Source: Sandaracinaceae bacterium
GTDB lineage: Bacteria; Myxococcota_A; Polyangia; Polyangiales; JAFGIB01
Reading direction: 5' to 3'
Assembly: GCA_017881055.1 (NCBI GenBank)
Contig: JADGRF010000013.1
Location: 75,201-139,200, forward strand
Length of the DNA stretch: 64,000 nt
Shown: one piece after another, positions 1 through 64,000 of the stretch
How positions within the stretch are numbered: the stretch's first letter is position 1
Layout of the letters: each line of letters opens with the position of its first letter
Notes under the pieces: model-generated
What the model saw: the letters and a program-made list of their open reading frames with translations, nothing else
What the model was told of the DNA's origin: nothing
The model's database searches: none
Translations under genes and position numbers: made by a program

Positions 1-45
1 ACGCTGCGTCCGCCTCCGAAGCTGCGGCCGCTGCGGCTCGTGCTT

Positions 46-1638
46 TCACAGTTTCACAGGGAGCACGGAGCGCACGTTCGGCAGCGCACGCAGCTCTTTC
101 AGTGTTTCTTCGGGGATCGCCGCATCGACGTTCCAGAGCGCGAACGCCTGACCCTCGTGCAAACCGACCTGCATGCGCGACACGTTGATCTGCTTTTTGC
201 CGAGGATGGTGCCGACGGCGCCAATCACGCCCGGCCGATCTTCGTTGTTCATGACGAGCACGTTGCCTTCGAGCGTGGCGTCGAGCTCGTAGCCGTCGAG
301 TCCGACGAGCACCGCCCCGCCCGACGCGCCGAGCGTACCGGTCGCCGTGTGCAGGCCGCCTTCGCCCGATACCGTCACGCGCACGGTCGAGGTGTAGCGG
401 CGCGAGGGCGCTTCTGCGCGCACTTCGATCACCGAGATGCCGCGCTCTTTGGCTTCGTACGGCGCGCTGACCGCGTTCACCGGCTCTTCGAGGAAGCGCT
501 CGAGGTAGCCCGCGAGCGCGGCGTTCGCGACTGGACGCACGCCGTAGGTGCCTGCGTCACCCGTGCACGTGATGCGCAGCTCGCGCACGTCCACCGAGCC
601 GAGCTGACCGAGCAGCTTGCCGAGCTTGCGCGCGAGATCCAGGTACGGCGCGATCTTCTCCGCCGCATCGCCGGGCAGCGACGGAACGTTCACAGCGTTC
701 TTCACTTCGCCCGAGGTCAGGTACGCAACGACCTGCTCCGCGATCTCGAGGGCAACGCGCTCCTGCGCTTCAGCCGTCGACGCGCCGAGATGCGGCGTGC
801 AGATCACGTTCTCGAGCTTGAGCAGCGGGTGCTCCGGATCGCACGGCTCTTTGTCGAACACGTCGAGCGCGGCGCCGGCGATCTTGCCTTCCTTGAGCGC
901 CACTTCGAGATCCTGCTCGTTCACGATCCCGCCGCGCGCGGCGTTCACGAGCAGCGCACCCTTCTTCATCTTCGCGAAGTTCGCGGTGCAGAACAGGTTC
1001 TTGGTCTCGGGCGTGAGCGGCGCGTGGATCGTGATGAAGTCGGAGCGCGTGAGTAGCGCGTCAACTGACACGAGCTCGATACCGAGGCTCGCGGCCTTCT
1101 CCGCGTTCAAGACCGGATCGAACGCAATGACCTTCAACTTCAGGCCCTGTGCGCGATCGGCGACGATGCGACCGATGTTGCCCATGCCGATCACACCCAG
1201 CGTCTTGCCGGCGATCTCTTTGCCTTCGAACTTGGTCTTCTCCCACTTGCCGCCACGCATCGAGGCGGTGGCCTGTGGGATCTTGCGCGCGAGCGACATG
1301 AGCAGCGAGAGCGCGTGCTCGGCGGTGGTCACCGCGTTGCCGGTCGGCGTGTTCATCACGACGATGCCTTTGCGGCTCGCCACGGGCACATCCACGTTGT
1401 CGACACCGATGCCGGCGCGACCGATCACGCGCAGGTTCTCGGCCTTGGCGATCACCTTCGCGGTGACCTTGGAGCCGCTGCGGATCACCAGGCCGTCGTA
1501 CTCACCGATCGCCGCAGCGAGATCGTCCTCGGAAAGGCCGGGCTTGTAGTCGACGACGATGCCGGCTGCGGACTTGAGGATCTGCAGGCCAGCGTCGCTG
1601 AGTTTGTCGGAAACGAGGACTTTCTTGGGGGCGGACAT
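46..1638 (-). CDS. serA: D-3-phosphoglycerate dehydrogenase (long type, with ASB and ACT domains)
   Basis: 530 aa ORF; GRAGIGVDNVD, GxGxxG (GMGNIG), NAARGGIV, TPHLGAST motifs; C-terminal ACT (DRPGVIG). Confidence 0.97.
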   Translation of the reverse strand: MSAPKKVLVSDKLSDAGLQILKSAAGIVVDYKPGLSEDDLAAAIGEYDGLVIRSGSKVTAKVIAKAENLRVIGRAGIGVDNVDVPVASRKGIVVMNTPTGNAVTTAEHALSLLMSLARKIPQATASMRGGKWEKTKFEGKEIAGKTLGVIGMGNIGRIVADRAQGLKLKVIAFDPVLNAEKAASLGIELVSVDALLTRSDFITIHAPLTPETKNLFCTANFAKMKKGALLVNAARGGIVNEQDLEVALKEGKIAGAALDVFDKEPCDPEHPLLKLENVICTPHLGASTAEAQERVALEIAEQVVAYLTSGEVKNAVNVPSLPGDAAEKIAPYLDLARKLGKLLGQLGSVDVRELRITCTGDAGTYGVRPVANAALAGYLERFLEEPVNAVSAPYEAKERGISVIEVRAEAPSRRYTSTVRVTVSGEGGLHTATGTLGASGGAVLVGLDGYELDATLEGNVLVMNNEDRPGVIGAVGTILGKKQINVSRMQVGLHEGQAFALWNVDAAIPEETLKELRALPNVRSVLPVKL

Positions 1639-1782
1639 CGGGCTTCACCGTGGTTTTGAGACGTTTGCGCCGAACGCGGAGCCGCTCGGCGGGCCACTGC
1701 TCGGGCTAACTACGCGCGAAACGGTCGCGCAAAAAGTTCGGGAGGGCTAGCACCGTGGCGGGCGCATCGTCAAGGAGAACGT

Positions 1783-1818
1783 TGGCGGCAATAACGGAAT
1801 AATCCAGCGTTGCCGCCA
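1783..1818. promoter_or_regulatory. Perfect 9-bp inverted repeat in the serA/actA divergent intergenic region (possible operator)
   Basis: TGGCGGCAA (1783-1791) and TTGCCGCCA (1810-1818), 18-nt AT-richer spacer. Confidence 0.35.
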
Positions 1819-1964
1819 TTCTGAAGCGGAAGCGCTCAACCTTCTCGTCCGTGCTTGACCTCACCCGTGGTTTCGCTTTTAAAGCGCCTCGTTACTGCCT
1901 CCGTTCGCAGCTCGTGCCGCTCGACTTTCGTTTGACAGCAGAGCTTGGCTGACCCTACGCGCCT

Positions 1965-2062
1965 CGAAACGGCCTCCAGCTTTTTCGCGGGCGGTTCTCG
2001 CGAAACAGCTTCCGGCTTTTCGCGGGAGCGTCTCGCGAAACGGCCTTTGTCTTTCGCAGGAG
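1965..2062 (+). repeat. Three degenerate tandem hairpin units (35-36 nt period), probably related to the AGCC-N3-GGCT palindromic family
   Basis: CGAAAC at 1965, 2001 and 2036; middle unit CGCGAAA-C-AGCT-TCC-GGCT-TTTCGCG. Confidence 0.55.
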
Positions 2063-2228
2063 CTCATGACGAGCTCGAGAATCGTCGGATCGGCGTGAAT
2101 TGGCGCGGCGATCACTACCGTTCGCGCTTGAGCACCTGCAGTCACATCCCGTATAAGTGCGCGCGATTCGGCGCGCGCCCTCTCTCATCTTCTTCTGATC
2201 TACCAATTCGCCGAGAACGAGCACGCTA

Positions 2229-2861
2229 ATGCAGATATTTCCGCGTTCTCTCAACTACCTGCCGCTGGCAGCTGCTGCCGGCATCGCGGTCCTAGGCGGC
2301 GCTGTGACCTTCGGTATCTGGTACTATCTCTCGCCTCGGAATCTCCAGGTGGGGTACGCGCCGGAGCAGCCGGTTCACTACAGCCACAAGTTGCATGCCG
2401 GAGATCTCGGCATCGATTGTCGCTACTGCCACGCGAATATCGAGCGCTCGCAAGAAGCGATGATTCCGCCGACGCAGGCGTGTATGGGCTGCCACGCGAT
2501 CGTGAAGAGCGACTCGCCGAAGCTCGCCGCGCTGCGCGCCAGCTGGTCGAGTGGCAAGCCGATGGAGTGGGTGCGCGTGCACCGCTTGCCCGACTACGTC
2601 TACTTCGATCACAGCGTGCATCTCGCCGCGGGTGTCGGTTGCGTCTCGTGCCACGGCCGGATCGACACGATGGAAGTCGTTCGTCAGGACCAGCCGCTCA
2701 ACATGGCGTGGTGCTTGGAATGCCACCGCAATCCTGGGCCGAACCTGCGCCCCAAGGATCAGATCACCAACATGACCTGGAAGGCCTCGCCTGAAGAGGC
2801 CGAGAAGTTCGCGCAAGCGGATCTGCGTGGACCGCAACATTGTTCGGGGTGCCACCGATGA
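2229..2861 (+). CDS. actA: Alternative complex III pentaheme cytochrome c subunit ActA
   Basis: N-terminal TM helix; five CxxCH motifs (CRYCH, CMGCH, CVSCH, CLECH, CSGCH); QPVHYSHKLH motif; operon context. Confidence 0.93.
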   Translation: MQIFPRSLNYLPLAAAAGIAVLGGAVTFGIWYYLSPRNLQVGYAPEQPVHYSHKLHAGDLGIDCRYCHANIERSQEAMIPPTQACMGCHAIVKSDSPKLAALRASWSSGKPMEWVRVHRLPDYVYFDHSVHLAAGVGCVSCHGRIDTMEVVRQDQPLNMAWCLECHRNPGPNLRPKDQITNMTWKASPEEAEKFAQADLRGPQHCSGCHR

Positions 2862-5800
2862 GTACTTCAGGCGAAGAGAAGTTTGACAAGGGTGGAGAGC
2901 AGCCTTCGGCTCTCTCCACGAGCAAGCGCGTGTTCTGGCGCAGCTTGGAGCAGAAGCAGGATCCGTCGTACGGCGCCGAAGACAACTCCGGCTCCGATGT
3001 CGTGAAGCAGACGATCGCGGGCGATGAGCTTTTCAAGCTTCGTCGTCGCAACTTCCTCACGTTGAGCGGCGCGATGACGGCGCTCGCCGGCGTCGAGGGC
3101 TGCATCCGTCGGCCGGTCGAAAATATCATGCCGTACACCGACATGCCGGAGTACGTGAACCCCGGCGTGCCGCTGCACTACGCCACGGTCATGAACCGCA
3201 ATGGCGCTGCGCTCGGCCTGGTCGTGACGGCGCACGAAGGTCGCCCGACCAAGATCGAAGGCAACCCGGACCATCCGGCGAGCTTGGGCAGCACCGATCT
3301 GATCGCGCAGGCGTCGATCTTGGACCTGTACGATCCGGAGCGCGTGCAGAAGCCGCTCGCGAGCAAGGTGAGCTCGACGTTCGCGGACTTCGACGCGTTC
3401 TTGACCGGCAAGCTCGGGGAGCTGTCGAAGAAGCAGGGCGCGGGCCTGCGCGTGCTCGCGCAGCCGAGCAATTCGCCGAGCTTTCTGCGTATGCGCAAGG
3501 CGCTGTTGGCGAAGCTGCCGCAGGCACGTGTGCACACGTACGCGCCCGTGAACCAGAGCAACGCGCGCCTCGGCGCGAAGATCGCGTTCGGTCGCAGCGT
3601 TGCAACTGTCAACGACTTCACGGCTGCGCGCGTGGTGCTCTCGCTCGACTCGGACTTCCTGATGACGGAAGCCGGCAGCGTGCTCGCGTCGCGTCAGTTT
3701 GCGCAGGCGCGCAACCTGGACTCCGCCGCGGGCGACATGAATCGTCTGTACGTGGTGGAGCCGGCGCTCTCGGTGACGGGCAGCAACGCCGATCACCGTC
3801 TGCGCGTCGCGGCGCAGGACGTCGTGCGTTACACGCGCGCGCTGGCTGCAGAGCTCGCGACACAGGGCATCGAGCTTGGCAATGCCGTCGGTGCCGTGCG
3901 CGGTGCGTCGAGCGAGGGCATTCCGGACACGTGGATCAAGGCCGTCGCGAAGGATCTCGTATCGAGCCGCGGCGCGGTGTTGATCGTCGCGGGCTCACGC
4001 CAGCCGCCCGAGCTGCACGCCCTGGTGAGCTTGCTCAATCGCGCGCTAGGCGCGTCGGGCCGCACGGTCACGTACGTCGAGCCGCTCGATGCAGATGACG
4101 GCGACAACTTCGCCGACGTGCGCGCGCTCAGTGACGACATGGCGGCCGGTAAGGTCGACACGCTCGTGATCCTCGGTGGCAACCCGGTGCTCGACGCGCC
4201 GGCCGATCTGAAGTTCGGTGCCGCGCTCAGCAAGGTGCCGACGAGCATTGCGTGTTCCACGTACCCGGACGAGACGGCGGACGCATGTTCGTGGGTCGTG
4301 CCGCTCGCGCACGAGCTCGAGACCTGGGGCGATCAGCAGACGGCGTTCGGACACTACGCGGTTCAGCAGCCGCTGCTCGCACCGCTCTGGGGCGGACGCA
4401 GCGAGCTCGAGCTGCTCGGTCAGCTCGCGAGCGAGCCGGCCTGGCGCGGTCACGAGGTCGTGAGTGCGACCGCCGAAGAGCACGGCATCAAAGGCGAGAT
4501 CGCGTGGCGTACGTTGCTCCACCGCGGTGTGGCCGACACGACGTTCGCGACGGTGCTCGGCGCGCTCTCGGTCGATGACCGTGCGGTAGCGCAAGCCCTG
4601 CAGAAGGCGGGCGATGCGCCTGCGCTCGGCAAGGGCAACCTCGAGGTCGTGTTCGCGCCTGACAACAAGCTGTTCGACGGCCGGCACGCCAACAACAACT
4701 GGCTGCTCGAGCTGCCGGATCCGATCACGCGCATCACGTGGGACAACGTGGCGATGATCGCGCCGACGACCGCGCGCGAGCTCGGCCTCAAGGCGGGCGA
4801 CATGATTCGCCTGACGCGTGGCGATGCGTCGATCGACATCGCGGCCTGGCCGCAGCCCGGCATCGCCAACAACACCGTGTCGCTCTCGCTCGGCTGGGGT
4901 CGTAAGCGTGCCGGCAAGAACGGCAACGGCTGCGGCTTCGACGTGTACCCGCTGCGCTCCAGCACGGCGCCGGGCTTCACGGCCGGTGTGTCGCTGAGCA
5001 AGCTCGACAAGAAGTACAAGATCTCGCAGACGCAGGATCACGATCAGATGCGCGACACGCGCGTCGAGAAAGAAAACCGCCCCCTCGCGCTCGACGCGAC
5101 GCTCGCGCAGTACAAAGCGAGGCCGAACTTCGCCGAGTACAAGTCGCCGGATCCCGAAGGCGGTCCGCTCTGGATCGGTCAGGACTATACCAAGGGCCAG
5201 CAGTGGGGCATGGTGGTCGACCTCAACACGTGCACCGGCTGCAACACGTGCGTGATCGCGTGTCAGTCGGAGAACAACGTGCCGGTCGTCGGCAAGGAGC
5301 AAGTCGCTCGCGGCCGCGAGATGCACTGGTTCCGCATCGACCGCTACTACGTCGGCGAGAACGAAGACGAGCCGGAGGTGGCGTTCCAGCCGCTTGGCTG
5401 CCAGCACTGCGAGAACGCGCCGTGCGAGAACGTGTGCCCGGTCGCGGCGACGTCGCACAGCCCCGAGGGCTTGAACGACATCGCGTACAACCGCTGCATC
5501 GGCACGCGCTACTGCATGAACAACTGTCCGTACAAAGTGCGCCGCTTCAACTTCTTGAACTTCAATCTCGACATCCCCGAGACGAAGCAGATGCAGTTCA
5601 ACCCGAACGTCACCGTCCGGTTTCGCGGCGTGATCGAAAAGTGCAGCTACTGCGTGCAGCGCATCCAGGGTGCGAAGATCGTGGCGAAGCAGCAGGGCCG
5701 TCGCGAGATCAAAGAAGGCGACCTGAAGTCCGCGTGCCAGCAGGCCTGTCCCGCCCACGCGATCGCGTTCGGCGATTTGAACGACGCCAGCAGCGAAGTC

Positions 5801-5910
5801 GCTCGTTGGTACAAGCGCGATCGTAACTACGCGTTGCTAGCGGACATCGGTACGCGCCCGCGCACGCGGTTCCTGGGCAAAGTTCGCAATCCGAACCCGG
5901 AGATGAAGTC

Positions 5911-5914
<4 letters not shown>
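2858..5914 (+). CDS. actB: Alternative complex III subunit ActB (molybdopterin-oxidoreductase-like domain fused to a Fe-S domain)
   Basis: ATG 2858 overlaps the actA stop (ATGA); WRSLE motif, Tat signal [17 protein letters not shown]-terminal CTGCNTC / CQHCENAPC / CIGTRYC Fe-S motifs. Confidence 0.95.
2892..2919 (+). repeat. Palindromic element (family 1) in frame within the actB 5' end
   Basis: GTGGAGAG-C-AGCC-TTC-GGCT-CTCTCCAC, perfect outer stem; encodes GEQPSALST. Confidence 0.8.
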
Positions 5915-7344
<1,430 letters not shown>

Positions 7345-7354
7345 GGAGGGCGAC

Positions 7355-7912
7355 ATGACCGACGACAACAAACAAAAGCGTCCCGTCGTGCTGCTGGCAG
7401 AGTTCGACTCGCCGGATTCGATCATCCACGCCGCCGAGAAGGTCCGCGACGCGGGCTTCGAGAAGTGGGACGTTCATACCCCGTATCCCGTGCACGGGAT
7501 GGATGCGGCGATGGGCCTGACCGACTCGCGTCTCGGCTGGATCGTGCTCCTGTGCGGGCTCACCGGCGTGACCGCGGCCGTCACCATGATGCAGTGGATG
7601 AACGGCTACGACTACCCGCTCGTGATCGCCGGCAAGCCGCCGGATGCCATCCCGTCGATGGTGCCGATCATGTTCGAGCTGACGGTGCTCTTGGCGTCGT
7701 TCGGCGCGGTGTTCGGCATGTTCGGCTTGAACGAGCTGCCCAAGCACCACCACCCCGTTTTCGGCTCGGACCGCTTCGAAGCCTTCTCACACGACAAGTT
7801 CTTCGTTTCGATCGAGGTCGAGGACAAGAAGTACGACGCGGAGAAGACGCGCGCGCTCCTCACGGACGCCCACGCGACCTACGTCGAGCTCGTTGAGGAG
7901 GAAGTAGCGTGA
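7355..7912 (+). CDS. actD: Alternative complex III subunit ActD (DUF3341)
   Basis: TPYPVHG and IAGKP motifs, two TM helices, position in operon. Confidence 0.93.
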   Translation: MTDDNKQKRPVVLLAEFDSPDSIIHAAEKVRDAGFEKWDVHTPYPVHGMDAAMGLTDSRLGWIVLLCGLTGVTAAVTMMQWMNGYDYPLVIAGKPPDAIPSMVPIMFELTVLLASFGAVFGMFGLNELPKHHHPVFGSDRFEAFSHDKFFVSIEVEDKKYDAEKTRALLTDAHATYVELVEEEVA

Positions 7913-8505
7913 CAGCGCTCAATCTTAGTTCGCGCATCTTGGGCTTGGGCCTGGTCGTACTGGCGTCCAGCGCGTGTCGCGGTCAGACGTCGTCCGAGCC
8001 GCCGCTCGTGCCCGAGCGCAACATGTACATGCAGCAGCGCTACAACCCGCAGTCGCGCAGCACGTTCTTCGAGGACGGACGCACGATGCGCAAGCCCGTC
8101 GAGCACACGTTCGCGCGCGAGATGAACCCGAGCGCGGAGATCTCGGATGGCGAGCTTGCCGACGGAAGCGGCTACGTACTCGCGGTGCCTGACGCCGTGG
8201 TGCAAGACTTCGGCGGCATGGCCAACGTGGTCGACCGCGGTCAAGCGCGCTTCGGCATCTACTGCGCGCCGTGCCACGATTTGACAGGCAGTGGCAAAGG
8301 CAAAGTCGTCGAGCGTGGCATGGCACCGCCGCCGAGCTTCCACGACGACCGCATCCGTCACATGCCGGACGGTCAGATGTTCGCGACCATCAGCCACGGC
8401 GTGCGCAACATGCCTCCGTACAACTATTCCATTCCAGTCAACGATCGCTGGGCGATCGTGAGCTACGTGCGAGCACTCGAGCTCAGCCAAGCCGGGGAGC
8501 ACTGA
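7909..8505 (+). CDS. actE: Alternative complex III monoheme lipoprotein cytochrome c ActE
   Basis: Lipobox (SSAC), single CAPCH, MPPY axial Met region, DRWAIVSYVRAL. Confidence 0.92.
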   Translation: MTALNLSSRILGLGLVVLASSACRGQTSSEPPLVPERNMYMQQRYNPQSRSTFFEDGRTMRKPVEHTFAREMNPSAEISDGELADGSGYVLAVPDAVVQDFGGMANVVDRGQARFGIYCAPCHDLTGSGKGKVVERGMAPPPSFHDDRIRHMPDGQMFATISHGVRNMPPYNYSIPVNDRWAIVSYVRALELSQAGEH

Positions 8506-8506
8506 C

Positions 8507-9856
8507 GTGGGCGACCAGACCAAGAAGCAATTCATGATTCCGGACGGCAGCGTCTGGGCGAACGCGTGGAAGATGACCGCCATGTTGGGCGGCGTCGGTA
8601 TCCTCGTTGCGCTCTACGGTGCGTTCCAGCAGCCCGAGCGCTTCGCGTACTCGTACCTGTACGGCTTCATCACCGTGCTCACTCTCTGGCTCGGCTCGGT
8701 GTTCTTCGTGCTGATTCAGCACCTGACCGGCGCCGGCTGGAGCGTTTCGGTGCGGCGTGCGGCGGAGTTCTTCGTCAGCGCTGCGTGGATCCTGCCGGTG
8801 TTGTTCGCGCCCGTCGCGCTCAACACGAGCACGCTCTATCACACGTGGTGGAACCACCCGGCGACGGAGCAAGGCGTTGCCCACGCGCAGGAGCACGAAG
8901 CTGCTGCGGAAGCCGGCGGCGATCGCGCGGGTGCAGAAGCAGCTGCACCCGAGGGCCATCACGGCTACGAGGGCGGCTCGGGTCCTTCCGAAGCGCACGA
9001 GTTGCTCGAGGACGCCAACATCGCGGGCAAGTCGGCGTACTTGAACCACGGCTTCTTCTACTTGCGCATGCTGCTGTACTTTGCCGTCTGGTTCTGGCTC
9101 GGCAGCCGCCTGTTCGGCTACTCGGCCGCGCAGGATGCGACCGGCGACAAGAGCTACACCGTGAAGCTGCAGAGCATGGCGCCAGTCGCCACGTTCGCAT
9201 TCGCGCTGTCGCTGACGTTCGCGGGCTTCGACTGGGTGATGTCGCTGCAGCCGGGCTGGTACTCGACCATGTTCGGCGTGCGCATCTTCGCGGCCTCGGC
9301 GGTCACGTCGTTCGCCGTGATCATCCTCGTGACGCTCGGCTGGAAGCGTGCGGGCCTGATCGGCAACGAGATCAACACCGAGCACTATCACGACCTGGGC
9401 AAGCTGATGTTCGGCTTCCTGATCTTCTGGGCGTACATCTCGTTCAGCGAGTTCTTCCTGATCTGGTACGCCGCGATCCCGGAAGAGACCGTGTACTACC
9501 ACCTGCGCTGGGACCACGACTCGTGGAAGATGATCAGCTGCTCGCTCGTAGCGCTGAAGTTCATCGTGCCGTTCTACTTGGTGATGTCGCGCAACGCGAA
9601 GCGCAACAACGGCTTGATCGGTCTCGGTGCCGGCTGGATCCTGGCCATGCACTTGGTCGAGATGTACTACTGGGTCATGCCGTACTACCGCCCGCACGAG
9701 GCGGTGCAGTGGAGCGGCGTGTGGATGGAAGTTGGCTGCGTCATGGCCACGCTCGGCGTGTTCCTGACCGTCGTGTTCCGCCGCATGCTGAAGCACCCCC
9801 TGATTGCGGTGGGTGATCCCCGCCTGTCGCGCGCGCTGAACTTCCAGAACATGTGA
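8507..9856 (+). CDS. actF: Alternative complex III membrane subunit ActF
   Basis: About 10 TM helices; DWVMSLQPGWYSTMFG, HDLGKLMFGF, IWYAAIPEET motifs. Confidence 0.93.
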   Translation: MGDQTKKQFMIPDGSVWANAWKMTAMLGGVGILVALYGAFQQPERFAYSYLYGFITVLTLWLGSVFFVLIQHLTGAGWSVSVRRAAEFFVSAAWILPVLFAPVALNTSTLYHTWWNHPATEQGVAHAQEHEAAAEAGGDRAGAEAAAPEGHHGYEGGSGPSEAHELLEDANIAGKSAYLNHGFFYLRMLLYFAVWFWLGSRLFGYSAAQDATGDKSYTVKLQSMAPVATFAFALSLTFAGFDWVMSLQPGWYSTMFGVRIFAASAVTSFAVIILVTLGWKRAGLIGNEINTEHYHDLGKLMFGFLIFWAYISFSEFFLIWYAAIPEETVYYHLRWDHDSWKMISCSLVALKFIVPFYLVMSRNAKRNNGLIGLGAGWILAMHLVEMYYWVMPYYRPHEAVQWSGVWMEVGCVMATLGVFLTVVFRRMLKHPLIAVGDPRLSRALNFQNM

Positions 9857-9901
9857 TACGCGGTCTGTCTTCGGGTGCGCGAACCCGTCTGCCTGACACG
9901 A

Positions 9902-9944
9902 GAGGCCCTCGAAATACGCAGAGTATTTCGGGGGCTTTCTCTTT
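9902..9944. terminator. Long hairpin after actF, likely (bidirectional) intrinsic terminator
   Basis: GAGGCCCTCGAAATAC-GCAGA-GTATTTCGGGGGCTTT followed by CTCTTT; lies between convergent genes. Confidence 0.6.
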
Positions 9945-9973
9945 GGGGCAGCCCCGAGGCTCGTTCGTGAGGC

Positions 9974-10990
9974 TCAGCCGCTGACGGCTGCAGCGGCGCG
10001 ACGGCGCATCAGCTTGTAGATGCCGAACGCGACCAGGCCGATCAGCACTGCGAACCAGAGCGTCGCGATGCGAACCAGAATCGTGGCGGCCGTGGCGACA
10101 GTGCGTGAAATCGCGCTGCCACCGAGTGCCTGCAGAAGGCCTGTCATGCTGCCCTCGGTGACACCGAGGCCGCCGGGCATCATTGCGACTGCACCGGCGA
10201 TGGTCGAGGCGGAGTATGCGAACACGGCGCTGTCCCACGCCAAGTGCGTACCGGGAAAGCCGCGCACGATCGAGTACAGCGCCGCGCACTCGAGGCCCCA
10301 AGCCATCAGCGCGATTAGCGTGCCGATGAAGAGCGGGGCGGGACGCAGCATCGTGAGCAGCGAGTCGTAGGCTTCCCGCAGGCGGTGGCTGATCTTCGAG
10401 ATCAGCGGCAGCTTCTCGGCGATGCGCAGGAGCAGCTCGCCGAGCGGCCGGTACGCGCAGACCGTGAACAGCCCAGCCACCAGCAGCGCGCCGGTGGCAG
10501 CTATCGCCGGGCCGTGCTCGAACGTGAGCGAGCCGAGCGCGGTGAGCATGACCAGCGCGATCAGATCCGTGAGGCGCTCGGCGACCACGATCGGCGCGGT
10601 TCGTGCGATGGACACGCCGCGCGACTCGTACAGCAGCACGGACTTGAAGACCTCGCCGACCTTGCCGGGGGTCACGCTCATCACGAAGCCCGACAGGAAC
10701 ACCACCGCGCTCTCACCGACCGGCACGCTCACGTCGATGCAGCTCAAGTAGTAGTGCCAGCGCACGATGCGCAGGGCGTAGTTGCCGGCGGCCAGCGCGA
10801 AGCCGAGCGCTACGGCACGGGGCGCGAAGCTCTGTGCGGCCCGCAGCAGCGCATGCACGTCGCTGTAGATCATCAGCGCGGCGACCACGAGACCGCCGAA
10901 CACGGCGCCAATGATCAGCTTACGCGCGAGACCGCGGGTGAGGGCGGAGGCCGATGGGGCCGCGATTTCTTCTGGGGCTAGGGGAGTCAA
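9974..10990 (-). CDS. UPF0104 / lysylphosphatidylglycerol synthase TM-domain (flippase-like) membrane protein
   Basis: Hydrophobic ORF with RIVRW, TPGKVGEVFK, ERLTDL, PGGLGVTEG motifs; TTG start at 10990 is inferred (the ORF-track start overlaps pgsA). Confidence 0.85.
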   Translation of the reverse strand: MTPLAPEEIAAPSASALTRGLARKLIIGAVFGGLVVAALMIYSDVHALLRAAQSFAPRAVALGFALAAGNYALRIVRWHYYLSCIDVSVPVGESAVVFLSGFVMSVTPGKVGEVFKSVLLYESRGVSIARTAPIVVAERLTDLIALVMLTALGSLTFEHGPAIAATGALLVAGLFTVCAYRPLGELLLRIAEKLPLISKISHRLREAYDSLLTMLRPAPLFIGTLIALMAWGLECAALYSIVRGFPGTHLAWDSAVFAYSASTIAGAVAMMPGGLGVTEGSMTGLLQALGGSAISRTVATAATILVRIATLWFAVLIGLVAFGIYKLMRRRAAAAVSG

Positions 10991-11159
10991 AGCGAGCGCG
11001 CGAGAAGGTGCCACGGAAGGGTAATCCTCGCCAATCGCCAAGCGCGCGCAATAGTAGGCGTCGCGCGCGTGTGGGTTGCCCCGAACGGACTTGTCGACCA
11101 ATAATGCGACGGTCGAGCTACGCGACGCCACGCGCGCGGGCGCGTGCGCCACCAAGAGC

Positions 11160-11825
11160 ATGGCCCAGGATCCCATCAAAGCCGCGCGGCGCCGTACGCT
11201 GCGCGAGGACGCGCTGAATCTGCCGAACCTGCTCACGATGGGGCGGGTGATCATGATTCCCGTCGTCCTGTGGCTGATGGCCCAGGAGACGCGCGTCGGA
11301 AACTTCTGGGCCACGATGACGTACTCGGCCGCGGCCGTGACCGATTTCATCGACGGGTACCTGGCGCGCCGCATGGGCCTCACCAGCTTGCTCGGCAAGT
11401 TCCTCGACCCGCTGGCCGACAAGCTGATCGTGCTCGCGACTCTCGTCATGATGGTCGAGCTCGGTCACGTCTCGGCGGTACCCGTGATCATCATTGCCGG
11501 GCGCGAGCTGTCGATCACGGCGCTGCGCACGATTGCGATCAGCGAGGGCGTGGTGATCGCCGCAAGTCGCGGTGGCAAGGACAAGACCGCGGTGCAAATG
11601 AGCGCGCTGGTCGCGCTGATCCTGCACGACACGTACATGCTCGACTTCGGTTTCTATCGCGCGGTCGTGAACCTGAATGCGGTCGGCATCGGTCTTTTGT
11701 ACTTGAGCGTGTTCTTCGCGCTAACCAGCGCGGGCGAGTACGTCGGGTTGTTCGTCGATGCGGTCGAAGCCAAGGAAAAGCGCGAACGCGAGCGCGACGA
11801 TGCGCAGAAGCCTGCGGGAGAATAG
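11160..11825 (+). CDS. pgsA: CDP-diacylglycerol--glycerol-3-phosphate 3-phosphatidyltransferase
   Basis: NLPNLLTMGR, DFIDGYLARR-x6-LGKFLDPLADK CDP-alcohol phosphotransferase signature, GKDKT. Confidence 0.92.
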   Translation: MAQDPIKAARRRTLREDALNLPNLLTMGRVIMIPVVLWLMAQETRVGNFWATMTYSAAAVTDFIDGYLARRMGLTSLLGKFLDPLADKLIVLATLVMMVELGHVSAVPVIIIAGRELSITALRTIAISEGVVIAASRGGKDKTAVQMSALVALILHDTYMLDFGFYRAVVNLNAVGIGLLYLSVFFALTSAGEYVGLFVDAVEAKEKRERERDDAQKPAGE

Positions 11826-11830
11826 GTCCC

Positions 11831-13558
11831 ATGCGGAATTGTTCGAGGGTATGTCTGCTCGTGCTGTGCGCTGTGGGCTCCGCGTGCACGCACGGCAAGA
11901 AGAAAGACGACAAGCCGGCAGTGGCTGCGCCTCGGGTCGTCGCCACGCCGCCCGCGAAGGTGGAAGACAGCAAGGACCCGTGGCTATCGGGCACGCTACC
12001 CGCATCGGAGATGCAAGGTGAGCCGCGCTCCGGTGGTGATCTCACGGTCGGCCTGTCGACCGACCCGCCTTCGCTCAACACGTACACCGACTCGGATCTG
12101 GTCGCGTCGTGGATCACCGGCCACCGCATCTACCAGAGCTTGGTGAACATCGATCCGCTGGATGATCCGGAGTACCGCGTGGTGCCCGAGCTTGCCGAGC
12201 GCTGGGAGATCAGCCCGGACAACAAGACGTACACGTTCCACCTGCGCAAGGGTGTGCAGTGGCACGACGGTCAACCGTTCACGTCGCGCGACGTGATCGC
12301 GACCATGGACAAGATTCAGGACCCGACGACCAAAGCGGTCCACGTGCGTGCGTACACCCAAGAGCTGGCGAGCTACTCCGCGCCCGACGACTACACCGTC
12401 GTGTTCGTCTGGAAGCGACCGTACTTCCTCACGCTCGACACGATTGCGGATTGGAGCATCCAGCCCGCGCACGTGATCGCGAAGCTGACCGGTCATCAAT
12501 ACAACGACGCCGCGACCAACCCGCTGAACCGCGCGCCGGTCGGCACGGGCCCGTTCAAGTTCGTGACCTGGGAGAGCAACGCGAAGATCGTGATCGCACG
12601 CAACGACAAGTACTGGGGGAAGAAGCCGTACTTGGAGCGCGTGTTGTTTCGAATTCAGCAGGATCCGACCGTCATGCTGCAGCTCGCCGAGCGTGGCGAG
12701 ATCGACCTCGTCGATCACATGACGACCGACGAGTGGGTGCACCTGAACGACTCGCCGCTGCGTAACGCCTGGAACCGTAGCAAGTTCTTCTCCGCGAACT
12801 ACGGTTTCATCGGCTGGAACCTGCTGCGCCCGATGTTCGCGGACAAGCGCGTGCGGCGCGCGCTGACCATGCTGATCGATCGCCCCGGCATCGTCGACAA
12901 GATGCTGCATGGCATGCCGATGCCGACGACGTGTCACTTCTATTGGAAGAGCCCGTCGTGTGATGAAGGCCTGCAGCCGCTGCCCTACGATCCTATCGCG
13001 GGTGCGAAGCTGCTCGACGAAGCGGGCTGGAAAGACAGCGACAACGACGGCGTGCGCGACAAGGCCGGCGTGCCGTTCCGCTTCGTGTTCATGCTGCCAG
13101 CGGGTGCCGTCGAGGGCCATCTCTGGGCGGCGAAGCTGAAAGAAGACTTCGACCACGTCGGCATCGAGATGGAGATTCAGACCGTCGAGTGGTCTGCCTT
13201 CACGAAGCGCTTGACCGAGCACACATTCGATGCGTGCACGCTGGCCTGGGGTGGAGGGCCGCGCGGCGATCCGACGCAGATCTGGCACTCGAGCTCGATC
13301 AAAGGCGGCTCGAACTACATCAGCTACAAGAATCCTCAGGTCGACAAGCTCCTGGAAGAGGCGCGCGTGACCTTCGACGCGAGCGCGCGTGACGCCATGT
13401 ACCGGAAGTTCGGCGCCATTCTCCAGGACGACCAGCCATACACGTTCCTGTTCGTGCGTCCCGAGCTGAACATGCTCAGCAAGAAGATCAAAGGCGCACG
13501 TCCGAGCTTGATGTGGTGGCAGTTCGAGAACATGTGGCTCGAGCCGCAGGCCAAGTGA
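11831..13558 (+). CDS. Peptide/nickel ABC transporter substrate-binding lipoprotein (family 5)
   Basis: ATG 11831, lipobox GSAC; LAERWEISPDNKTYTFHLRKGVQWHDG and PVGTGPF motifs. Confidence 0.92.
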   Translation: MRNCSRVCLLVLCAVGSACTHGKKKDDKPAVAAPRVVATPPAKVEDSKDPWLSGTLPASEMQGEPRSGGDLTVGLSTDPPSLNTYTDSDLVASWITGHRIYQSLVNIDPLDDPEYRVVPELAERWEISPDNKTYTFHLRKGVQWHDGQPFTSRDVIATMDKIQDPTTKAVHVRAYTQELASYSAPDDYTVVFVWKRPYFLTLDTIADWSIQPAHVIAKLTGHQYNDAATNPLNRAPVGTGPFKFVTWESNAKIVIARNDKYWGKKPYLERVLFRIQQDPTVMLQLAERGEIDLVDHMTTDEWVHLNDSPLRNAWNRSKFFSANYGFIGWNLLRPMFADKRVRRALTMLIDRPGIVDKMLHGMPMPTTCHFYWKSPSCDEGLQPLPYDPIAGAKLLDEAGWKDSDNDGVRDKAGVPFRFVFMLPAGAVEGHLWAAKLKEDFDHVGIEMEIQTVEWSAFTKRLTEHTFDACTLAWGGGPRGDPTQIWHSSSIKGGSNYISYKNPQVDKLLEEARVTFDASARDAMYRKFGAILQDDQPYTFLFVRPELNMLSKKIKGARPSLMWWQFENMWLEPQAK

Positions 13559-13571
13559 TGGCGGTGTCTGC

Positions 13572-14597
13572 ATGCTGAAATACGTGGTGCGGCGCGTGCT
13601 CTGGATGATCCCGACGCTGTTTGGGATCACGCTGGTCTGCTTTCTGCTCCTGCGCATGGCGAACGCGGACCCCGTGTCCGCCAAGCTGCAGAACCCGATG
13701 CGCGCGCAGCAGATCTCGCAGGAAGCCATCGCGCAGCTGCGCGCGCTCTACGACCTCGACAAGCCCTGGTACGTGCAATATGGCCGGCTCGTGCAGCGGC
13801 TGTGCACGCTCGACCTCGGTACGCGCTGGCAGGACGGTCGACCGATCGTGGACGTGATCGCGGAGGCGCTGCCGATCACGCTGTTGCTCTCGCTGCTCTC
13901 GATCACGCTCGCGTACCTGATCTCGATCCCGCTCGGCGTGTACTCCGCAGTCAAGCAGTACAGCCTGGGGGATCGCGTGCTGACGGTCGTGCTGTTCGTG
14001 CTGTATTCGCTGCCCGCGTTTTGGGTTGGCACGATGTTCATCGTGTTCCTCGCGAGCGGGAACTTCCTGAAGTGCCCTTGGACGGCGGACCACGCCTGCT
14101 TTCCGCTGCAGGGTTGGCACGCGTTCGACGGCTTCGCCGCGATGAGCCGCTGGCAAAAGTTGGGCGACGTGGCGTGGCACATGGTGTTGCCGGTGGTCAC
14201 CCTGACCTACCAAGCGTTCGCCGTGCTGTCGCGCTACATGCGCGCCGGCATGCTCGAGACCTTGCGACAGGACTTCATTCGCACCGCGCGCGCCAAGGGC
14301 CTTTCGGAGCGTCGCGTGATCTTCGGGCATGCGCTGCGCAATAGCCTGATACCGATCATCACATTGATCGGCCTCGAGCTGCCCGAGCTGGTGAGCGGTG
14401 CGGTGATCGTGGAGTCGATCTTCGGCATCCGCGGCATGGGCCTGGTCGCGCTCGAAGCGATTCGCATGCCGGATTATCCGCTCGTGATCACGATCGTCGC
14501 GTTCACAGCGGTGCTCGTCATGCTGGGTATGTTGCTGTCGGATCTGCTCTATGCGGTCGTGGATCCGCGGATCAAGGCGGGCGAGGAGTCGCGCTGA
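13572..14597 (+). CDS. Peptide ABC transporter permease (OppB/DppB-like)
   Basis: RTARAKGL EAA loop, HALRNSL, VESIFGIRGMG. Confidence 0.93.
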   Translation: MLKYVVRRVLWMIPTLFGITLVCFLLLRMANADPVSAKLQNPMRAQQISQEAIAQLRALYDLDKPWYVQYGRLVQRLCTLDLGTRWQDGRPIVDVIAEALPITLLLSLLSITLAYLISIPLGVYSAVKQYSLGDRVLTVVLFVLYSLPAFWVGTMFIVFLASGNFLKCPWTADHACFPLQGWHAFDGFAAMSRWQKLGDVAWHMVLPVVTLTYQAFAVLSRYMRAGMLETLRQDFIRTARAKGLSERRVIFGHALRNSLIPIITLIGLELPELVSGAVIVESIFGIRGMGLVALEAIRMPDYPLVITIVAFTAVLVMLGMLLSDLLYAVVDPRIKAGEESR

Positions 14598-15605
14598 GTG
14601 GCCGCCCAGTCGCACAGCTACCTCGGCATCGTGCGCCGGCAGTTCATGCGCCAGCGCCTGCATCGCGTCTCGCTGTATGCGATCTTCGCGATCTTGCTGC
14701 TCGCGGTCGGCGCCGACTTCGTTGCATCGGAGCGACCGATTCTGCTCTCGCTCTCAGGCAAGCTGTACGTGCTCCCGAACGTGATCAATCCCGTCGCGCT
14801 GCGCGCCTACGACAACCGGCGCCTCACGCAAGTGATGAGCGAGAGCGACTGGGCGGTGTTTCCCCCGGTACCCTGGGGCGTGAACAGTCACGACCTCGAT
14901 GCCACGCTCGCGCCGCCCAGCGCTACGCACTGGCTCGGCACCGACAGCGGCGGCCGCGACGTGCTCGCGCGCGTGGTGCACGGCTCGCGAGTAAGCTTGG
15001 CGGTCGGCGTGCTGTCCGTGATCGTGCTGGTGAGCATCGGAATCCTGCTCGGCTCGGTCTCTGCGTACTACGGCGGCGTGCTCGACCTCTTGCTCATGCG
15101 CCTGCTCGAAGTCGTGCACTCGGTGCCTGCGCTCCTTCTGCTCGTCACGATGCTTTCCGTGATCATGCCGACCGGTTGGCGCGCCGTCGTCGCCATGATG
15201 GTCGTGATCGGTCTCGTCAATTGGACCGGCGTCGCACGCCTGGTGCGCGGCGAGATCCTGCGCATCAAGCAGATGCCCTACATCGAGGCCTCCCGGGCGC
15301 TCGGTTATGGCGCGCCCCGCATCATCCTGCGGCACGTTCTTCCGAACGCGCTCAGCCCCGTGCTCGTGACTGCCACGTTTGCGATGGCGTCCGCGATTCA
15401 GATCGAAGGCGCGCTCTCGTTTCTGGGCTTCGGCATTCCGGCGGACATGGCGTCGTGGGGCGGCATGCTCAACGACGTGCGTGGCCACACGGGGGCCTGG
15501 TGGCTGGCCGTGTTCCCCGGCGCCGCGATCTTCGTGACCGTCACGGTGTATAACCTTGCAGGCGAAGGCCTGCGCGATGCCATCGATCCTCGACTCAAGA
15601 GTTGA
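14598..15605 (+). CDS. Peptide ABC transporter permease (OppC/DppC-like)
   Basis: HWLGTDSGGRDVLARVVHGSRVSL, EASRALG, EGLRDAIDP; GTG start. Confidence 0.93.
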   Translation: MAAQSHSYLGIVRRQFMRQRLHRVSLYAIFAILLLAVGADFVASERPILLSLSGKLYVLPNVINPVALRAYDNRRLTQVMSESDWAVFPPVPWGVNSHDLDATLAPPSATHWLGTDSGGRDVLARVVHGSRVSLAVGVLSVIVLVSIGILLGSVSAYYGGVLDLLLMRLLEVVHSVPALLLLVTMLSVIMPTGWRAVVAMMVVIGLVNWTGVARLVRGEILRIKQMPYIEASRALGYGAPRIILRHVLPNALSPVLVTATFAMASAIQIEGALSFLGFGIPADMASWGGMLNDVRGHTGAWWLAVFPGAAIFVTVTVYNLAGEGLRDAIDPRLKS

Positions 15606-15612
15606 CTCTTCT

Positions 15613-16672
15613 GTGCTCGCGATTCGCGTCGCGCTCGTGCTTGCCCTCGCACTCGCCACACCGCTCGCCGCGTGCAGCCGCGGTGGCTTCGGTTACTTTG
15701 GCACCACCGAGCCCAAGCACGGTCCGGACGAAGCGTGGACGAACCTGGGTTCCGAGCCTGAGTACATCGACCCCGGGAAGGCGAGCGACTCCACCGGTGG
15801 CGAGCTGATTCATTGCCGGCCGAGTTCATGGACCGCTTGGCTACGTACAAAGACTTCCACCGCTCGCCGCTGATGAGCACATATCTGTACTGGCTCAACG
15901 TAAAGCAGAAGCCGCTCGACGACGTGCGCGTGCGCAAGGCGCTCAAGCTCGCAGTCGACCGTGAGCAGCTGGTGCTGCGCATCACGCGCGGTGGACAGAA
16001 AGCTTGCGCGGATCTCGTGCCCGAAGGCCTCGGTGGTTACGTTGGTCCGCACACGCCGGGCTTCAATCCGGCGCAAGCGCGCTCTCTTGGCGGAGGCTGG
16101 CTACGGTCCGAGCCACCCGTTGCCAACGATTACCATCACGTACAACACCTCCGAGGGACACAAGCAGATCGCCGAAGCCGTGCAGCAAATGTGGAAAGCC
16201 CAGCTCGGCATCGACGTCGAGATCGAGAACCAGGAATGGAAGGTCTTCCTGAAGAACCGAGCAGAAGAATTTCCAAGTCGCGCGCATGGGCTGGGTCGGC
16301 GACTACCCGGACCGGTACACGTTCCTCGAGCTCTTGCGCAGCGGCAACAACAACAACCACTCCAACTGGAGCGAGCCCCGCTACGACGCGCTGCTGCGTG
16401 AAGCCAACGCGACGCCCGAGCGCGCTGCGCGGCTCGTGCTGCTTCGCCAGGCCGAGAGCCTGGTCGCCGACGCAGCTCCGATCATCCCGATCTATCTGTA
16501 TACCCGCTCGGAGGTCACCAAGCCCTACTTGAAAGGGCATGCGCTCAACTACGAGAATCGCTACTTGTTCAAGTATTGGTGGATCGATCAGCGCTGGTAC
16601 CACGGCATCCCGCAGACGGTGTTGCCCGAGGGCTTGCCGCCGTCCGCTGCACTGCACGGTGGCGCACCGTGA
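15613..16672 (+). pseudogene. Decayed OppA-like peptide-binding lipoprotein
   Basis: Lipobox LAAC and EPEYIDP start, then an out-of-frame junction at about 15812 to LPAEFMDRL (central part missing); further frameshifts at about 16085 (CT microsatellite) and about 16258; C-terminal MGWVGDYPD..PIIPIY segment intact. Confidence 0.88.
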
Positions 16673-17172
16673 CCCGCTACGTGCTGCGTCGACTGCTCGG
16701 CCTCGTTTCCACGCTGCTCGTGATCGTGGTGATCTCCTTCTTCATCATTCGGCTGGCACCGGGCTCACCGTTTGGCAGCGAGCGCAGCGTGCCGCCCGAG
16801 GTGCTCGCCGACTTGCAGGCGAAGTACCGCTTCGACCGCCCGATGCCCGAGCAGCTCTGGCGCTACCTGGCGCACCTCGCGCAAGGCGACCTCGGCCTGT
16901 CCACGAAGTATCCGCAGCGCAGCGTGAACGAGATCATCGCAGTCGGCTTTCCCGCGACGCTGCTGCTCGGGTGCGTCGCGTTGGTTTGGCCGCTCCTGCT
17001 CGGCATCAGTGCCGGTGTGATCGGCGCCGTTCGTCAGAACACGCGCTGGGACTACGGCTCGATGACCGCCGCCATGGTTGGCATCTCCGTGCCCACCTTC
17101 GTGCTCGGGCCGCTGCTGGTGCTGATCTTCTCCCTCACGCTGTTCGCGTTACCCGCGGGCGGTTGGGGGCAG
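16669..17172 (+). pseudogene. 5' half of an OppB-like permease, truncated by deletion
   Basis: [26 protein letters not shown], then homology ends; no EAA loop. Confidence 0.85.
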
Positions 17173-17352
17173 GCGCGCGGCGCTCGTTCCGATCGCTGGG
17201 CTGCCACCGGACCTGGCTCGCCTCCCAAGCGGCTGTCCGTTTCGGGTGCGCTGCCCACGTGCGCTCGCGCGCTGCGCAAACGCGTACCCGGAGCAGAGCA
17301 CGCCGGCACCCCAGCACGCCGTGCGCTGCTTCGCGAGCGAGGCCGACTCGCC

Positions 17353-17356
<4 letters not shown>
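17173..17356 (+). pseudogene. 3' remnant of an OppD-like ATPase (oligopeptide C-terminal domain)
   Basis: Alternative frame reads [40 protein letters not shown]; its stop overlaps the next ATG (ATGA, 17353-17356). Confidence 0.8.
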
Positions 17357-18400
<1,044 letters not shown>

Positions 18401-18635
18401 GGCCCTGCAGCCCTCCGTCCGGATCGACGGTGAGAGTGCCCGATCGCCGAAAATGCGGCGATCCATACAATCCATTGCTTTGATACGCACAGACCACGAT
18501 CGTAGGTATTTTGATACGATCTGCGTGAGTCGATGCCCAAGGCCGTCCACTAGGCCAATAAACATCGGTTTTCATTAGAAAACATCGGGGTGCGTTCTTG
18601 TGGTACCGAAATGGTACAGCCATGAGCCATGCCCG

Positions 18636-18665
18636 TTGACATGGATCCATTCAAAAGAATATATT
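18636..18665 (+). promoter_or_regulatory. Sigma70-type promoter with a dyad overlapping the -35 element
   Basis: TTGACA (18636-41), 18-nt spacer, TATATT (18660-65); dyad TTGA-C-ATGGATCCAT-TCAA (18636-18654). Confidence 0.55.
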
Positions 18666-18691
18666 CGCGCGTGTTGATTGATGGGAATCGG

Positions 18692-19258
18692 ATGAAACGA
18701 GTCGCAACAGCCATGACCGCTGCGTCCCAGTCCAGCGCAGGCACTGCGCCGGCGTTCTCCGAGGCCGAGCTCGCGGGCATCGAGAGCCAGCATCCGAACG
18801 GTCTGTCGACCCAAGAAGTGGTCGCGCTCTTCGCGGCGCACGGCGAACGCTTGAGCGAGGCGACCTTCCGCAAGTATGTGCAGCTCGGCCTTTTGCCGCG
18901 CAGCGTGCGCGTCGGCCGCAAGGGCAAGCATCGCGGCTCGCAGGGCCTGTACCCTTCGGCGATCGTTCGGCAGATCGAGCTGATCCGCGGGCTGATGGCC
19001 CAGGGCTACACGATCGTCGACATCCAGCGCGAGTTCGTCGGTGTGCGCACCGAGATCGACGCGCTCGCGCGCCAGCTCTCGCAGGTGCTGGTCACGCTCG
19101 ACGGCGCGCTCCGCGGACAGGCGGGCGAGTCAACTGACGAGATTCTTGGGCGCGCCTTGATCGACGCACGGCAAACTGCCGACGCGTTGGTCGAGAAGCT
19201 GCGCGCGATCGAACAACGACTGGCCATGCGCGCGCGCATGGCGCGGGCGGCGGTGTAG
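18692..19258 (+). CDS. MerR-like winged-HTH regulator
   Basis: TFRKYVQLGLLP..Y..IRGLMAQGYTIVDI pattern plus C-terminal coiled coil; ATG 18692 preferred because the 18629 start would contain the promoter. Confidence 0.7.
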   Translation: MKRVATAMTAASQSSAGTAPAFSEAELAGIESQHPNGLSTQEVVALFAAHGERLSEATFRKYVQLGLLPRSVRVGRKGKHRGSQGLYPSAIVRQIELIRGLMAQGYTIVDIQREFVGVRTEIDALARQLSQVLVTLDGALRGQAGESTDEILGRALIDARQTADALVEKLRAIEQRLAMRARMARAAV

Positions 19259-19360
19259 CGGGCGGGCTGCACGGCCACGACACGACAGACACGGCGTAGG
19301 GCGATACGGACACGGCAGCAAGGGCGGAAAGAAACCACGGGGACTCAAGGAGGCAGGCCA

Positions 19361-19942
19361 ATGTCGGAACAAGAGGGAGCGGTGGAGCAAGCGGGGCAGG
19401 GCGAAGAGCGCGAAACGATCGAGGCGGCACCCATGGTGCAGGGCTCGCTCGCGCTGGCGCTCGAAGAGACGTTCGCCGAAGAAGGCGACCAGCTCGACGA
19501 TGATCTCGAGGGAGACGAGCTGGGTCGTCGCAAGCGTCGCTCACGGGCACGCGCACGCACGATCTCGATTCGGCGCCTGAGCAAGGCGGAGCTCAACCGC
19601 GGGCGGATGCTGTATCCCGAGGAAGAATACTGGCGTCCCACGCTGCGCTCGCAGTGCGTCGACATGGAGCGTCCGTGCCCGTTCGTCTCGTGCAAGTACC
19701 ACTTGTACATCGACGTTCATCCGGTGCGCGGCTCGATCAAGGTGAACTTTCCGGACGTCGAAGTCTGGGAGATGACCGATACCTGCGCGCTCGACATCGC
19801 GGACCGCGGTGGCATCACGCTGGAAGAGGTCGGCGAGATCATGAATCTCACGCGCGAGCGCGTTCGTCAGCTGGAAACGCAAGGTCTCGCCAAGCTGCAG
19901 GCGATGGACGAAGTCACGCGCCTGCGCGACTACGTGGCGTGA
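19361..19942 (+). CDS. Sigma-70 region-4 HTH protein with a Cys/His-rich domain (no sigma region 2)
   Basis: AGGAGG RBS; C-terminal [27 protein letters not shown] resembles RpoD region 4.2; [17 protein letters not shown] cluster. Confidence 0.75.
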
Positions 19943-20777
19943 GCTTCGCGGCGAGCCTGTCCCAGGCCGGCTCGCCGATGAAGAACACGTACGGCGCGAG
20001 ACACAGCAGGAACTCGGGTATGTAGAGGATGAACGTGTTGCCGAGGTGAAACAGCGTTCCGAGCGTGATTCCGAGCAGCCGGGTGCGCCGGAAGAACAGC
20101 AGGAACGCGAGCACGACCTCGCCACCGAACACGAGATACGAAGCGATCTGCCAGGCCTGCATCGTCGGCCACTGCCGCACCAAGAAGAACGCGAGCGGCG
20201 TGGCCCACACTCCTTGCATGGTCGAGAGTAAGAGCTCGCCGGTGCGCCACGCGGGGTTCCAGGCCTTCCAGAGCCCGGCCCCGAGATACAGCATGATGAT
20301 CTGGAAGCGCACCAGGCGTGCCGTGAACACGCTCGCAGGCTTGGGCTCTGCGTCAGCTGACACCGCCCACACGGAGTCGCAGCGGCCGCACCACAGCGCG
20401 AGCAGGAAGATCACGATCAGGCGGTCGAACGAGGAGTGCTTCGCGCCCAGAAACAAGAAGTAGTGGTGGAAGAACAGCGCGAGCAGGCAGGGAAGCGTGA
20501 GGCTTGCGCGCCAGCCGATCATGAGCAGCAGGCAGCACGTCCACACGGCTCCGAACAGCAGCCACGCAATGGGCACGCTGGGTGCGTAGTCGGGCACGAA
20601 GTACGGCGCATACACGCCTTCGTTCGAGAACAGCACCGGCACGTGCGGAGCCAGCGCGCCGAAGTACACGCACAAGTACCCGCCCAGCAGGATACGGAAC
20701 GCGGCGATCGGATACGGGCTCGCCGGGGCAAACCAGAGCCGATTCCACGCGGTGGCGATTGCGCGCAAGCCCCTCAT
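19914..20777 (-). CDS. HTTM-domain membrane protein (vitamin-K-dependent carboxylase / SdpB-like)
   Basis: [24 protein letters not shown] and LGTLFHLG motifs; 287 aa from ATG 20777. Confidence 0.8.
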
Positions 20778-21316
20778 GGGTCCGCGTACCAGGTGTAGCG
20801 CCAGGCGTTGTTCTCGCCTTTCGCCCCGCGATAGCCATTCACGCTCTGCGGGAACGTGATCACGCCAAAGCGTAGCCGAGTGATCTGCGCGTCGCGATGC
20901 AAGCGGTTGTTGCGAGCTTTGATCTTGCGAGCCAGCACGGCCCAGGCGGCGCGCTGTCCAGAAGGCCCGAGCATGTCCCAGTGATGGGCGGCGAACAGCT
21001 GTGTGAACGTGAGGGCTTGGCGGAGCGGGAAGTAGTCGTGCAGGTCGAGCGTTATGAACGCACCGCGGTCGTTCTTGCGGCCGTCCTGCGTGCGCTGGCC
21101 TTCGATGAAGAAATCGAAGTTGAAGGTCGTGTAGCCGCTGAACATCCCGGGAATCAGGAACGCGTCCTGCATCGCGAACGAACGCGGCAGGCCGTTGCCA
21201 TGCAACCCGAGCTTCGTCGGATTGAACGTGACGCTCACGTCGCCGTAAATGATGAACAGCGCGAGCACGCTCATGCACGCGCGCTTCCAGTGCTTCGGTT
21301 CGGCCAGCTCGGTCAC
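20774..21316 (-). CDS. Hypothetical protein translationally coupled to the HTTM gene
   Basis: GTG start inferred; its stop overlaps the HTTM ATG (ATGA); N-terminal hydrophobic segment. Confidence 0.65.
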   Translation of the reverse strand: MTELAEPKHWKRACMSVLALFIIYGDVSVTFNPTKLGLHGNGLPRSFAMQDAFLIPGMFSGYTTFNFDFFIEGQRTQDGRKNDRGAFITLDLHDYFPLRQALTFTQLFAAHHWDMLGPSGQRAAWAVLARKIKARNNRLHRDAQITRLRFGVITFPQSVNGYRGAKGENNAWRYTWYADP

Positions 21317-21324
21317 GACGGGCG

Positions 21325-21996
21325 CTAACGATAGACGAAGCGCGGGCGGCCGTCGTCCCCGAGCGTGATCGAACCGCCTTCGCCGGGACAGCCGTAGCAG
21401 GTCGTCCAGAGCACTTCGGTCGGGTGATCGCTGCTCGTGCCGAGCGCAACGCTCGTGTCCTTGTCGTCGATCACCAAGCTGGCGGCGTGACGCAGGTGTC
21501 CCGAGGGTAAGAGCTCGAGCACCGCCACCAAGCTGCGATCTCCGATGCTTCCGGAGGTGACCCAGTATTCGACGCCGCGTGCCGGCGACCACGCGAACGG
21601 GCCGTCGGCAATCGACCACGCCGTCACGCTGGCGTGGCTGCGATCAGCGCGTCGCAGCGCAGCGTCCGCGGCTTTACCATCGAAGGGTGTGAAGCGCGTT
21701 GCGTAGTGCGAAAGCTCCGGCACCGCGCGCAAGCGATTCTGCCAGGTGGTGCGATCATGCTCGAGGCCGCGCACCAGCGGTCGTTCGGCGTTCTCGAACG
21801 CCGCGCGCGTGGCTTCGTCGACCGCTGCAGCTGGCGGCGGCAGTGCAACCGGGTTGGTCGCAGGCGCGTTCTGGCGTGCCGCGACAATTGCCGTTTCCGT
21901 GCGGCGCATCGTGGGCGCCGCGTTGGCAGGCCCGCACGCAGCGAGCGCCAGTAACGCGGCCAGACAGCAGAGCAGGACGGTGGGAACCCGTGCCAT
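21325..21996 (-). CDS. Hypothetical lipoprotein
   Basis: Signal peptide ending LALAAC; C-terminal CYGC motif. Confidence 0.6.
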   Translation of the reverse strand: MARVPTVLLCCLAALLALAACGPANAAPTMRRTETAIVAARQNAPATNPVALPPPAAAVDEATRAAFENAERPLVRGLEHDRTTWQNRLRAVPELSHYATRFTPFDGKAADAALRRADRSHASVTAWSIADGPFAWSPARGVEYWVTSGSIGDRSLVAVLELLPSGHLRHAASLVIDDKDTSVALGTSSDHPTEVLWTTCYGCPGEGGSITLGDDGRPRFVYR

Positions 21997-22091
21997 GGCC
22001 AAACGCTACGCCCGGGGCGCGCGGGCCGCAAAGAACGGGCGGGCAGGTCGCGGCGCTTGCGGTCCCGGCGCTGCGCGGGCATACGTAGCGC

Positions 22092-22541
22092 GTCGGAGCG
22101 GACCAGGTGATCGTCGGCTTCTTTAACTGTCCCGAGCTTCGGTTCGGGGGAAGAAAGAGCGGGAGGAAAGTCCGAGCTCCAAAGGACAGAATGCCGGTTA
22201 ATGGCCGGTGGGGGCGACCCCGAGGAAAGTGCCACAGAGAATGAACCGCCTTGGCCAATCACATACCCACCGAGCAGCCTTCGGCTCTCGGCGGACTACG
22301 GGGTTGCACAAGGTAAGGGTGAAAAGGCGAGGTAAGAGCTCACCGGGTCGGCGGTAACGTCGATCGCTAGGCAAACCCCATTCGGAGCAAGACGAAATAG
22401 GGAGGCGTTCGAGGGCGGTCCGCCCGAGCCTCCGGGTAGCGTCGCTCGAGGCGTGCGGTAACGCGCGTCCTAGATGAATGATCACCACCCGCATCCCGGC
22501 AACGGGTGCGGGAACAGGACTCGGCTTACGGTCCCTCCGAC
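22092..22541 (+). ncRNA. rnpB: RNase P RNA (type A), about 450 nt with extended P3 and P12
   Basis: GAGGAAAGTCCG, GGAAAGTGCCACAGA, GGTAAGGGTGAAA, GGCAAACCCC..GAGCAAG, ACAGGACTCGGCTTAC; ends pair (GTCGGAG/CTCCGAC). Confidence 0.96.
22261..22294 (+). repeat. Palindromic element (family 1) inside RNase P RNA P12
   Basis: ACATAC-CCACCGAG-C-AGCC-TTC-GGCT-CTCGGCGG. Confidence 0.8.
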
Positions 22542-22543
22542 CT

Positions 22544-22575
22544 CGAAACCTCGTGCCTCCGGGCACGGGGTTTCG
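22544..22575 (+). terminator. Hairpin terminator after rnpB
   Basis: CGAAACCTCGTGCC-TCCG-GGCACGGGGTTTCG; weak T-tract. Confidence 0.55.
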
Positions 22576-22590
22576 TGCTTTCATGCGGTC

Positions 22591-24033
22591 GTGCCGTCGC
22601 ACGCTGCTGACACCACCGCGCTGGTCTCACGCGCGCGGCTCCTTGCCTTCCTGATGCTGTGCGCGTGCACGCTCGCGCACCAGAGAGCGCGCGCGGACGA
22701 CACCGAGGTCGACACGGAAACGACGCTGCAGGCGTACGACGTGCAATCACCAGCCACTTCGGTGGTCTGGTCGCGTAGGCGGCTGACGCAGTCGCTCGGT
22801 CTGCGCTACGTGCGCGCGCTCGCTGACACCACCGACGATTCGCGTCCCGCGCCATCGATCGCGGTGCACGCGCGCCTACGGTTGAACCAGGATTTTGGTG
22901 ACACCTGCCTCGTCGGCGACAGCCTGTGCTTCGCCGTGGTGAACCCTGCGCGCCGTGGCAGCTACACACCGCTCGCGAACAATGGCTTGCTCGACATGCC
23001 GCTCGCCTACATCGAAGCACGCGACTTGCCGTACGGCACCGAGACGCGGGCAGGGCGCCAGGTGCACTACGACGCGATCGGCTTCACGCGCATCGACGGC
23101 GTTTCCGTGCGCACGGCACCGAGCTCGCTGATCGCGGTCGAAGCCTTGGCAGGCGCCCTGGTGCGCCGCGAGAGCATCGCCGGAACGGATTCCTTCGTGC
23201 CCGATGGCATTCCGCGGCTCGCGCTCGATCCGCTGGAGCGTCAGCGTGCTTCGTACATCGCGCCGGAGATCACGAGCTGGCTGCTCGGCGCGAACCTGGA
23301 GCTCGGCGACGAACAGATCGTGCGCGGCAGCGTCGCGTACCGTGCGCTGCTCGAGGACGGCGCGTGGGTGGAGCGGCGTGTTGGCGCAGGCCTCACGTCG
23401 CATCCACTCACGCCACTGCGTCTGTCCACGCACGCGGTGCTCGACACGATCGATCCCGAGCTGATCGACGCGGACGCGGGCGCCGATCTTTGGCTGGGCC
23501 CGTATCGTGCGCACCTCGAGCTCGAACGTCATGTGCCACGCTTCGATCCCGCGAGCATCTGGGCATTCTTCGATGTCGCGCCGGTGTGGATCGCAGGAGT
23601 CGGCGCGTCGCGGCAGCTGACGGAAGCATGGAGCGTGGATGCTTCCGTGCGCGGTCGACGAACGGAGCTCAGTGTCGGCGCGGATCACGATCTCGGCTTC
23701 GAGCTCGGCACCACGTTCGCGACACCTCGTGACACGATGGCGTTGTCCGGCTTCGGCTGGGCCAGCGGACAAGGCCCGCTCTGGGGTGCGAGCGTCTCGG
23801 GCAGCCACCGGTTGACGATGGCGCTCACGCTCGAGGCCGAGCTGTCCGCGATGCGTATCGACGACCCGCTGCGGATCGCGCTGCGCGGTGTGTCACTCTA
23901 CGAGCTCCTCGGCGCGCGCATCGCCATCACCGACGAGTCCTCGCTGCAGCTCGCACTGTCGCACGCGCACAGCGAGCCGATCGGACAACGCCTCTCGTTC
24001 ATGGCATTTTTGCACTTGGGAGCATGGCGATGA
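22591..24033 (+). CDS. Putative outer-membrane beta-barrel protein
   Basis: Signal peptide (..RARA-DD), many alternating amphipathic strands, C-terminal FLHLGAWR; GTG 22591 chosen because the longer ORF overlaps rnpB. Confidence 0.6.
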   Translation: MPSHAADTTALVSRARLLAFLMLCACTLAHQRARADDTEVDTETTLQAYDVQSPATSVVWSRRRLTQSLGLRYVRALADTTDDSRPAPSIAVHARLRLNQDFGDTCLVGDSLCFAVVNPARRGSYTPLANNGLLDMPLAYIEARDLPYGTETRAGRQVHYDAIGFTRIDGVSVRTAPSSLIAVEALAGALVRRESIAGTDSFVPDGIPRLALDPLERQRASYIAPEITSWLLGANLELGDEQIVRGSVAYRALLEDGAWVERRVGAGLTSHPLTPLRLSTHAVLDTIDPELIDADAGADLWLGPYRAHLELERHVPRFDPASIWAFFDVAPVWIAGVGASRQLTEAWSVDASVRGRRTELSVGADHDLGFELGTTFATPRDTMALSGFGWASGQGPLWGASVSGSHRLTMALTLEAELSAMRIDDPLRIALRGVSLYELLGARIAITDESSLQLALSHAHSEPIGQRLSFMAFLHLGAWR

Positions 24034-25226
24034 CGCTGTCCGCTCGATTCACGCGCACGACGATGCTCTGCGCGCTAGCCGCGATCGCCGGTCTCGCATC
24101 GTTGTGCGCCACGGCGTTTGGCGATGGCGGCTCCGACGTATCCGCGATCGTATACCCAGCACGTCCCCAGGGCTTGATCATGAATCACCGGACGCCGGCG
24201 CATCGCGCGCTCGCCTGCGTGCACTGCCACGAGAGCTCTGCGAACGCCGCTGCAACGGAAGGCACGCTCGTCCCGCGCGAAGCCGTCTGCACCGAGTGCC
24301 ACGCAGCCGCGACCGATCGCGCGCAACAAGGCGCGAAGACCTGCGGCATGTGCCACCGCGGCTTCGATCCCGGCAGGAGCAGCGCGCTCGCTCCCGTGCG
24401 TGGACAACCGGCGCGCCTGCGGTTCTCGCACGGGCGTCATGCGCGCGCCGAGATCGCATGCACGACGTGCCACGGACAACTCGTTGATTCGTTGCCTGCC
24501 GCTGACGGCGGCAAGCCGTCGCTCGTTTCGCCAACCATGCCCAGTATGGGTGACTGTCTGGCGTGCCACCGCGGCCAAAAGACGCTTCCTTGCAAAGGCT
24601 GCCACATCGCCTTGCCCTCTGGCCTTCTGCGTACGCGCTTCCCCGAAGGTGCGCTCGTTCCGCGCAGCTCGTTCTTAGGCATGGCCCACGACCGCGACTT
24701 CAGTGTGCGTCACCGCTGGCTCGCAGCCGACGACAGCGCGGCGTGCTCGAGCTGTCACGTCGAGAAGGATTGCACCGCGTGCCACGACGGCGACCGCCGG
24801 CCGCGCGGTCTGCACCCGAACGACTACCTGACGCTTCACGCGCAAGACGCCGAGCGCAGCGCCAGTCGCTGCACGTCCTGCCACACCACGCAGAGCTTCT
24901 GCATGCCGTGCCACGCGCGGCTTGGCGTTTCGCCCGTGGCCGCGCCGGATCTCGCGAGCCCCAAGCGCTTTCACCCGCCGAGCGCCGTCTGGGTGCGAGG
25001 CCCCATGCAACACGCGCGGGAGGCCCAGCGCTCGCTCGCGACCTGCGCCAGCTGTCACGCCGAACGCGACTGCGTGACGTGCCACGGTGCACCTGGTATC
25101 GGCGCCGGGGTGTCGCCCCATCCCCCGGGTTTTGCGGCCGAATGCGCAGCCCGCATGCAGGCCAGCTCACGCGCCTGCGCAACCTGCCATCGAGACATCG
25201 AGAATTTGCGCGCACGCTGCCGTTGA
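24024..25226 (+). CDS. Periplasmic multiheme cytochrome c (13 CxxCH)
   Basis: Signal peptide; CVHCH, CTECH, CGMCH, CTTCH, CLACH, CKGCH, CSSCH, CTACH, CTSCH, CMPCH, CASCH, CVTCH, CATCH. Confidence 0.93.
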   Translation: MAMTLSARFTRTTMLCALAAIAGLASLCATAFGDGGSDVSAIVYPARPQGLIMNHRTPAHRALACVHCHESSANAAATEGTLVPREAVCTECHAAATDRAQQGAKTCGMCHRGFDPGRSSALAPVRGQPARLRFSHGRHARAEIACTTCHGQLVDSLPAADGGKPSLVSPTMPSMGDCLACHRGQKTLPCKGCHIALPSGLLRTRFPEGALVPRSSFLGMAHDRDFSVRHRWLAADDSAACSSCHVEKDCTACHDGDRRPRGLHPNDYLTLHAQDAERSASRCTSCHTTQSFCMPCHARLGVSPVAAPDLASPKRFHPPSAVWVRGPMQHAREAQRSLATCASCHAERDCVTCHGAPGIGAGVSPHPPGFAAECAARMQASSRACATCHRDIENLRARCR

Positions 25227-25345
25227 GCACGCCAACTACTCCAAAATTTTCCTTTCGCGTTGCATGCCCCGCCGGTCGCTTTCGCTTGCGCCTCCTTGTT
25301 ACGGGGGTCTACAACGACACGTTGAATCAACCACGGAGGTTCCGC

Positions 25346-25600
25346 GTGAGGGAGCTCGTTCGTTACTTGCTGGAAAACGCATACATCGATTTTGGGGGCG
25401 ACCTCTCCATGGAGAAGGTGCGTGAGTTGCTCCGTGACGACGACACCCGCGAAGCCCGCTCTCTGCTCGCCAAGCTGATCGACGACAAGGGCGTCGATGA
25501 CCTCATGATCACCATCGCGGATTGTCTCAAAGACCATATCCGTGTCGGCATCACCGAGGACACGATTCGCGAGCAGCTGAGCACCTATAGCGAGTCTTGA
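25346..25600 (+). CDS. Small acidic hypothetical protein (84 aa)
   Basis: GGAGG RBS at 25335, GTG start, typical codon usage; stop overlaps the next start. Confidence 0.75.
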   Translation: MRELVRYLLENAYIDFGGDLSMEKVRELLRDDDTREARSLLAKLIDDKGVDDLMITIADCLKDHIRVGITEDTIREQLSTYSES

Positions 25601-26421
25601 GTCGAGCGCACGCGCGCTTGCTCGTGCCGGTGGCGGGTCTGTTGCTGACCGCCGCTGTCAGCTGTGACTTCGCGAGACCGAGCGGCGACATCTCCGCGAC
25701 GCATTGGTCGCTGCGCGTGACGCCCGCCGACGGTTCGCTCGATGCGCCGCGGACAGGTCGCATCATCGTCCAGGTGGATCGACTCCTTTTACCGCGCACG
25801 GTACGGCAGCAGAGCGTGACTCTGCGATCGGGCGCGGTCGATCCGCGCACGGTCGTACGCTTCATGCCGGTCCGTCGCGAGCTCTGGGTCGATCTCGATC
25901 CACGCACGCCGCTCGATCCCGAGACCCGCTACTTGCTTCGCCTCGACGGTCTTGCCGATCTCGACGGCAACACGCCGTCTGAGCCTTTCTTGTCGACGTT
26001 TCAGACCGGCAGCGAGCTCGGCCCGGCCGCCACAGATCCCCAAAGTTCGCCCGCAGCGGCGCTCGCGCTGCTCCAATCCAGCTGCGCTCGCGCGAGCTGT
26101 CACGCGGCATCCACGCCGGCTGCCGGACTTGATCTCTCTAGCTACTCAGGCATCTCGCGCACTGCTCTTGGCCGCAGCTCGACCGCGTCTTCCGGAACCG
26201 TGGGGGCCGAGAGCGCGCGCGGGTCGCTGACCCTCGCTGCGTTGCCAATCATCGACATTGTCGCCGGTCGGGGACAGCCGGCGACGAGCCTACTCATCTA
26301 CAAAGTCCTGGGCGACACGCACGTCGCGGGTGAGCCCATGCCTCCAGACGCCGAGTTGCTGGTTCCGGCACAGCTCCAGCTACTGACCGACTGGATCCTC
26401 AGTGGAGCAGAGGCGCCTTAG
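25597..26421 (+). CDS. Exported Ig-like (Big_5-type) protein with a C-terminal CxxxxCH cytochrome-like domain
   Basis: Signal peptide with AVSC; VTPADGS..P..I.V Ig pattern; CARASCH and ..LLTDWILSGA. Confidence 0.6.
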   Translation: MSRAHARLLVPVAGLLLTAAVSCDFARPSGDISATHWSLRVTPADGSLDAPRTGRIIVQVDRLLLPRTVRQQSVTLRSGAVDPRTVVRFMPVRRELWVDLDPRTPLDPETRYLLRLDGLADLDGNTPSEPFLSTFQTGSELGPAATDPQSSPAAALALLQSSCARASCHAASTPAAGLDLSSYSGISRTALGRSSTASSGTVGAESARGSLTLAALPIIDIVAGRGQPATSLLIYKVLGDTHVAGEPMPPDAELLVPAQLQLLTDWILSGAEAP

Positions 26422-26463
26422 CGTGTTTCCTTCGTGGTTGCGGGCTGCTAGCATGCCGCGGCG

Positions 26464-27357
26464 ATGGCCTCGTCGCGCGTCGTCGTTATCTTCTGTGCTG
26501 TGCTCGGCTTCGGATCGCTAGGTGCGAGCTGCGGCGGCAGCAACCGCGGAGCTTCCGAAGCGGCGGGCAAAACCTCCGCCAGCGTCGCGTCCGGTCCGCG
26601 GATCGACAAGCTTCCGCAAGTCGATACGGGCGAGCTGACCGACGCCGAGAAAGACCTCTGGGTCGATCTCGTCAACGACCAGCTCTCGCCCTGCGGTGAC
26701 CCGATCAGCGTCGCCAAGTGCGTGTCCACGCAGAACAAGTGCGGCGCTTGCGTCACCGCGGCGCGCTACCTCGCGCGCTTGGTCATGGAAGGATACGACC
26801 GCTCGACACTGGTCGAGCACTACCGCGGCCGTTTCGCCAAAGCGCCGCCCCTGCAGCTGTCGCTGGACGAAGCCCCATCTACCGGCGCGCCGATGGCGAA
26901 GATCACGATCGTGGAGTTCAGCGACTTCCAGTGCCCTCATTGCGGTGCCGCGCATCCCGAGCTGGTACGACTTCTTCGTGAATTCGATGGCAGCGTGCGG
27001 CTCGTCTACAAGTATTTCCCCCTGTCCGGCCATTTAAGCGCGATGCCCGCCGCACGTGCCGCGGAGGCAGCACGCCTGCAGGGAAAGTTCTGGCCGATGC
27101 ACGACCGTCTGTTCGAGCATCAGCAGGACTTGAAAGACGAAGACCTGAAACGTTACGCGCAGGAGCTCGGTCTCGATCTGCCACGCTTCGAGGCCGACAT
27201 CGCCTCCGTTGCCGTCCAGAAACGGATCGAGGCCAGCAAGGCCGAGGGCGAAAAGGTGGGCGTTGTTGCCACCCCGACGTTCTACGTCGACGGTCGCCTG
27301 TTCCGTGAATCACCACGCTCGCTCACGGCGTACGTGCGTGAAGAGCTCGATATGTAG
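26464..27357 (+). CDS. DsbA-family thioredoxin-fold lipoprotein
   Basis: Lipobox GASC; EFSDFQCPHC, KYFPL, cis-Pro ATPTFYVDG; extra N-terminal 4-Cys domain. Confidence 0.9.
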   Translation: MASSRVVVIFCAVLGFGSLGASCGGSNRGASEAAGKTSASVASGPRIDKLPQVDTGELTDAEKDLWVDLVNDQLSPCGDPISVAKCVSTQNKCGACVTAARYLARLVMEGYDRSTLVEHYRGRFAKAPPLQLSLDEAPSTGAPMAKITIVEFSDFQCPHCGAAHPELVRLLREFDGSVRLVYKYFPLSGHLSAMPAARAAEAARLQGKFWPMHDRLFEHQQDLKDEDLKRYAQELGLDLPRFEADIASVAVQKRIEASKAEGEKVGVVATPTFYVDGRLFRESPRSLTAYVREELDM

Positions 27358-27419
27358 GCGGAGCAGTTCCGCAACCCGGGGCTGAATCGTCCCCGTGGGC
27401 CACCGTCGAAAGGATCACT

Positions 27420-27941
27420 ATGCCAAAATCGTTCGCGTTCTGGAGTCGTTCCGCGTGTTTCTCGGCGTGCCTGATCGCCGCAGCCCTTGTATTGCCGCGC
27501 CTCGCAGCCGCGCTCGATGCTGGCGCCAAGCTGCCGGAGATTGGTCAAAAGGACCTGGCCGGTAAGCAGGTTACGGCGGCTTCGCTCGCCGGTAAGGTCG
27601 TCGTCGTCGACTTCTGGGCCAGTTGGTGCGCGCCGTGCCGGGAAGAGCTGCCCATGCTCAACGGCCTCTACAAGAAATATTCGGGTCAGGGCCTGGTCGT
27701 CGTCGGCGTGAGCGTCGACAAGGACCTCGACAACATCCAGAAATTCATCGCCAAGATGCCGCTCGCGTTCCCGCTCGTGCACGACTCGGATCATCAGATC
27801 TCATCGCGCTACGCGCCGCCCCGCATGCCGTCGTCGTACATCGTCGATCGTAAGGGCATCGTGCGCTACGTGCACGCCGGCTATCGCGCCGCGGACGCAG
27901 CCGACTTCGAGACGCAGATCAAGACACTGCTCGCGCAGTAA
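27420..27941 (+). CDS. TlpA/ResA-like thiol-disulfide reductase
   Basis: DFWASWCAPCREELP and MPSSYIVDRKG motifs; signal peptide. Confidence 0.92.
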   Translation: MPKSFAFWSRSACFSACLIAAALVLPRLAAALDAGAKLPEIGQKDLAGKQVTAASLAGKVVVVDFWASWCAPCREELPMLNGLYKKYSGQGLVVVGVSVDKDLDNIQKFIAKMPLAFPLVHDSDHQISSRYAPPRMPSSYIVDRKGIVRYVHAGYRAADAADFETQIKTLLAQ

Positions 27942-27951
27942 GCGGCTTCTT

Positions 27952-29469
27952 TCAAGCGTTCACACGCGCGCGGACCTGGTGAAGGAACTCGCCGAGTCGA
28001 TCACCGATGTAGTTCACGACATGCACGTCGCCCGCGGAGAACGCGCCACTGGTCCGGTTGATCAACTGCAACATCCCGAGCAGCTGACCTTCGTTCACGA
28101 TCGGCCGAAGCAACATGCACTCGACCTCCAGCCCCTCGCGGCCATCCGTGGCGGGGTTGAAGTTCGGGTGTACGCGTGCGTCGGGAATGACCACCGCGGC
28201 ATGTTCAACGCGGCCAGCAATCCCGAAGAGCCCCACGCTGCGCGGGGTCGCCTGGCCTTGTCGACGTTCGGCACCTGGGCCTGACACTGCGACGAAACGC
28301 AATTCGTCGGTGTTGATGTCATAGAGGCAAGCGCTGAACGCACGCGCCGGCACAGCGTTGCCCAACAGCTTGACCGCGAAGTCGAGCGCCTGTGCTGCGC
28401 TGCTCAAGTGCGCGAGCTCGTGTAGAGCCTCGAACACCTGCGCGATCCGTTCGTCTGCGTCGCCCTCCGCTTCGGTAGGCATCAACGATGTGTTGCGCTC
28501 CGCAGCGGGGTAGTCGACGAGCGGCTCGCCGCGCCAATCGCGCCACTCCAGGGTGATCAGTGGCGGACGATCGGGCTGATCGGTCCAGCGGTGGTCGAAT
28601 GCGGCGAGGTTCACGAACTTTCCGCGCGGCGCGGCACTGATCTGCGCCCTCAGCTCCGCGAGCGTGAAGCGCAACGCGGCTTCGGCTTCCGTCACGCTCA
28701 TGCTTCGGGGGATCAGATAGGCCCGCTCGCGGTACGTGAGCGGGTTCTGGGCGGTGGGCTCTTCGTCGCGCGTGAGTAGCAACTCGAGAGCGGTTGGTGG
28801 GGGCGCCAGATCGCCTGATGGAGTCGCAGACCCCGGCCGGACGGATGGTTCTCTTGCGACCGAAGCGTTCGCCACTGCGGCTGCCGCCTGCATGTCCGCG
28901 ACGCGGTGCGAAGAGAACGCGACCGTCTCGAACTTCTTCTTCTGCTTCTTGGGCTCGTCGTCACTCGCAACTGGTGCCACAGGACGAGCGACGACTTGCG
29001 CGGGCTGGGCAGCCACGGGCTCGGGCTGTGCGATCGGGACCGGCTTCTCGACAGCTGAAACCGTTGCAGTTGACACGGGAGTGAGCCCTGGGACGTCCAT
29101 GCCCGGCATGTAAGCAACTGTCTGGAACTTACGCTTCTTCGTCGGCGCAGGCGCTGGTTCCGCGACCGAAGGCTGGGCGCTGATCGGCGGCTCTGTGGGC
29201 GGTGCGCCGGTCGGCGGCAACGACGCCGAAATCGGTGTCAGCAGAAAACGTCGCCTCGACGCCGAGTCGAGGATCATGACCGTTCCATCGGGCGCGACGC
29301 TGTTGCTTGCGCCAGGCGGTACGCCGCCGTCTTCGCCGATCTCCTTGCGAGCGGCGCGTAGCGCGCCCATCCAGTTGCTGGCCTCGACCTCCAGCTGATG
29401 CAGGGGCGTGTTGCCGCTGAGCGGGGTGACGATGAGCCTCCACTTTTTCGTGGTCACGACGATGTTCAC
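27952..29469 (-). CDS. GAF-domain protein with an unknown N-terminal domain and Pro-rich linker
   Basis: C-terminal GAF (FSACLYD..F..D..G..ECMLLRPI..LGMLQLINR..FSAGD); no output domain. Confidence 0.78.
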   Translation of the reverse strand: MNIVVTTKKWRLIVTPLSGNTPLHQLEVEASNWMGALRAARKEIGEDGGVPPGASNSVAPDGTVMILDSASRRRFLLTPISASLPPTGAPPTEPPISAQPSVAEPAPAPTKKRKFQTVAYMPGMDVPGLTPVSTATVSAVEKPVPIAQPEPVAAQPAQVVARPVAPVASDDEPKKQKKKFETVAFSSHRVADMQAAAAVANASVAREPSVRPGSATPSGDLAPPPTALELLLTRDEEPTAQNPLTYRERAYLIPRSMSVTEAEAALRFTLAELRAQISAAPRGKFVNLAAFDHRWTDQPDRPPLITLEWRDWRGEPLVDYPAAERNTSLMPTEAEGDADERIAQVFEALHELAHLSSAAQALDFAVKLLGNAVPARAFSACLYDINTDELRFVAVSGPGAERRQGQATPRSVGLFGIAGRVEHAAVVIPDARVHPNFNPATDGREGLEVECMLLRPIVNEGQLLGMLQLINRTSGAFSAGDVHVVNYIGDRLGEFLHQVRARVNA

Positions 29470-29666
29470 CGGTCTCGCGCTCGGAAACGACGCGGAGTAT
29501 CAGCGTTTGTAGCAACCGCGTGTTTAGGCGGTCAAGGAAAGCAAGAAGCAACGCGTTTGAAACAATTGGGCTCTAGTCTGATGATAAAGTTGAGCATGGT
29601 CGATGGGTTGGCGGTCAGGGTCCGCCGACACAAAGCCTGCAAACACCTACGGAAGAACAGTAAACC

Positions 29667-30344
29667 ATGTGGGTTCTCGTGATTGGTTCGAGCGCGATCC
29701 TTCAGCGCGATGACGGCGGTGTTTCCGTGCTGAAAGAGCTGGGCTGCCGCGTGCAGGCGCATGACCTTTGGGACGACTTGGACGAGCCGGCGTTTCTGGA
29801 AGACCCGCCGGCCGCGATTCTGGTCGAAGCCCTGGATCAATTCGACGCGGGTCGTGCGGCGTTGATGCGTATTCGCGCCGTGGCGGCGTTGGCCGAGGTG
29901 CCTTGCCTCGTCGCGGTTTCCGTGGGTCAGGCGCAGCGTCTCGATGGCAACGACGGCTTCGACGATTTCGTCCTCGTTCCGTACGTGCCGGCCGAGTTGT
30001 ACATGCGGATTCGTCGCGCCGAGTGGCGCCGCAGCGAATTCGCCGGCAAAGAGCGGATCAAGATCGGCCCGATGTGCATCGATCTCGCGGGACACGAGGT
30101 TACGGTCGATGGCCGTGTGATCGATCTTACGCACCAGGAGTTCGCGCTGCTCAAGTTCCTGAGCCAGAACCGTGGTCGTGTTTTCAGTCGCGAGCAGCTG
30201 CTGAATCGCGTCTGGGGCGTGAACTACTACGGCGGCAGCCGTACGGTGGACATCCATGTTCGCCGCTTGCGCATGAAGCTCGGGCCGATGGCGGATCCGA
30301 TCGAAACGGTGCGTGGAGTCGGCTACAAAATGAAGGCCCCCTGA
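29667..30344 (+). CDS. OmpR-family winged-helix regulator with an atypical (pseudo-)receiver
   Basis: LTHQEFALL..RVFSREQLL..SRTVDIHVRRLRMKL..IETVRGVGYK; receiver lacks the acidic pair, phospho-Asp and Lys. Confidence 0.88.
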   Translation: MWVLVIGSSAILQRDDGGVSVLKELGCRVQAHDLWDDLDEPAFLEDPPAAILVEALDQFDAGRAALMRIRAVAALAEVPCLVAVSVGQAQRLDGNDGFDDFVLVPYVPAELYMRIRRAEWRRSEFAGKERIKIGPMCIDLAGHEVTVDGRVIDLTHQEFALLKFLSQNRGRVFSREQLLNRVWGVNYYGGSRTVDIHVRRLRMKLGPMADPIETVRGVGYKMKAP

Positions 30345-30488
30345 AAACGGGGCGCCTGGGCTGCGATTCGCGGCGCGATCCGCCTTCGTTTTCTGTGGTG
30401 CGTGGTCACGTACGGGAAGTACGTTCCGCGCGCTCCTCGAAAGCGAAGACGCCTCGCTTGCGACTCGCAGCTCAGGCATCCCCGTTTT
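30344..30488. repeat. Long imperfect hairpin element (family 2), copy A
   Basis: AAAACGGGG..GCTGCGA / TCGCAGC..CCCCGTTTT outer arms; CTTCGTTTTC/GAAAGCGAAG inner stem; tip GGTCACGTAC-GGGAA-GTACG (30404-30423). Confidence 0.75.
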
Positions 30489-30514
30489 CCTGAAATGGGC
30501 GAGGTCTTCTGCCG

Positions 30515-31579
30515 ATGACATCTCTTCACGCGCCCGAGCCTCACGCATTGCCGCTTGCGATCACCACGGGCGATCCGGGGGGTGTGGGGCCGGAGATTTC
30601 GTTGGTGGTCGCGCTTGAGGCTCGCCATCAGACTCCGCTGGTTTTGTTTGGGGATGCGCGGTGGCTTGCGCAGCGCGGGGGTGAGCTTGGGGCACGCGAC
30701 GCGGACTTTGTGCTTGTGCCGGTGCGCGGGCCGTACCAGGTGCCACTTGGAACGATTGCGCTCGCGGATGTCGACAGTCGCTGGGATGCGCAGGCTTTGA
30801 CGCATGCGCCGACGGCGGCGGGCGGTGAGGCGCAGCTGCGGGCTCTCGATGCGGCGATCGATGCGGCGTTGGCCAAGCACGTGCGAGGAATCGTGACGGC
30901 GCCCATGAGCAAGGGGGCGGTGAACCTCGCGGGGCACGATTTCATGGGCCATACGGAGCACCTGGCGCGGCGGGTCGGTCTGGCCGACGACGACGTCACG
31001 ATGATGTTTCTCGGTCCGAAGTTGCGCGTCGCGCTCGTGACCACCCACATCGCGATCGCGGATGCACCGAGTGAGATCACGCAGCCGCGGGTGGAGCGGG
31101 CGATCCTGCACCTCGGAGAGGCCTTGGCGCGCATGCACGCCGGGGCGCTCGCGCGCGGGCAGGCGCCGCATGTGCCGCTGCTGGTCGTCAGCGGCCTCAA
31201 CCCGCATGCGGGCGAGGGCGGCTTGTTCGGCGACGAAGAGCTCCGCGTGATCGAGCCCGCACTACGCTCGGCATCCAAGCGTGAGCCGTTCGTAAGCGGG
31301 CGAGTTCGTATCGCGGGCCCGATGCCGGCTGAGACCGCGTTTCGACAGGCGGCCTCTGGCAGCATCGATGCGATCGTCGCGATGCTCCACGATCAAGCCA
31401 CGATTGCGTCGAAGCTGCTCGATTGGGGCCAAGCCGTGAACGTGACGTGGGGACTGCCTTTCGTGCGCACGAGCGTCGATCACGGTGTGGCGTACGATGC
31501 CGCACGCGCCCACACGGCGGATCCCGAAGGTATGCGTTCTGCTTTGCACCTTGCACAGCGCTTGACCGCGAGCACGTGA
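30515..31579 (+). CDS. pdxA: 4-hydroxythreonine-4-phosphate dehydrogenase
   Basis: GDPGGVGPEI, TAPMSK, GHTE, GLNPHAGE, HDQ, GLPFVRTSVDHG motifs. Confidence 0.95.
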   Translation: MTSLHAPEPHALPLAITTGDPGGVGPEISLVVALEARHQTPLVLFGDARWLAQRGGELGARDADFVLVPVRGPYQVPLGTIALADVDSRWDAQALTHAPTAAGGEAQLRALDAAIDAALAKHVRGIVTAPMSKGAVNLAGHDFMGHTEHLARRVGLADDDVTMMFLGPKLRVALVTTHIAIADAPSEITQPRVERAILHLGEALARMHAGALARGQAPHVPLLVVSGLNPHAGEGGLFGDEELRVIEPALRSASKREPFVSGRVRIAGPMPAETAFRQAASGSIDAIVAMLHDQATIASKLLDWGQAVNVTWGLPFVRTSVDHGVAYDAARAHTADPEGMRSALHLAQRLTAST

Positions 31580-31624
31580 TTCCTGCGCGCCAGCGCCCAC
31601 GGCGTATGTGCAAAGATGTGTGCG

Positions 31625-31654
31625 TTGACGCGAGCGCGCGGTGCTCGTTAACCT
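31625..31654 (+). promoter_or_regulatory. Sigma70-type promoter for the small ORF
   Basis: TTGACG-18nt-TAACCT; AAGGA RBS before ATG 31690. Confidence 0.5.
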
Positions 31655-31689
31655 GTGAATCGATACGATCAATACGGAAGGAACCTGGG

Positions 31690-31839
31690 ATGAAATTTTG
31701 GGACGACTTGAGTCCGTTCGTGCGGCGTACGTTGATTGCGGCGGCGGTGTTTCTGGGCATCTTGCTCGTGGTGCGTCAGGTGGCCTCCACGCCTGCGGGC
31801 AACATCACGCACGTACGAGGAATCAACGCGAAGCCGTGA
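31690..31839 (+). CDS. Small single-TM membrane protein (49 aa)
   Basis: MKFWDDLSPFVRRTLIAAAVFLGILLVVRQ..; RBS and promoter-like sequence upstream. Confidence 0.65.
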   Translation: MKFWDDLSPFVRRTLIAAAVFLGILLVVRQVASTPAGNITHVRGINAKP

Positions 31840-31861
31840 GTGAGCGGGCGGGCTCTGCGTT

Positions 31862-33235
31862 TCAGCGCAGCTGAGTGCTTCCCGTCAGCGAGCGCTCGAA
31901 CCAGTCGCTGACGGCCACGCACGCTTCACGCACTTCGGCGCTGCCATCGAGCAAGAGCGCCAAGGGCCGCACCTCGACCGATTCAATTTCACCGCGCCGA
32001 TCGTTGACGAAAGCGGCTATGCGCAGCAGCACGTCACTGATCGCCTCGAGCCGTGCACGGCGCTCGGCGGGACTGTCGGCAAAGATCAGACTGCTGCCGG
32101 ACAAGCGTCGCAGCGAGCGTTCGATAGCGCGGTCGTTGGCGGGCAAGACGAGCACCGTGACGTCGTTTGCGGCGCGTCCGTGCGGGTCGGCGAAACCGAT
32201 CTCCATCGCCACGCGTCCGTGGGGCAGCGGCGTGGCGCGCAGCCCGAGCAACAGCGCGGCTTCGCTGGTCGCCGTCACCATCACGCCAAGCACACGCCGC
32301 TCGGTCTCGGCCGCCAGCGCACCGTCTTTTCCCAAGCGCTCTTCCGCTGCCGCCATCAGCTGCCGAAACGTGTCGCGCACTCGCGCTGCGTTGTCGACCA
32401 TGTCGATGCTCAAGTCGGGATGATCCCAGACCCGCAGATCGGGTGATGCGAGCGAGATGCGCACCGGATACCCGATGCGCGTCGCTTCGGCTGCAGCTCG
32501 CGACGAGCTCGCGCACAGTTCTTCGACCGGGAAGGGGATGCCGTAGGGTGCCAACGCGGCCTTGCTCGCGGGATCCGAGAGCGCGCGCCGCGGCCCGAAG
32601 ATCACGTCGAGCACTGCGCGCTCGTCGATGTCTTCCACGCTGGAGGAGAGCGGCGCCAACGTGCGTTCCGTGTTCGCAAGCGCAAGCAGCGCTTCCGCCA
32701 CGTCCGGTGTCTCGCCTAGCAGTGTGGTCGAGGCGTCCGGGTTTGCGGTCCAGCCGATGCGCGCGCCATCGAGCGGTACGAGCTGTCCGCCGGCCTTGGT
32801 GCCGGGCGTGATCACGGAGCGCAGGCGCGCGCGGTCGAGTGACGAGAGCGTGCGGGTCGAGGCCGCGTGCGCGTCGCGCGCTCCGGCACCGAGCAGCGCC
32901 AGTGCAGCCATCAGCGGCCGCAGCTCGGACACCGCGGTGATACCGAGATCGCCGGCGACGTCGAGCAGCGTGGCGCGCGTTGCGTGCGGCACGGGAAGGG
33001 CGAGTATCAGGGTGCAGGCGCGACCGCGCGCAGCGCTGGCGAGTTCGACGATCGCGTCGAGGCTTGGTGCGGTGCTGAGCGCCACGGCAATGGCTTCGTC
33101 GTGTGCCATGGCGCGTGCAGCGACCAGCAGAGGCTCCTGCTCGACGCTCGGTGCGACCTCGAGCCCGACCTGGGTCGCCGCGGCCAGACACTGCACCGCG
33201 AGGTCGGCGCTCTCACATAGGATTCGCCAGATCAT
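31862..33235 (-). CDS. Acyl-CoA synthetase (ADP-forming)-like protein with a degenerate ATP-grasp domain
   Basis: KAALAPYGIP..IGYPVRI..SPD and EIESVEVRPL resemble the ATP-grasp_5 fold; the HKSD motif is replaced by VWDH. Confidence 0.6.
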   Translation of the reverse strand: MIWRILCESADLAVQCLAAATQVGLEVAPSVEQEPLLVAARAMAHDEAIAVALSTAPSLDAIVELASAARGRACTLILALPVPHATRATLLDVAGDLGITAVSELRPLMAALALLGAGARDAHAASTRTLSSLDRARLRSVITPGTKAGGQLVPLDGARIGWTANPDASTTLLGETPDVAEALLALANTERTLAPLSSSVEDIDERAVLDVIFGPRRALSDPASKAALAPYGIPFPVEELCASSSRAAAEATRIGYPVRISLASPDLRVWDHPDLSIDMVDNAARVRDTFRQLMAAAEERLGKDGALAAETERRVLGVMVTATSEAALLLGLRATPLPHGRVAMEIGFADPHGRAANDVTVLVLPANDRAIERSLRRLSGSSLIFADSPAERRARLEAISDVLLRIAAFVNDRRGEIESVEVRPLALLLDGSAEVREACVAVSDWFERSLTGSTQLR

Positions 33236-33348
33236 GTCTCTAGGCCGCCTCCGCGGGGGCAGGTTGCGTATCGTAGCCCGCGCGCTGCTGGGTCGCGAAT
33301 TCGCGCTGCGCTGCCAACCAGTGCTGCGTCTGGTGTAGCCTGCCGACC

Positions 33349-34200
33349 ATGCGGAGCCTTGGCGAATGCGCAGTCGCTCTCATGCTGCTCGCCGGCACGC
33401 CGGGTGCCACGCGGGCCGAGGCACCGGCCGTGACCGGATCGCCAGCCCAAGGTCTGTCGCAAGCTCGCGAGCATTTCGCGCTGGGCTCGCGCGCTTTCGA
33501 CAACCACGACTACCGCACCGCCATCCGTGAGCTCGAGCTGGCCGCGGAGCTTGCACCGAGCGCGGAGCTCTGGTTCGACATTGGCCGCTCGCACGAGGAG
33601 CTCGCGGAGTACGAGCTCGCCGAAGCTGCGTACGAGCGCTACCTCCGGGATCGCGTCGATGCCAGCGACGAGGCCGACGTACGTGCGCGCATCGCACGCA
33701 TGGCGGAGCTCGCAGCGCGGGAGCGTCAGACGGCAAACAAGCCGCGTCTCATCGAGCTTGGCAGCTTGAAAGTGCACGTCGATCGCCCGGGGGCTTTGAT
33801 CCTGATGGACGGCCGCTTGCTCGGCCGCGCCCCGCTCGAGGATCCTTTGTCGCTTGGAGCCGGCCGCTACCGCTTGGACGTGATCGCTCCGGGTCAGATC
33901 CCGTTCCGCTCCGAGGTCGAGATCGCGCCCGGGGTGCTGACGTCCGCGTACGCGCAGTCGTTGCCCCTCGGCCGCGATCGCGAGAGCACGAAGCCGCGAG
34001 TTTGGACCTGGCTGGCAGCTGGGCTCGCGGCTGGCGGGGCGATCGCGTTCGGCGCGTCGACCGCAGCGATTCTCGCGCGCGAGCACGACGGTGATCGCGC
34101 CGGTGCGCGTCGCTGGCAGCAGCGGGCCGACGTCGCGCTGGGCGGTACGGTTCTGTGTGCGTTGTCGGCGACGCTGCTTTACTTCGTCGAGGCCAACTGA
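33349..34200 (+). CDS. TPR + PEGA domain membrane protein
   Basis: Signal peptide, TPR (HFALGSRAF..YERYL), PEGA (GALILMDGRLLGRAPL..G.YRLDV), C-terminal TM segments. Confidence 0.82.
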   Translation: MRSLGECAVALMLLAGTPGATRAEAPAVTGSPAQGLSQAREHFALGSRAFDNHDYRTAIRELELAAELAPSAELWFDIGRSHEELAEYELAEAAYERYLRDRVDASDEADVRARIARMAELAARERQTANKPRLIELGSLKVHVDRPGALILMDGRLLGRAPLEDPLSLGAGRYRLDVIAPGQIPFRSEVEIAPGVLTSAYAQSLPLGRDRESTKPRVWTWLAAGLAAGGAIAFGASTAAILAREHDGDRAGARRWQQRADVALGGTVLCALSATLLYFVEAN

Positions 34201-34365
34201 CGGGCGCTCTCGCAACGACCGACGCGAACGCACCGTTGATCTTGACCCTGCCGCGGCGTTCGGGAGATAGTTCTGCGGGCTCGGAAGTATCTTCAGCAGG
34301 TCGATTGCGCGCCTGTTCTGCTGTGCTGTGCGACGGTCTGTAGACGTCTTAAAGGAGACGCCCTC

Positions 34366-35868
34366 ATGCGGCTGAAGATTATCGTTGGAAACCTCGCAGT
34401 CGTCGTGCTCCTCGGGCTCGTTGCCTATTTCACGGTGACGAGTCAGCTGCGCTCGAAGCTTAGCGATCAACTCGAAGCCGACATCGACAACGACCGAGTG
34501 CTGTTCGACCGCTCGTTTCGGCTGTCGGCCCTGGAGTTCGTCGATCGGGTCGTCGATCGCGCCAGCGCGCGCCAGATGCGCGACATCTACGGCGGACTCG
34601 ACCTCGACAGTCGCCGCACTCGCGCGTACGAGGCAGCCGAAGCCACGCACGCGTGGTTCGGGGATCCTGCCCGAGGCGGCCGTGGTGCTCCGGATATCGT
34701 CGTCGTCGTCGACGAGACCGGCAAAACGATCGCCCGTGACGGGGCGCGCAACGTCATGTTCGGCAAGGCCTTGAGCCCGGCGATCCCGGCGTTGGGCCGT
34801 GCCCTTCAGAGCGGCGACGCCGCGCACGACATCTGGCTCGAAGGCGAACAGAACAAGGTCCTGCAGACGGCGATCGCGCCGATTCGCTCCGAGACAGGCA
34901 CGATCCTGGGCGCTCTGGTCGTGGGCTATGACTTGTCCAACGGTCTTGCGGCGAGCGAAGCCAAGGTCTTGGGCCGCGATGTTGCCTTCGTAGTCGACGG
35001 CAAGGTCTACAGCTCCTCGCTCGACGGCGGCGCTGCTCGGGACCTGAAAGACTTTCTGTTCGGTGGCGCTGGCGCCGCGACCACCAAAGCGGTGCTCGCC
35101 GGCCAGGTTGCCTCGACGCAGTCCTGGCGCGTAGCCCTCGGCGGTGCCGACTACACCGGCGTCACCTCGCGACTCCCGATGGCCCCCTCGCTGCCCGTCG
35201 CGTTCGCGGTCTTGGGCAATCGCACCGAGAAGGCCCAGCTCGCGTCGGTCGCCAACGTGATCTTGATCATGCTCGTGCTCGGCGGCCTGCTGGTCGTCGG
35301 TTACGGCTTCGTGATCGGCACCTCGATCATGCGAGCGATCGAGGAAATCGAGGAAGGGATCCTCGCGGTCATCAACGGCAAGACGGATCTGCGCCTCGAG
35401 ACCGACAGCGCCGAGCTGGGCGGTCTTGCATATCGCATCAACCAGTTGCTCAACGTCTTCACGGGGACGGAAGAGGGCACCGAAGACGACGAGGGCAAGA
35501 TCTCGGTGCCGCCAGCTGCAAGCGCGAGTCACTGGAAGGAAGCCGAGTTCAGCGACGCCGCTGCTGGCGGCGGTGCTGCTCCGCAGGCTGCGAGCCCCAC
35601 GGCCGAAGAAGTCATCGACGATCCCGCCATCGCCTCGCGATTGGCCGCAGAGCCCGAAGATGCGTACAACGATCGCGTCTACCGCGAGTACGCTGCGGCA
35701 AAGCAAGCCGTCGGCGAGAACGTCTCGAACATTCCGAAGGACCGCTTCTGCCAGCGTCTCAAGGGCCGCGGCGATGCGCTCGTGCAGAAGCACGGTTGCC
35801 GCATGGTTCGGTTCCAGGTACATACGGCCGGCAATCAGGTCACGCTTCAGCCGGTACTGATCCGGTAG
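34366..35868 (+). CDS. MXAN_5187-family-like membrane protein (TM, periplasmic Cache-like region, TM, HAMP, C-terminal domain)
   Basis: Two TM helices, HAMP (ELGGLAYRINQL), C-terminal YREYAAAK..F..L......H.C..VRFQV pattern; family name from recall. Confidence 0.65.
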   Translation: MRLKIIVGNLAVVVLLGLVAYFTVTSQLRSKLSDQLEADIDNDRVLFDRSFRLSALEFVDRVVDRASARQMRDIYGGLDLDSRRTRAYEAAEATHAWFGDPARGGRGAPDIVVVVDETGKTIARDGARNVMFGKALSPAIPALGRALQSGDAAHDIWLEGEQNKVLQTAIAPIRSETGTILGALVVGYDLSNGLAASEAKVLGRDVAFVVDGKVYSSSLDGGAARDLKDFLFGGAGAATTKAVLAGQVASTQSWRVALGGADYTGVTSRLPMAPSLPVAFAVLGNRTEKAQLASVANVILIMLVLGGLLVVGYGFVIGTSIMRAIEEIEEGILAVINGKTDLRLETDSAELGGLAYRINQLLNVFTGTEEGTEDDEGKISVPPAASASHWKEAEFSDAAAGGGAAPQAASPTAEEVIDDPAIASRLAAEPEDAYNDRVYREYAAAKQAVGENVSNIPKDRFCQRLKGRGDALVQKHGCRMVRFQVHTAGNQVTLQPVLIR

Positions 35869-35934
35869 TGCCCGCGGACCGGTTCGCGGACCGGTTTTCG
35901 GGACGTGAACGCTGGCTGCTAGGGCGTACGGCGC

Positions 35935-36657
35935 ATGGCGTTTTTAGGCATCTTCGGTAAGAAGTCCGAGTCCGGGCTGGGCAAGCACCCAGAGCGCGTT
36001 GCGAACAAGCGCGCGCAGGCCTACGACCGCTGGGAGTCTATCCAGGCCCTTGGCCGACTGCAGACGAAAGAAGCTGTCGAAGCCTTGCTTCCGCGCTTCA
36101 CGTTCTACGTCGAGCCCAGCATCACCGACCAAGAAGAGAAGGACGCCGCGTTCAGCGCGATCGTCGATTCGGGCGCCGTCGCCATCGAGCCCGTGTGCGC
36201 CTTCCTACGGCGCGTCGACTCGATCTCGTGGCCCGTGAAGATGCTCGACCAGCTCCTGCCCAGCGACATCGTCGTGGCGCACCTGATCGAGCTCCTGTCC
36301 TCCATGGACACGGAGTACGAGCGCGACCCCGAGTGCAAGATTCAAGTGCTCACCACGCTCTCGGAACGCCAGGACGCCCGCGTCGCTGCCGCTGCCGCCC
36401 GCTTCCTCTCCGACACCAACGAGACCGCCCGCTTCGCGGCCGTCGCCGCCTTGCTGGCCCAAGAGGGCGCCGTAGCCGCTCACTCGGCGGCGCTCATCGA
36501 CTGCCTGTGCAACGAAGAAAGCGTGCGCGTCCGCAACCGTATCCTCGAAGCCCTCGCGACCGCCGCCATCAGCGTCACCGCCCGCGAAGAAGCCGTGAAG
36601 GCCCGCCTAACCGCCGCCTACACCCTCTCGAAGTCCGGCATCCCCCAAAAGCGTTGA
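35935..36657 (+). CDS. HEAT-repeat protein
   Basis: Helical repeats (ETARFAAVAAL, ESVRVRNRILEAL). Confidence 0.72.
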   Translation: MAFLGIFGKKSESGLGKHPERVANKRAQAYDRWESIQALGRLQTKEAVEALLPRFTFYVEPSITDQEEKDAAFSAIVDSGAVAIEPVCAFLRRVDSISWPVKMLDQLLPSDIVVAHLIELLSSMDTEYERDPECKIQVLTTLSERQDARVAAAAARFLSDTNETARFAAVAALLAQEGAVAAHSAALIDCLCNEESVRVRNRILEALATAAISVTAREEAVKARLTAAYTLSKSGIPQKR

Positions 36658-36665
36658 CCTAACAC

Positions 36666-36784
36666 GCGCGCCCGCTTTGCCGCTGAGAGCGGCTTACGGC
36701 CTCGCGCGGGTCGGTCACGTACAGGAAGTACGCTCCCTCGCCGCGCTGCGGGCGCGCTCGCTCTCAGCGCCAAATCGAGCGCGC
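36666..36784. repeat. Long imperfect hairpin element (family 2), copy B
   Basis: GCGCGCCCGCTTTGCCGCTGAGAGCG / CGCTCTCAGCGCCAAATCGAGCGCGC arms; tip GGTCACGTAC-AGGAA-GTACG (36713-36732). Confidence 0.75.
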
Positions 36785-36825
36785 TTGACCACCAATGACG
36801 GTCCGGTCGATGCGCCCGCTCGCGA

Positions 36826-37716
36826 TCAGTCAGTCCCAGCGGTGCTCAGCTTGGGCGACGTCGGCAGATAGAAGGCGAAGCCCAGCGAGATCATGTGATT
36901 GAAGTGCGGAAGGCGGTCCTTCGAATCGATCTCGTTGTTCGGGAAGTCGCCGCGAGCGTTGCCGGATTCATCCGTGCCCGAGGTGTTCCACGAGAAGGGC
37001 AGCGCACGCCATTCGATCGTCATGGCCAAGAAGTCGTTGAAGTACAGCGACAGGCCGGCGCCAAAGGTTGGCGCGATGGCGGTACGCTTTGCGCGCGTGG
37101 TTTGCGACGCATCGAAACAATCTGCCTCGGCGGCGAGTCCGCCGCCCTTGCCGAGCGTTCGACAGTTGGCCACCACGCCGCCCGGGACGTCGGCGCGTTC
37201 CTCGAGACCCACGATGCCGACGCCGCCGAAGGCGTAGAAGTCCGTGTCGATGAACAGCTTTTCGAAGATGCCTAGCTTGCCGCGTAGCGGGATGAAGGCG
37301 ATCTGCGGCGCAGCGATCCATTTGACGTGGCCGATCTGCTGCGAGAACTTCGCGGGGTTGGGCAAGCTCAGCACGTTGACCGAGTTGGTCTGGCCCTTGC
37401 TGCCGACCTGATCCGTCAAGCCCGTATCGAGGTTCGCTGCCGCGACGCCGCCCCACACACCCAGGCCCAGCCAGTCGGTGGGGTGGAACATCAGCTGTCC
37501 GCCGGCGAGCATCGTGCGCGAGAACTCGTCGGTCAGCGTCATCGACGCTTGCAGCTGCAGCTGGAACCGCATCTCGCGATAGACGCGCAAACCGATGACC
37601 GCCGGCGCTCCTGCGAGTGGGCCCTTGACCTCGACGTCCTGCGCCTCTACGCGCGCGGCTCCGTTCAGAGCGAATACCGCCGCGAGCGTCGTCAACGTGA
37701 TTGCAAAACGCTTCAT
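36826..37716 (-). CDS. Myxobacterial outer-membrane beta-barrel protein (GltA/GltB/GltH family)
   Basis: Signal peptide MKRFAITL..AEA; amphipathic strands; PLRGKLGIF motif; C-terminal LGFAFYLP. Confidence 0.75.
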   Translation of the reverse strand: MKRFAITLTTLAAVFALNGAARVEAQDVEVKGPLAGAPAVIGLRVYREMRFQLQLQASMTLTDEFSRTMLAGGQLMFHPTDWLGLGVWGGVAAANLDTGLTDQVGSKGQTNSVNVLSLPNPAKFSQQIGHVKWIAAPQIAFIPLRGKLGIFEKLFIDTDFYAFGGVGIVGLEERADVPGGVVANCRTLGKGGGLAAEADCFDASQTTRAKRTAIAPTFGAGLSLYFNDFLAMTIEWRALPFSWNTSGTDESGNARGDFPNNEIDSKDRLPHFNHMISLGFAFYLPTSPKLSTAGTD

Positions 37717-37771
37717 TGTGCTCGTCACTTTCGCGTTCCTTGAGGACTGATGAAACCCGCTCAAACCGGGC

Positions 37772-38824
37772 TCACTTCGGGTAGCGGTACTCGAAGTTGA
37801 AGGGGAAGAACATCGTGAGACCCAAGTGCGCAGTCACGTTGTGCGTGAGCGTGGCGTTGGGATCGATCCAGGTGTTCCGATTTTCGCGATCGCTGAGAGA
37901 AACCTGTTGGTTCTCCAGCTTCTCGAGATACATGTAGTCGCGTAGCTCGCCGAAGGCCGACAGCCAGCGCGTGATGAACACGCGCAGACCGACGCCGACG
38001 TTGAACGCGACGCGCCAGTCGAAGCTGAACGAGCGCACCGCCGGATCGAACTCGGCAACCGGACGCGTACGGATCAAACCGACGCCGCCGACCAGATACG
38101 CGTCCCACTGGAAGATCGAGTCGTTGAACATCTCGAACTTGCCGTAGATCGGCACGTACGTGAAGTTCAGGTGACCGCCCAGCTGATACTCGGTGATCGG
38201 AACCGCGAGACGGGTCGAGCGGCGAACACTGAAATTCAGCTTCGATTCGGACTCGAGGCCCTGGTACCAGAGGAAGTTCGCGCCGACCGCGAGCACGTTC
38301 GTGACCCAGTAGTTGAGGCCCGCCGACAGAGCAGGGTGCGACACGTACGGATCGTTGACGGTGAACGCGATCGACGGGATCAGCTCGAAGCGGCCGCCGC
38401 GCAGAACGTACATGCGCTGGACCGCGTAGATCTTCTCGGCCGTTTCCTTCTCGCGCGGCAGGCTGCCCTCGTTGGACGCCTCGTCCTTGGTACCGCCCGC
38501 GGTTAGCTCGGAGAGCACGTCGCCGCCGCCACCCGCTTCGGCGCTGCCGCTGGCATCGCCTTCCGCGGCTGCGTCGTCCGAGCTCGGCTTGCCCTTGACA
38601 CCCTTGTCTTTGGCACCCTTGTCTTTGGCGCCCTTGTCTTTGGCGTCCTTGTCTTTGCCCGCTTTGGCGTCGCCTTTGCTCTCGGCTTCATCCAGATCGA
38701 ACGACATGTCCTGCGCCTTCGCGGGACGCGGAAGCGATCCGAGGGCCAGCAGGAGCACCAGTGCGGTCGAAGACCACCGCACCCAATTCAGCCATTGCAC
38801 TTCGTGCCGGAAACCCAGGTTCAT
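37772..38824 (-). CDS. Myxobacterial outer-membrane beta-barrel protein (GltA/GltB/GltH family) with an acidic/Lys-rich N-terminal linker
   Basis: IYAVQRMYVLRGGRFEL, NDPY, VPIYGKF, C-terminal LGLTMFFPFNFEYRYPK. Confidence 0.8.
   Translation of the reverse strand: MNLGFRHEVQWLNWVRWSSTALVLLLALGSLPRPAKAQDMSFDLDEAESKGDAKAGKDKDAKDKGAKDKGAKDKGVKGKPSSDDAAAEGDASGSAEAGGGGDVLSELTAGGTKDEASNEGSLPREKETAEKIYAVQRMYVLRGGRFELIPSIAFTVNDPYVSHPALSAGLNYWVTNVLAVGANFLWYQGLESESKLNFSVRRSTRLAVPITEYQLGGHLNFTYVPIYGKFEMFNDSIFQWDAYLVGGVGLIRTRPVAEFDPAVRSFSFDWRVAFNVGVGLRVFITRWLSAFGELRDYMYLEKLENQQVSLSDRENRNTWIDPNATLTHNVTAHLGLTMFFPFNFEYRYPK
38601..38660 (-). repeat. Coding VNTR, 4 x 15 nt (KDKGA-like)
   Basis: cccttgtctttggca / cccttgtctttggcg x2 / tccttgtctttgccc. 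Confidence 0.85.
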
Positions 38825-38990
38825 CGTTGCACCTAAAATCGTTGGCTACGCCTTCAGAGGTGTTCTGGTAACCGCGTGTAAGTCATCGAAACTGTTGATG
38901 AAAACACGAAATGCCCGGAGCGGGGTGGGACTATATCACGCCACATCTCACATTCGCAATCTGCGCGAAAATTGAGAAGAGAAGAGAGAG

Positions 38991-40265
38991 TCATGCTGTG
39001 AGCGTCTCTCCATCGGGCTTCGCGAAGAGCGCATCCACGAAGCTGTGTGGGTCGAACTCGCGGAGGTCTTCCACCCGTTCTCCGAGTCCGATGAAGCGCA
39101 CGGGCACTTTGTGTTCGTCGACGATGCCGAGGATCATCCCGCCCTTCGCCGTCCCATCGAGTTTCGTGAGCACAACGCCCGTGATCTGCAGGGCTTCGCG
39201 AAACATGTGCATTTGTTGCACAGCGTTCTGCCCTGTTGTCGCGTCGAGCACAAGCAAAATTTCATCGGCGGTCCGGCCGCCGAGCGCCTTCTGAATGGTG
39301 CGGTCGACCTTCTTCAGTTCCTCCATGAGAGGCGCCTTCGTGTGCAGTCGGCCGGCCGTGTCGGCGATCACCAGGTCGAACGATTCGTCCTGCGCCTTCT
39401 TGACGGCTTCGAAGATCACGGCACCAGGGTCGGAGCCTTCCTTGCCCTTGACCACCGGGCACTCGACCCGCTTGCCCCAGACTTCCAGCTGCAGCACGGC
39501 CGCTGCGCGGAACGTGTCACCGGCAGCGAGCAACGTCTTCTTCCCTTCGCCCGTGTAACGCGAGGCGAGCTTGCCGATGGTCGTCGTCTTGCCTGCCCCG
39601 TTGACGCCGATGATCAAGATCAGCGACGGCTTATTGGAAAGCGAGATCGGCTTTGCCGGGACGGTCAGCACTTCGATCGCCATCGCGCGCAGTGCGTTCC
39701 AGACGCTGTCCTCGTTGCTCAGCTCGCCGTTCTTCATCTGTTCGCGCAGCCGGCCCAGCATGCGCTCGCTCGTCTTCACGCCGATGTCGGCCGTGATCAA
39801 GACTTCCTCAATCTCTTCGAGCAAGGACGGATCGATCGTGGCGCGACCGCTGAAGAGCTTCGCTAGGCGAGCAACGAAACCACCGCGGGTATTGGCGAGG
39901 CCTTTCTTGAGCGCGGCGACATCGCGAGCGTGCTCTTCGTCCCGTGGCGAGACGACGGGCGCTGTCTCGGTCGCTTGCGGCGCGGGCGCGTGCCCTGCCT
40001 GCGCTGCAGCTGATGGCGGCGGCACGACACGCAGCTGCGGACTTGGTGCGGCTTCCGCGGCGGCGGGCCTGGCCGCGCCGACTTCGCTAGGCTTCGCCTG
40101 CGCGGGCGCTGACGGCGCAGCAGCAGCCGGTGCCGGCGCAGCTATCTTGGCCGCCGGCTTTGGCGGCGGAAGCTCGGCCTTCTTGCGGCGCGCGAGCGCG
40201 AAGATGATCAGACCCACGACCGCGAGCGCCACGGTGATCAGGGTGATCGAGAGGGTCATATCCAT
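38991..40265 (-). CDS. ftsY: SRP receptor FtsY with an N-terminal TM anchor
   Basis: GVNGAGKTTTIGKLA, DTFRAAA, DTAGRLH, TKLDGTAKGG; ATG 40265. Confidence 0.97.
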   Translation of the reverse strand: MDMTLSITLITVALAVVGLIIFALARRKKAELPPPKPAAKIAAPAPAAAAPSAPAQAKPSEVGAARPAAAEAAPSPQLRVVPPPSAAAQAGHAPAPQATETAPVVSPRDEEHARDVAALKKGLANTRGGFVARLAKLFSGRATIDPSLLEEIEEVLITADIGVKTSERMLGRLREQMKNGELSNEDSVWNALRAMAIEVLTVPAKPISLSNKPSLILIIGVNGAGKTTTIGKLASRYTGEGKKTLLAAGDTFRAAAVLQLEVWGKRVECPVVKGKEGSDPGAVIFEAVKKAQDESFDLVIADTAGRLHTKAPLMEELKKVDRTIQKALGGRTADEILLVLDATTGQNAVQQMHMFREALQITGVVLTKLDGTAKGGMILGIVDEHKVPVRFIGLGERVEDLREFDPHSFVDALFAKPDGETLTA

Positions 40266-40373
40266 GGCTTGGGTCGTGTGCCCGTCGCACGTTGTAAGCG
40301 CGGCGAGGCGGCCACTATAGAAATGGCTATGCGTCCACGTCAACGAGGATGTGGGAATGTTGCGCGACCTGAC

Positions 40374-42146
40374 CTACCGCTCCCATCTGGGAGTGGTAGG
40401 CGGAACGGCAGGCTCGGGAGTGCTGTCCAGTGCGGCCGTGACCGACGCGGCTTGCGCCGAAATCGCCACGATGTCGTCCGGCGTGGGCGTGTCTTGTGCG
40501 AACGCGGTGTGCTCGATTCGCAGCGCGAGTTGCTCGAGGGCCGGCGTTTCCAGGTGTCGGCGGCGCGCATGCCCGAGTGTCTCGCGTGCGGTGGCGACTC
40601 GAGCCGCGCCCCTCGTCGGCAGCACACGGGCGACAATGGGATCGAGCGCATCGAGCGCAAGCACCCGCAAGCTGACCAGCGCGACGCGCAGACTCGAGGC
40701 TTCGCCGGTGTGCGGAATCGAGAGCGATGTGCGCTCGCCTGCATAGCCGGCGGCCGAGATCTCGAGCGCGTACTCGCCCGGCGGGAGAGGCGTGCTCCGA
40801 AAGACGCCGTCTCCATCGATCTCGACTCGAAAGAGCCCGCTGTTCGCCGCGATCAGCGTCACCTCCGCCGCCGTCAGCGGCAGGCCGCTCGTGGCATCCC
40901 GGACCTGTCCCATGACGACCGAGAGGCGGGGCGAACCGCGTTTCTGGGGCGGACCCGCCTGCACACCCGGTAGCGAAGCGCGTTGCGGTGGCGCGTCGAC
41001 GCTGGCCGGACGCGAGCGGCGCGCAAGCCACAGCGCGATCGCGATCGAGAGGACCACCGGCAGCGCCAACCAACTCGGATTTGTGTCTGTGTCTCCGGGC
41101 CATTCGAGGTGCAGCGGTCGCGAGGCGCTCGCCCCGAGCCACGGCGCATCGGGCTCGAAGCGCGCGCTGATCGCGAGGCCGTGACCCGAGCGTTCGAGCG
41201 CCTCGCCAAGCGAGAGCCGACCAGCGAGGCGCCCCTGCGCGTCGGTGAGCAGAGTGGCCGCGTGCGCGCCATCGACGAACACACCGACAGCCTTGTGCGC
41301 CAGCGTGTCGTTCGCGCCCTGCGGCCCGAGGAGAGAGCCGTGCACCAGCACGACATCGGTCGAGCCTGGCGCCCAGCGCGCGAAGAGATCGAGGTGCGTA
41401 TCCAGTTTTCGTAGAATCGAGAGCTCGACGTGCGCAGCAGCGCGACGCGCATCGACCGCGCTCGCGGCCGTCAGCTTGCCTGCGCCCGCGGCACCCGCTC
41501 GTGTCGGTGTCAACAGCGTTCGGAATACGCCGTGGCTGTCAGTTGCACCGCGCGCCAACACGCGACCCAGCTCGTCTCCGAGCTCGACGTGGAGGCCTTC
41601 GGCGCCGACGGCCGAATCGGCACGAACCTCGACGTTGGCCGGTTCCGCTTCGAGGTGCAGTGTAGGGCCGTCCTGCAGCAGGATGCGCAGCGTCACGTCG
41701 GCGAGCGCGAGGTCGATGTCCGCCACGGCTTCGCTGCGCTCGTGAAACTCGTCACCGTCATAACTCGCGTGCACTGCACAGCGCTGTGTTCCCGGAGGCA
41801 GCTCGATCTCGAAGCTGCCTGCAGCGTCCGTGCGCACGATCCGCGTGTCGCTTCCCGTTCCGTCGCTCGCATCGATGCGTACGCGGATCTCGCCCTCGGC
41901 GATCGCCGCGCCCAGGTCGTCGCTGAGCGAACCCTCGACCCTCGGATGGTCGCCCGCGAGACTCACGTGCAGCTGCATACGTGCCGCGGCGCGCACGCGC
42001 AGGATCGGCTCCGCACGCGTCGGCACCGCCCACAGCGAGCTCGCGATACACACGAGCAGCAGCGTCACGCCGCGTGGGTGGGGATGCAGGCGCACCCGCC
42101 TACGTTTCCTCCATTGCGCGGCGTTCGGCAAGTCTGCGATATACAT
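40374..42146 (-). CDS. Exported/membrane hypothetical protein with Ig-like and carboxypeptidase-regulatory-like domains
   Basis: Signal-like N-terminus, TM at about WLALPVVLSIAIALWL, GQVRDATSGLPLTAAEV..GEYALEISAAGY; start uncertain. Confidence 0.6.
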   Translation of the reverse strand: MYIADLPNAAQWRKRRRVRLHPHPRGVTLLLVCIASSLWAVPTRAEPILRVRAAARMQLHVSLAGDHPRVEGSLSDDLGAAIAEGEIRVRIDASDGTGSDTRIVRTDAAGSFEIELPPGTQRCAVHASYDGDEFHERSEAVADIDLALADVTLRILLQDGPTLHLEAEPANVEVRADSAVGAEGLHVELGDELGRVLARGATDSHGVFRTLLTPTRAGAAGAGKLTAASAVDARRAAAHVELSILRKLDTHLDLFARWAPGSTDVVLVHGSLLGPQGANDTLAHKAVGVFVDGAHAATLLTDAQGRLAGRLSLGEALERSGHGLAISARFEPDAPWLGASASRPLHLEWPGDTDTNPSWLALPVVLSIAIALWLARRSRPASVDAPPQRASLPGVQAGPPQKRGSPRLSVVMGQVRDATSGLPLTAAEVTLIAANSGLFRVEIDGDGVFRSTPLPPGEYALEISAAGYAGERTSLSIPHTGEASSLRVALVSLRVLALDALDPIVARVLPTRGAARVATARETLGHARRRHLETPALEQLALRIEHTAFAQDTPTPDDIVAISAQAASVTAALDSTPEPAVPPTTPRWER

Positions 42147-42256
42147 CGAGCTGCACGTGCGCGCGCCTTGTACGCCCGACGACCTGAAGGAAATTGCAAG
42201 ACTGTGCGTCCGAGGAACCAGCACCATCGGCTACTGGCGTTGAGAGAGGTCGTCGA

Positions 42257-43093
42257 ATGCTTGGCATGCTGAACGGACGCGTTGCTTGCGTTTGCATGGC
42301 GATCGCTGCGCTCGTGCTCGTGCTGCCAGCGACGCGTGTGCGCGCCGACGATCCACGTAGCTCGTACCTGATCAAGCTGCTCCAGGGCTCGTCTCAGTTT
42401 CGTGTCCGAGCGCAGGCCGCCATCTCACTCGGCTCGATCGACCCGTCGAGCGCGGTGCGTGAAGCGCTCGGCAACGCGTTGCGTGATTCGCATCCTGCCG
42501 TGCGCGCATCCGCTGCGACGTCGCTCGGTCGCGTTGGCGATCGCTCTTCCGTCGTCGCGCTGCGCGCGCTCGAGCGGGATCCCGAGGAGCCCGTACGCTC
42601 TGCGGCGCGAACCGCCGTCGCGAAGCTCGACGGTAGCGCCACTCAATCGTCGGCGGTGGCATCGACGCCCACGCCCTCCGGACCGGCTCAGTACTACGTA
42701 GCCGTCGCACAGACCGCAACACGCGTGCCGGGCCTCGAGGCGAGCGCGCTCTCGCAGGCGCGGGATTACATCAAGCAGCACATCGCGCAGCTCGACGGGG
42801 TGGTGCTGGCACCCGAGGGCGAGACGTCGGAAACGGCCGATCGCGTCCTGAAGAAGCGCGGTCTCCGCGGGTTCTATATCGACAGCTCGATCATGACCGT
42901 CGAGAAGAAACCTAATGGCGGCACCCGTGTCGCGGTTTCGGTCATTCTCGCGACATATCCGGGCCGGGACATGCGTGCCATCATGCAGGGCGCAGCCACG
43001 GTCAGCGGTGGCGGCCACGACGACTACGCCCAGGCTGTTCAAGGCGCATTCAGTGGAGCGCTGCGGCAGCTGCCGTCGGCCTTGAGTCGATAG
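42257..43093 (+). CDS. Exported HEAT-repeat protein
   Basis: Signal peptide; FRVRAQAAISLG, DSHPAVRASAATSLG, DPEEPVRSAA repeats; GAGAGG RBS. Confidence 0.78.
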   Translation: MLGMLNGRVACVCMAIAALVLVLPATRVRADDPRSSYLIKLLQGSSQFRVRAQAAISLGSIDPSSAVREALGNALRDSHPAVRASAATSLGRVGDRSSVVALRALERDPEEPVRSAARTAVAKLDGSATQSSAVASTPTPSGPAQYYVAVAQTATRVPGLEASALSQARDYIKQHIAQLDGVVLAPEGETSETADRVLKKRGLRGFYIDSSIMTVEKKPNGGTRVAVSVILATYPGRDMRAIMQGAATVSGGGHDDYAQAVQGAFSGALRQLPSALSR

Positions 43094-43199
43094 TTCGCGG
43101 TTCGCACTCCGCGGTTTCACCCGCCGCGCGCACCAAATTGCACGACCCGGTCAATGATATGACAACATCGCAATTCTCACGGTTTCACGAGGTAGCGCC

Positions 43200-43829
43200 A
43201 TGACCGCCGAAGCTCAGCGTCTTTCTCGTTCGCCCAGTTCGGGACCCCAGGGACAGGCCAAGCGCCGGTTCCGCAACTACCTGCTCGTGCCGAGCTTTCA
43301 GTTCAAGTACACCGGGATGGTCGTGGGCGTGACGGTGATCGTGGCGAGTGTGCTCGGCATTCAGGTCTATCGCTTCTCGAAGGGCCAGACCGACGTGATC
43401 ATTGCGCAGAAGATGGTGGGCCCCGAAGGCGAGGAGTTCGCCAAGACGGTCGAGCAGTACAGTGAGGCCGAAGATCGCAAGGTCGCGGCGAGCATCGCTG
43501 TCGGCGTGCTGTTCATGGCGTTGGCGCTCGGTCTGACTGGCATCGTGATCACGCACAAGCTCGTGGGTCCGGCCTATCGCCTCAAGACCATGCTGCGCGA
43601 AGTCCGCGACGGACACTTGAAGGTTCAGGGCCGACTGCGCAAAGGCGACGAGCTGCAGGACATCTTCGAAGCGTTCCACGAAATGATCGCGAGCTTGCGC
43701 GCCGCGCAGCAAAAAGAGGTCGATCTGCTGAACGACGCGATCGCGCGTGCCAAGTCGGTTGGCATACCGCCCGAAGCGATCGCAGAGGTCGAGCAAGTCC
43801 GCGATCGCATGAAGTCCGCGTTGGACTGA
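43200..43829 (+). CDS. Two-TM HAMP-domain protein without an output domain
   Basis: RRFRNYLL..FQFKY, two TM helices, THKLVGP..RKGDELQD HAMP. Confidence 0.75.
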   Translation: MTAEAQRLSRSPSSGPQGQAKRRFRNYLLVPSFQFKYTGMVVGVTVIVASVLGIQVYRFSKGQTDVIIAQKMVGPEGEEFAKTVEQYSEAEDRKVAASIAVGVLFMALALGLTGIVITHKLVGPAYRLKTMLREVRDGHLKVQGRLRKGDELQDIFEAFHEMIASLRAAQQKEVDLLNDAIARAKSVGIPPEAIAEVEQVRDRMKSALD

Positions 43830-43848
43830 ACGAGCCTGCGGCTCTGCG

Positions 43849-44235
43849 CTAGAACGCGCCTTCGTAGTACTCGATGCGCGGTTCTTCACGATCGAATACG
43901 ACCGCTGCGGCATCGAAGCGAACGTCGACCCCGCCCAGCTTGGCTTGGCGCAGCCACGTCGCTGCTGCGCGGCGAATGCGCTCGACCTTGCGCGTATCGA
44001 TCGACTGCGCAGGTGACATGAACGCGTCGCTCGTCCGACCGCGCACCTCGCAGAAGACGACCAGGTCCCGGCGGCGCGCGACGATGTCGATCTCCAGGCG
44101 ACCGACGCGCAGGTTGCGCGCGATCAGCTGGAAGCCGTTGCGCTGCAGATGCGATGCGACCAGCGCCTCGGCTCGGCGACCGAGCCCGGCACGCGCATCG
44201 ATGCTCCGGAGTTCATCAGGCGGCCTACCGGACAT
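43849..44235 (-). CDS. yraN: YraN (UPF0102) family nuclease-like protein
   Basis: G..AE......GFQLIARNLR....EIDIVA......FCEVR, VRFD. Confidence 0.92.
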   Translation of the reverse strand: MSGRPPDELRSIDARAGLGRRAEALVASHLQRNGFQLIARNLRVGRLEIDIVARRRDLVVFCEVRGRTSDAFMSPAQSIDTRKVERIRRAAATWLRQAKLGGVDVRFDAAAVVFDREEPRIEYYEGAF

Positions 44236-44262
44236 GACAGCATGCTCGATAGGCGTGCCAGA

Positions 44263-44793
44263 CTACTTCGTTCCGGTGGATTTGGAGAAGGTGCCGTCGC
44301 GCAAGCAGTAGCTGCCACGCACGCCGGGGCCGCCTTGCGTGAGCACTTCTTGGCACGAGAAGCCGGTGGGGCACTGGCAGGCCGCGAAACCGGGGCCGCC
44401 GCCGCCGCAACGGCACGAGCAATAGACGCGGCTCTCGACGCAGTTGTCCCCGGGCATGCCCGGGCACGTGGCCTGCGGGCATACCTTCTCGACGCAGGTC
44501 TTGTCGCCCTTCGCGCAGCTCACTGGGACGCAGCCTTCGTGAGGGTCGCCATTCAGGTGATAGACGAGGCAGACGCGAGTCGCGCACTGCACCGAGCTGG
44601 ACTCGACGTAGGACTCGTTGAGGCTGAATCCGGTCGCGGGGATCTGTTCCGGGAGACACGGATCGCCAACTCCGGCGTTTGAGCAACCTTGGAGAGAGAG
44701 ACCCAGCAGAGGGGCTCCCAGTAGCAGCATGACCAGCGGCGCCGCGCAGAGAGCTTCCGCTCTGCGCGGCGAGAAAAAGCGGTAGAACCTCAC
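44263..44793 (-). CDS. Cys-rich lipoprotein, CglC/AgmO(GltK)-like
   Basis: Lipobox LQGC; G.PC..SVQC...VC..YCS.C spacing resembles CglC from recall; lies divergent from gltC. Confidence 0.55.
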   Translation of the reverse strand: MRFYRFFSPRRAEALCAAPLVMLLLGAPLLGLSLQGCSNAGVGDPCLPEQIPATGFSLNESYVESSSVQCATRVCLVYHLNGDPHEGCVPVSCAKGDKTCVEKVCPQATCPGMPGDNCVESRVYCSCRCGGGGPGFAACQCPTGFSCQEVLTQGGPGVRGSYCLRDGTFSKSTGTK

Positions 44794-45246
44794 AGCGATC
44801 CTCTTTTCGGCGTCTCAGCGCAGTTGTTGCCAAGCGCTCGCCAAAATCGCGAGCGGTGGGTCAAGGTGAGCAATTCGCGGACAACGCTACGTTGCGCGCA
44901 AAGCGGAAGTCAATTCGAATCTCGTCTTCATTGCTTAGCAGATGACAGATGCTGTCGTTTAAGTGAGAGCTAGCATCGGCGGGATCCATTGTGGACGGTT
45001 GTGTGATATCAGCGCATCGGAAGCTGGGCGATCCTTGCACACAACGGCGTTTTCCCTTGACAATTCGATTTTTAGCTTTCTATGATGGCCCCCGCTCCGG
45101 TCCGTAACCCATCGAATTTGCATATATTTTCGGTTTTCGGGGGGCGCGGACGGCGCGGACGCGACGGACGGACCGGACGAACCAAGCTTCAGCCTCTTCG
45201 GGAAAGACTCACCCACAGTCGTCAGTAGGACGATGGAGATACGCGG

Positions 45247-46986
45247 ATGTGCAGAAACCGAACACGTTGGTCGCTACTGACATACCCGCAGAGCAGCCGC
45301 TGGCTCTCTGCGGCGGTGACATACCCGCAGAGCAGCCGCTGGCTTTCTGCGGCGGTGACATACGCCGCACTGGCGCTCGTGGGCATTTCCGCGCCGGCCT
45401 TTGCGCAAGACATGCAGTTCGGCGTCGAGGAAACCGGCGCCGCGCCTTCGGGTCCGCCGGGTGAGGGCCCGCCCTCCGAGGCGCTCGCGAACGCGCTGCG
45501 TCTCTACACGCAGGAGCGCTATCCCGAGGCCTCGGTGCAGTTCCAGCGCGTAGTCGAAGGCGAAACGCCCGACGCGCCTGCCAACGTGCAGAAGTCGCAG
45601 TTCTTCTTGGGCAAGTGTCTCTACCATTTACACTACTACCAGTCGGCGCTCGCGGTGTTCGACGAGATCTCGGAGCAGGGCCGCAAGCATGTGTTCTTCG
45701 ATCAAACGCTGCAGTGGCTCGCGCAGCTAGCGTCGCAGCTGCCAGAGCCCGCAGGCATCATCGACAAGATTGGCCGCTTCGGTGTCGATCAGCTCGAGCA
45801 GTTCAACACGGCAGACAACGCCGATCTGTACAACCAGCTGCTGTATTTGATGGGTCGCTCGAAGTACAACCAGGGCGAGTTCGACAAGGCGATCGAGCTG
45901 TTCGAGAAGATCGACAAGCGTAACAAGTGGTACATCAAGGGCCGCTTCTTCGAGGGCATCTCGTACATCCGTATGCGCAAGGCGCAGCCGGCTGCCACGG
46001 CGTTCCGTTCGATCATCGATGCGATCGACGACGGTGACGTCGATGGCGTGGACGATGCAGAGCGCATGCGCGACCTCGGCTGGATCTCGCTCGCTCGCGT
46101 CTATTACACGGCGGCGAACAAGACGACGCCCGAGGGCGAGCGCAAGGTCGACGGCGTGTTACTCGGCAACGCGGTCGAGGCCTGGACGAAGATCGACAAC
46201 GACAGCGAGTACTGGCTGGACTCGCTGTTCGAAGCTTCGTGGGCCTTCTTCCTCGCGGACGAATACTCGCGTGCGCTTGGCAACGTGCACACGTTGAACT
46301 CACCGTACTTCAAGGGCTCGTTCTATCCGGAAGCGACCGTGCTCAAGGCCGTGGTCTTCTTCTCGAACTGCCAGATGAAGAACGCGACCGCGACGATCCA
46401 GTACTTCCATGAGCACTACGATCCGGTGAAGACGAAGCTCGACGAGATGCTCGCCAAATACAAAGACAACGCGCAGTTCTTCGAATTCTTGAAGAAAGTG
46501 CGTTCCGGCGATGCGAACTTGCCGCAGGAAGTGCGCGGCATCGTCACGTCGGCGCTGTCGGATCGTTCGGTGCTCGCGAACCTCGAGTACGTGACGTTGC
46601 TCGAGCAGGAAGAGAAGACGCTCAGCAAGTCGCCGTCGCAGTTCTCCAGCTCGTCGCTGGGCGCGCGCATCTTGCAGGACATCCTGGTCGCGAAGTCGTT
46701 CGCGGTCGACCAGGCCGGTGACACGGCCAAGGCTCGCTACAACCGCTTGATCGACGAGATGCAGGATCTCGCGAACCAGGCGGATACGGTCGAGATCGAA
46801 ATCCTCAACTACGAGCGTGGCGAGATGAAAGCCTCGCTCGCGGAATCGCAAGCTGCTGCCGGTCAGTCGACCGGTGGCAAGGTCTTCGTCTCCTCGGAGC
46901 ACAACGTTTGGCCGTTCAACGGCGAATATTGGCGCGACGAGCTCGGCTACTACCGTCAGGAAGTCACTTACCAGTGCAGAAGGTAA
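45247..46986 (+). CDS. gltC: Adventurous gliding motility TPR protein GltC
   Basis: GGAG RBS; signal peptide (lengthened by a repeat insertion); TPRs; C-terminal WPFNGEYWRDELGYY; context. Confidence 0.72.
   Translation: MCRNRTRWSLLTYPQSSRWLSAAVTYPQSSRWLSAAVTYAALALVGISAPAFAQDMQFGVEETGAAPSGPPGEGPPSEALANALRLYTQERYPEASVQFQRVVEGETPDAPANVQKSQFFLGKCLYHLHYYQSALAVFDEISEQGRKHVFFDQTLQWLAQLASQLPEPAGIIDKIGRFGVDQLEQFNTADNADLYNQLLYLMGRSKYNQGEFDKAIELFEKIDKRNKWYIKGRFFEGISYIRMRKAQPAATAFRSIIDAIDDGDVDGVDDAERMRDLGWISLARVYYTAANKTTPEGERKVDGVLLGNAVEAWTKIDNDSEYWLDSLFEASWAFFLADEYSRALGNVHTLNSPYFKGSFYPEATVLKAVVFFSNCQMKNATATIQYFHEHYDPVKTKLDEMLAKYKDNAQFFEFLKKVRSGDANLPQEVRGIVTSALSDRSVLANLEYVTLLEQEEKTLSKSPSQFSSSSLGARILQDILVAKSFAVDQAGDTAKARYNRLIDEMQDLANQADTVEIEILNYERGEMKASLAESQAAAGQSTGGKVFVSSEHNVWPFNGEYWRDELGYYRQEVTYQCRR
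45279..45363 (+). repeat. Two tandem 39-nt palindromic elements (family 1) plus a terminal GACATAC, in frame in the gltC signal peptide
   Basis: GACATACCCGCAGAGCAGCCGCTGGCTYTCTGCGGCGGT x2, then GACATAC; encodes TYPQSSRWLSAAV x2. Confidence 0.9.
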
Positions 46987-46988
46987 TC

Positions 46989-49900
46989 ATGGGACGAAAG
47001 CCATTTTCGGATCTGCTCGCGGCCTGCGTGCTCGCGCTCGGCGTCTCCGCCGCTGCGTCGGCCGCGCCGCACGGCGTGAATACGGCGTCCGCCGCGCCGA
47101 AGAAGAACAGCAGCAAAGCCAGCAGCGGCAAGGCGAGCTCCAGCTCCTCGTCTGGCAGCAGTGGCAGTAGCGCTGCGGCTCCCGGCGAGAACGAGTCCGA
47201 CGCCGATGAAAGCAAGGACGTCTCGGCCACGATGGCGGGCAAGGGCGACATCTGCATCGCGCCCGACGCGCCGAAGCGTGTCGCTGCGTGCCCGAAGAAC
47301 ACGCCCAAGGCGCAAAAGGGCAAGGGCGGCGCGCCCAGCTCGAAGCTGCAGGAGGCCAAGCGTAAGGTCGAGCAGCCGAAGGGCTTCAAGGCGACCGGTC
47401 CGTCGATCGAGCTCGACGTCGCCACGCTGCGCAACAAGGAACAGACCGAGCGCAAGGCAAAGGATTTGTTGTTGCGCGAGATTCAGGTCACCGGACGCCT
47501 GATCAAGAACACCCGCGTCAACGATGCGCGTCGCCCGGACTTCCTCTTGCGCTTGGCGGAGGGTTACTTCGAGCTCGTGCAGGTCGCGACGACCGACGTG
47601 CGCAAGATGGACGAGCCGATCCATCAGGCGTGTCAGGCCAAGAAGAGCAAGGGCGACTGCAGCTCGCTCATGAAGAAGCAGAAGGACGCCGAGACTGCGT
47701 TGCAGGAAGTGCGTGAGAAGAACATCACGACACTCGCGACGCTGGTGAAGGATCACCCCGACTACAAGAAGATGGACGAAGTCCTCTTCTCGCTCGGCTT
47801 CTCGCTCGACGAGATGAAGCAGTTCGATCGTGCGCGGCAGGTGTACCACCGCCTGATCAAGAGCTACCCGCAGAGCGATTACATCCCGAACGCGTACCTG
47901 TCGTTCGCGGAGTACTACTTCCAGCAGGGCGACATGAAGGCCGCCCAGCAGTTTTACCAGAAGGTCACGGAGATCCCGCCGGAGAAGAACAAGGTCTACG
48001 GCTACGCGATCTACAAGCAGGCTTGGTGTTACTACAACCTCGAAGACTTCAAGTCGTCGTTGCAGAGCTTCATCGAGACGATCGAATTCGGCACCAAGAA
48101 CCCCGAATCGCCGAACGTCGAGAACCTCGTCAAGCAGTCGCGTAAAGAGCTCGTGATGCCGTACGCGCAGATCGGCAGCCCCGAACGCGCGCTCGACTTC
48201 TTCAAGCGCTACGCAAAGGACGACGATCAGGCCTACGGCATGTTCGAGACCCTCGGCGAGCTGTACTTCGACACGGGCAAGTGGCCCGAGGTCATCGCGG
48301 TCTATCACGGGCTGATGGCCGAGAAGTCGAGCGACGACAAGGTCTGCTTCTGGCAGACCCGCGTCACCAACGCGATCGTGTCGTCGAAGCCGAAGGCTCA
48401 GCAGGTCACCGAAGTCGAACGCATGATCGACCTCTGGGAGACGTACAACGGCCAGGCGACTCACAAGGAAGACGCGAAGAAGATCTGCAAGCAGGCAGCT
48501 GCCTCGGTGCTGATCGACCTTGCTACGGCGTGGCACCGAGAAGCGATCGGTACCGATACGCAGCCGGGCACGAACGACCGCGGCACGATGGAGCTGGCGT
48601 CGAAGCTCTACCGGCTGTTGCTCAAGAGCTTCCCCGACATGGAGTCGATGGAGTTCCCGGACATCGACAAGCGCGACTGGCCGACCGAGTACAAGGTCGC
48701 GTACTTCTACGCCGAGCTTCTCTGGAAGATGGAGAACTGGGGCGAGTGCGGACCCGCATTCGACAAGGTGCTCGAGGTCAATCCGCAGGGCGAGTTCACC
48801 TCCGACGCCGCGTACGCTGCCGTGCTTTGCTACAACAAGCAGTACGCCAGCGCGTACGCAGCGGACGAGAAGAGCGTCCGTGGCAAGTCGGCCGACAAGG
48901 GCAGCGGCAAGGGTAAGAAGGGCAAGAAGGAGTCCGACGCCGACAAGGCGGCGGAGTTCAAGGCTCGCGAGTTCACCCAGACCGAGCAGGGCATGCTGAA
49001 CGCCTTCCAGCGTTACGTGTGCTTCGTGCCGGATAGCGAAGACTTGCTGCAGATCAAGTATCGCCGCGCGCGCGTCTACTACGAGACCAACCACTTCGAA
49101 GAAGCATCGGTCTTGTTCAAGGAGATTGCGTTCAACGGCAAGGACACGGACCTCGGCGTCTACGCTGCCAACCTGTACATGGACTCGCTGAACATGATCG
49201 GCTCGTACAGCGATCCGAAGCGGCCCAAGTGCTACGACGAGATGAACGACAACATCGAGCCGCTGTTCGGTTTGTATTGTGCGACGCCGGAGAAGCACGA
49301 ATCGAACGCCGAGCTCTGCAACGTGCTCGAGCAGTTGCGCTGCGACTTGTTGCGTAAGAAGGCGGAAGCGCTTCAGAGCAACAAGGAGTTCAAGGCGGCC
49401 GCGACGGTGTACGTCTCGATCTTCCGTAAGTTTCGCGAGTGCGGAAAGCTGGACGAGGTTCTGTTCAACTCGTCTATCAACTTCGAAGCGGCGCGCCTTC
49501 TGGGTCGCGCGATCAAGGTTCGTAAGGTCTTGATCGACAAGTACCCGAACAGCGAGTGGTCGAAGCGCGCGTTGTACTTGATTGGCGCGAACTTCCACGC
49601 TCTGGCCATCTACGACACCGCAGCGGACTACTACGAGCAGTTCGCGACGAAGTATCCGAGCGAAGACGGCAAGACCTGTTCGGACGCCGAGAAGTCGGCC
49701 GGCACGTGCACCGTCGCGCATGAAGCGTTGCAGAACGCGATCTTCTTCCGCCTCGGTTTGGGCGACGAGGAGAAAGCCGTCGAAGACGCGAAGACCTACG
49801 AGCGCAACTACTCGCACAAGTTCCCGCGCGAAACGTCGCAAGTGAAGTACTCGCTGGGCTCGATCTACGAGCGGCAGCAGGACTGGAACAAGGTCATCAC

Positions 49901-50825
49901 GCACTACACGGGCTTCATCAGCGCTTACAAGCGGACGGCGATGCCGGATGAGCTCATCCAAGCGAACGTGAACGTGGGCCGCGCGTACCTCGCATTGGCC
50001 GACGTGGCGAACGCCGACAAGGCGAAGAAGCTCAAGGACAAAGACAAGGCAGCTTGGAAGCCGCTCTTGAGCAACACCAAGGCTGAGCCGTACTTCAAGG
50101 CGGCAGCGAAGATCTGGACCGACGGCGCACCGGAGGAGATTGCGAAATCCGAGCTCGCCGACGACGCCAAGGCCCACTCGCTCGCGTACGCGAAGATTGC
50201 CGTGGCGGAAGCCCTGTTCAATCTCGCGAACTCCGACTTCGACAAGTTCGCAGGGATCAAGTTCCCCGTGTTCAAGGCGACGGTCGGCGCGAAGGACAGC
50301 CTGGACAAGAAGAAGAAGGTCCAGGAGCAGTTCCAGAAGTGGATGGGCGAGGACTTCGTGAAGTGGATGGGCGAGAAGGCGAAAGCACTCGACCTCGCTC
50401 AGAAGTCGTACGAGAAGATCTCGGAGCTCAAGGTGCCGCAGTGGGACATCGCATCGGCGACCCGCATCGGCGACATGTACCTCTCCTTCGTCAACGACTT
50501 CCGCGATGCGCCGGTTCCGCCGACGCTGCAGGGCGATGACGAGCTGGTGGACATCTACTACCAGGGCTTGGACGAAGCCTCGAAGCCGTGGGTCGAGAAA
50601 GCCAAGAACGCCTACGAGTTCTGCTTGATCACCGCGACGAAAGTGCGTTGGTTCAACGAGTTCATGACCCAGTGCGAGGAAGAGCTGTTCAAGCTCGATC
50701 CCCGTCACTACCCACGTGCCGCGGAGCTCCGCGGTAGCGATACCTATACCTACAGCGCCGAAGCGAAACCGAGCGTCCTCGAGCTTGGTGGAACGGGCGA
50801 CGAAGACCTGGAGGGAGGCAAGTGA
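46989..50825 (+). CDS. gltD: Adventurous gliding motility TPR protein GltD (AgmU)
   Basis: About 1278 aa from ATG 46989; signal peptide, many TPRs, C-terminal KAKNAYEFCL..W...C; precedes gltE/F/G. Confidence 0.78.
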   Translation: MGRKPFSDLLAACVLALGVSAAASAAPHGVNTASAAPKKNSSKASSGKASSSSSSGSSGSSAAAPGENESDADESKDVSATMAGKGDICIAPDAPKRVAACPKNTPKAQKGKGGAPSSKLQEAKRKVEQPKGFKATGPSIELDVATLRNKEQTERKAKDLLLREIQVTGRLIKNTRVNDARRPDFLLRLAEGYFELVQVATTDVRKMDEPIHQACQAKKSKGDCSSLMKKQKDAETALQEVREKNITTLATLVKDHPDYKKMDEVLFSLGFSLDEMKQFDRARQVYHRLIKSYPQSDYIPNAYLSFAEYYFQQGDMKAAQQFYQKVTEIPPEKNKVYGYAIYKQAWCYYNLEDFKSSLQSFIETIEFGTKNPESPNVENLVKQSRKELVMPYAQIGSPERALDFFKRYAKDDDQAYGMFETLGELYFDTGKWPEVIAVYHGLMAEKSSDDKVCFWQTRVTNAIVSSKPKAQQVTEVERMIDLWETYNGQATHKEDAKKICKQAAASVLIDLATAWHREAIGTDTQPGTNDRGTMELASKLYRLLLKSFPDMESMEFPDIDKRDWPTEYKVAYFYAELLWKMENWGECGPAFDKVLEVNPQGEFTSDAAYAAVLCYNKQYASAYAADEKSVRGKSADKGSGKGKKGKKESDADKAAEFKAREFTQTEQGMLNAFQRYVCFVPDSEDLLQIKYRRARVYYETNHFEEASVLFKEIAFNGKDTDLGVYAANLYMDSLNMIGSYSDPKRPKCYDEMNDNIEPLFGLYCATPEKHESNAELCNVLEQLRCDLLRKKAEALQSNKEFKAAATVYVSIFRKFRECGKLDEVLFNSSINFEAARLLGRAIKVRKVLIDKYPNSEWSKRALYLIGANFHALAIYDTAADYYEQFATKYPSEDGKTCSDAEKSAGTCTVAHEALQNAIFFRLGLGDEEKAVEDAKTYERNYSHKFPRETSQVKYSLGSIYERQQDWNKVITHYTGFISAYKRTAMPDELIQANVNVGRAYLALADVANADKAKKLKDKDKAAWKPLLSNTKAEPYFKAAAKIWTDGAPEEIAKSELADDAKAHSLAYAKIAVAEALFNLANSDFDKFAGIKFPVFKATVGAKDSLDKKKKVQEQFQKWMGEDFVKWMGEKAKALDLAQKSYEKISELKVPQWDIASATRIGDMYLSFVNDFRDAPVPPTLQGDDELVDIYYQGLDEASKPWVEKAKNAYEFCLITATKVRWFNEFMTQCEEELFKLDPRHYPRAAELRGSDTYTYSAEAKPSVLELGGTGDEDLEGGK

Positions 50826-52324
50826 TGTCCCCAATCAAGACGCGTGGCTCTCTCTCTCTTCTCCTGGTCACCGTGGCTCTGTTTGCTGCCGCGTGCGGCG
50901 GCGGCAGCAGCGCAGCGGGCGGCGGCGGCGGATCGACTCCGGCAGCTGTCGTTGGCGGCAAGCAGATCAAGACTGCGGGCGGTCAATCGGTCAGTGTCGA
51001 AGCGCATAACAAGTGGCAAGAAGGCTTGAAGCTGTTCAAGAGCTACGACGCCACCAAGGGCTCGTGGACTTCGGGCCATTGCGACGATGTCGCAGGCAAA
51101 TTCGAAGATGCCGCGTCTGCGCAGCCGAAGTTCGCGGAAGCTCTGTACATGCAGGGCCTCGCGAACGATCGCTGTGGTCGTAAGGACAAGGCGCAGAAGC
51201 TGTACGGCGACGCGGTGCGCGCCAATCCGAAGTTCTGCAAAGCGCGGGTCGCGATCGCACTCGACCATCTGCACTCGGGCCAGGACTCGCAGGCCGAGGG
51301 CGAGTTCGGTCAGTCGGTGCAAGACGACCCGCAGTGCACCGAGGGCTACGTGAACCTGGCGATCATGCAGCGCAAGCGCGGCATCGCCGGCAACAAGGAC
51401 GCGCTCTCGAACCTGCGTCGTGCGCTCGCAATCGACGCGCAGTATCTGCCAGCGTTCAACGAGATGGCGCTGCTCTACTTGAGCGAGGCAGCTGACAACA
51501 CGAAGAAGCTCGACCTTGCAGAGGTCGTGTGCTCGCAGGCGCAGAAGATCAACGCGAACTACGCGCCGATCTACAACACCTGGGGCCTGGTCGATCTGCA
51601 GCGCGACAAGATCATCGACGCGTCGGCGAAGTTCCAGAAGGCGCTCGAGCTCGACGACAAGATGTTCGAGGCGTACATGAACTTCGCGCGCATCACGATC
51701 GGCTTCCGCGGCTACGAAGACGCCAAGGCCGCCTACGAGAAGGCGCTCTCGCTTCAGCCGAAGAACTTCGAGGCTCAGCTGGGTCTCGGCGTCGCGCTGC
51801 GCGGCCTCTCGGACAACGCGAAGGCGCAGGACGCGTACGAGAAGGCGGAGAAGCTCCAGCCGAATCGGCCCGAGCCTTACTACAACCTCGGCGTGCTCCA
51901 TCAGGACTTCATGGATGGCAGCGCGGACGAGATGAAGAAGGCGCGCGGCTTCTATCAGGACTTCCTGACGCGCGCTGGATCCGACAAGCGTTACTCGGCC
52001 GCGATCGACGACGTGACGCGTAAGTGCAAGGTCGAGGGCAAGAAGCGCGGATCCGGTCGCAGCGCGTGCATCTCGGGTCGCTTGCAGAACATCGATCTCT
52101 ACCTCGACACCATGAAGCAGATGGCCGAGATGGAGAAGATGCAGAAGGAACAGGAGAAGCAGGCCGCCGCGCTCGAAGCTCAGGAGGCGAAGGAAAAAGC
52201 TGCCGCCGACAAGGCTGCCGCCGCTGCCCCGAAACCCGACGACAAGAAGCCTGCGGGTCCGGGCGCTGCCCCGCCGGCGGCCGGCGACGGAGCTACCAAG
52301 GACGCGCCCAAGAAGGGCAAGTGA
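50822..52324 (+). CDS. gltE: Adventurous gliding motility TPR lipoprotein GltE (AglT)
   Basis: Lipobox AAAC, TPRs, EPYYNLGVL; operon position. Confidence 0.78.
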   Translation: MMSPIKTRGSLSLLLVTVALFAAACGGGSSAAGGGGGSTPAAVVGGKQIKTAGGQSVSVEAHNKWQEGLKLFKSYDATKGSWTSGHCDDVAGKFEDAASAQPKFAEALYMQGLANDRCGRKDKAQKLYGDAVRANPKFCKARVAIALDHLHSGQDSQAEGEFGQSVQDDPQCTEGYVNLAIMQRKRGIAGNKDALSNLRRALAIDAQYLPAFNEMALLYLSEAADNTKKLDLAEVVCSQAQKINANYAPIYNTWGLVDLQRDKIIDASAKFQKALELDDKMFEAYMNFARITIGFRGYEDAKAAYEKALSLQPKNFEAQLGLGVALRGLSDNAKAQDAYEKAEKLQPNRPEPYYNLGVLHQDFMDGSADEMKKARGFYQDFLTRAGSDKRYSAAIDDVTRKCKVEGKKRGSGRSACISGRLQNIDLYLDTMKQMAEMEKMQKEQEKQAAALEAQEAKEKAAADKAAAAAPKPDDKKPAGPGAAPPAAGDGATKDAPKKGK

Positions 52325-52512
52325 CATCGCGGCTCGGGGGATCCTCCCGGATTAGTCGGGAACCTTCGGGCCGTTCTGTTGTCTCACTGTCCTGTGAAGG
52401 ATTCGTACATAGAAACGCGGAATTTGAGGAAAAACTCGCGTGGTCGTGTTGTTGGTGTGGGTGTTGGCGAATAGGATGCCCCCCGTAGTGGGTCATTGCA
52501 GGAGAGACCGTC

Positions 52513-52785
52513 ATGAAGAAGCTCTTTTTGTTCGCGATGTTGGTCGGTGGGCCGGTGGCAGTGGCGACGCCGGCGTTCGCCGCGGATCCAGCTCCGGCCG
52601 CGGGTGGCGAGGCCGCGGGTGGCAGCACGACGTCGTACAACTTCGATGACGACCTCGTTCAGGGCGACCTGGTTCGTCCCGATGGCGAGAACCTGATGGT
52701 GCGCCGCCGCGGCGCGCGCGAGTCGTTGATCAAGATTCGCGAGCACTTCGTGCCCGAGCTGCTGAAGTCAGTCGAAAATCTGTAG
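52513..52785 (+). CDS. gltF: Adventurous gliding motility protein GltF (CglF)
   Basis: 90 aa, signal peptide, YNFDDDLVQGDLVRPDG..SLIKIREHFVPELLKSVENL. Confidence 0.85.
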   Translation: MKKLFLFAMLVGGPVAVATPAFAADPAPAAGGEAAGGSTTSYNFDDDLVQGDLVRPDGENLMVRRRGARESLIKIREHFVPELLKSVENL

Positions 52786-52857
52786 TCGTCGCTAGCGCCG
52801 ACGCGGCGTTCCAGCAGACGGACTGCACACGTTTCATTTTCTAGATTCGTTCTACGT

Positions 52858-54969
52858 TTGGAGGCTGTGGTGCCGATTCCGATTACGTTTCACATCTTTC
52901 AGGGTGACCAGGTCGAGCGCACCGAAACGCTCGCACAGGACGTCATCAAGATCGGCAAGCTCGACTCGAGCCACTTGAAGATCGACGACGAAGGCGTCTC
53001 GCGCATGCACTCGGTGATCGAGGTGTCGGGACACGGCGAGGTCTTCATCATCGATCTCGGGTCTGCGACGGGCACGATCGTCAACGGTCAGCGCGTGAAC
53101 AAAACGCGCCTCGAGACCGGCGATCAGCTCCAGTTCGGCAGCACGCGGGTTGCGATCGAGATCGGCGAAGCGGTGCAGGCGGAAGCGCCGCGTCAGCCAG
53201 CGTCGATGTCGCGTCCGCCTCAGGCACAAGCCGCGTTGCCGAATCCGTTCGGCGCACCTGCCCAAGGCAGCGCACCGGGCTTTGGTGCAGCGCCGGGTCT
53301 GCCGAATCCGTTCCAGACGCAAGCCGGTTATGCTGCGCCGCAGCAGAGCTATGGCCAGCCCGCCTACGCGCAGCAAGACTACGGTCACCAAGTCTACGGT
53401 CAACAAGACTACGGTCAGCAAGCCTACGGCCACCAGGAGCACCAGTACGAGCACGACGGTGACGTGGACAGCGAGCACGTCATGTACCAGCTCGTGCCGC
53501 AGACGCCACCTGTGAATCCGGCGGACGTCGACAGCGGCGAGTCCGCGGTCGAGGTCGTGATCCTGTGGGGCGAGCTGAGCATCCTACACGTCGAGCACTT
53601 GTCGCCGCCGCGCGCGTTCTACGTGGGCGATGCAACTGACGGCAAGGGCAAGTCCACGACGGACTACCTGATCGGCAGCGAGAGCCTCGGCACCGAGCGC
53701 TTCCCGGTCGTCGTCGAATCGGGCTCGACCGTCGCAGTCACGATCCCGAACGGCGCAACGGGTGACATCACCGTCGGCAACCAGCAAATCACGGTCGAGG
53801 AGCTCGCTGCGCAAGGCCAGTTGCAAGCCTCGGCCGAGCTGGCGGGCGCCAAGCAGTACCCGCTGCCGGCGGGTGCGACCGCGCGCATTCAATACCGCAA
53901 CTTCACGTTCATCGTTAAGCCGACGTCGGCAGCGCGCCGCGTCGGGATCGGTGAAGGTCATCGCATCGACTGGATGGGCTATGTCTGGACGATCGCGTCG
54001 ATGGCGCTGCACATTGGCCTTCTGCTGCTCTTCTACTTCCTGCCCCCGCGCTCTTCCTCGCTGTCGCTCGATCTCCTCAACGCCGACTCGCGCTTGGTCA
54101 AGTACTTGATCGAGCCGCCGGAGACCATGGAGGAGGAAACTCCCGAGTGGCTGCAGGAGAACAAGGACGACGACGAGGGCGGCAAGGGCAAGAAGCACAA
54201 AGACGACGAAGGCCAGATGGGCAAGAAGGACGAGAAGAAGACCAAAAACAAGTTTGGTATTCAGGGTCCTCAAGATAACCAAGATCCCCACATGGCTCGC
54301 GACGAGGCTAAGGAAGCCGCGGCGAACGCCGGCATCATCGGCATCCTGAAGGCGAACGTCGGTTCGTTCGATTCGCCTACCTCTCCTTACGGTAAGGACT
54401 CGGCGCTCGGCGCCGACCCGATGAGCGCGCTCGGTGCGCTCATGGGCGACCAAATCGGTGGCAACTTCGGCTTCGGCGGTCTCGGCCTGCGGGGTACCGG
54501 TCGCGGCGGCGGTGGTACCGGCGAAGGCACCATCGGCCTCGGCAACATCGGCACGATCGGCCATGGCGCCGGCGGCGGCACGGGCTCGGGCTACGGCAGC
54601 GGCGCGGGTGGTTTCCACGGTCGTGACGCCAAGGTGCCCCGCATTCGCAGCGGCCAGGCGGACGTCCATGGTTCGCTGTCCAAGGAAGTCATTCGCCGTA
54701 TCATCGGCCGTCATATCAACGAGATTCGGTTCTGCTACGAGCAGGAGCTGAACACGCGTCCGGACCTGCAGGGCCGCGTCTCGATCAAGTTCATCATCTC
54801 GCCAACGGGCGCCGTGCAGACGGCTGCCGTCGACAACTCGGACCTCGGTAACGCGAAGGTGGAGCAGTGCATGGCGCAGGCCGTGCGTCGCTGGACCTTT
54901 CCGGCGCCTGAAGGCGGCGGCATCGTCGTGGTCAGCTATCCGTTCGTGCTCGCACAGACCGGCGGCTGA
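52858..54969 (+). CDS. gltG: GltG: FHA domain, TM helix and TonB/TolA-like C-terminus
   Basis: IKIGKL..VSRMHSVI..DLGS..GT.VNG FHA; single TM; Gly-rich linker; GSLSKEVIRRII..CYE..RVSIKF..G.V TonB_C; true start may be GTG 52870. Confidence 0.85.
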   Translation: MEAVVPIPITFHIFQGDQVERTETLAQDVIKIGKLDSSHLKIDDEGVSRMHSVIEVSGHGEVFIIDLGSATGTIVNGQRVNKTRLETGDQLQFGSTRVAIEIGEAVQAEAPRQPASMSRPPQAQAALPNPFGAPAQGSAPGFGAAPGLPNPFQTQAGYAAPQQSYGQPAYAQQDYGHQVYGQQDYGQQAYGHQEHQYEHDGDVDSEHVMYQLVPQTPPVNPADVDSGESAVEVVILWGELSILHVEHLSPPRAFYVGDATDGKGKSTTDYLIGSESLGTERFPVVVESGSTVAVTIPNGATGDITVGNQQITVEELAAQGQLQASAELAGAKQYPLPAGATARIQYRNFTFIVKPTSAARRVGIGEGHRIDWMGYVWTIASMALHIGLLLLFYFLPPRSSSLSLDLLNADSRLVKYLIEPPETMEEETPEWLQENKDDDEGGKGKKHKDDEGQMGKKDEKKTKNKFGIQGPQDNQDPHMARDEAKEAAANAGIIGILKANVGSFDSPTSPYGKDSALGADPMSALGALMGDQIGGNFGFGGLGLRGTGRGGGGTGEGTIGLGNIGTIGHGAGGGTGSGYGSGAGGFHGRDAKVPRIRSGQADVHGSLSKEVIRRIIGRHINEIRFCYEQELNTRPDLQGRVSIKFIISPTGAVQTAAVDNSDLGNAKVEQCMAQAVRRWTFPAPEGGGIVVVSYPFVLAQTGG
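53341..53430 (+). repeat. Six 15-nt coding repeats, (Q/H)-x-x-Y-G/A pentapeptides
   Basis: QQSYG QPAYA QQDYG HQVYG QQDYG QQAYG. Confidence 0.8.
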
Positions 54970-54976
54970 TGTTTTC

Positions 54977-55070
54977 ACATACCCACGAAGCAGCCTTCGG
55001 ATCTTCCTTCGGCTCTTCGCGGGTGACATGCCCGCGAAGTAGCCTTCGGTTTTTCCTTCGGCTCTTCGCG
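54977..55070 (+). repeat. Two tandem 49-nt palindromic elements (family 1, extended loop) just after the gltG stop
   Basis: ACATRCCCRCGAAG-YAGCC-TTCGGWTYTTCCTTC-GGCT-CTTCGCG x2. Confidence 0.88.
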
Positions 55071-55095
55071 TAGGGAGTGTCCGTGTCTGACAATC

Positions 55096-55135
55096 GAGCG
55101 GAACCTCGACCCGAGGCTCCGCTCTTTGTTTTTTT
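55096..55135 (+). terminator. Intrinsic terminator after gltG
   Basis: GAGCGGA-A-CCTCG-ACC-CGAGG-C-TCCGCTC followed by TTTGTTTTTTT. Confidence 0.85.
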
Positions 55136-55225
55136 GCTCGTGTTTCTATTCGTGAATTTGCGGTTGAGGTTCTGGGGCGGACTCCCGTACGCTCCCAGGG
55201 CCGCCTTTCTGAAGGAGCCATCCAG

Positions 55226-56119
55226 ATGAAGCGTGTTCAATTGGTCGGAGTGGGTATCGCCACGTTGCTGATCTCCATGGCAGGCGACTGCTCGCGGGCC
55301 CGCGTCGAATCCATCAACAAGATGAACGAAGGCGTTACTGCGGCTGTGCAGAAGCGCTACGCCGACGCTACCAAGTTGCTCGAGAGCGCGGCCGTCGTCG
55401 ATCCCGAGAACGACCAAGTGTTCTGGAACTTGTCGCTCGTGCACATGGAGCTGCACAAGTTTGACAAGGCGCGCGACGATCTGAACAAAGCCATCGCGCT
55501 CAACGCGAAGTCGGGCGGCTACCAAGAGAAGCTCGGCACGATTCTGATCGAGCTCAAGGACTGGGCTGCTGCCAAGTCCGCGTTCGAGAAGGCGATCGAG
55601 CTCGAGCCTGGGCTGTTCAAGGCGTACTACAAGCTGGCGCAGGTGAACGAGCAGCTCGACGATCAACAGAGCGCGCTCAAGAACTACACGACGGCGATCG
55701 ACAAGGGGTCGCGGTTCCTCGAGGCGTACAATGCGCTCGGTCGGTTGTACGCGGACCTCGGTTACCTCGATCAGTCGGTGCAGGTGCTTCAGGAGGCGAT
55801 GAAGGTCGCTCTGCCGGGCACGGAAGAAGAAGCGCAGGCGCATCATCTTCTCGGCACGGTTTATCAGCAGCAGAAGAAGTATGATGACGCGGTGCGCGAG
55901 TTCAAAGCCGCGCTCGATGTCGTTCCGGGGATGCGTGATGCGCTCTTCTCTCTCGGCTGGACGTACCAGCTGCAGGGCAACAAAGAAGAGGCCAAGCGCT
56001 ACCTGCAGAAGTTCGTGGACGTGGCGGGCGCCGAGGCGCCTGCGCACTACGTGAAGGCCGCGCGTGACAAGATTGCCGAGATGGCGGAGGGCTTCGCAAC
56101 CTCCGCTTCGAATCAGTAG
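55226..56119 (+). CDS. Exported TPR-repeat protein
   Basis: AAGGAG RBS; signal peptide ending AGDC; tandem TPRs. Confidence 0.85.
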   Translation: MKRVQLVGVGIATLLISMAGDCSRARVESINKMNEGVTAAVQKRYADATKLLESAAVVDPENDQVFWNLSLVHMELHKFDKARDDLNKAIALNAKSGGYQEKLGTILIELKDWAAAKSAFEKAIELEPGLFKAYYKLAQVNEQLDDQQSALKNYTTAIDKGSRFLEAYNALGRLYADLGYLDQSVQVLQEAMKVALPGTEEEAQAHHLLGTVYQQQKKYDDAVREFKAALDVVPGMRDALFSLGWTYQLQGNKEEAKRYLQKFVDVAGAEAPAHYVKAARDKIAEMAEGFATSASNQ

Positions 56120-56126
56120 TGGGTTC

Positions 56127-56187
56127 GCGAGCACGCTCGCGGCCTACGTGCTTGGGTTGGCGAGCACGCTTGCGGCTAGCGTGCTCT
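56127..56187. repeat. Two tandem hairpins (33-nt period), distinct from families 1 and 2
   Basis: GAGCACG-CTCGCGGCCTA-CGTGCTT and GAGCACGCT-TGCGGCT-AGCGTGCTC. Confidence 0.7.
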
Positions 56188-56209
56188 AAGCGGATCTCAG
56201 GAGGCTTCG

Positions 56210-59200
56210 GTGTCGGATAACGACGGTTCTGTTTCCAGTCAGGCCGAGGAGGAAGTACACAATTCAGGGGCCCAGAGCGCGGGGAACGGCGCGGGTGCCA
56301 CTGGCAATCCCGGGCCCGCTGCCGTCGCTGGCGGTGTAGCCGAGAAACGCGAGCTGACCGACGCCGATCACAAGAAGGTCGCCGAGTTGTCGGACGCGAT
56401 CGAAAAGTTCACCGCGCAGAAGCGCTGGTCGGACGTGATCAAGTCGACGCTCCAGAAGGCCGAGATCGTCGTCGATCCCGCGCAGAAGGTGGAGCTGTTT
56501 GCCGAAGCCGGGCGCATGTATATCGAGCGCTCGTCGAACCAGGCGGAGGCGATCAAGTGCTTCTCGCGCGTGCTGGAGATCGATCGCTCGAACATCGAAG
56601 CGATCACGCATCTCAAGGACATGTACGAGAAACGGCGCGACTGGGAACGCCTAGTCGACGTGATGCGTGCGGAATGCGACCTGCTCGACGCCAGCGATCA
56701 GCCTGCGCGGCGCCTGGAGATCGCGCAGCTCGCGAACGAGAAACTGCGTAAGCCGAACGTTTGCATCGACCTGTGGAAGGACGTGGTCGCGGTCGACGGC
56801 GAAAACCCGGAAGCGCTGAACGCTCTGTCGGGCCTGTACGAGCGCGCGCGCGAGTGGGCGCCGCTTGCGGACGTGCTCGACAAGCAGAGCCAGCTCGCGA
56901 AGAGCCCTGCGGACCAAGTCGCGATCCTGCAGAAGCTCGGTAACGTGTACTCGGAGAAGCTTCAGGACGACGACGGCGCGCTCGGCGCGTACAAGCGTCT
57001 GCTCGAGCTCGATCCGAACGACCGTCGTGCGCAGGAGCAGCTCAAGAAGCGCTGGGTTGCGACGGGCGCGTGGGACGAGCTCGAAGCGTTCTATGAGGCA
57101 ACTGACAAGCTCGACGAGCTGATCCGTACGCTGGAACGCGCCGCGGACGCCACCACGGCCGAGCTGGCGGAGCGCATCGCGCTGCACTTCCGGATTGCGC
57201 GCCTGTGGCAAGAGAAGAAGGGTGCGGCGGATCGCGCTGCGCGTGCGTACGAGAAGGTGCTCACGCTCGATGCGAGCAACCTGCAGGCAGCCGAGGCGCT
57301 GTCTCCGATCTACGAGCAAGCGGGCGACGCCAAGAAGCTCGTCTCCGTGTGCGAAGTGCGACGCGGCCACGCGGAGGATCCCGATGCGCGCGTGGTGCTG
57401 CTGCGCGAGATCGGCCTTCTGTACGAGGAGAAGCTGCGTAACCCGCAGCTGGCGTTCGATCGCTTCTTGGAAGCCTTCGTGGTCGATCCGAAGCAAGACG
57501 TGTTGCGCGACGACCTCGAGCGCTTGGCCGGCAAGGTCAACGGCTGGGATCGCGTGTTTGCTGCGTTCGACAAGGCGATCGAGGACGCCGGCCATCCGGA
57601 CGACGCCAACGATCTGCGTCTGCACTACGGTCGCGCGCTCGCGAGTCAAGGCAAAGGTCCCGAGGCGACCAAGCAGTTCCGCGCCGTGTACGACGACCGC
57701 GCGGATGACGCCGCCGCGATCGCTGCGTTGGAGAAGCTGTATCGCGAGGCGGGCGACTTCCAGAATTTGCTCGGGGTTTTGTTGCGTCGCTCGGAGCTCG
57801 AGTCGGATGTCGAGACGCGCAAGGCTCTCGCGTACGGCATCGCGAAGCTCTGGCACGAGAATCTGAAGAACGCCGAGCAGGCCATCGAGGCCTACAAGAA
57901 CATCCCGATCGAGTTCGGCGAGGGTGAGGTCGAGGCGTATCGCGCGCTCGATTCGCTCTACGAGCAAGAGGAGCGCTTCGACGACCTCACGCAGACGCTC
58001 GAGCATCGCATCGACATGGGGCCCAGCTCGGACGAAGAGCTGGCGGGCCTGAAGTTCCGCTTGGCGGGTGCGCTGCATCTGCACCTCGGTGACAAGGCGC
58101 GCGCGATCGACCTGTATCGCGAAGTGCTCACGCTCGTGCCCGATCACGACGGCGCGCTCGGCGCGCTCGAATCGCTGCTCGACGACAAAGAGCTGGGTGG
58201 CCAGGCCGCGGGGATTCTCGTCGAGCTCTACGAAGGTCGCAGCGAGTGGGCGAAGCTCGTCACCGCGCTCGAGGTCTTGCTCGAGTTCACGTCCGAGGTT
58301 GATCAACGCATCGATCTGATCACGAAGATGGGCGAAGTTCGCGCCGAGCAGCTCGGCGATGGTGCTGGTGCGTTCACAGCGTATTGCCGTGCGTTCGAAG
58401 AAGCGCCGGACAACCTCGGGATCGTGGCGCGCTTGGAAGTGCTCGCGAAGGAGCAGAAGCGCCTTGGTGACATGGTGCGTTTGGTCGAGGCGCGTGCTGC
58501 GAAGATCGAAGATCAGGCGCTGGTCCGTCAGCTGCTGATCAAGGCCGCTGGGCTCTACGACAACGAGCTGGGAGACGTCGAAGCGGCCGTCAAGGCGTAC
58601 ATGACGGCGCTCGAGCGTGATCCGGGCGACGAGGAGATCCTCGGCGCGCTCGAAACGCTGTACCGGCGCACCGAGCGTTGGCGTGACCTGCTCGACGTGC
58701 TGCGTCGTCGCGCGTCGATCACGTCGAACCCGGCGGTGCAAGAGCAGCTGCTCGCGCAGATGGCGTTCATTCACGACGAGATGCTGAGTGAGCCGGATGC
58801 GGCGATTCGCATCTACGCGGAGATTCTCGAGCTGGATCCGGCGAGTCGTACGGCGCTCACTGCGCTCGATTCGCTCTACGAGCGGCAGAAGATGTGGAGC
58901 GAGCTGGCGGACAACGTCAACCGCCAGCTCTCTCTTGCCGAAGGCAGTGAAGAGCAGATTTCCTTGATGCTGCGCTTGGGCCTTCTGCGCGAGACGCGCA
59001 TGAACGCGCCCGAGGCTGCGATCGAGATCTATCGCGAGATCTTGGAGCGCGATCCGTCGCATTCCGAGGCGCGTGGCGCGCTCGAGCGGCTGATCGAGCG
59101 TCCTCCGTATCAGGTGCAGATCGCGGAGATCCTCGAGCCGCTGTACCGCGATGCGAACGAGTATCAGAAGCTGATCGGTATTCACGACATCCAGGTGAAG

Positions 59201-62200
59201 AACAGCCCGTCGACCGATCAGCGCGTCGAGCTGCTGCACCGCATGGCGGAGCTGTACGAGATCGCGCTCGACGACGCAGGCGGTGCGTTCAAGACGTTCG
59301 CGCGCGCGCTCGCTGAGGATCCTACCAATCCCACCACGCGTGATCAGCTCGATCGCCTAGGCATCAGCGCTGGCTCGCACGAAGCGCTGGCGCAGGTTTA
59401 CGAAGCGCAGGTGCAGGGCGCGACGGATCCCGCCGTGCTGGTCTCGTTGCACAGCAAAGCGGCTCAGATCCGTGAAGAGTCGCTCGGCGATGCCAATGGT
59501 GCGATCGGTCATTACCGGCGCGTGCTGGAGGTCGACGCGGCGAACCTCGATGCGGCGAGCGCGCTCGAACGCCTCTACCAGATGGCGGAGCGCTACGACG
59601 ACTTGGCGTTGATCTACCTCACGAAGTCGGCGCTGCTGACGGCGTCCGATGAGCGGAAGGACTATCTGTTCCGCGCCGGTGCGATCTACGAAGAAGTGCT
59701 GGAGCTTCCCGACGCAGCGATCGAAGTGTATCGGCGCGTGCTCGAGATCGAGGAGGATGATCTCCGCGCTCTCGACAAGCTGATCCAGCTGCACCTCAAG
59801 CTCTCGCAGTGGGAGAAGCTGCTCGGCGTGTATGGCCAGAAGGCCGACGTCGTTTCGGATCCCGATGAAAAGAAGGCGCTCTACCTGCAGATCGGTGGCG
59901 TCTACGAGCGCGAGCTGAAGCAGACCGAGAAGGCGATCGAGACGTATCAACGCGTGGTCGAGCTCGACCCCGACGACATAGCGGCGCTCGGACGCTTGGA
60001 TGCGTTGTTCCTCGCCAGTGATCGCTCCGAAGATTTGCTTTCGATCTTGGAGCGTGAAGCAGAGCTCGTGAGCGAGCCGCTGCAGGCGATCGACTTCCGC
60101 TATCGCATCGGTGAGCTGCACGAGCGTAAGCTGAACGACGCGTTCCGTGCCGTGGATGTGTACCGCGAGATCCTCGACGTAGTGCCCGATCACGCGGCCA
60201 CGCTGGCTGCGCTCGAGCGCATGATCGACGAAGAGCGCGAGCCAGTGGCGGCTGCGTGGGTGCTGGAGCCGATCTACCGCGCGTCGGTCGATTCGGCGCG
60301 CTTGTCGCGTTCGCTCGAAGTGCTGATCACCCACGAGGAAGATCCGGTCCGCAAGGTCGAGCTGCTCCATCAGGTGGCCGAGATCTACGAGGTACACCTC
60401 GAAGAGGGGCGTAAGGCGTTCGGCGCGTTCGCGCGTGCGTTCCCGGTCGACAGTCAGAACGAGAACACGCTGGCTGCGCTCGAGCGCTTGGCTGAGCGGT
60501 TGAACGCGTGGGGTGACCTCGCGACGCTCTACGACAAAGAGATCACGAGGCTGCGCGCCGACTCGCCGGGCATGGCGATCGATCTGGCGCTACGGCTTGC
60601 ACAGATCTTCGAAGTGCAGCTCGGCGATGTCGATGCCGCGATTGCTCGCTATCGCATCGTGTTCGAGACCGATCCTGCGCACGCGCAGGCCGTCGAGGCG
60701 CTCGAGCGCTTATACGAGGCGAGCGAGCGTTGGGAGCCGTTGGCCGAGATCCTCGAGCGCAAGGTCGAGATTGCGGGCAGCCCGGACGAGCTTCTGGCGA
60801 TTCACTTCAAGCTCGGTCAGCTGCTCGAGCATCGGCTCGGCAAGGTCGAGAAAGCAGTCGATCGCTATCGCGAGATTCTCGCGGCCGCACCTGAGCACGA
60901 AGAGGCGCTGCGCGCGCTCGAAGGCTTGTTTGGGAAGGGCGTGTTGCCGACCGAGATCGGCGAGATCTTAGAGCCGCTCTATCGCATGCAGGAGGCCTGG
61001 GATCGCCTGGTCGGTGTGCACGAAGTCGAGCTGCGCTCGCTCGCCGACAATAAGCAACGCGTGCTGATGATGCACCGAATAGCGGAGATCGCGGAGGAGC
61101 GCGCGAACGATCACGCGCTGGCGTTCTCGTGGATTCAGAAGGCGTTGATGGAAGATGCGACCAGCGATCATTCCATCTCGGAAGCAGAGCGCCTCGCTCC
61201 CATCGTGTCAACTGGAACAGCCTCCGGCTCTCCAGACAACGGCTTCGCGGTGCTGGCGAACACGTACGCGGTGATCGCGGAACAGCATGCCGAGAAGGAC
61301 GTTCGCATCGCGATCGCCAAGCGCCTGGCGCGTGTGTATGGCGAAGAGCTGCAGGACGTGGCGCGCGCCGAAGAGGCGTATCGCTACGTGATCGCGATGG
61401 ATGATCGCGACGAGGACGTGCTGATCGCGCTCGACAACATCTACACGGATCACGGTGCCGGCGAGGCGCTGGCCGAGGTGCTGAAGAAGCGCGTCGCTGC
61501 GGCCTCGGACGCCCGTGAGAAGGTGGAGCTCAGCCACCGGCTGGGTAACGTGCTGTGGAACGAGTGTCGTCGCACGGACGAGGCGATCGAAGTCTATCGC
61601 CACGTGCTCGCGAAGCTCGACGCACAGCACGAGGACACGCTGCACGCGCTGCAGAACGTGTACACGGTCACGCAGCAGTGGCCGCAGCTGTTCGAGGTCT
61701 ACGAGAAGGAGCTCGATGTGGTCGTGGGTGACTCGGCGCAGGCCGAGATCCTGGGACGCATGGCGGTGCTCGCGGCCGGCAAGCTCAATAACTACGAGCG
61801 TGCCGTCGAGCTCCTGCGCAAGGTGCTCGACTTGCTCGGCGAAGATCACGAAGCGCTCAATGCGCTCGGCAACATCTACGCGCAGCAAGAGAACTGGACA
61901 GATCTCGTCGACGTGTTGGAACGCGAAGTCGCGGTCGCAGAGACCGACGAGATGCGCATCCAGATTTACGGCGACTTGGGCCGGATCTGGTACGAGAAGC
62001 TGCATCGTGATCGCAACGCGCTCGAGAGCTGGGAGCGCGTGCTCGACATCGATCCGAGCAACACGGATGCGTTGTTCGCGATCGCCGCGATCCATCGTGC
62101 CGCGGCCTCGTGGAACGACCTCGTGGACACGTTGCACAGGTTGGTCGACGTAGGCGCCGGTTCGATGTTTGTGGAGCAGCCTTCGGCTCTCCGCGGCGGG

Positions 62201-64000
62201 ACGCTAAAGGACGCGCAGATCGAAGGCGTCTACATGGAGCTCGGCGCGGTCTACAACCAGCTGCTGAAGCAGCCGATCGACGCAGTCGAGAGCTACAACA
62301 AGGCGCTCTCGCTCGCGCCCGCCAACTTTGGCGCGCTCGATGCGCTCGAGGCGATCCACGCCGGTCAAGAGCAGTGGGAAGACTGCATCGACGTGAAGCA
62401 GCGCCGCGTGCAGGTGATCGAGGACGCGCGGGAAAAGATCGCCGTGCTGCTCGATGTCGCGCGCATGTGGGACGAGAAGCTTGGCGAGCCCGACAAGGCC
62501 GTCGGCGCGATGAACCAGATTCTCGAGGTCGACCCGCTCCACAACTTGGCGTTCGAGCGCCTGGAGCAGCTGCATCGCGAGCACCAGCGCTTCGACGACT
62601 TGATCTCGCTGTATCTCACGCGCGTCGAAGCCGCGCCGGAACCGAGCCAGCGTATCCAGCTGCTGCGCAACGTCGCGCGCGTCTACGAAAAGGACGCCGA
62701 CGACAAGGCCCAGGCATTCGACGCGTTGTTGATCGCGTGGACGCAGGACTTCACCAACGAAGAGTCGGCACGCGAGGTCGAGCGCTTGGCGGGCCTCACG
62801 CAGCGTTGGAACGAGCTGCTCACCACCGCGAATCAGTCGCTGCAGGAAGTCGCCGAGGGCGACCTCGCGACGCGCAACGCGATCTGCCTGAAGTGCGCGC
62901 GTTGGTACGGCCGCGAAGGACACCCAGAGTACGCGATCCCGTACCTGCAGCAGGTGTTGGCCGTCGATGCTGTCAATCGGCCCGCGATGCGGCAGATGGC
63001 GGAGCTGTATCGCCAGACGCAGCAGTGGCAGATCTACTCGCAGGTGCTCGGCAAGCTCGTCGACATGACCGAAGACCCGGCGGAGCGCGCCGATGTCTAC
63101 GTGAACATGGGCGAGCTCCACGAGGAGAACTTCAAGCTCCCTGATCAGGCCATCAAGCACTACCGCGAAGCGCTCGAGGCGGTGCCTACGCACTTGGGTG
63201 CGATCAAGGCGCTCGAACGCATGTATCGCCAGCGCGAACAGTGGTTCGACCTGGTCGAGATCCTGAAGCGCAAGGTTGCAGCTGTCAACGACCCGGAGCA
63301 CGTGCTCGCGGCGAAGCTGGAGCTGGCCGAAGCGTACGAAGATCGCGTGGCCGACAAGAGCAAGGCCATCGAGCACTACAAGCGCGTGCTCGAGGACGAT
63401 GCGAGCAACCTGCAGGCGTTGAAGGGCCTGGAGCGGCTCTACGCGCAGCAGGAGCTGTGGCAGGACTTGCTCGATGTGCTCGAGAAGCAGCGCGACATCG
63501 TGCAGAACGATCGCGATCAGGTCGCGTTGCTCGTGCGCATCGCCGGCATGTGGGAGGAAGAATTCCTCAAGCCGGAGAAGTCGGCGGAGCGCCTCGAGCG
63601 CGTCGTCGAGATCGACCCGACGCACACCGAGGCGCTCACGAGCCTCGCGCGCATCTACCGGCAGCAGCGCAAGTGGCCGGAGCTGATCGGTGCGCTCGAG
63701 CGGCATATCGACGCCGCGCCCGACAAGACGGAGAAGGCGAACCTGTCCCGGCTGATCGGTGCGGTGTACCGCGACGAGCTGAGCGATACGGATCGCGCGG
63801 TAGAGAACTACCTCAACGTCACTTCGATCGATCCGCGAAACATCGAGGCGCTGCGCGCGCTCGGCCAGCTCTACGAGAAGCGCGAAGAGCACAGCATGGC
63901 GCTCGACGCCCTGGAGAAGCTTTCCGAGGTCGTGGACGACGCGACGGAGAAGGTCGCGTTGTTCTTCCGCATGGGCACGTTGCTCGACAAGGAATTGGGC
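56210..64000 (+). CDS. gltI: Giant TPR-repeat gliding protein, GltI (AgmK)-like; 3' end beyond the window (at least 2597 codons)
   Basis: AGGAGG RBS then GTG 56210; same frame confirmed by translation at 56942, 59042, 60002, 61142, 62102 and 63959; repeated (L/Y)ERL(Y)..W..L..L and A...Y..VL..DP....AL units; absent from the ORF track because it has no stop codon. Confidence 0.75.
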   Translation, partial: MSDNDGSVSSQAEEEVHNSGAQSAGNGAGATGNPGPAAVAGGVAEKRELTDADHKKVAELSDAIEKFTAQKRWSDVIKSTLQKAEIVVDPAQKVELFAEAGRMYIERSSNQAEAIKCFSRVLEIDRSNIEAITHLKDMYEKRRDWERLVDVMRAECDLLDASDQPARRLEIAQLANEKLRKPNVCIDLWKDVVAVDGENPEALNALSGLYERAREWAPLADVLDKQSQLAKSPADQVAILQKLGNVYSEKLQDDDGALGAYKRLLELDPNDRRAQEQLKKRWVATGAWDELEAFYEATDKLDELIRTLERAADATTAELAERIALHFRIARLWQEKKGAADRAARAYEKVLTLDASNLQAAEALSPIYEQAGDAKKLVSVCEVRRGHAEDPDARVVLLREIGLLYEEKLRNPQLAFDRFLEAFVVDPKQDVLRDDLERLAGKVNGWDRVFAAFDKAIEDAGHPDDANDLRLHYGRALASQGKGPEATKQFRAVYDDRADDAAAIAALEKLYREAGDFQNLLGVLLRRSELESDVETRKALAYGIAKLWHENLKNAEQAIEAYKNIPIEFGEGEVEAYRALDSLYEQEERFDDLTQTLEHRIDMGPSSDEELAGLKFRLAGALHLHLGDKARAIDLYREVLTLVPDHDGALGALESLLDDKELGGQAAGILVELYEGRSEWAKLVTALEVLLEFTSEVDQRIDLITKMGEVRAEQLGDGAGAFTAYCRAFEEAPDNLGIVARLEVLAKEQKRLGDMVRLVEARAAKIEDQALVRQLLIKAAGLYDNELGDVEAAVKAYMTALERDPGDEEILGALETLYRRTERWRDLLDVLRRRASITSNPAVQEQLLAQMAFIHDEMLSEPDAAIRIYAEILELDPASRTALTALDSLYERQKMWSELADNVNRQLSLAEGSEEQISLMLRLGLLRETRMNAPEAAIEIYREILERDPSHSEARGALERLIERPPYQVQIAEILEPLYRDANEYQKLIGIHDIQVKNSPSTDQRVELLHRMAELYEIALDDAGGAFKTFARALAEDPTNPTTRDQLDRLGISAGSHEALAQVYEAQVQGATDPAVLVSLHSKAAQIREESLGDANGAIGHYRRVLEVDAANLDAASALERLYQMAERYDDLALIYLTKSALLTASDERKDYLFRAGAIYEEVLELPDAAIEVYRRVLEIEEDDLRALDKLIQLHLKLSQWEKLLGVYGQKADVVSDPDEKKALYLQIGGVYERELKQTEKAIETYQRVVELDPDDIAALGRLDALFLASDRSEDLLSILEREAELVSEPLQAIDFRYRIGELHERKLNDAFRAVDVYREILDVVPDHAATLAALERMIDEEREPVAAAWVLEPIYRASVDSARLSRSLEVLITHEEDPVRKVELLHQVAEIYEVHLEEGRKAFGAFARAFPVDSQNENTLAALERLAERLNAWGDLATLYDKEITRLRADSPGMAIDLALRLAQIFEVQLGDVDAAIARYRIVFETDPAHAQAVEALERLYEASERWEPLAEILERKVEIAGSPDELLAIHFKLGQLLEHRLGKVEKAVDRYREILAAAPEHEEALRALEGLFGKGVLPTEIGEILEPLYRMQEAWDRLVGVHEVELRSLADNKQRVLMMHRIAEIAEERANDHALAFSWIQKALMEDATSDHSISEAERLAPIVSTGTASGSPDNGFAVLANTYAVIAEQHAEKDVRIAIAKRLARVYGEELQDVARAEEAYRYVIAMDDRDEDVLIALDNIYTDHGAGEALAEVLKKRVAAASDAREKVELSHRLGNVLWNECRRTDEAIEVYRHVLAKLDAQHEDTLHALQNVYTVTQQWPQLFEVYEKELDVVVGDSAQAEILGRMAVLAAGKLNNYERAVELLRKVLDLLGEDHEALNALGNIYAQQENWTDLVDVLEREVAVAETDEMRIQIYGDLGRIWYEKLHRDRNALESWERVLDIDPSNTDALFAIAAIHRAAASWNDLVDTLHRLVDVGAGSMFVEQPSALRGGTLKDAQIEGVYMELGAVYNQLLKQPIDAVESYNKALSLAPANFGALDALEAIHAGQEQWEDCIDVKQRRVQVIEDAREKIAVLLDVARMWDEKLGEPDKAVGAMNQILEVDPLHNLAFERLEQLHREHQRFDDLISLYLTRVEAAPEPSQRIQLLRNVARVYEKDADDKAQAFDALLIAWTQDFTNEESAREVERLAGLTQRWNELLTTANQSLQEVAEGDLATRNAICLKCARWYGREGHPEYAIPYLQQVLAVDAVNRPAMRQMAELYRQTQQWQIYSQVLGKLVDMTEDPAERADVYVNMGELHEENFKLPDQAIKHYREALEAVPTHLGAIKALERMYRQREQWFDLVEILKRKVAAVNDPEHVLAAKLELAEAYEDRVADKSKAIEHYKRVLEDDASNLQALKGLERLYAQQELWQDLLDVLEKQRDIVQNDRDQVALLVRIAGMWEEEFLKPEKSAERLERVVEIDPTHTEALTSLARIYRQQRKWPELIGALERHIDAAPDKTEKANLSRLIGAVYRDELSDTDRAVENYLNVTSIDPRNIEALRALGQLYEKREEHSMALDALEKLSEVVDDATEKVALFFRMGTLLDKELG
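61212..61235 (+). repeat. Palindromic element (family 1) in frame in gltI
   Basis: CTGGAA-C-AGCC-TCC-GGCT-CTCCAG; encodes TGTASGSP. Confidence 0.65.
62171..62194 (+). repeat. Palindromic element (family 1) in frame in gltI
   Basis: GTGGAG-C-AGCC-TTC-GGCT-CTCCGC; encodes VEQPSALR. Confidence 0.8.

Follow-up and report, generated by a model that had tools for sequence, protein, structure and literature searches.

The 64,000-nt stretch of Sandaracinaceae DNA analysed here (the window) carries eight copies of a short hairpin repeat, found between genes, in frame within proteins and inside RNase P RNA. About 170-200 copies are present in the genome, and the family is limited to four species of one uncultured genus of Polyangiales (soil myxobacteria). 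We read it as a lineage-specific, non-autonomous hairpin repeat family of the REP type, with a probability of about 0.8. Some copies lie in frame in essential proteins, others in the RNase P ribozyme. Such behaviour of repeats is known from other bacteria, but in the literature that we searched there is no account of it for this phylum or this RNA.

The repeat unit measures about 36 nt (range 27-39 nt). It begins with a single-stranded head, T-N-ACATAC(CC), which the position table of the unit places 5′ of the stem; the family can be written as T-N-ACATACCC followed by a bulged hairpin. The stem comprises 12 bp, is interrupted by a single bulged C and ends in a U-N-C triloop; its tip, (A/G)AG-C-AGCC-NNN-GGCT-CT(C/T), is near-invariant. 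Among 183 copies, 99 distinct 8-bp stems were counted. Across the family 91.4% of stem cells are paired, compared with just 37-46% in control structures shifted by 1-3 columns, and both sides of the pair are changed in 117 cells, where shuffling gives 31.5 ± 4.4 (a value as high is reached in 0 of 500 shuffles). Compensation is also visible in the stem subfamilies, GAG/CTC (110), AAG/CTT (39), AAA/TTT (27) and CAG/CTG (21), any uncompensated combination being found at most twice. Copies occur as single units or in head-to-tail arrays of 2-5, with a period of 28-45 nt for the 36-nt unit. These results agree with the first-pass annotation of this DNA, which had placed eight copies in the window, all of which we located, and had claimed that their stems differ yet stay paired. 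Its other remarks on the sequence stand as well: five window copies carry ACATRCCC, on direct reading all six frames of the core are free of stop codons, and all three sense frames are used (EQPSAL, (T)ASGS and SSRWL).

To count copies genome-wide we used several patterns. The strict core, GAGCAGCC-N3-GGCTCT, has 111 matches in the 5.9 Mb genome where base composition predicts 0.15, an excess of about 700-fold, so that the copy-number check proposed in the first-pass annotation is passed; the regular expression suggested there gives 130 matches. An nhmmer profile yields 169 matches at E<=0.01 and 204 at E<=0.1, and the tip with at least 5 contiguous Watson-Crick pairs yields the 183 copies mentioned above. 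The carrier genomes G000, G001, G004 and G005 hold 110, 112, 33 and 27 copies, respectively, counts that are lower bounds since all genomes are fragmented MAGs (the carriers 86-94% complete and breaking at repeats) and several contigs end within arrays. The congeners G002 and G003 have zero copies, 75 further genomes of the same family and order (among 80 relatives) have 0-3 each, and 400 other Myxococcota genomes have 0-2 each.

Comparison with orthologues identifies the in-gene copies of the window, all on the + strand, as insertions. The gene of ActB, subunit B of alternative complex III (2858-5914), contains a headless hairpin at 2892..2919, GTGGAGAG-C-AGCC-TTC-GGCT-CTCTCCAC, which accounts for 10 residues near the N-terminus and folds at -20.2 kcal/mol (z -4.2). 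Nine relatives keep the actB ATG that overlaps the ActA stop (CCACCGATGAG), and their N-termini are about 10 aa shorter before KRVFWRSLE. In a GltC-like TPR protein (45247-46986) the n-region of the signal peptide is occupied by two tandem 39-nt units lying one base apart (45278..45355), read as 2 x TYPQSSRWLSAAV and followed by a partial head (45356-45363). The G005 and G008 orthologues share the start MCRNRT and the GGAGA upstream of it; they are without the 26 residues and run directly into the hydrophobic region before AQDMQFG. A giant GltI-like TPR protein (56210 to past the window end) has two in-frame insertions, each matching a clean gap in both G005 and G008. The first is 30 nt long (61208..61237; STGTASGSPD, with the hairpin CTGGAAC-AGCC-TCC-GGCT-CTCCAG; gap of 10 residues). 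The second is 39 nt long (62159..62197; GSMFVEQPSALRG; nhmmer E 7.7e-6; gap of 13 residues), and its left arm has decayed to TTGTG with pairing retained through G-U. Two further units, intergenic, + strand and of a GAAG/CTTC subfamily (54975..55070), have the expanded loop AGCC-TTCGGATCTTCCTTC-GGCT and begin 5 nt past the TGA of an FHA/TonB_C gene (52858-54969); the orthologous spacers of G005 and G008 contain no unit.

In total, in-frame insertion into unrelated protein genes was confirmed against orthologues at about 20 sites. The orthologue comparison proposed by the first-pass annotation returned clean gaps of 9-16 residues in ActB, GltC, GltI and about 16 further proteins. At 15 further in-gene sites the relatives compared are shorter by 7-16 residues, with an exception at the PheS site, where G005 is shorter by only 1 and carries a decayed copy; one further in-gene array is missing in relatives. 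Hosts named by NCBIfam are GltB, CarB, TopA, a DEAH helicase, LeuRS, AlaRS, HflX and PheS; insertion of the same short unit is accommodated by at least three aminoacyl-tRNA synthetases, by topoisomerase I and HflX, by a signal peptide and by the RNase P ribozyme. In-gene units add 9-14 residues, the dominant peptide being (H)IPAEQPSALRG, and in most cases both hairpin arms lie within the inserted segment, the boundaries being short of base-exact at the 65-85% or so amino-acid identity of these orthologues. Most in-gene insertions are missing in the other three species with the repeat and hence post-date speciation. The original proposal of a non-autonomous mobile palindrome within ORFs is thus upheld as to the clean gaps and the excess of copies. 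Its insertion in multiples of 3 nt is not: array periods outside genes have no mod-3 bias (12, 9 and 12 periods with remainders of 0, 1 and 2) and in-gene periods alone are all multiples of 3, so that in-frameness reflects selection, as a survivor filter, and not the insertion mechanism.

The RNase P RNA gene rnpB, of bacterial type A (22095..22542, + strand; Rfam RF00010, 286.8 bits), is 448 nt long, compared with 376-394 nt in relatives without the element. A full unit at the apex of helix P12 (22260..22294, + strand; CACATACCCACC-GAG-C-AGCC-TTC-GGCT-CTC-GGCGG; nhmmer E 2.9e-8) is an insertion relative to the Rfam model, and the predicted fold extends P12. G001 and G005 have this unit at the corresponding position, which makes three species with the window genome; it is absent from rnpB of G002, G003 and six genomes of the same family, as expected of an insertion. 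A 26-nt extension of the P3 apex (22125..22150, + strand; AACUGUCCCGAGCUUCGGUUCGGGGG) may be a decayed repeat unit; in two other species P3 contains units, one clear in G005 and two in G001. In 112 kb of G005 there are just two units, both within rnpB. A metatranscriptome contig, RNA-derived and from another study, covers 22212-22327 with 1 mismatch. How much additional helix P12 and P3 can bear could be assayed simply with the rnpB copies.

Copies are mainly intergenic and aligned with transcription. Using gene calls from a home-made codon-usage gene finder, on which all orientation and distance statistics are based, 128 of the 169 copies with E<=0.01 lie between predicted genes. Sense copies outnumber antisense copies both between co-directional genes (52 to 5) and within genes (20 to 1), a bias of about 10:1, and unit orientation tracks gene direction, not GC skew (29:2). 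None of the 115 arrays is of mixed orientation, every one being head-to-tail; 47 of them begin -25 to +15 nt from the upstream stop codon, and units lie 3-10 nt downstream of three tRNA genes.

As a REP-type family, the repeat would have originated in one subclade of the genus and continued to insert, and to duplicate locally into head-to-tail arrays, independently in each of the four species. Copies persist directly after stop codons (the head often supplying TAA, TGA or TAG), between operon genes and immediately 3′ of tRNA genes. Within proteins they lie in frame in variable stretches, N-terminal regions and signal peptides, and within RNase P RNA in the apical loops of helices P12 and P3. 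Copying may proceed on a single-stranded hairpin through a trans-acting, tip-reading factor, probably other than a detectable RAYT, and the sense bias could stem from insertion into the non-template strand of transcribed DNA or from selection on the transcribed hairpin. Mobility is suggested by the species-specific insertions. No target-site duplication was seen, a partial head following just 12 of 96 arrays, and no direct repeats were seen at 11 codon-threaded in-gene insertions. No mobilising enzyme was detected in the incomplete MAGs, and DUF559 does not correlate with the repeat.

The alternative that best survives, possible in our view though not favoured, is that the hairpin is chiefly a functional RNA element (a 3′-UTR or intercistronic stabiliser, a processing site or a protein-binding site), host benefit driving both spread and sense-only orientation and the in-gene and rnpB copies being by-products. 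The sense bias fits this, as it holds outside and inside genes though the antisense frames are also stop-free, and so do the clustering just past stop codons and tRNA 3′ ends, the resemblance of the invariant tip with its bulged C to a protein-binding hairpin, the presence of the unit in the rnpB cDNA contig, and the RNA roles thought to be played by REPs elsewhere in bacteria (PMC3733652). However, the excess of G-U pairs (42) over A-C (27) is not significant (p = 0.09), which leaves pairing kept specifically at the RNA level unsupported. Furthermore, no U-tract follows the stem, as it would in a classical terminator, no Rfam family matches the hairpin, and the sisters G002 and G003, like the rest of the phylum, manage without it. 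Function also leaves the origin of new copies inside essential genes unexplained.

An ordinary RAYT-mobilised REP family, its RAYT gene merely missing from incomplete assemblies, we consider unlikely. The anatomy is indeed REP-like (a conserved single-stranded 5′ head and an imperfect bulged palindrome), about 10% of units end in GCGTAG, resembling the GTAG tag, and the gene could be missing from MAGs that are fragmented, 86-94% complete and broken at repeats. Yet PF01797 (Y1 transposase/RAYT) has no match in two of the four carriers, G000 and G004 (within that completeness), and a search for the motif-flanked RAYT envisaged earlier found no unit beside the matches in G001 and G005, the one strong match, in G005, being flanked by an unrelated hairpin. 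Moreover, the uniform orientation of the arrays means that typical REPIN doublets are absent, there is no consistent GTAG or CGTC tag, and the sole inverted unit pair flanking genes encloses unrelated ones.

Quite improbable to us is a mode of spread that would be new for bacterial repeats, transcription-coupled, hairpin-loop-preferring and with tip-only recognition. Units would enter the non-template strand where it is displaced, or would pass through an RNA intermediate, with apical loops of existing hairpins as preferred targets, which would account for P12 and P3 of rnpB and for the sites just past genes and tRNAs. Recognition would be confined to the tip, and the stem would be re-made or symmetrised on each copying, giving copy-specific, perfectly paired stems. 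Such stems might also suggest copies that are not mutually derived, arising in place (for example by palindrome-creating template-switch mutations) or as assembly or binning artefacts, a reading we dismiss almost entirely, since independent origin is impossible for a 14-nt tip and a 6-8-nt head that recur unchanged at over 100 sites, both arms lie inside the inserted segment in most in-gene cases, and the family is shared by four MAGs assembled separately and by the RNA-derived contig.

The family falls within the broad definition of REPs, being an imperfect palindrome of 20-40 nt in many dispersed, mostly extragenic copies. It shares with the GTAG and CGTC REPs (PMC3733652) this size, a tag at one end, tens to hundreds of copies, a location mostly downstream of ORFs and between co-directional and convergent genes, termini able to supply stop codons, some units in frame in known proteins, including tRNA synthetases and helicases, and, with the CGTC REPs, the lack of a known transposase. 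Assignment to either super-family was rejected, CGTC being absent, GTAG being present behind the stem in just some 10% of units, and the family having ACATAC(CC) as its tag instead. Contrary to those REPs, mostly head-to-head dimers, the arrays are head-to-tail only, with a very strong sense bias, a Myxococcota host and insertion into RNase P RNA, and, unlike in classical REPs, the stems covary strongly beneath an invariant tip. With REPIN/RAYT systems (Bertels and Rainey 2011; Nunvar 2010) the family has in common the conserved 5′ head of the hairpin, the stem compensation within subfamilies and vertical persistence in a narrow clade; the inverted doublets, RAYT gene and REP-flanked transposase gene of those systems went undetected here. 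The classes of REPIN doublets (0 of 115 arrays with inverted units) and RAYT-flanked repeats (no unit-flanked PF01797 gene found in the four carrier MAGs, 86-94% complete) were accordingly set aside. Also rejected were an intrinsic terminator (no T enrichment at +20 to +28, many copies inside operons and genes) and a CRISPR array (the array period leaves no spacers). As for MITEs, the unit is one whole hairpin, with ends that are not base-exact given orthologue divergence.

In-frame palindromes in unrelated housekeeping genes, encoding a conserved, family-specific peptide, are shared with the Rickettsia palindromic elements, as PMC10969869 relates from Ogata et al. 2000. The first-pass annotation took Rickettsia as the main precedent, which is not supported, since intragenic, stop-codon-donating REPs have been catalogued in several phyla (Di Nocera, De Gregorio and Rocco 2013, PMC3733652) and the short RPE-4 and RPE-6 are themselves CGTC-REPs (PMC3733652). 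RPE-1, of about 100-150 bp against 27-39 nt here, differs in size. Unlike the Rickettsia elements, the present family belongs to another phylum and lifestyle, its host being free-living with 66% GC, and about 85% of its copies lie outside genes. RPEs have also been reported in an RNA gene. ‘Selfish DNA inside proteins’, best known from Rickettsia and some REP families, is hereby extended to free-living, high-GC Myxococcota.

The STRR repeats of cyanobacterial rnpB are likewise dispersed genomic repeats in P12, a helix dispensable in cyanobacteria, according to the review PMC2858038 citing Vioque 1997. Unlike with STRRs, P3 is also hit here, and the rnpB unit is the same as the protein-borne one. 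STRRs are tandem heptamers, not a hairpin unit. The MIRUs of Mycobacterium tuberculosis (Supply et al. 1997) reportedly form direct tandem arrays between operon genes, with units of 40-100 bp that follow the direction of transcription and directly border stop and start codons. Direct tandem arrays, aligned with transcription and adjoining stop codons, are MIRU-like features of our family; MIRUs are not hairpins, and we know of none in structural RNA genes.

Four sister species with independent insertions, together with two repeat-free congeners, form a natural set in which to seek the mobilising factor of RAYT-less REPs and to test the cause of the near-universal sense orientation. Recognising the units also has a practical benefit for annotating Polyangia MAGs, because they interrupt assemblies and make annotated proteins longer.

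The hairpin family described in the first-pass annotation is confirmed. All eight copies that it listed in the window were found in place, and scanning the source assembly (5.88 Mb, 341 contigs, 66% GC) with the regular expression proposed there gave 130 matches. The strict core, GAGCAGCC-N3-GGCTCT, is found 111 times in the genome, against 0.15 expected from base composition. By its position table the unit reads T-N-ACATACCC-GCG-GAG-C-AGCC-T(T/G)C-GGCT-CTC-CGC-GG: the head is single-stranded, and the 12-bp stem behind it has one bulged C and closes in a triloop. An nhmmer profile recovered 169 copies in the genome at E<=0.01 (204 at E<=0.1), and anchoring on the tip alone, the near-invariant core around the triloop, recovered 183 copies in which 5 or more pairs are contiguous. 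Copies fall into 115 loci, 76 with a single unit and 39 with 2-5 units arrayed head to tail, both copy and locus counts being lower bounds because several contigs terminate within arrays. None of the 115 loci contains an array of mixed orientation. Two intergenic units of the window (54990-55015 and 55040-55064) have a loop of 15 nt instead of 3, TTCGG-ATCTTCC-TTC and TTCGG-TTTTTCC-TTC, respectively, a pattern resembling a short duplication or insertion within the tip.

The family is limited to four species of one genus. Counted across these carriers, the core occurs 110 times in the window's own genome (G000), 112 times in G001, 33 in G004 and 27 in G005. It is absent from both other congeners, G002 and G003 (10-12 Mb genomes), is found 0-3 times per genome in the 75 others, from the same family or order, among the 80 relatives searched, and 0-2 times per genome in 400 genomes sampled throughout the phylum. 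The hairpin repeat is therefore a young, clade-restricted family. Assemblies of the four carriers measure 4.5-6.6 Mb, versus 10.4 and 11.8 Mb for the two repeat-free members, whose assemblies have an estimated contamination of 8%; for a single GTDB genus this is a wide difference in size. The closest named records to the ActB of the window are metagenome-assembled genomes labelled Polyangiales, Sandaracinaceae or Myxococcales, and DNA of the window is contained in permafrost metagenome runs.

While the tip is invariant, the stem varies, with 99 distinct 8-bp stems in 183 copies. The triplets adjoining the tip are GAG/CTC (110 copies), AAG/CTT (39), AAA/TTT (27) and CAG/CTG (21), each uncompensated combination occurring at most twice. 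Over 114 distinct units, 91.4% of cells are paired and 117 cells carry double-sided changes, versus 31.5 +/- 4.4 in shuffles (0/500 shuffles); slid structures gave just 37-46% pairing. As a test of pairing at the RNA level we compared G-U (42) with A-C (27) counts, and the difference was not significant (p = 0.09). The counts hence do not tell a pairing constraint on RNA from one on DNA.

Alignment of ActB, GltC and GltI with their orthologues, as suggested in the first-pass annotation, shows that relatives without the hairpin at these sites lack the residues it encodes. The ATG of actB, which overlaps the stop codon of actA (CCACCGATGAG), is kept in all nine relatives inspected; ahead of the KRVFWRSLE motif, the N-terminus counts 23 residues in the window versus 11-15 in these nine, and the surplus GGEQPSALS is encoded by the hairpin. 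In the GltC-like gene the frame is open across two 39-nt units, from which the n-region of the signal peptide gains 2 x TYPQSSRWLSAAV. Our initial expectation that these copies were a 5'-untranslated region, with the true start at a GTG at 45355, was dropped because the ATG start (MCRNRT) and its ribosome-binding site (GGAGA) are conserved in G005 and in G008, a non-window relative used for the GltC and GltI comparisons. For the GltI-like protein, an alignment of 2,600 residues with G005 and G008 contains just three gaps of at least 5 residues, two of which are clean, measure 10 and 13 residues and lie exactly at the two elements. The third corresponds to a 7-residue low-complexity Gly/Ala/Pro-rich insertion near the N-terminus (residues ~36-43, 56315-56340), and bears no relation to the hairpin family.

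Genome-wide, with genes called by a home-made codon-usage gene finder, 27 of the 169 copies fall within predicted genes, and 26 of these 27 are in sense orientation; the sole antisense case was not supported by orthologues in relatives. We concatenated 18 flanking segments into a single query and searched six relatives. At 15 of the 18 sites the orthologues were ~7-16 residues shorter, with the exception of the PheS site, at which the G005 protein is only 1 residue shorter; at another site relatives lacked a three-unit array located inside the gene, and one of the remaining sites was ambiguous. Gaps in the alignments were clean for 11 sites. Hosts named by NCBIfam include the glutamate synthase large subunit, CarB, topoisomerase I, a DEAH helicase, LeuRS, AlaRS, HflX and PheS. 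Almost all in-gene insertions are missing from the other three carrier species, PheS being the exception, where G005 has a decayed copy at the corresponding position, and this distribution indicates that the majority are younger than speciation. The main reading frame, (H)IPAEQPSALRG, is used by ~21 copies, and the minor frames yield ASGSP in four independent events and SSRWL in one, counting the genome-wide list and the window copies. The idea that one stem arm is native target sequence would suit TopA and, less surely, LeuRS; the helicase and some other cases have both arms inside the insertion.

The first-pass annotation inferred that the element inserts in multiples of 3 nt, which the arrays do not support. 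Their period ranges from 28 to 45 nt, and outside genes the three mod-3 classes are represented 12/9/12 times, whereas in-gene periods are all multiples of 3. In-frameness is therefore imposed by selection.

The same unit resides in RNase P RNA. In the Rfam alignment the window copy (22260-22294) appears as an insert at the apex of P12 in rnpB, and among 11 aligned rnpB genes the full P12 unit is present in G000, G001 and G005, and absent from G002, G003 and six genomes of the same family. The P3 apex carries one further unit in G005 and two in G001, these last with tip AGTC/GACT, a compensated change inside the tip itself. At the P3 apex of the window gene (22125-22150) there is a 26-nt hairpin extension, missing in relatives without the repeat, that may be a relic unit. 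The orthologous P12 units belong to different stem subfamilies, ACC-GAG...CTC-GGC in G000 versus GCG-GAG...CTC-CGC in G001 and G005, with a first outer pair of C-G and G-C, respectively. This compensated flip suggests either that a hot spot has received units more than once or that dispersed copies have converted one another. The syntenic 112-kb contig of G005 holds two units in all, both within rnpB, which is far from chance: from the 27 strict copies in 6.6 Mb of this species we estimate a chance expectation of ~0.002 copies for a 457-nt gene. A soil metatranscriptome contig of depth 2 spans 22212-22327 with one mismatch, and is weak evidence that the P12 unit is present in RNA.

Units are oriented with respect to genes. 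With the unit set as '+', flanking genes are +/+ at 52 loci, -/- at 5, convergent at 19 and divergent at 10, and within genes the orientation count gave 20 sense versus 1 antisense. Replication-strand bias was rejected as the cause because units track gene direction regardless of local GC skew (29:2), itself a weak proxy. Out of 115 arrays, 47 start between -25 and +15 nt from the stop codon that ends a preceding gene on the same strand, the distance being 0-5 nt for 22 of these, and the head often reads TTAAT-, TGAGT- or TAGT-NACATACCC and therefore supplies a stop codon. At position 4679 of the G000 contig C223, outside the window, a coding sequence closes with ...IYIPAEQ and TAG, its last residues and stop codon coming from a truncated unit that is followed by a full one. 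On contig C253 of G000 (101-17342, also outside the window) six repeat loci are interspersed among consecutive co-directional genes, two of them directly following rpsJ (ribosomal protein S10) and rpmE (L31), as named by eye from translations. Other units lie 3-10 nt downstream of tRNA-Leu, tRNA-His and one more tRNA, in the same orientation. A check for other structured RNAs, covering the tmRNA and five long unit-bearing non-coding stretches, revealed only one tRNA beside an array.

A mobilising enzyme flanked by the motif, either a REP-associated transposase (RAYT) or an IS200/IS605 TnpA, had been proposed as a check, and none was found. PF01797 (RAYT/IS200 TnpA) showed no association with the repeat in the window's genome and six relatives: there were zero matches in G000 and G004, the strong match in G005 proved to be an IS200 whose hairpin is unrelated, and neither of the two weak ones in G001 has flanking units. 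A DUF559 nuclease was discarded as a candidate, with weak matches only and no correlation with the repeat. No gene was found between units in a transposon-like arrangement; the sole inverted pair encloses ordinary genes, and the remaining pairs are all direct and occur as punctuation within operons. A target-site duplication (GACATAC) was rejected as a general feature, a partial head following only 12 of 96 arrays. Empty and filled sites gave no usable alignment at the nucleotide level because the sequences were too diverged.

The interpretation in the first-pass annotation was largely right, except for the multiples of 3 and for the uniqueness of the Rickettsia precedent. Rickettsia palindromic elements (RPEs) are indeed the extreme case of in-frame insertion (PMC10969869), but REPs also occur in frame within proteins, including tRNA synthetases, helicases and repair genes, and can provide stop codons (Di Nocera et al. 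2013, PMC3733652). REP families are found mainly past the ends of ORFs, where the neighbouring genes are co-directional or convergent, and their CGTC super-family, of which the short RPE-4 and RPE-6 are members, is without known transposase (PMC3733652). Our literature searches brought up no work on myxobacterial REPs and nothing directly relevant on palindromic elements in RNase P RNA. A review citing Vioque 1997 mentions that P12 is sometimes dispensable in cyanobacteria, and the title of that work in its reference list places STRR repeats inside the gene for RNase P RNA (PMC2858038). Compared with known REP families, the hairpin repeat differs in its phylum, its ACATAC tag, its exclusively direct arrays, its very strong sense bias and the apparent lack of a RAYT, and in that two rnpB helices are repeatedly occupied by a unit that also resides in proteins.

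Follow-up and report, generated by a model that had tools for sequence, protein, structure and literature searches.

A dispersed hairpin repeat in the P12 loop of a myxobacterial RNase P RNA gene

Introduction

How does a hairpin repeat that is scattered through a genome come to lie inside the gene of an essential ribozyme, and what becomes of it there? The question is raised by rnpB, the gene for type A RNase P RNA, in the genome of a Sandaracinaceae bacterium (here G000; 5.88 Mb in 341 contigs, 66% GC). The gene lies within a contiguous stretch of 64,000 nucleotides that was analyzed as a whole and is called the window throughout. An initial annotation of the window described a palindromic element in the P12 helix of this RNA, matched it to units at two other places in the window and proposed that it is tolerated in the ribozyme as an RNA hairpin. 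In bacterial holoenzyme structures the distal ends of both P12 and P3 project into solvent. According to PMC2858038, which cites Vioque (1997) on this point, P12 contains no universally conserved nucleotides and is sometimes dispensable. The analysis below follows the element from the gene in which it sits to the repeat family to which it belongs, and from there to the relatives that share it and to the readings that could explain its presence.

The rnpB gene and its extended P12 helix

The rnpB gene spans positions 22095-22542 of the window on the forward strand (448 nt) and is full-length, aligning to model positions 1-367 of the bacterial class A family (RNaseP_bact_a, RF00010) with 286.8 bits and an E-value of 1e-92. 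This score exceeds the gathering score of 100 bits, the conserved core formed by P4, J3/4, the P10-P12 junction and P15 is aligned, and posterior probabilities are high outside the inserts. RF00010 is the sole Rfam family above threshold within the window. There is one rnpB per genome, the G000 assembly giving a single RF00010 match. Since rnpA is present in G000 on a different contig, the enzyme is expected to be a ribonucleoprotein. Simple scans of the surroundings of rnpB found neither a promoter nor a terminator.

The covariance-model alignment to RF00010 reveals a 45-nt insertion in the apical loop of P12, between model positions 136 and 137, and a second insertion of 26 nt in the loop of P3 (22125-22150). 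An 11-nt excess near the 3′ end of the gene is common to all relatives and is not special. The initial annotation had attributed the unusual length of this rnpB, about 450 nt, to the P12 element. The length itself holds, but P12 (+45 nt) and P3 (+26 nt) produce it jointly, and the P3 insertion, a third of the extra length of the gene, had been missed.

The extended P12 of the window is 69 nt long, from CCGCC to GGU. In both the minimum-energy and the centroid structures, G22248-G22253 pairs with C22309-U22314 and C22256-C22260 with G22302-G22306; the basal P12 stem covaries among relatives. Above these stems, ACAUAC (22261-22266) lies opposite ACUACGG (22295-22301) in an internal loop, and the repeat hairpin (22267-22294) forms the cap; in it A22269 and C22292 are mismatched, C22275 is bulged and UUC (22280-22282) makes up the loop (Table 1). 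The fold has an energy of -32.7 kcal/mol (z = -3.0 versus shuffles), and its longest uninterrupted duplex is only ~5 bp. No U-tract follows the hairpin of the P12 unit, so transcription termination is not expected there. All the strings that the initial annotation had described, conserved flanks included, are present at the coordinates it gave, together with their hairpin, which the fold sets at the apex of P12. The annotation had also described a degenerate ACTAC following the element. This motif is present at 22295-22299, but it is not established as part of the element, because nothing corresponds to it in the rnpB genes of two sister genomes, G001 and G005.

Table 1. Features of the extended P12 helix, the P3 insertion and the other family units in the window (positions are those of the window)
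Feature	Positions	Strand	Remarks
P3-loop insertion	22125-22150	+	26 nt, hairpin at 22130-22149
GAACCGCC	22243-22250		
Whole extended P12 helix	22248-22314	+	~22 bp with internal loops; from folds and covariance-model alignment
Native P12 stems, 5′ strand (GCCUUG, then CCAAUC)	22248-22260	+	Pairs with 22302-22314 in folds
CCTTGGCCAATC	22249-22260		
Repeat unit (TC, leader ACATACCC and bulged 12-bp hairpin)	22259-22294	+	36 nt, sense orientation
Leader ACATACCC	22261-22268	+	ACAUAC lies in the internal loop; the two final C are paired to G22293 and G22294
Element hairpin	22267-22294	+	12 positions in the family, 11 paired here
ACCGAGCAGCCTTCGGCTCTCGGCGG	22269-22294		
ACTAC	22295-22299		
3′ linker ACUACGG, includes ACTAC	22295-22301	+	Unpaired in fold; not conserved in G001 and G005
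Native P12 stems, 3′ strand (GGUUG, CA, CAAGGU)	22302-22314	+	From folds
GGTTGCACAAGG	22302-22313		
GGTAAGGGTGAAA	22312-22324		
Two tandem family units (33.9 and 33.3 bits)	45278-45355	+	Inside a gltC-like ORF; absent at the orthologous G005 site
Two variant family units, loop segment duplicated	54975-55075	+	Downstream of an ORF; no match at the orthologous G005 site

A repeat family dispersed in the genome

The insert in the P12 apical loop is a member of a dispersed repeat family. A profile HMM built from 80 strictly selected genomic copies finds about 238 matches in G000 at E <= 0.01, which group into 160 arrays: 103 are single, 41 are double and the largest holds five units. The family unit is ~38 nt long. 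It opens with a spacer whose last two positions are T-N, continues with the leader ACATACCC and closes with a GC-rich hairpin, in which twelve pairs, interrupted by a single bulged C, enclose a loop of three bases. The stem covaries among the 109 full-length matches, in which 94-99% of cells are paired; for instance, stem pair 15-34 is GC in 70 copies, CG in 26 and AT in 8, while pair 16-33 is GC in 60, AT in 35 and CG in 7. The leader and the apical four pairs are near-invariant in the same 109 matches, an invariance that is partly built in because the seeds were chosen by exact matches to ACATACCC, CAGCC and GGCT. For this unit, Rfam yields only sub-threshold chance matches.

The rnpB copy (22257-22296) aligns to positions 1-40 of the family HMM with 45.5 bits and a genome-wide E-value of 2.4e-11, ranking 43rd of the 238 matches. 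Its 36-nt core (22259-22294) has a twin, identical at 36/36 positions, at contig C234:21390, where the flanks are unrelated to rnpB. Comparison of the two loci bounds the shared block at TC...GCGG; examined by the criteria applied to MITEs, the block is a single hairpin with an asymmetric leader and no evident target-site duplication. Exact twins at separate loci exist for 49 of the 109 copies. Within the window the leader ACATACCC has eight matches, four of them in the family and the other four within coding sequence and without a hairpin. The initial annotation was right to equate the P12 element with the units in gltC (45278-45355) and at 54975-55075, which the HMM assigns to the same family.

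Family units are strongly co-oriented with neighboring genes. Coding strand and frame were called by GC3 phase, stop-to-stop ORFs being uninformative at 66% GC. Upstream of the arrays, the sequence runs in the direction of the unit 82 times and against it 10 times. In 53 of the 82 co-oriented cases the end of the stop codon falls in the interval from 20 nt ahead of the unit's start to 5 nt past it. The P12 unit, too, is in sense orientation, as are most family copies relative to neighboring genes. Among tRNA genes, 3 of 45 have co-oriented units beginning 1-7 nt past their 3′ end; the tmRNA gene of G000 has no unit. Adjacent units within 150 nt of each other lie on the same strand in 80 cases and on opposite strands in none, with a modal period of 39 nt.

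Insertions in the P3 loop

The P3 loop that holds the 26-nt insert of the window is occupied by family units in two relatives: the rnpB of G001 has two units there and that of G005 one degenerate unit. Common to both is the derived leader variant CAATACC. The P3 insert of G000 has no match to the family HMM. It aligns to the consensus of the GCCGAG sub-family at p ~0.0075 versus shuffles, four targets having been tried, and in this alignment it corresponds to the hairpin minus the apical four pairs. Judged by this likeness, it is a probable, rather than a demonstrated, collapsed relic of a family unit.

Distribution among relatives

Screening of relatives with RF00010 detected rnpB in 38 of 41. 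Within the GTDB genus the gene measures 494 nt in G001 (JADGRG01, Sandaracinaceae bacterium Chersky_785), 457 nt in G005 (DASVHQ01, Polyangiales bacterium SMAG_U2971), 391 nt in G002 and 376 nt in G003. Strand-corrected and covariance-model alignments put the P12 unit at the same position in G000, G001 and G005, that is, in every member of their clade with an assembled rnpB, the G004 assembly being without the gene. The rnpB genes of G002, G003 and six other genomes of the taxonomic family bear no trace of the unit. In these eight genomes P3 is 19-25 nt long, versus 52-98 nt in the carriers of the P12 unit.

The repeat family itself has an equally narrow range. Across 251 genomes of the order, strict family pattern counts are 75 in G000, 48 in G001, 16 in G004, 13 in G005 and 3 in G009, the last on one contig only; G002, G003 and the remaining 244 genomes have no match to it. 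A reversed control pattern gave zero in all genomes scanned. The P12 insert is confined to genomes holding the family (G000, G001 and G005). In a pattern scan of 185,579 species representatives, a set that may leave out the genome of the window, rnpB appears only in JADGRG01 and DASVHQ01 among the 80 loci listed (105 pattern matches), and the remaining listed loci are chance matches. A JGI metagenome scan produced one chance match, not in rnpB, and a viral contig scan produced no pattern match.

The two comparisons proposed in the initial annotation, alignment to RF00010 and inspection of P12 in sister genomes, bear it out: the insertion lies in the P12 loop and the unit occurs only in family-bearing species. 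The finding that would have spoken against it, the same P12 sequence in myxobacteria without the family, was not encountered, since relatives without the family lack that sequence. Their P12 tips are short and unrelated, and P12 is 26-46 nt long without the element versus 69-70 nt with it.

Insertion history and conservation

The relationships among the genomes were read from ActB, a 1024-aa alternative-complex-III subunit encoded at 2840-5914 of the window, which was used as the tree marker; rpoB was unusable for this purpose, being missing from the G000 and G001 assemblies. The ActB tree is (G003,((G000,G001),(G004,G005))), with support of 99/98 for the four-genome clade. Apart from the one G009 contig, the members of this clade are the holders of the family. 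The rnpB core tree alone does not settle how G000, G001 and G005 are related. Because G000, G001 and G005 span the root of the clade, one insertion in the clade ancestor is the most economical account. In all three carriers the P12 sequence that does not belong to the element is divided with the same asymmetry, 9-11 nt lying 5′ of the unit and 18-20 nt lying 3′ of it. The 3′ flanks of G001 and G005 can be aligned, and these two genomes share the derived P3 leader CAATACC. On these grounds a single arrival of the P12 unit, in the ancestor shared by the four species of the clade, is the most probable history.

The window is collinear over its whole length with contig C135 of G005, at 68-87% nucleotide identity, and across 80 kb of C135 the family has no matches other than the two inside rnpB. 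Most copies turn over while the rnpB position is shared, as follows from the other copies in the window having no counterpart in G005.

The unit has also changed very little. It is identical at 36/36 positions in G001 and G005, and each of these agrees with G000 at 33/36; the three differences of G000 consist of a C-G/G-C compensatory swap (two bases) and a G-to-A change that opens the outer pair. For comparison, the rnpB columns that vary among eight element-free relatives are 66-77% identical across the carriers, the P12 flanks 32-48% and a neighboring protein 55-59%. At the variable-column rates, the binomial probability is ~8e-5 for 36/36 and ~6e-4 for at least 33/36. The P12 unit is much more strongly conserved than its own flanks. 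Decay would be expected of a neutral passenger, and it has not taken place here.

The units in rnpB can be compared with the rest of the family as well. The P12 unit of G001 and G005 equals the commonest family 34-mer in G000, while the P12 unit of G000 has a different stem sub-type from theirs. In G001, the sub-type found in rnpB (GCGGAG) is rare among the copies of its genome. As the G001 and G005 unit is the commonest 34-mer of the family and exact twins are frequent, gene conversion, array expansion and contraction or re-insertion can explain the freshness of the unit.

Explanations for the insertion

The preferred reading, to which a probability of roughly 0.8 is assigned, is that a lineage-specific non-coding hairpin repeat was inserted in the apical loop of P12, probably once, and is tolerated there as a helix extension. 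At the DNA level, one unit would have entered the P12 loop in the ancestor of the clade, a group of uncultured Polyangiales or Sandaracinaceae-like myxobacteria. Once transcribed, the hairpin of the unit would stack on the native P12 stems and lengthen P12 from ~8-14 bp to ~22 bp. The ribozyme would tolerate the extension at this solvent-exposed helix tip, and the gene would stay functional, because distal P12 is without universally conserved nucleotides and can be dispensable. The same repeat family would also have entered the P3 loop, another variable helix tip. From the sequence, we infer that the hairpin is present in the mature RNase P RNA and that it is near-neutral for the ribozyme, and likewise the route by which it was inserted. 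The proposal of the initial annotation that the element is tolerated in an essential gene agrees with several observations: rnpB is single and its core intact, rnpA is present, and the unit has been kept across species whose neighboring proteins are 55-74% identical.

Other readings place the origin or the fate of the unit elsewhere. That the resemblance reflects chance or convergence of a GC-rich hairpin, or a mis-assembly joining two halves of rnpB across a repeat, has next to no probability. P12 tips are often GC hairpins, and metagenome-assembled genomes (MAGs) do break at repeats, 13 of the 160 arrays lying within 100 nt of a contig end. However, the match of 45.5 bits (E 2.4e-11) includes the unpaired 8-nt leader and has a 36/36 twin; both flanks form the cognate P12 stem in a complete, full-length rnpB; and the same architecture in three independently deposited MAGs rules mis-assembly out. 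A different fate is envisaged if the P12 unit is transcribed and then excised, the working RNase P RNA consisting of two fragments held by the remaining fold. The extended P12 is indeed a long, mostly paired rod with internal loops. RNase III, for its part, prefers a duplex of roughly 20 bp, for which the longest uninterrupted duplex here (~5 bp) is short, and excision leaves the conservation of the leader sequence unexplained. Excision is kept as a live, though quite unlikely, alternative because the P12 expansion of Thermodesulfatator indicus, of ~70 nt, is excised in vivo and in E. coli (PMC9945441); the U-rich single-stranded stretch of the T. indicus cleavage region has no like here.

The freshness of the units bears on the remaining readings. 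If the P12 and P3 units were independent recent insertions, rnpB would be a recurrent hotspot, with the family targeting hairpin loops or a site. The G001 and G005 units do equal the commonest sequence of the family, that of G000 is of another stem sub-type and has an exact twin, the family has been recently active and turns over at other loci, and two different loops of one gene have been hit. Recurrence would nevertheless require that, in a genome of only ~160 arrays, one position was hit at least three times and each time with the same asymmetry of the flanks. The alignable 3′ flanks of G001 and G005, the derived CAATACC shared by their P3 leaders and the rarity of GCGGAG, the rnpB sub-type of G001, among the copies of its genome also tell against it, and it is held to be unlikely. 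It is likewise improbable that the P12 unit is under selection as a functional module, such as a site bound by some protein or RNA able to recognize every copy of the family. Such selection would fit the identity of 33-36 of 36 positions in three species, unpaired leader included, where flanks reach 32-48% and variable columns 66-77%. It would also fit the other copies in the 64-kb syntenic block not being common to G005, and the co-orientation of copies with the upstream gene (82:10) next to stop codons and tRNA 3′ ends. It would, moreover, link RNase P RNA to the role of the family at the 3′ ends of genes and tRNAs. However, the P3 copies decay, no partner protein is known, and the twin in G000 together with the 49 of 109 exact twins indicates that renewal by copying or gene conversion suffices without selection. 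A related proposal, also doubtful, is that the P12 unit is no fossil but is active in the biology of the family. It could be under sequence-specific selection, for example as a docking site for the factor that would recognize leader and hairpin at the 3′ ends of genes and tRNAs; or rnpB, as the gene of an abundant stable RNA, could serve as a long-lived donor or recipient, a "safe-harbor master copy" under continual refreshment. If true, the proposal would explain why this is the sole copy shared across species in a syntenic block of 64-80 kb, why the unit departs from the family consensus by 3 nt at most despite flanks of 32-48% identity, and why another locus of the genome holds its exact twin.

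Relation to known systems

Returning to tolerated insertion as the preferred reading, several known systems resemble it in part. In cyanobacteria, repeats of the STRR type are reportedly located in the P12 helix of rnpB. Such STRR repeats occur in rnpB of heterocystous cyanobacteria (Vioque, 1997; PMC146911), work that PMC2858038 cites for the dispensability of P12 in that setting, and they are the closest precedent for the P12 repeat. Both cases involve a genome-wide repeat in rnpB that lengthens P12 while the gene stays functional, function being predicted in the present case, and the window conforms to the class of a genome-wide repeat in the distal P12 of an otherwise intact rnpB. Whereas the STRR is a heptanucleotide tandem array, the insert described here is a single unit of 36-38 nt made up of leader and bulged hairpin. 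Further differences are the phylum, Myxococcota, the entry of the same family into P3 and the unusually good conservation of the unit between species. Another partial parallel is T. indicus, whose type A RNase P RNA has a lineage-specific segment at the P12 tip that is absent from its closest relative; that segment is ~70 nt long and excised after transcription, and it was not reported as a dispersed repeat (PMC9945441).

The form of the family recalls REP, BIME and REPIN elements, which are likewise short, GC-rich and palindromic, have a 5′ motif that is conserved and single-stranded, show compensatory stem variation and occur in hundreds of copies, mostly outside genes. The Y1 (RAYT) transposase (PF01797) is absent from G000 and G004, in assemblies that are 86-94% complete, and the Y1 transposase of G005 and the weak matches in G001 have no flanking family units. 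With no Y1 transposase flanked by units in G000, G001, G004 or G005, a link between RAYT and the family was rejected. The inverted doublets of REPINs and BIMEs were not found among adjacent pairs, 80 of which are direct versus 0 inverted. Unlike REP, BIME and REPIN elements, the family is strongly co-oriented with genes. It is REP-like in form and fails two defining features of REPIN/RAYT systems. Literature searches gave no relevant report of REP or MITE elements from rnpB or from myxobacteria.

Intervening sequences (IVSs) in helix tips of bacterial 23S and 16S rRNA offer a further comparison. Their typical length is ~100 nt or more, and RNase III cuts them out, so that the rRNA is left in fragments. 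Like these IVSs, the P12 insert adds a hairpin to a peripheral loop of an RNA that is both structured and essential, and it is patchy among relatives; unlike them, it is a 36-nt unit with short stems and lies in RNase P RNA.

Significance

The tolerance of P12 for repeats is already known from cyanobacteria; what is new here is the type of repeat, the phylum, the involvement of two helices and the retention across species. The finding extends the STRR precedent to Myxococcota and to a REP-like repeat and is not a new principle, the precedents for P12 dating from 1997 and 2023. Backed by comparative controls, it shows that an essential ribozyme can take up a small hairpin repeat, selfish or structural, in two of its peripheral loops (P12 and P3) and retain it as species diverge. 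Such settlement would be one concrete route to helix extensions ("expansion segments") in structured RNAs, and the insertions serve as a natural guide to the sites at which type A RNase P RNA is permissive. For the repeat family itself, the strong conservation of the unit poses a testable question, that of selection versus ongoing copying.

Family Units in the RNase P RNA of Sister Species

Insertion of the dispersed family into RNase P RNA extends beyond the P12 helix. In the sister species G001, the P3 helix of the rnpB product carries a 77-nt insert made up of two family units, whose apical stem contains a compensatory change (CAGUC...GACU). A P3 unit is likewise found in the rnpB of G005, another member of the element-bearing clade. 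In the same G005 RNA, the leader (CACAUA) pairs with the 3′ flank of P12 (UGUGUG), so that the P12 helix becomes a nearly continuous rod. The remaining clade member, G004, has 16 strict family copies, and rnpB was not detectable in its 94% complete assembly; the gene may be missing through an assembly break. Directly 3′ of rnpB in the window, a GC-rich hairpin is probably the gene's terminator or 3′ processing signal, although a simple terminator scan made no call on it.

Features discussed in the text, with their locations
Feature	Location	Details
rnpB of G001	L022	494 nt
rnpB of G005	L027	P3 unit, leader CAATACCC
GC-rich hairpin directly 3′ of rnpB	window 22543-22585	GAAACCUCGUGCC UCCG GGCACGGGGUUUC, then GUGCUUUC
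Family array	window 45278-45355	
Family array	window 54975-55075	
Exact leader matches without hairpin	window 7125, 11847, 14525, 20016 (- strand)	ACATACCC, in coding-looking sequence
ActB-like molybdopterin/FeS protein and NrfD/ActC-like membrane protein	window 2840-7344	ActB-like protein, 1024 aa
Y1 transposase	G005:C142:7911-8264 (L171)	PF01797, 122 bits, 162-aa frame
tRNA loci with trailing units	G000 C273:17574-17726, C228:18877-19043, C51:19141-19262	

Distribution and Probable Copying of the Units

Elsewhere in the window's own genome, a 36-nt stretch of contig C234 (21390-21425) is identical to the P12 unit of rnpB; this copy shares even the rare A/C mismatch of the outer pair and is preceded by a truncated unit. 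The identity of the two sites implies that one of them, the C234 locus or rnpB, was recently copied or gene-converted from the other. Copying on a smaller scale is suggested by both units of the second window array, where the loop region is duplicated internally (CCTTCGGATCTTCCTTCGGCT), apparently through tandem copying of the hairpin tip inside the unit. As for a mobilizing enzyme, a good Y1 transposase is limited to G005; family units were not found in approximately 1 kb either side of it, and the gene probably belongs to an unrelated element of the IS200 type. The only family copies in G009, a genome from another genus, are three units arrayed together on contig C668, which may be mis-binned. 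The bare leader 8-mer occurs 150 times genome-wide, compared with ~114 expected from base composition, and four window matches have no hairpin, so the leader alone is not diagnostic of the family. The ActB-like and NrfD/ActC-like proteins of the window are encoded within an operon for alternative complex III.

Units at Gene Ends

Genome-wide in the Sandaracinaceae bacterium, the upstream coding region is co-oriented with the family array in 82 cases and not in 10. The upstream stop codon ends between -20 and +5 nt from the unit start in 53 of the 82. Among the 56 stops within -20 to +60 nt of a unit (TGA 25, TAG 16, TAA 15), the share of TAA and TAG looks high for a 66% GC genome, and stop codons may be supplied or overlapped by the T-R-R-T spacer of the unit.

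Co-oriented units also lie 1-7 nt past the 3′ ends of three tRNA genes (His-GTG, Ser-GGA, and Leu-CAA) in this genome, where they would be located in the pre-tRNA trailers. The same unit is present in RNase P, the processing enzyme of those tRNA precursors.

Follow-up and report, generated by a model that had tools for sequence, protein, structure and literature searches.

Two long hairpins behind gene ends

Within the window, the whole 64,000-nt stretch of DNA that was analysed, two long rod-shaped hairpins were located. One lies between an OmpR-type response regulator gene and pdxA, and the other behind the gene for a HEAT-repeat protein. They are designated here as members of families B and A, and their features are listed below.

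30342..30344, + strand: stop codon (TGA) closing the gene of the OmpR-type response regulator (29667-30344); the B element runs from the next base
30345..30488, + strand: family B rod element, consisting of AAAA, then a ~70-bp stem with internal loops, then TTTT (nhmmer E 1.8e-38)
30393..30439, + strand: near-invariant inner boxes of family B, ~CTGYGGTGCGTGCTCA in the left arm and ~GCGCGCTCCTCG in the right arm
30404..30427, + strand: tip module of the B copy, GGTCACGTACGGGAAGTACGTTCC
30409-30413 and 30419-30423: tip stem of the B copy, CGTAC/GTACG, with loop GGGAA (30414-30418)
30489..30514, + strand: extra spacer between the B element and the pdxA start (30515)
36655..36657, + strand: stop codon (TGA) closing the gene of the HEAT-repeat protein (35935-36657); 5 nt separate it from the A stem (36663)
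36663..36787, + strand: family A rod element (nhmmer E 1.5e-26)
36689..36705, + strand: left core box of family A, GCGGCTTACGGCCTCGC (family consensus GCGGCTTACGTCCTCGC)
36713..36736, + strand: tip module of the A copy, GGTCACGTACAGGAAGTACGCTCC
36745..36761, + strand: right core box of family A, GCTGCGGGCGCGCTCGC

Folding of positions 30344-30490 and 36655-36795 produced a single rod in each case, with dG of -95.8 kcal/mol (z -9.3) and -72.7 kcal/mol (z -3.95) respectively, and 0 of 200 shuffles was as stable as either. The two long hairpins reported in the first-pass annotation are thus real, and both stand behind a + strand stop codon in the same orientation (elements from 30345 and 36663), as it had stated. 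The tip which it described as shared, GGTCACGTAC(G/A)GGAAGTACG(T/C)TCC (30404-30427 versus 36713-36736), was identical at 22 of 24 positions, and the CGTAC-N5-GTACG motif found at 30409-30423 and 36718-36732 has a chance expectation of 0.15 matches. Outside the tip the A and B copies aligned weakly (global score 92 versus 61.7 +/- 6.6 for shuffles). AAAA (30345-30348) and TTTT (30485-30488) bracket the B copy. The spacer behind it (30489-30514) carries a second CCTGAAA (30489-30495), which repeats 30340-30346. It also contains a mini-ORF of seven codons, ATGGGCGAGGTCTTCTGCCGATGA, ending in a stop that overlaps the ATG of pdxA. The C-terminus of the response regulator, KMKAP*, is identical in relatives without the B element.

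Two repeat families in the source genome and its relatives

The source genome was searched with nhmmer, which returned 54 A and 43 B matches, ~50 and ~27 of them full length at E <= 1e-15. Family A is ~125 nt and family B ~155 nt in length, with ends CGCG...CGCG and AAAC...GTTT respectively. The count of two copies given in the first-pass annotation therefore holds for the window and not for the genome. Its statement that only the tip is shared likewise describes the comparison between families, while within each family homology was recognisable over the whole length (E 1e-16 to 1e-42). It had named a lack of further copies, or arms that do not pair, as grounds against its proposal; ~80 copies with 94-95% pairing are a decisive answer to both.

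BLAST identified family A in many uncultured Polyangiales/Sandaracinaceae genomes, with 13-31 matches in each of the element-rich genomes G000, G002, G003, G004 and G009. At gathering thresholds the elements matched no Rfam family, RNase P RNA alone passing in the window; at E up to 10 the sole overlap was with a spurious plant miRNA model (26.9 bits versus a threshold of 79). Literature searches on myxobacterial repeats of this type returned nothing relevant. The hairpins are probably two of some 80 copies of small palindromic repeats, non-coding and non-autonomous, which form two related families; both families are likely to be restricted to uncultured Polyangiales/Sandaracinaceae-like myxobacteria.

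A conserved core within freely varying, paired stems

The first-pass annotation had taken the tip as the constant part of the hairpin. Across genomes it is instead a mid-stem core that is constant in family A, GCTTACGTCCTCG facing CTGCGGGCGCGCTCG. The left core box was invariant or nearly so among 31 copies of the source genome, and the core is also kept in BLAST-found copies from other genera and families of the order. In the fold the right box faces the left box, with bulges and a conserved U.G pair. In family B the near-invariant part consists of the inner boxes, where pair 67-96 was U.G in 17 of 17 copies. A short core motif is therefore conserved in sequence, mid-stem in A and as inner boxes in B. 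The core motif may also be written as GCTTNCGTCCTCG ... CTGYGGGCGCGCTCG.

The 24-nt tip, by contrast with the core, is shared within the source genome only and covaries (CGTAC/GTACG, CGGAC/GTCCG, TGCAC/GTGCA, GCTAC/GTAGC), being widely different in other genomes; in family B the tip stem (helix 3) showed double changes at 4 of 5 pairs. The TCA-stem-loop-stem-CT module was found inside A and B copies only, and the tip was accordingly rejected as an independent mini-element. The two families exchange or share the tip, since a four-substitution variant, CATGCAC...GTGCA, occurs in both.

The outer stem, inner stem and tip of family A vary freely yet stay paired. Double changes were observed at 24 of 34 pairs among the copies of the source genome, and among 80 loci of named metagenome-assembled genomes 94.6% of cells were paired, with a covariation score of 0.587 versus 0.06-0.09 for slid partners. 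In family B 94.5% of cells were paired, 25 of 50 pairs had double changes, and the score was 0.317 versus 0.04-0.08 for slid partners (0/500 shuffles on all five measures). Neither shuffles nor slid controls attained the observed 94-95% pairing. The rod structure is thus maintained by compensatory change, and the first-pass description of structured repeats whose arms covary around a short constant part was borne out by the covariation tests in both families. Its suggestion of a motif recognised in folded form also fits, since it is only in the hairpin that one conserved box comes to lie opposite the other.

The variable pairs were Watson-Crick in 91% of cases, G.U in 1.6% and A.C in 3.1%. Of the 50 A copies and 27 B copies, 47 and 17 respectively folded better as the minus strand than as the mRNA-sense strand. 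The scarcity of wobbles and the better folding of the minus strand fit DNA-level complementarity better than selection on the mRNA alone. They bear on a possible, if doubtful, explanation in which the pairing arises by self-correction of the palindrome and not by selection, hairpin-templated strand switching in replication copying one arm to the other. Wobble intermediates are very few on either strand, many double changes are transversions without a wobble path, and copies differ from one another over blocks of 4-10 consecutive pairs within which complementarity is nevertheless perfect, all of which would be expected from such copying. However, the conserved asymmetric bulges, the internal loops and the U.G pair stand uncorrected in every copy, and the copy-specific stem of a copy behind tRNA-Ser is stable between two species. 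Strand switching would complement a mobile-element reading and not replace it, because it accounts for the pairing but leaves placement, core and spread unexplained.

Placement flush with stop codons and tRNA ends

The copies are confined almost entirely to the 3' flanks of genes. Most start 0-8 nt past a stop codon or 0-2 nt past a tRNA 3' end, and in most a long, high-GC3 ORF on the same strand terminates at one fixed position of the element. Three B copies begin 0-2 nt behind tRNA-Ser, tRNA-Gln and tRNA-Ala, and a fourth, in the relative G004, is flush behind tRNA-Arg. Of 76 copies in other genomes, 53 had a stop triplet among their first 14 nt, with a peak at positions 5-7. With respect to spacer context in the source genome, 29 copies were convergent, 34 tandem and 6 divergent, so that copies are enriched in convergent and depleted in divergent spacers; 11 of the 34 tandem copies were antisense to transcription. 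Such flush placement is not explained by the mobile-element model favoured below, because a DNA transposase cannot sense stop codons or tRNA ends, and it calls for strong selection or for a target preference not yet seen.

The first-pass annotation had set aside a simple terminator for want of a T-tract. This is correct for family A, which ends in CGCGTTG, and incorrect for the first element of the window: family B ends in CTGTTT(T), with TTTT at 30485-30488 and a matching 5' A-tract, and hence has a T-tract directly behind a G+C-rich hairpin. Together with the enrichment in convergent and depletion in divergent spacers, this counts against the dismissal. The stems are far longer than those of usual intrinsic terminators, and a simple terminator scan is blind to stems of such length, but the placement downstream of genes fits a terminator.

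A start at the stop codon is also a feature of integron attC sites, which are imperfect palindromes running from the stop codon of the preceding ORF and whose recognition depends on structure and strand. The rods resemble them further in combining conserved boxes and unpaired bases with a variable paired part, and in having one strand that folds better. We give almost no credence to the rods being attC-like sites of integron-type cassettes recombined as a folded single strand: they occur as single dispersed copies behind syntenic core genes (response regulator-pdxA, tRNAs, coaX) and not in cassette arrays with an adjacent integrase, their ends do not fit RYYYAAC/GTTRRRY, and the constant part of family A lies mid-stem and not at the base.

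Gain, loss and recent copying

At the locus of the A copy, seven relatives have orthologous spacers without the element, several of them carrying ordinary short terminator-like hairpins. At the locus of the B copy, in five relatives, the stop of the regulator overlaps the pdxA start by 4 nt (GTGA/ATGA) with nothing between. All told, three orthologous loci were examined and were empty in most congeners. Insertion into pre-existing hairpins was considered as an origin of the copy-specific outer stems and was rejected for the source genome, because relatives have two genes overlapping by 4 nt, and no hairpin, at the site of the B copy and because "empty" outer hairpins are absent except for two deletion derivatives. 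Two pairs of copies at different loci were 98.4% and 97.6% identical with unrelated flanks. The elements are therefore dispersed, gained and lost between species and recently copied within the genome.

One orthologous pair behaved differently from its surroundings. The tRNA-Ser and its B copy were 90% identical between G000 and G001 with unalignable flanks, and the differences between the copies included two base pairs whose change was fully compensated (T-A to C-G; G-C to C-G). Conservation above that of the surrounding DNA, with compensatory changes, is what would be expected if the rods were host-functional structured 3' UTR RNAs, namely protein-binding or RNase-processing sites or specialised terminators selected locus by locus, with their repeat character secondary. 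The core of family A kept across several families of the order, the never-varying U.G pair on the mRNA-sense strand of both families, the position behind gene ends and the A/T tracts of family B can be read in the same way. We nevertheless consider it rather unlikely. The examined loci are empty in most congeners, about one third of the tandem copies (11/34) are antisense to transcription, the antisense strand is the better folder in most copies, G.U pairs are rare in the variable helices and Rfam holds no match, while near-identical copies at unrelated loci indicate selfish copying.

Search for transposon marks and a copying enzyme

The whole element is an imperfect palindrome with terminal inverted repeats, is shorter than 300 bp and is non-coding, as are MITEs. 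The first-pass suggestion of a MITE-like element was thus in the right neighbourhood, but neither a target duplication nor a parent insertion sequence was found. The best flanking direct repeat averaged 3.3 nt in family A, versus 3.2 nt for shuffled left/right pairings, and 3.2 nt in family B, versus 2.9 nt for controls; at the boundaries of near-identical copies, too, a duplication was absent. Two candidates in the window were discarded, the CCTGAAA around the B copy being not family-wide and the TTGACC around the A copy being part of the right end in a subfamily of three copies.

With respect to a parent element, the assembly contains no multi-copy insertion sequence and no multi-copy repeats >300 bp at high identity, and its few DDE transposase loci have no ends in common with the elements. 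An autonomous partner between half elements was also rejected, the "half" matches being short copies that are truncated or carry internal deletions, with no stretch the size of an insertion sequence between the arms. Genes lying between paired copies in other genomes were ordinary or unremarkable and none was transposase-like; from their translations by eye, we take examples to be type III pantothenate kinase-like and Ser/Thr kinase-like proteins.

The first-pass annotation had also proposed a HUH nuclease. The rods would then be substrates of a Y1/HUH single-strand transposase, either REP/REPIN sequences with a RAYT or a palindromic element derived from IS200/IS605, the hairpin being recognised on single-stranded DNA and inserted 3' of a short target without duplication. 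REPs are 20-40 nt long and are accompanied by a RAYT gene. The absence of target-site duplication is compatible with this mechanism, as are a left end that meets the flank in the same orientation every time, the core boxes of family A with conserved bulges and mismatches existing in the fold alone, and a few REPIN-like inverted doublets (C294, 28979-29103 with 29356-29200; C214, 47560-47686 with 47964-47855). However, Pfam Y1_Tnp (PF01797) gave no match in the five element-rich genomes (G000, G002, G003, G004, G009) and did match in G006 and G012, both without the element; such absences are weak evidence, because the source genome is a metagenome bin, 94% complete, and the other genomes searched are also metagenome bins. 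The rods are moreover 3-5 times longer than REPs and have no conserved GTAG-like 5' tetranucleotide, and their left flank is any stop codon or tRNA end and no fixed target word. Orientation tracked GC skew weakly (32 to 19), and with so slight a split a dependence on the replication strand was rejected. Both the involvement of a Y1/HUH enzyme and this mode of insertion are very unlikely.

Likeness to known elements and proposed explanation

We favour a mobile palindrome of the ERIC/REP/MITE type, tolerated or used by the host as a 3'-end hairpin. Correia elements have TA duplications. ERIC sequences are ~127-bp imperfect palindromes classed with MITEs (Delihas 2011, PMC3184786), and copies of the ERIC type show terminal inverted repeats together with target duplications and a flanking TA (PMC3184786). 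The rods resemble ERIC in size, in forming one long imperfect hairpin, in being non-coding, in occurring in tens to hundreds of copies and in several genera, and in their location in transcribed spacers and 3' flanks. They differ in having no detectable duplication and no sequence relation, in belonging to another phylum, and in their short invariant core, freely covarying stems and tip, and position flush with gene ends.

With REP/BIME/REPIN sequences, for which recognition of the hairpin on single-stranded DNA has been proposed (Bertels and Rainey 2011, PMC3116915), the rods share the palindromic form, an extragenic position downstream of genes, occasional inverted doublets and the lack of a target duplication; unlike these they are 120-155 nt long, and Y1_Tnp is absent from the five element-rich genomes. 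Correia elements and others are mobile repeats found at gene ends, where they resemble terminators or RNA-processing hairpins or function as such (PMC3184786), and 26-bp terminal repeats are ascribed to the former (Correia et al. 1986, as cited in PMC3184786). They occur in other hosts and with other sequences, and the rods are longer, with a T-tract in family B only. On balance the rods appear to fall into the same broad class as ERIC, REP/BIME, Correia and SPRITE elements.

In the ERIC/REP/MITE-like explanation the core, which is whole only once the arms pair, would be the recognition site of a copying factor or a host protein, and the remainder of the element would need pairing only. After insertion the element may be transcribed with the upstream gene, its transcript forming a 3'-end hairpin that could act as a terminator or as an exonuclease barrier; the A-tract/stem/T-tract form of family B would be that of an intrinsic terminator working in both directions. 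An element inserted flush with a stop codon would barely disturb the neighbouring genes, because the hairpin joins its own two ends, and so slight a disturbance would explain both the survival of copies and the kept pairing.

A more far-reaching version, which we regard as unlikely, is that the rods represent a novel type of mobile DNA, hairpin-shaped, which a structure-specific enzyme would copy in the form of a folded single strand by reading the mid-stem core. The putative enzyme would join the element to the first bases past a gene end, be it a stop codon or a tRNA 3' end, without target duplication, and since the arm sequence would be free as long as it paired, the near-invariant core and the covariation elsewhere would be explained.

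Small palindromic repeats are common in bacteria, and their movement and persistence are mostly unexplained. The rods offer an unusually clean case, with a core of ~30 nt constant across several families of the order, ~45 other base pairs free but paired, insertion points at gene ends within a few bases, and the usual transposases not found. If the core is the handle of a new copying enzyme, it would add a mechanism of mobile-element movement; if it is the site of a host protein on 3' hairpins, it would add to myxobacteria a level of control over 3' ends that spans the lineage. In the assemblies of relatives searched by BLAST, many copies were situated at contig ends; the repeats break metagenome assemblies of this clade, and they could serve as markers of gene 3' ends in annotation.

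Two rod hairpins with a common apex

The window covers 75201-139200 of contig C270, in an assembly that comprises 5.88 Mb in 341 contigs at 66% G+C. Two elements in the window each fold into a single long rod:

30345-30488, + strand: family B rod (about 155-nt type), dG -95.8 kcal/mol, z -9.3
36663-36787, + strand: family A rod (about 125-nt type), dG -72.7 kcal/mol, z -3.95

When each rod was tested separately, none of 200 dinucleotide shuffles matched its folding energy. CGTAC-N5-GTACG is found at the apex of both, where 0.15 matches would be expected by chance, and the two copies are identical at 22 of the 24 positions of this apical tip, with little else in common. An OmpR-type response regulator gene ends in a TGA, and the family B rod begins at the very next base; the family A rod begins 5 nt past the TGA that closes a gene for a HEAT-repeat protein. 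A first-pass annotation had described a shared tip, self-pairing arms and a start just behind a stop codon, and folds, shuffles and coordinates confirmed this description except for its statement that a T-tract was lacking, which is wrong for the family B rod, framed as it is by AAAA and TTTT. A third CGTAC...GTACG match at 8646-8663 (CGTACTCGTACCTGTACG), without TCA prefix, arms or family context, looks like a chance occurrence. The bacterial class A RNase P RNA at 22095-22542 (286.8 bits) was the sole Rfam family over threshold in the window.

Two repeat families with covarying arms and an invariant core

Profile searches of the whole assembly for further copies put family A at about 50 full-length copies and family B at about 27, with internally deleted and truncated copies besides. 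The view that only the tip is shared holds between the two families but not within a family, where copies are homologous over their whole length. The tip stem occurs in compensated variants (CGTAC/GTACG, CGGAC/GTCCG, TGCAC/GTGCA, GCTAC/GTAGC and others), two of which are common to both families; no tip module was found outside A and B copies.

Pairing and covariation in rod alignments
Family B, 17 copies: paired cells 94.5%; double-change pairs 25/50; covariation score 0.317; slid-partner controls 0.04-0.08; all five measures reached by 0/500 shuffles
Family A, 31 copies, genome under study: double-change pairs 24/34
Family A model, 80 named-genome loci (93 matches): paired cells 94.6%; double-change pairs 26/34; score 0.587; slid-partner controls 0.06-0.09; four of five measures reached by 0/500 shuffles

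Both families show compensatory double changes in the arms, covariation scores exceed the slid-partner controls where these were computed, and the rod structure is conserved well past chance. Fitting the 80-locus alignment to the structure of the model itself biases its pair counts in that direction, and its fifth measure (further pair types) was not above shuffles, being reached by 454 of 500. Most variable pairs in this cross-genome set use all four Watson-Crick combinations.

The tip, proposed earlier as the conserved part, is not conserved across genomes. What stays invariant in family A is instead a core in the middle of the stem, where GCGGCTTACGTCCTCG in the 5' arm lies opposite CTGCGGGCGCGCTCGC in the 3' arm, with fixed bulges and a U.G pair. 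This core was present in 31/31 copies found by profile in the genome under study, and in copies that BLAST, which seeds on conserved words, recovered from other genera and families; stems and tips were unrelated in both of these independent sets. The 80 loci were picked by a core-derived pattern, so core invariance among them is circular. The motif TCCTCG, which resembles the anti-Shine-Dalgarno core, lies in conserved boxes of all copies of both families (36700-36705 and 30433-30439 in the window); family A has it in the 5' arm (ACGTCCTCG), family B in the 3' arm (GCTCCTCGAA).

Placement at gene ends

Most A and B copies are accompanied by a long ORF on the same strand, high in third-position G+C, whose end falls at one fixed coordinate of the element. 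Its stop, T(G/A)A in family B, immediately precedes AACAG there, and in family A it lies 0-8 nt ahead of the first CGCG of the stem. The triplet is missing from copies that have no ORF of this kind, so it is part of the gene rather than of the element, with the exception of subfamily A1, which carries its own CTGA. Three B copies start 0-2 nt past the 3' ends of tRNA-Ser(GCT), tRNA-Gln and tRNA-Ala, and in a compared genome (G004) a B copy is flush behind tRNA-Arg(ACG). Among copies from other genomes, 53/76 had a stop triplet in the first 14 nt versus 35/76 in the reverse-complement control, with positions peaking at 5-7. By flanking gene orientation, omitting nine copies with an unassigned flank, 29 copies were in convergent, 34 in tandem and 6 in divergent spacers.

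With respect to the level at which the rods act, the evidence is mixed. An RNA role is favoured by their position downstream of genes, by the A/T tracts in family B and by a sense-strand U.G pair invariant in both families. Several observations speak against an explanation at the RNA level alone: Watson-Crick combinations make up 91% of the variable pairs, G.U only 1.6% and A.C 3.1%, the antisense strand folds better in 47/50 A and 17/27 B copies, and one third of the copies in tandem spacers are antisense to transcription (11, with 23 sense). Part of the pairing may stem from hairpin-templated correction between the arms of the palindrome as DNA, a process that cannot account for the conserved asymmetric bulges.

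Gain, spread and origin

Copies of the element are present in each of the five congeners, in several further genera of the same family, and in at least two families elsewhere in the order. The named records among the hits are bins of uncultured Polyangiales, Sandaracinaceae and other Myxococcota, sampled from groundwater, lakes, permafrost and sediments; a few are labelled Coxiellaceae, Sericytochromatia or Pseudomonadota, which may reflect mislabelled bins or misbinned contigs. In three compared genomes (G011, G001 and G004) many matches fall within 100 bases of a contig end, which implies that short-read assembly in this clade breaks at the repeats, and copy numbers there are underestimates.

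The spacer orthologous to that of the window A copy held no element in seven relatives, several of which have ordinary short terminator-like hairpins there. At the B locus, five relatives have a 4-nt overlap between the regulator stop and the start of pdxA, while the genome under study has the B element and about 26 nt of extra spacer exactly behind the unchanged regulator stop, and a PdxA with a new N-terminus about 8 residues longer. Between element and pdxA (30489-30517) is a 7-codon mini-ORF, ATGGGCGAGGTCTTCTGCCGATGA, which opens after a second TGA (30491-30493) and whose stop overlaps the pdxA ATG; it may represent translational coupling rebuilt after insertion. Identities of 98.4% and 97.6% in pairs of A copies from unrelated loci indicate copying within this lineage. 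The B copy at tRNA-Ser is in the same place in the genome under study and in G001, 90% identical between flanks that cannot be aligned. Among the differences are two pair changes, each fully compensated, and the copy-specific inner stem is kept.

We found no target-site duplication around copies, only short internally deleted or truncated copies between half elements, and no multi-copy insertion sequence in the assembly. The suggestion of a HUH nuclease substrate found no support, since Y1_Tnp had no match in five element-rich genomes and was found in element-free ones. No IS110-type enzymes were found, and one IS630-like and a few IS4/IS5-like loci had no ends in common with the elements. The genomes are metagenome bins, in which absence is not proof.

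We read the rods as selfish, non-autonomous palindromes, a variant of ERIC/REP/MITE-type repeats specific to this lineage. Such palindromes would survive where a hairpin is least harmful or somewhat useful, right where a gene ends. Because a rod joins its two ends, an insertion flush with the stop codon would keep the stop and the following sequence spatially adjacent, and this would explain tolerance even between translationally coupled genes, as in the regulator-pdxA operon. No known transposition chemistry accounts for the flush placement, tRNA ends and recent copies included, or for the invariant core, and these two features are the main interest of the finding.

Nested and attached modules

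Some copies in the genome under study hold nested 30-40-nt mini-palindromes at recurring sites, GGGTTGCGGGTTCGCGTTCGCGAACCCGAAGACAGG, placed after CTTACGTC, in family A, and GCTTGGTTTGGGGTTGGGGCCCCGAACCCCAACCCGG in the left arm and GCGGTTTGCGGGTCGTGCTTGCACGACCCGAAGACAAGG in the right arm in family B.

Copies with mini-palindromes, genome under study
Family A: C22:30153-30311; C203:182-339; C13:10401-10546 and 60057-60216; C129:4832-4969; C51:42374-42531
Family B: C168:11268-11410; C104:11402-11552; C194:8601-8772; C27:1398-1568; C47:8735-8907; C294:1885-2056

These are separate tiny repeat families invading the rods as side branches, and composite rods were subsequently copied whole (the family B composites on C27 and C47 are 95.5% identical). 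Behind several copies of one A subfamily comes a shared second motif, GTCGAGAGG(G)TGAGCGCGCGCGGCCCTTCGGGCGCG, a short GC hairpin whose loop is TTCG (C81 ~48970-49010; C266 ~35594-35630; C234 ~72554-72590), which suggests a further repeated 3' module. Inverted A-copy pairs 100-360 nt apart, resembling REPIN doublets, also occur outside the window:

C294:28979-29103 with 29356-29200
C214:47560-47686 with 47964-47855
C228:18564-18687 with 19051-19157

At locus L006 of a compared genome (G015:C18, 1336-1900), a 143-bp unit with one family A copy is repeated 4 times head to tail, just upstream of a minus-strand gene whose product has a prepilin-like start (MSAKPRRGTAGFTLLEVMVAVAIL).

Follow-up and report, generated by a model that had tools for sequence, protein, structure and literature searches.

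An array of short repeats near the 5' end of a gene for a GltC-like TPR protein is best explained, with a probability that we put at about 0.68, as an in-frame and once-duplicated copy of a new, clade-specific hairpin repeat that sits in a permissive, cleavable signal peptide. The gene covers positions 45247-46986 on the plus strand of the window, by which we mean the whole 64,000-nt stretch of Sandaracinaceae DNA that was analysed, and it encodes a protein of 579 aa according to the ORF list and the NCBIfam model NF033756.

The GltC-like protein and its signal peptide

The protein matches NF033756 (gliding_GltC) over positions 120-620 of the 622 in the model with an E-value of 2.1e-83 and a score of 281 bits, which does not reach the equivalog cut-off of 450 bits, and TPR Pfams match the same product. 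Orthologues of GltC were present in 41 of 41 related genomes. Judged by these matches, the gene is best called GltC-like, or an orthologue from a distant myxobacterial order.

For the comparison of the 5' ends, we aligned the DNA of 8 genomes from the same GTDB family, 4 metagenome contigs and the Logan contig L131, which is the closest known relative and encodes P0002, the sister of the window's protein in the tree (support 94/89). A Shine-Dalgarno sequence, GGAG, can be read at positions 45235-45238 on the plus strand, 8 nt before the ATG, and GATGGAGA..ATG is kept in the orthologues from the 8 related genomes, the 4 metagenome contigs and the sister contig. All aligned orthologues had in common GGAG-N8-ATG, TGC..CGAAC, a protein start of the type M-C-(R/K/T)-N-R-T and the end ..A.A|QDMQFG. 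The window's gene also contains a 78-nt insert, which was found in none of the 8 related genomes, the 4 metagenome contigs, about 20 database proteins and L131, and the peptide TYPQSSRWLSAAV was absent from every orthologue examined. A search of 5.8 billion proteins returned no protein with more than 88% identity to the window's GltC-like protein, and a metagenome scan with the conserved 5' end of gltC recovered 4 relatives, 0 of which carried the insert.

Since the start is conserved in all orthologues and the 78 nt are absent from them, the signal peptide here is taken to be 53 aa long (coding region 45247-45405, plus strand). In translation it consists of the n-region MCRNRTRWS, two repeat units, the h-region AAVTYAALALVGI and the c-region SAPAFA, followed by cleavage at AFA|QD, with the regions and the cleavage site assigned by inspection. 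In a set of 55 homologues with a called Met N-terminus, most of them with the conserved MC.. start, the median length of the signal peptide was 26 aa (interquartile range 25-29), and the 53 aa of the window's protein were the longest. The comparison indicates that an insertion specific to this lineage has made the signal peptide about 26 aa longer than normal. A lengthening by 26 aa had been proposed in an earlier, first-pass annotation of the window, and the claim is borne out by the orthologue median of 26 aa against 53 aa and by the N-terminal comparison with the GltC orthologues, in which the orthologues keep both the start ahead of the repeats and its Shine-Dalgarno sequence and have no insert. 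Neither a downstream start nor orthologues sharing the TYPQSSRWLSAAV peptide, which that annotation had named as contrary evidence, were seen in the comparative data.

The opposing explanation is that translation begins at GTG 45316, GTG 45355 or ATG 45412, so that the repeats would form hairpins in an untranslated leader RNA. An in-frame GTG does end each unit, and a pair of stable leader hairpins could have a regulatory role. However, the GGAG spacing, the ATG at 45247 and the MC(R/K)NRT n-region are conserved in all orthologues, the period of the array is a multiple of 3 with no stop in the frame of the gene, and the GTGs have no Shine-Dalgarno sequence, only GGCGG before them. Moreover, a start at 45355 would give MTYAALALVGISAPAFA without a basic n-region, while a start at 45412 would lose the signal peptide although the homologues are all secreted. 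A downstream start is accordingly considered very unlikely.

Returning to the 53-aa signal peptide, the residues before AAVTYAALALVGI include five Arg and 0 acidic residues, the h-region is followed by A-F-A|Q (by inspection), and the A.A|QD site is common to the orthologues. Each repeat unit is in the frame of gltC, has no stop, and contributes one Arg, no acidic residue and the weakly hydrophobic WLSAAV, and the insert does not disturb the native n- and h-regions or the AFA|QD site. Most probably, the peptide would still work as a Sec signal peptide, now with a long basic n-region, and the mature protein would be the same as before. The insertion would be tolerated because the signal peptide is cleaved off and mature GltC is unchanged, and we infer that export continues and that the insertion is neutral.

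Structure of the repeat array

Tandem Repeats Finder (TRF) reported a period of 39 nt with about 2.2-2.3 copies, 96% matches and a score of 168 at positions 45278-45369. The 39-mer GACATACCCGCAGAGCAGCCGCTGGCTCTCTGCGGCGGT is found with 0 mismatches at 45279-45317 and with 1 mismatch at 45318-45356, and it had 0 matches in 100 shuffles; the sole base that differs between the two full units is C45306 versus T45345. GACATAC is located at 45279, 45318 and 45357. By itself this heptamer is not rare, with 4 occurrences observed versus 2.4 expected in the window, and the true repeated word is the 8-nt TGACATAC, which is GACATAC plus the preceding T and starts at 45278, 45317 and 45356. The array is in frame with the ORF at 45247-46986, encodes TYPQSSRWLSAAV twice in translation, and has a length of 86 nt, equal to two periods plus 8 nt. 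Removal of 78 nt yields MCRNRTRWSLLTYAALALVGISAPAFA|QD and leaves one TGACATAC. The three positions of GACATAC and the single base between the units, both noted in the first-pass annotation, are thereby confirmed by TRF and 39-mer matching, and its statement that a deletion of 78 nt gives a normal signal peptide of about 27 aa with QD after it is confirmed by translation.

Unit 1 (45279-45317, plus strand) comprises the leader (G)ACATAC, a hairpin at 45286-45313 with a DNA fold energy of -12.5 kcal/mol (z -3.7), and the spacer CGGT. The hairpin of unit 2 (45318-45356, plus strand) lies at 45325-45352, and T45345 in this unit, in place of C45306, turns a G-C pair of the stem into G-T (G-U in RNA). 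Next come the third GACATAC (45357-45363), which is either a truncated third unit or a solo head, and then GCCGCA, up to position 45369, to which TRF extends the array; this segment (45357-45369, plus strand) codes for Thr-Tyr-Ala-Ala within the h-region. The word ACATACGCCGCA occurs 2 times in the whole genome, each time directly behind an array. In the mRNA of gltC, where they correspond to codons 14-36, the two units can fold as two hairpins or as one long one, and such RNA hairpins could possibly affect early elongation; the fold z over the whole 191 nt of gltC RNA was an unremarkable -1.7.

A family of hairpin repeats

We searched the assembly, a MAG of 5.88 Mb in 341 contigs with 66% GC and 94% completeness, for further copies of the unit. 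The head plus the core, CATACCC-N(2-8)-AGCAGCC, gave 87 matches, and the hairpin core, AGCAGCC-NNN-GGCT, gave 185 in 125 arrays, of which 82 were single, 30 double and 10 triple, while 2 had four copies and 1 had five; these numbers are lower bounds because the data come from a single MAG in which several contigs end inside arrays. The family consensus is (T)nACATAC-CCGCGGAG-C-AGCC-TTC-GGCT-CTCCGCGG, which forms a hairpin with stems of 8 bp and 4 bp, separated by a bulged C and capped by a triloop, and the DNA fold energies of the family hairpins range from -12.5 to -13.6 kcal/mol (z -3.7 to -5.4). Over 113 distinct copies, 93.4% of the stem cells were paired, and the two variable stem pairs had 42 and 40 double-sided changes as compared with 3 and 1 unpaired cells, with 0 of 500 shuffles reaching the observed pairing values. 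Rfam scans by gathering threshold and by E-value returned RNase P only and no RNA family for the hairpin. The unit is a hairpin repeat of about 34 nt, in which a 28-nt stem-loop follows the single-stranded leader ACATAC.

ACATAC adjoins the hairpin exactly in 78 of the 185 copies and with one mismatch in 28 (106/185, 57%), and the remaining copies have other leaders. Neighbouring copies were arranged head-to-tail in 61 pairs and inverted in 0, and the spacers are identical inside one array and different between arrays. The stem variants GCGG, GCCG, GCGA and GCGC recur at many unrelated loci, which rules out, as a general rule, that the lower stem is templated by the host flank. In leuS and the gene for an ABC ATPase, the last 4-5 nt of the 3' arm of the hairpin coincide with host codons.

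Location and orientation of the copies

Family copies are also located at other sites in the window, all on the plus strand. A single copy at 22259-22297 lies in the P12 loop of the RNase P RNA (rnpB, 22095-22542; Rfam RF00010, 286.8 bits). Two tandem variant units of 49 nt, with ACATACCC/ACATGCCC heads and an extra CTTCCTTCGG, are situated in an intergenic spacer at 54977-55070, and head-less copies are in frame in a giant TPR gene at 62161-62199 (peptide FVEQPSALRGG) and in an ORF at approximately 2886-2922 (10-letter peptide). In an alignment of the RNase P RNA with relatives, the P12-loop insert was seen in G000, G001 and G005 only and a copy in P3 in G001 and G005, and both were lacking in four genomes without the element. 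In the window's own rnpB, P3 has the form CGAGCTTCG instead of the element.

At least 15 arrays are in frame within conserved genes. In-frame copies were found in pheS, gltB, carB, alaS, leuA, leuS and the genes for an ABC-F protein, a C-N hydrolase (3 x 39 nt) and a MaoC-like protein, among others, and the peptides that the copies in these genes and in gltC encode are of the types ..IPAEQPSALRG.., AA(S/F)GS or TYPxSSxxLxAV. Using orthologues from four related genomes, fetched with a concatenated flank query, we found the orthologous sites to be empty; they fall in variable loops, and the inserts amount to a net 24-42 nt or 117 nt. The pheS site is empty in three relatives and holds a degenerate copy at the same site in G005. 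A second signal peptide, encoded on contig C105, contains the element as well, read in the frame that gltC uses (MKVV-TYPRSSLRLCAV-LTLALVLLPLTAAA|ELPPW), and the orthologues of this protein have signal peptides of 22-24 aa, which are 6-8 aa shorter. In the relatives, many copies lie in sense orientation 3-15 nt past a stop codon, at places where the own genome has empty sites.

About one-quarter of the arrays are inside ORFs or structural RNA genes, nearly always in sense, and about 27 arrays are at most 28 nt from a stop codon; these location counts are lower bounds because the crude gene caller covers only 51% of the genome. By the same type of crude, GC3-based gene call, the arrays in coding-like ORFs were in sense in 32 cases versus antisense in 3 (binomial P ~4e-7), and the upstream gene was co-directional with the array in 63 cases versus 19 (binomial P ~1e-6). 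An effect of replication on the orientation was ruled out, there being no link to the local GC skew (44:38). The sense bias suggests that selection or some mechanism operates at the transcriptional or RNA level.

Distribution among genomes

The own genome has 76 matches to the head-plus-core pattern. Three congeneric genomes have 57, 18 and 15, a genome from a sister genus has 3, and 36 other relatives have none. Counts of the core alone were 176, 145, 42, 37 and 3 in the element-bearing genomes and at most 2 elsewhere, and a control with the reversed pattern gave 0-1 matches. A scan of 185,579 species, each represented by one genome, recovered the pattern in four MAGs only, namely Sandaracinaceae bacterium Chersky_785, 'Proteobacteria bacterium' Chersky.17_24, Polyangiales bacterium SMAG_U2971 and Sandaracinaceae bacterium GL139_UP, plus one chance match. 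The hairpin family is previously undescribed and clade-restricted, its occurrence being confined to this and four related MAGs of uncultured Sandaracinaceae (Myxococcota).

Leader sequence or insertion scar

The repeated GACATAC had been read in the first-pass annotation as a target-site duplication or as the target of insertion. In its full form this explanation holds that ACATAC, as Thr-Tyr codons, pre-existed in gltC and that each unit represents a separate integration. It is consistent with the deletion of 78 nt leaving one TGACATAC and a well-formed signal peptide of 27 aa, with the exact solo ACATAC behind the last hairpin in three arrays (gltC, C249 and C304, versus 0.07 expected), with the alignment of the Thr codon that opens the third GACATAC to a Thr of the sister protein, and with the two ACATACGCCGCA words of the genome both standing right behind an array. 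The presence of TGACATAC on both sides of the ancestral hairpin would likewise be expected from a duplication or a pre-existing target.

Several observations speak against it. ACATAC is missing 3' of most of the 82 single copies, and the terminal partial copies are 3-24 nt in size with no fixed length, many of them being half-hairpins that end in ..AGCAG(C) (the exact-match measure of the array overhang is confounded by internal mismatches). Nine empty sites, those in leuS, leuA, alaS, carB, gltB, the C-N hydrolase gene, the MaoC gene, C261 and the ABC ATPase gene, contained no ACATAC and showed no consistent duplication. The unique stem variant and loop common to both gltC units indicate one event plus duplication instead of separate integrations, the other four genomes with the element lack ACATACGCCGCA, and the ACATAC leader is conserved at unrelated loci. 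We consider a pre-existing target or target-site duplication in gltC improbable.

ACATAC is thus regarded as part of the element because it is contiguous with the hairpin in 106 of the 185 copies and absent from the empty sites, and GACATAC is probably the element's own conserved single-stranded leader and not an insertion scar. The interpretation as a target-site duplication or a general insertion target is not supported, the motif being a leader of the family that is mostly absent 3' of single copies and absent from the empty sites. A conserved terminus or target was also sought in ACATACGCCGCA and rejected, with 2 copies in the own genome and 0 in the other element-bearing genomes. Some role of the ACATAC head in the adding of units may nevertheless exist, three arrays ending in a solo ACATAC.

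Origin of the gltC array

In both gltC units the lower stem is of the GCAG/CTGC variant and the loop reads GCT, features found in no other copy in the genome. Since this combination is private to the two units, they would go back to one insertion that was duplicated in place, and not to two. As compared with the family consensus the units have several changes, including a compensated pair, whereas only one base differs between them, and the insertion should therefore be older than the duplication. The length of the array, two periods plus 8 nt, implies that TGACATAC was present on both sides of the first unit before the duplication took place.

These features suggest the following course of events, of which the order and the slippage mechanism are our reconstruction. 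First, one copy of the hairpin repeat would have been inserted in frame immediately behind codon 11 of gltC, where the n-region meets the h-region. A single later duplication in place, of this copy plus a 5-nt spacer, would have given the 39-nt period, probably when slippage occurred between the 8-nt words TGACATAC present by then on either side of the first unit. The result would be a Sec-type signal peptide of 53 aa with a long positively charged n-region, in which the native h-region and AFA|QD are untouched. For the third GACATAC, a truncated third unit or a microhomology that allowed slippage is a good deal more plausible than a target-site duplication. The account as a whole, one in-frame insertion of a lineage-specific hairpin repeat followed by one local duplication, is the one to which the probability given at the outset applies.

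The duplication had also been described as recent, and the array as the clearest record of the insertion mechanism. The first of these views stands in so far as the duplication is recent relative to the insertion, given the 1-nt difference and the unique variant common to both units, but the notion of two separate insertions does not. The second is not sustained either, since what the array documents is one insertion and a tandem duplication.

The copy number, or even the whole array, might in principle be an artefact from the assembly of a dispersed repeat, in a MAG of 341 contigs where contigs break inside arrays (for example C12, C39/C273, C92/C225 and C18/C300). However, the flanks on either side are both gltC and collinear with the orthologues, the two units carry a private stem variant and loop that are found nowhere else in the genome and differ from each other at one base, and the 86-nt array is shorter than a typical read. 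We hold an artefact to be extremely unlikely.

In the sister contig L131, a perfect palindrome, TCGAGC-TTC-GCTCGA, is located at the exact site of the gltC insert, after TGG TCG, and it may be a collapsed remnant of the element; it has the same CGAGCTTCG form as P3 of the window's rnpB. A similar degenerate hairpin is present in a distant GltC (P0019/L130). Common ancestry of that hairpin with the gltC insert is considered doubtful, since the two fall into separate major clades of the tree and many lineages without the insert lie between.

Comparison with known repeats

The family resembles REP, BIME and REPIN sequences, which are likewise short, imperfect palindromes of 20-40 nt, have a conserved single-stranded motif at the base of the stem, and come in hundreds of copies with compensated stem variants, in arrays, and often just past stop codons. 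It differs from them in having ACATAC(CC) as its head where REPs have GTAG, in the lack of the inverted doublets of REPINs and BIMEs (0 inverted versus 61 same-orientation pairs), and in the copies that are in frame in conserved genes and in rnpB, unlike the extragenic REPs. The Y1/RAYT transposase (PF01797) gave 0 matches in the own genome, which is 94% complete, and in G004 and G009; a strong match in G005 is not flanked by the element, and Y1 genes are also present in element-free genomes. With PF01797 absent from the own genome and uncorrelated with the element across the relatives, a RAYT/Y1 transposase was rejected as the mobiliser. In contrast to the REP/RAYT systems of Proteobacteria (Y1, IS200/IS605-like), the family thus has no cognate RAYT, and we place it outside REP/RAYT because it combines the lack of a cognate Y1/RAYT with the lack of inverted doublets and of a GTAG head. 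As for MITEs, no consistent target-site duplication of fixed length was found at 9 filled/empty pairs, where the flanking words measured 0-24 nt.

Rickettsia palindromic elements (RPEs) are found in frame in unrelated housekeeping and RNA genes, and the host gene stays active while its product gains a conserved peptide in a surface loop (PMC10969869). The family described here is similar in being in frame in unrelated ORFs and adding a conserved peptide, but its unit of 34-39 nt is about one-quarter the size of the Rickettsia elements (~100-150 bp), it forms tandem arrays, its hosts are free-living Sandaracinaceae, and there is no sequence similarity. Cyanobacterial small dispersed repeats and STRR, reportedly the subject of work by Elhai and colleagues in 2008 and by Vioque in 1997, are said to occur also inside RNase P RNA, and we know of no transposase that is associated with the very small dispersed repeats of this phylum. 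These cyanobacterial repeats are likewise tiny hairpins in intergenic DNA, ORFs and the variable helices of RNase P RNA, but they belong to another phylum and have other sequences, and the heptamer STRR are not hairpins. With respect to the protein, the putative signal peptide can be compared with extended signal peptide regions and with the long n-regions of some Sec signal peptides: its length is again about 50 aa, and the extension at its N-terminus precedes an ordinary h-region and an AXA site. However, unlike extended signal peptides with a conserved functional domain, the extension here would be a recent insert of selfish DNA that is absent from the orthologues.

A bolder proposal, which we regard as doubtful, is that the family is a novel type of very small mobile element whose spread needs no RAYT; an enzyme or a transcription-linked process would add sense units next to the ACATAC head or at the apex of the hairpin. 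If true, unit addition of this type could explain the head-to-tail arrays, the solo heads, the half-hairpins and the 32:3 sense bias as well as the settling in signal peptides, enzyme loops and RNase P RNA, and the gltC array would then be a record of the unit-addition step.

Implications

The array in gltC is of interest mainly as a view onto the hairpin family and not as a record of target-site duplication. It suggests that a cleavable signal peptide can be a safe harbour for selfish palindromic DNA, the export signal of GltC having apparently been doubled in length with the mature protein untouched. For annotation, the family is a warning that odd N-terminal extensions and loop inserts in these MAGs are derived from repeats. 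More broadly, the family offers a tractable case for the spread of REP-like sequences and for their absorption by proteins and RNAs.

Orientation and array structure

Across the whole genome, the element is strongly biased to the sense orientation relative to the host or upstream gene, with a sense:antisense ratio of 32:3 for copies located inside ORFs and of 63:19 for those downstream of genes. Within arrays, the units are arranged exclusively head-to-tail (61:0). We found no relation between element orientation and GC skew. Arrays were interrupted by contig ends at C12, C39/C273, C92/C225, C18/C300 and C41/C104; since several contigs end within arrays, the MAG is broken up by the element, and the number of copies counted is too low.

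Two tandem units of a 49-nt variant are located between a stop codon and the start of the next gene (positions 54977-55070 of the window). The variant units carry an extra CTTCCTTCGG segment that forms a second small loop, and in the second unit the head is mutated to ACATGCCC and the core to AGTAGCC. Truncated, half-hairpin copies recur on contigs C223, C263, C234, C253, C100 and C204, among others. Such copies keep the head and the 5' arm up to AGCAG(C), break off at the hairpin apex, and are found alone or at either end of an array.

Copies inside genes

In-frame copies outside the window were identified on contigs C8, C13, C62, C154, C210, C326, C9, C244, C261 and C203, where the hosts are the pheS, gltB, carB, alaS, leuA, leuS, C-N hydrolase, MaoC-like, C261 and ABC-F genes. 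The peptide usually encoded is ..IPAEQPSALRG.., and the insert in the C-N hydrolase gene amounts to 3 x 39 nt, in frame. For the empty-site comparison, we fetched orthologues of every host gene except ABC-F. The sites were empty in the orthologues from related genomes, with the exception of pheS in the related MAG G005, which contains a degenerate copy.

The gene for the RNase P RNA (rnpB, 22095-22542) has a copy in its P12 loop at 22259-22297. This loop also contains the element in the related MAGs G001 and G005, and the stems show compensatory differences from genome to genome. The P3 region of rnpB is likewise element-bearing in G001 (2 copies) and G005 (1 copy), while our own rnpB has a collapsed form, CCCGAGCTTCGGTTCGGG, in P3. 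The length of rnpB is 448-494 nt in element-bearing genomes versus 376-391 nt in element-free ones.

Insertions in signal peptides

A second secreted TPR protein, encoded outside the window, contains the element in its signal peptide (C105:7947-8036), in the same frame as in gltC (MKVVTYPRSSLRLCAVLTLALVLLPLTAAA). In its orthologues from G001, G004 and G005, the signal peptide is 22-24 aa long and free of the element.

The genome has just two instances of the 12-mer ACATACGCCGCA, at 45358-45369 of the window and on the minus strand at C249:10935, and each immediately follows the final hairpin in an array. None of the other four genomes with the element contains this 12-mer.

In P0019, a GltC of another major clade (JGI metagenome contig Ga0604630_0021867), the 45-aa signal peptide (region L130:1503-1650) contains a degenerate hairpin, CCCGCAGCGAGTTGGCTCGCTTCAGCGGCGGTGA, placed after the same S-L-L position. 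The hairpin resembles the unit in gltC of the window (local score 26; 1/2000 shuffles), a likeness that could reflect convergent insertion or chance. The gene for P0002, the sister of the GltC in the window (Logan contig SRR22387758_63125), lacks the 78 nt and has a perfect mini-palindrome, TCGAGC-TTC-GCTCGA, exactly where the insertion sits (region L131:1230-1260); this palindrome may be what is left of a collapsed copy of the element.
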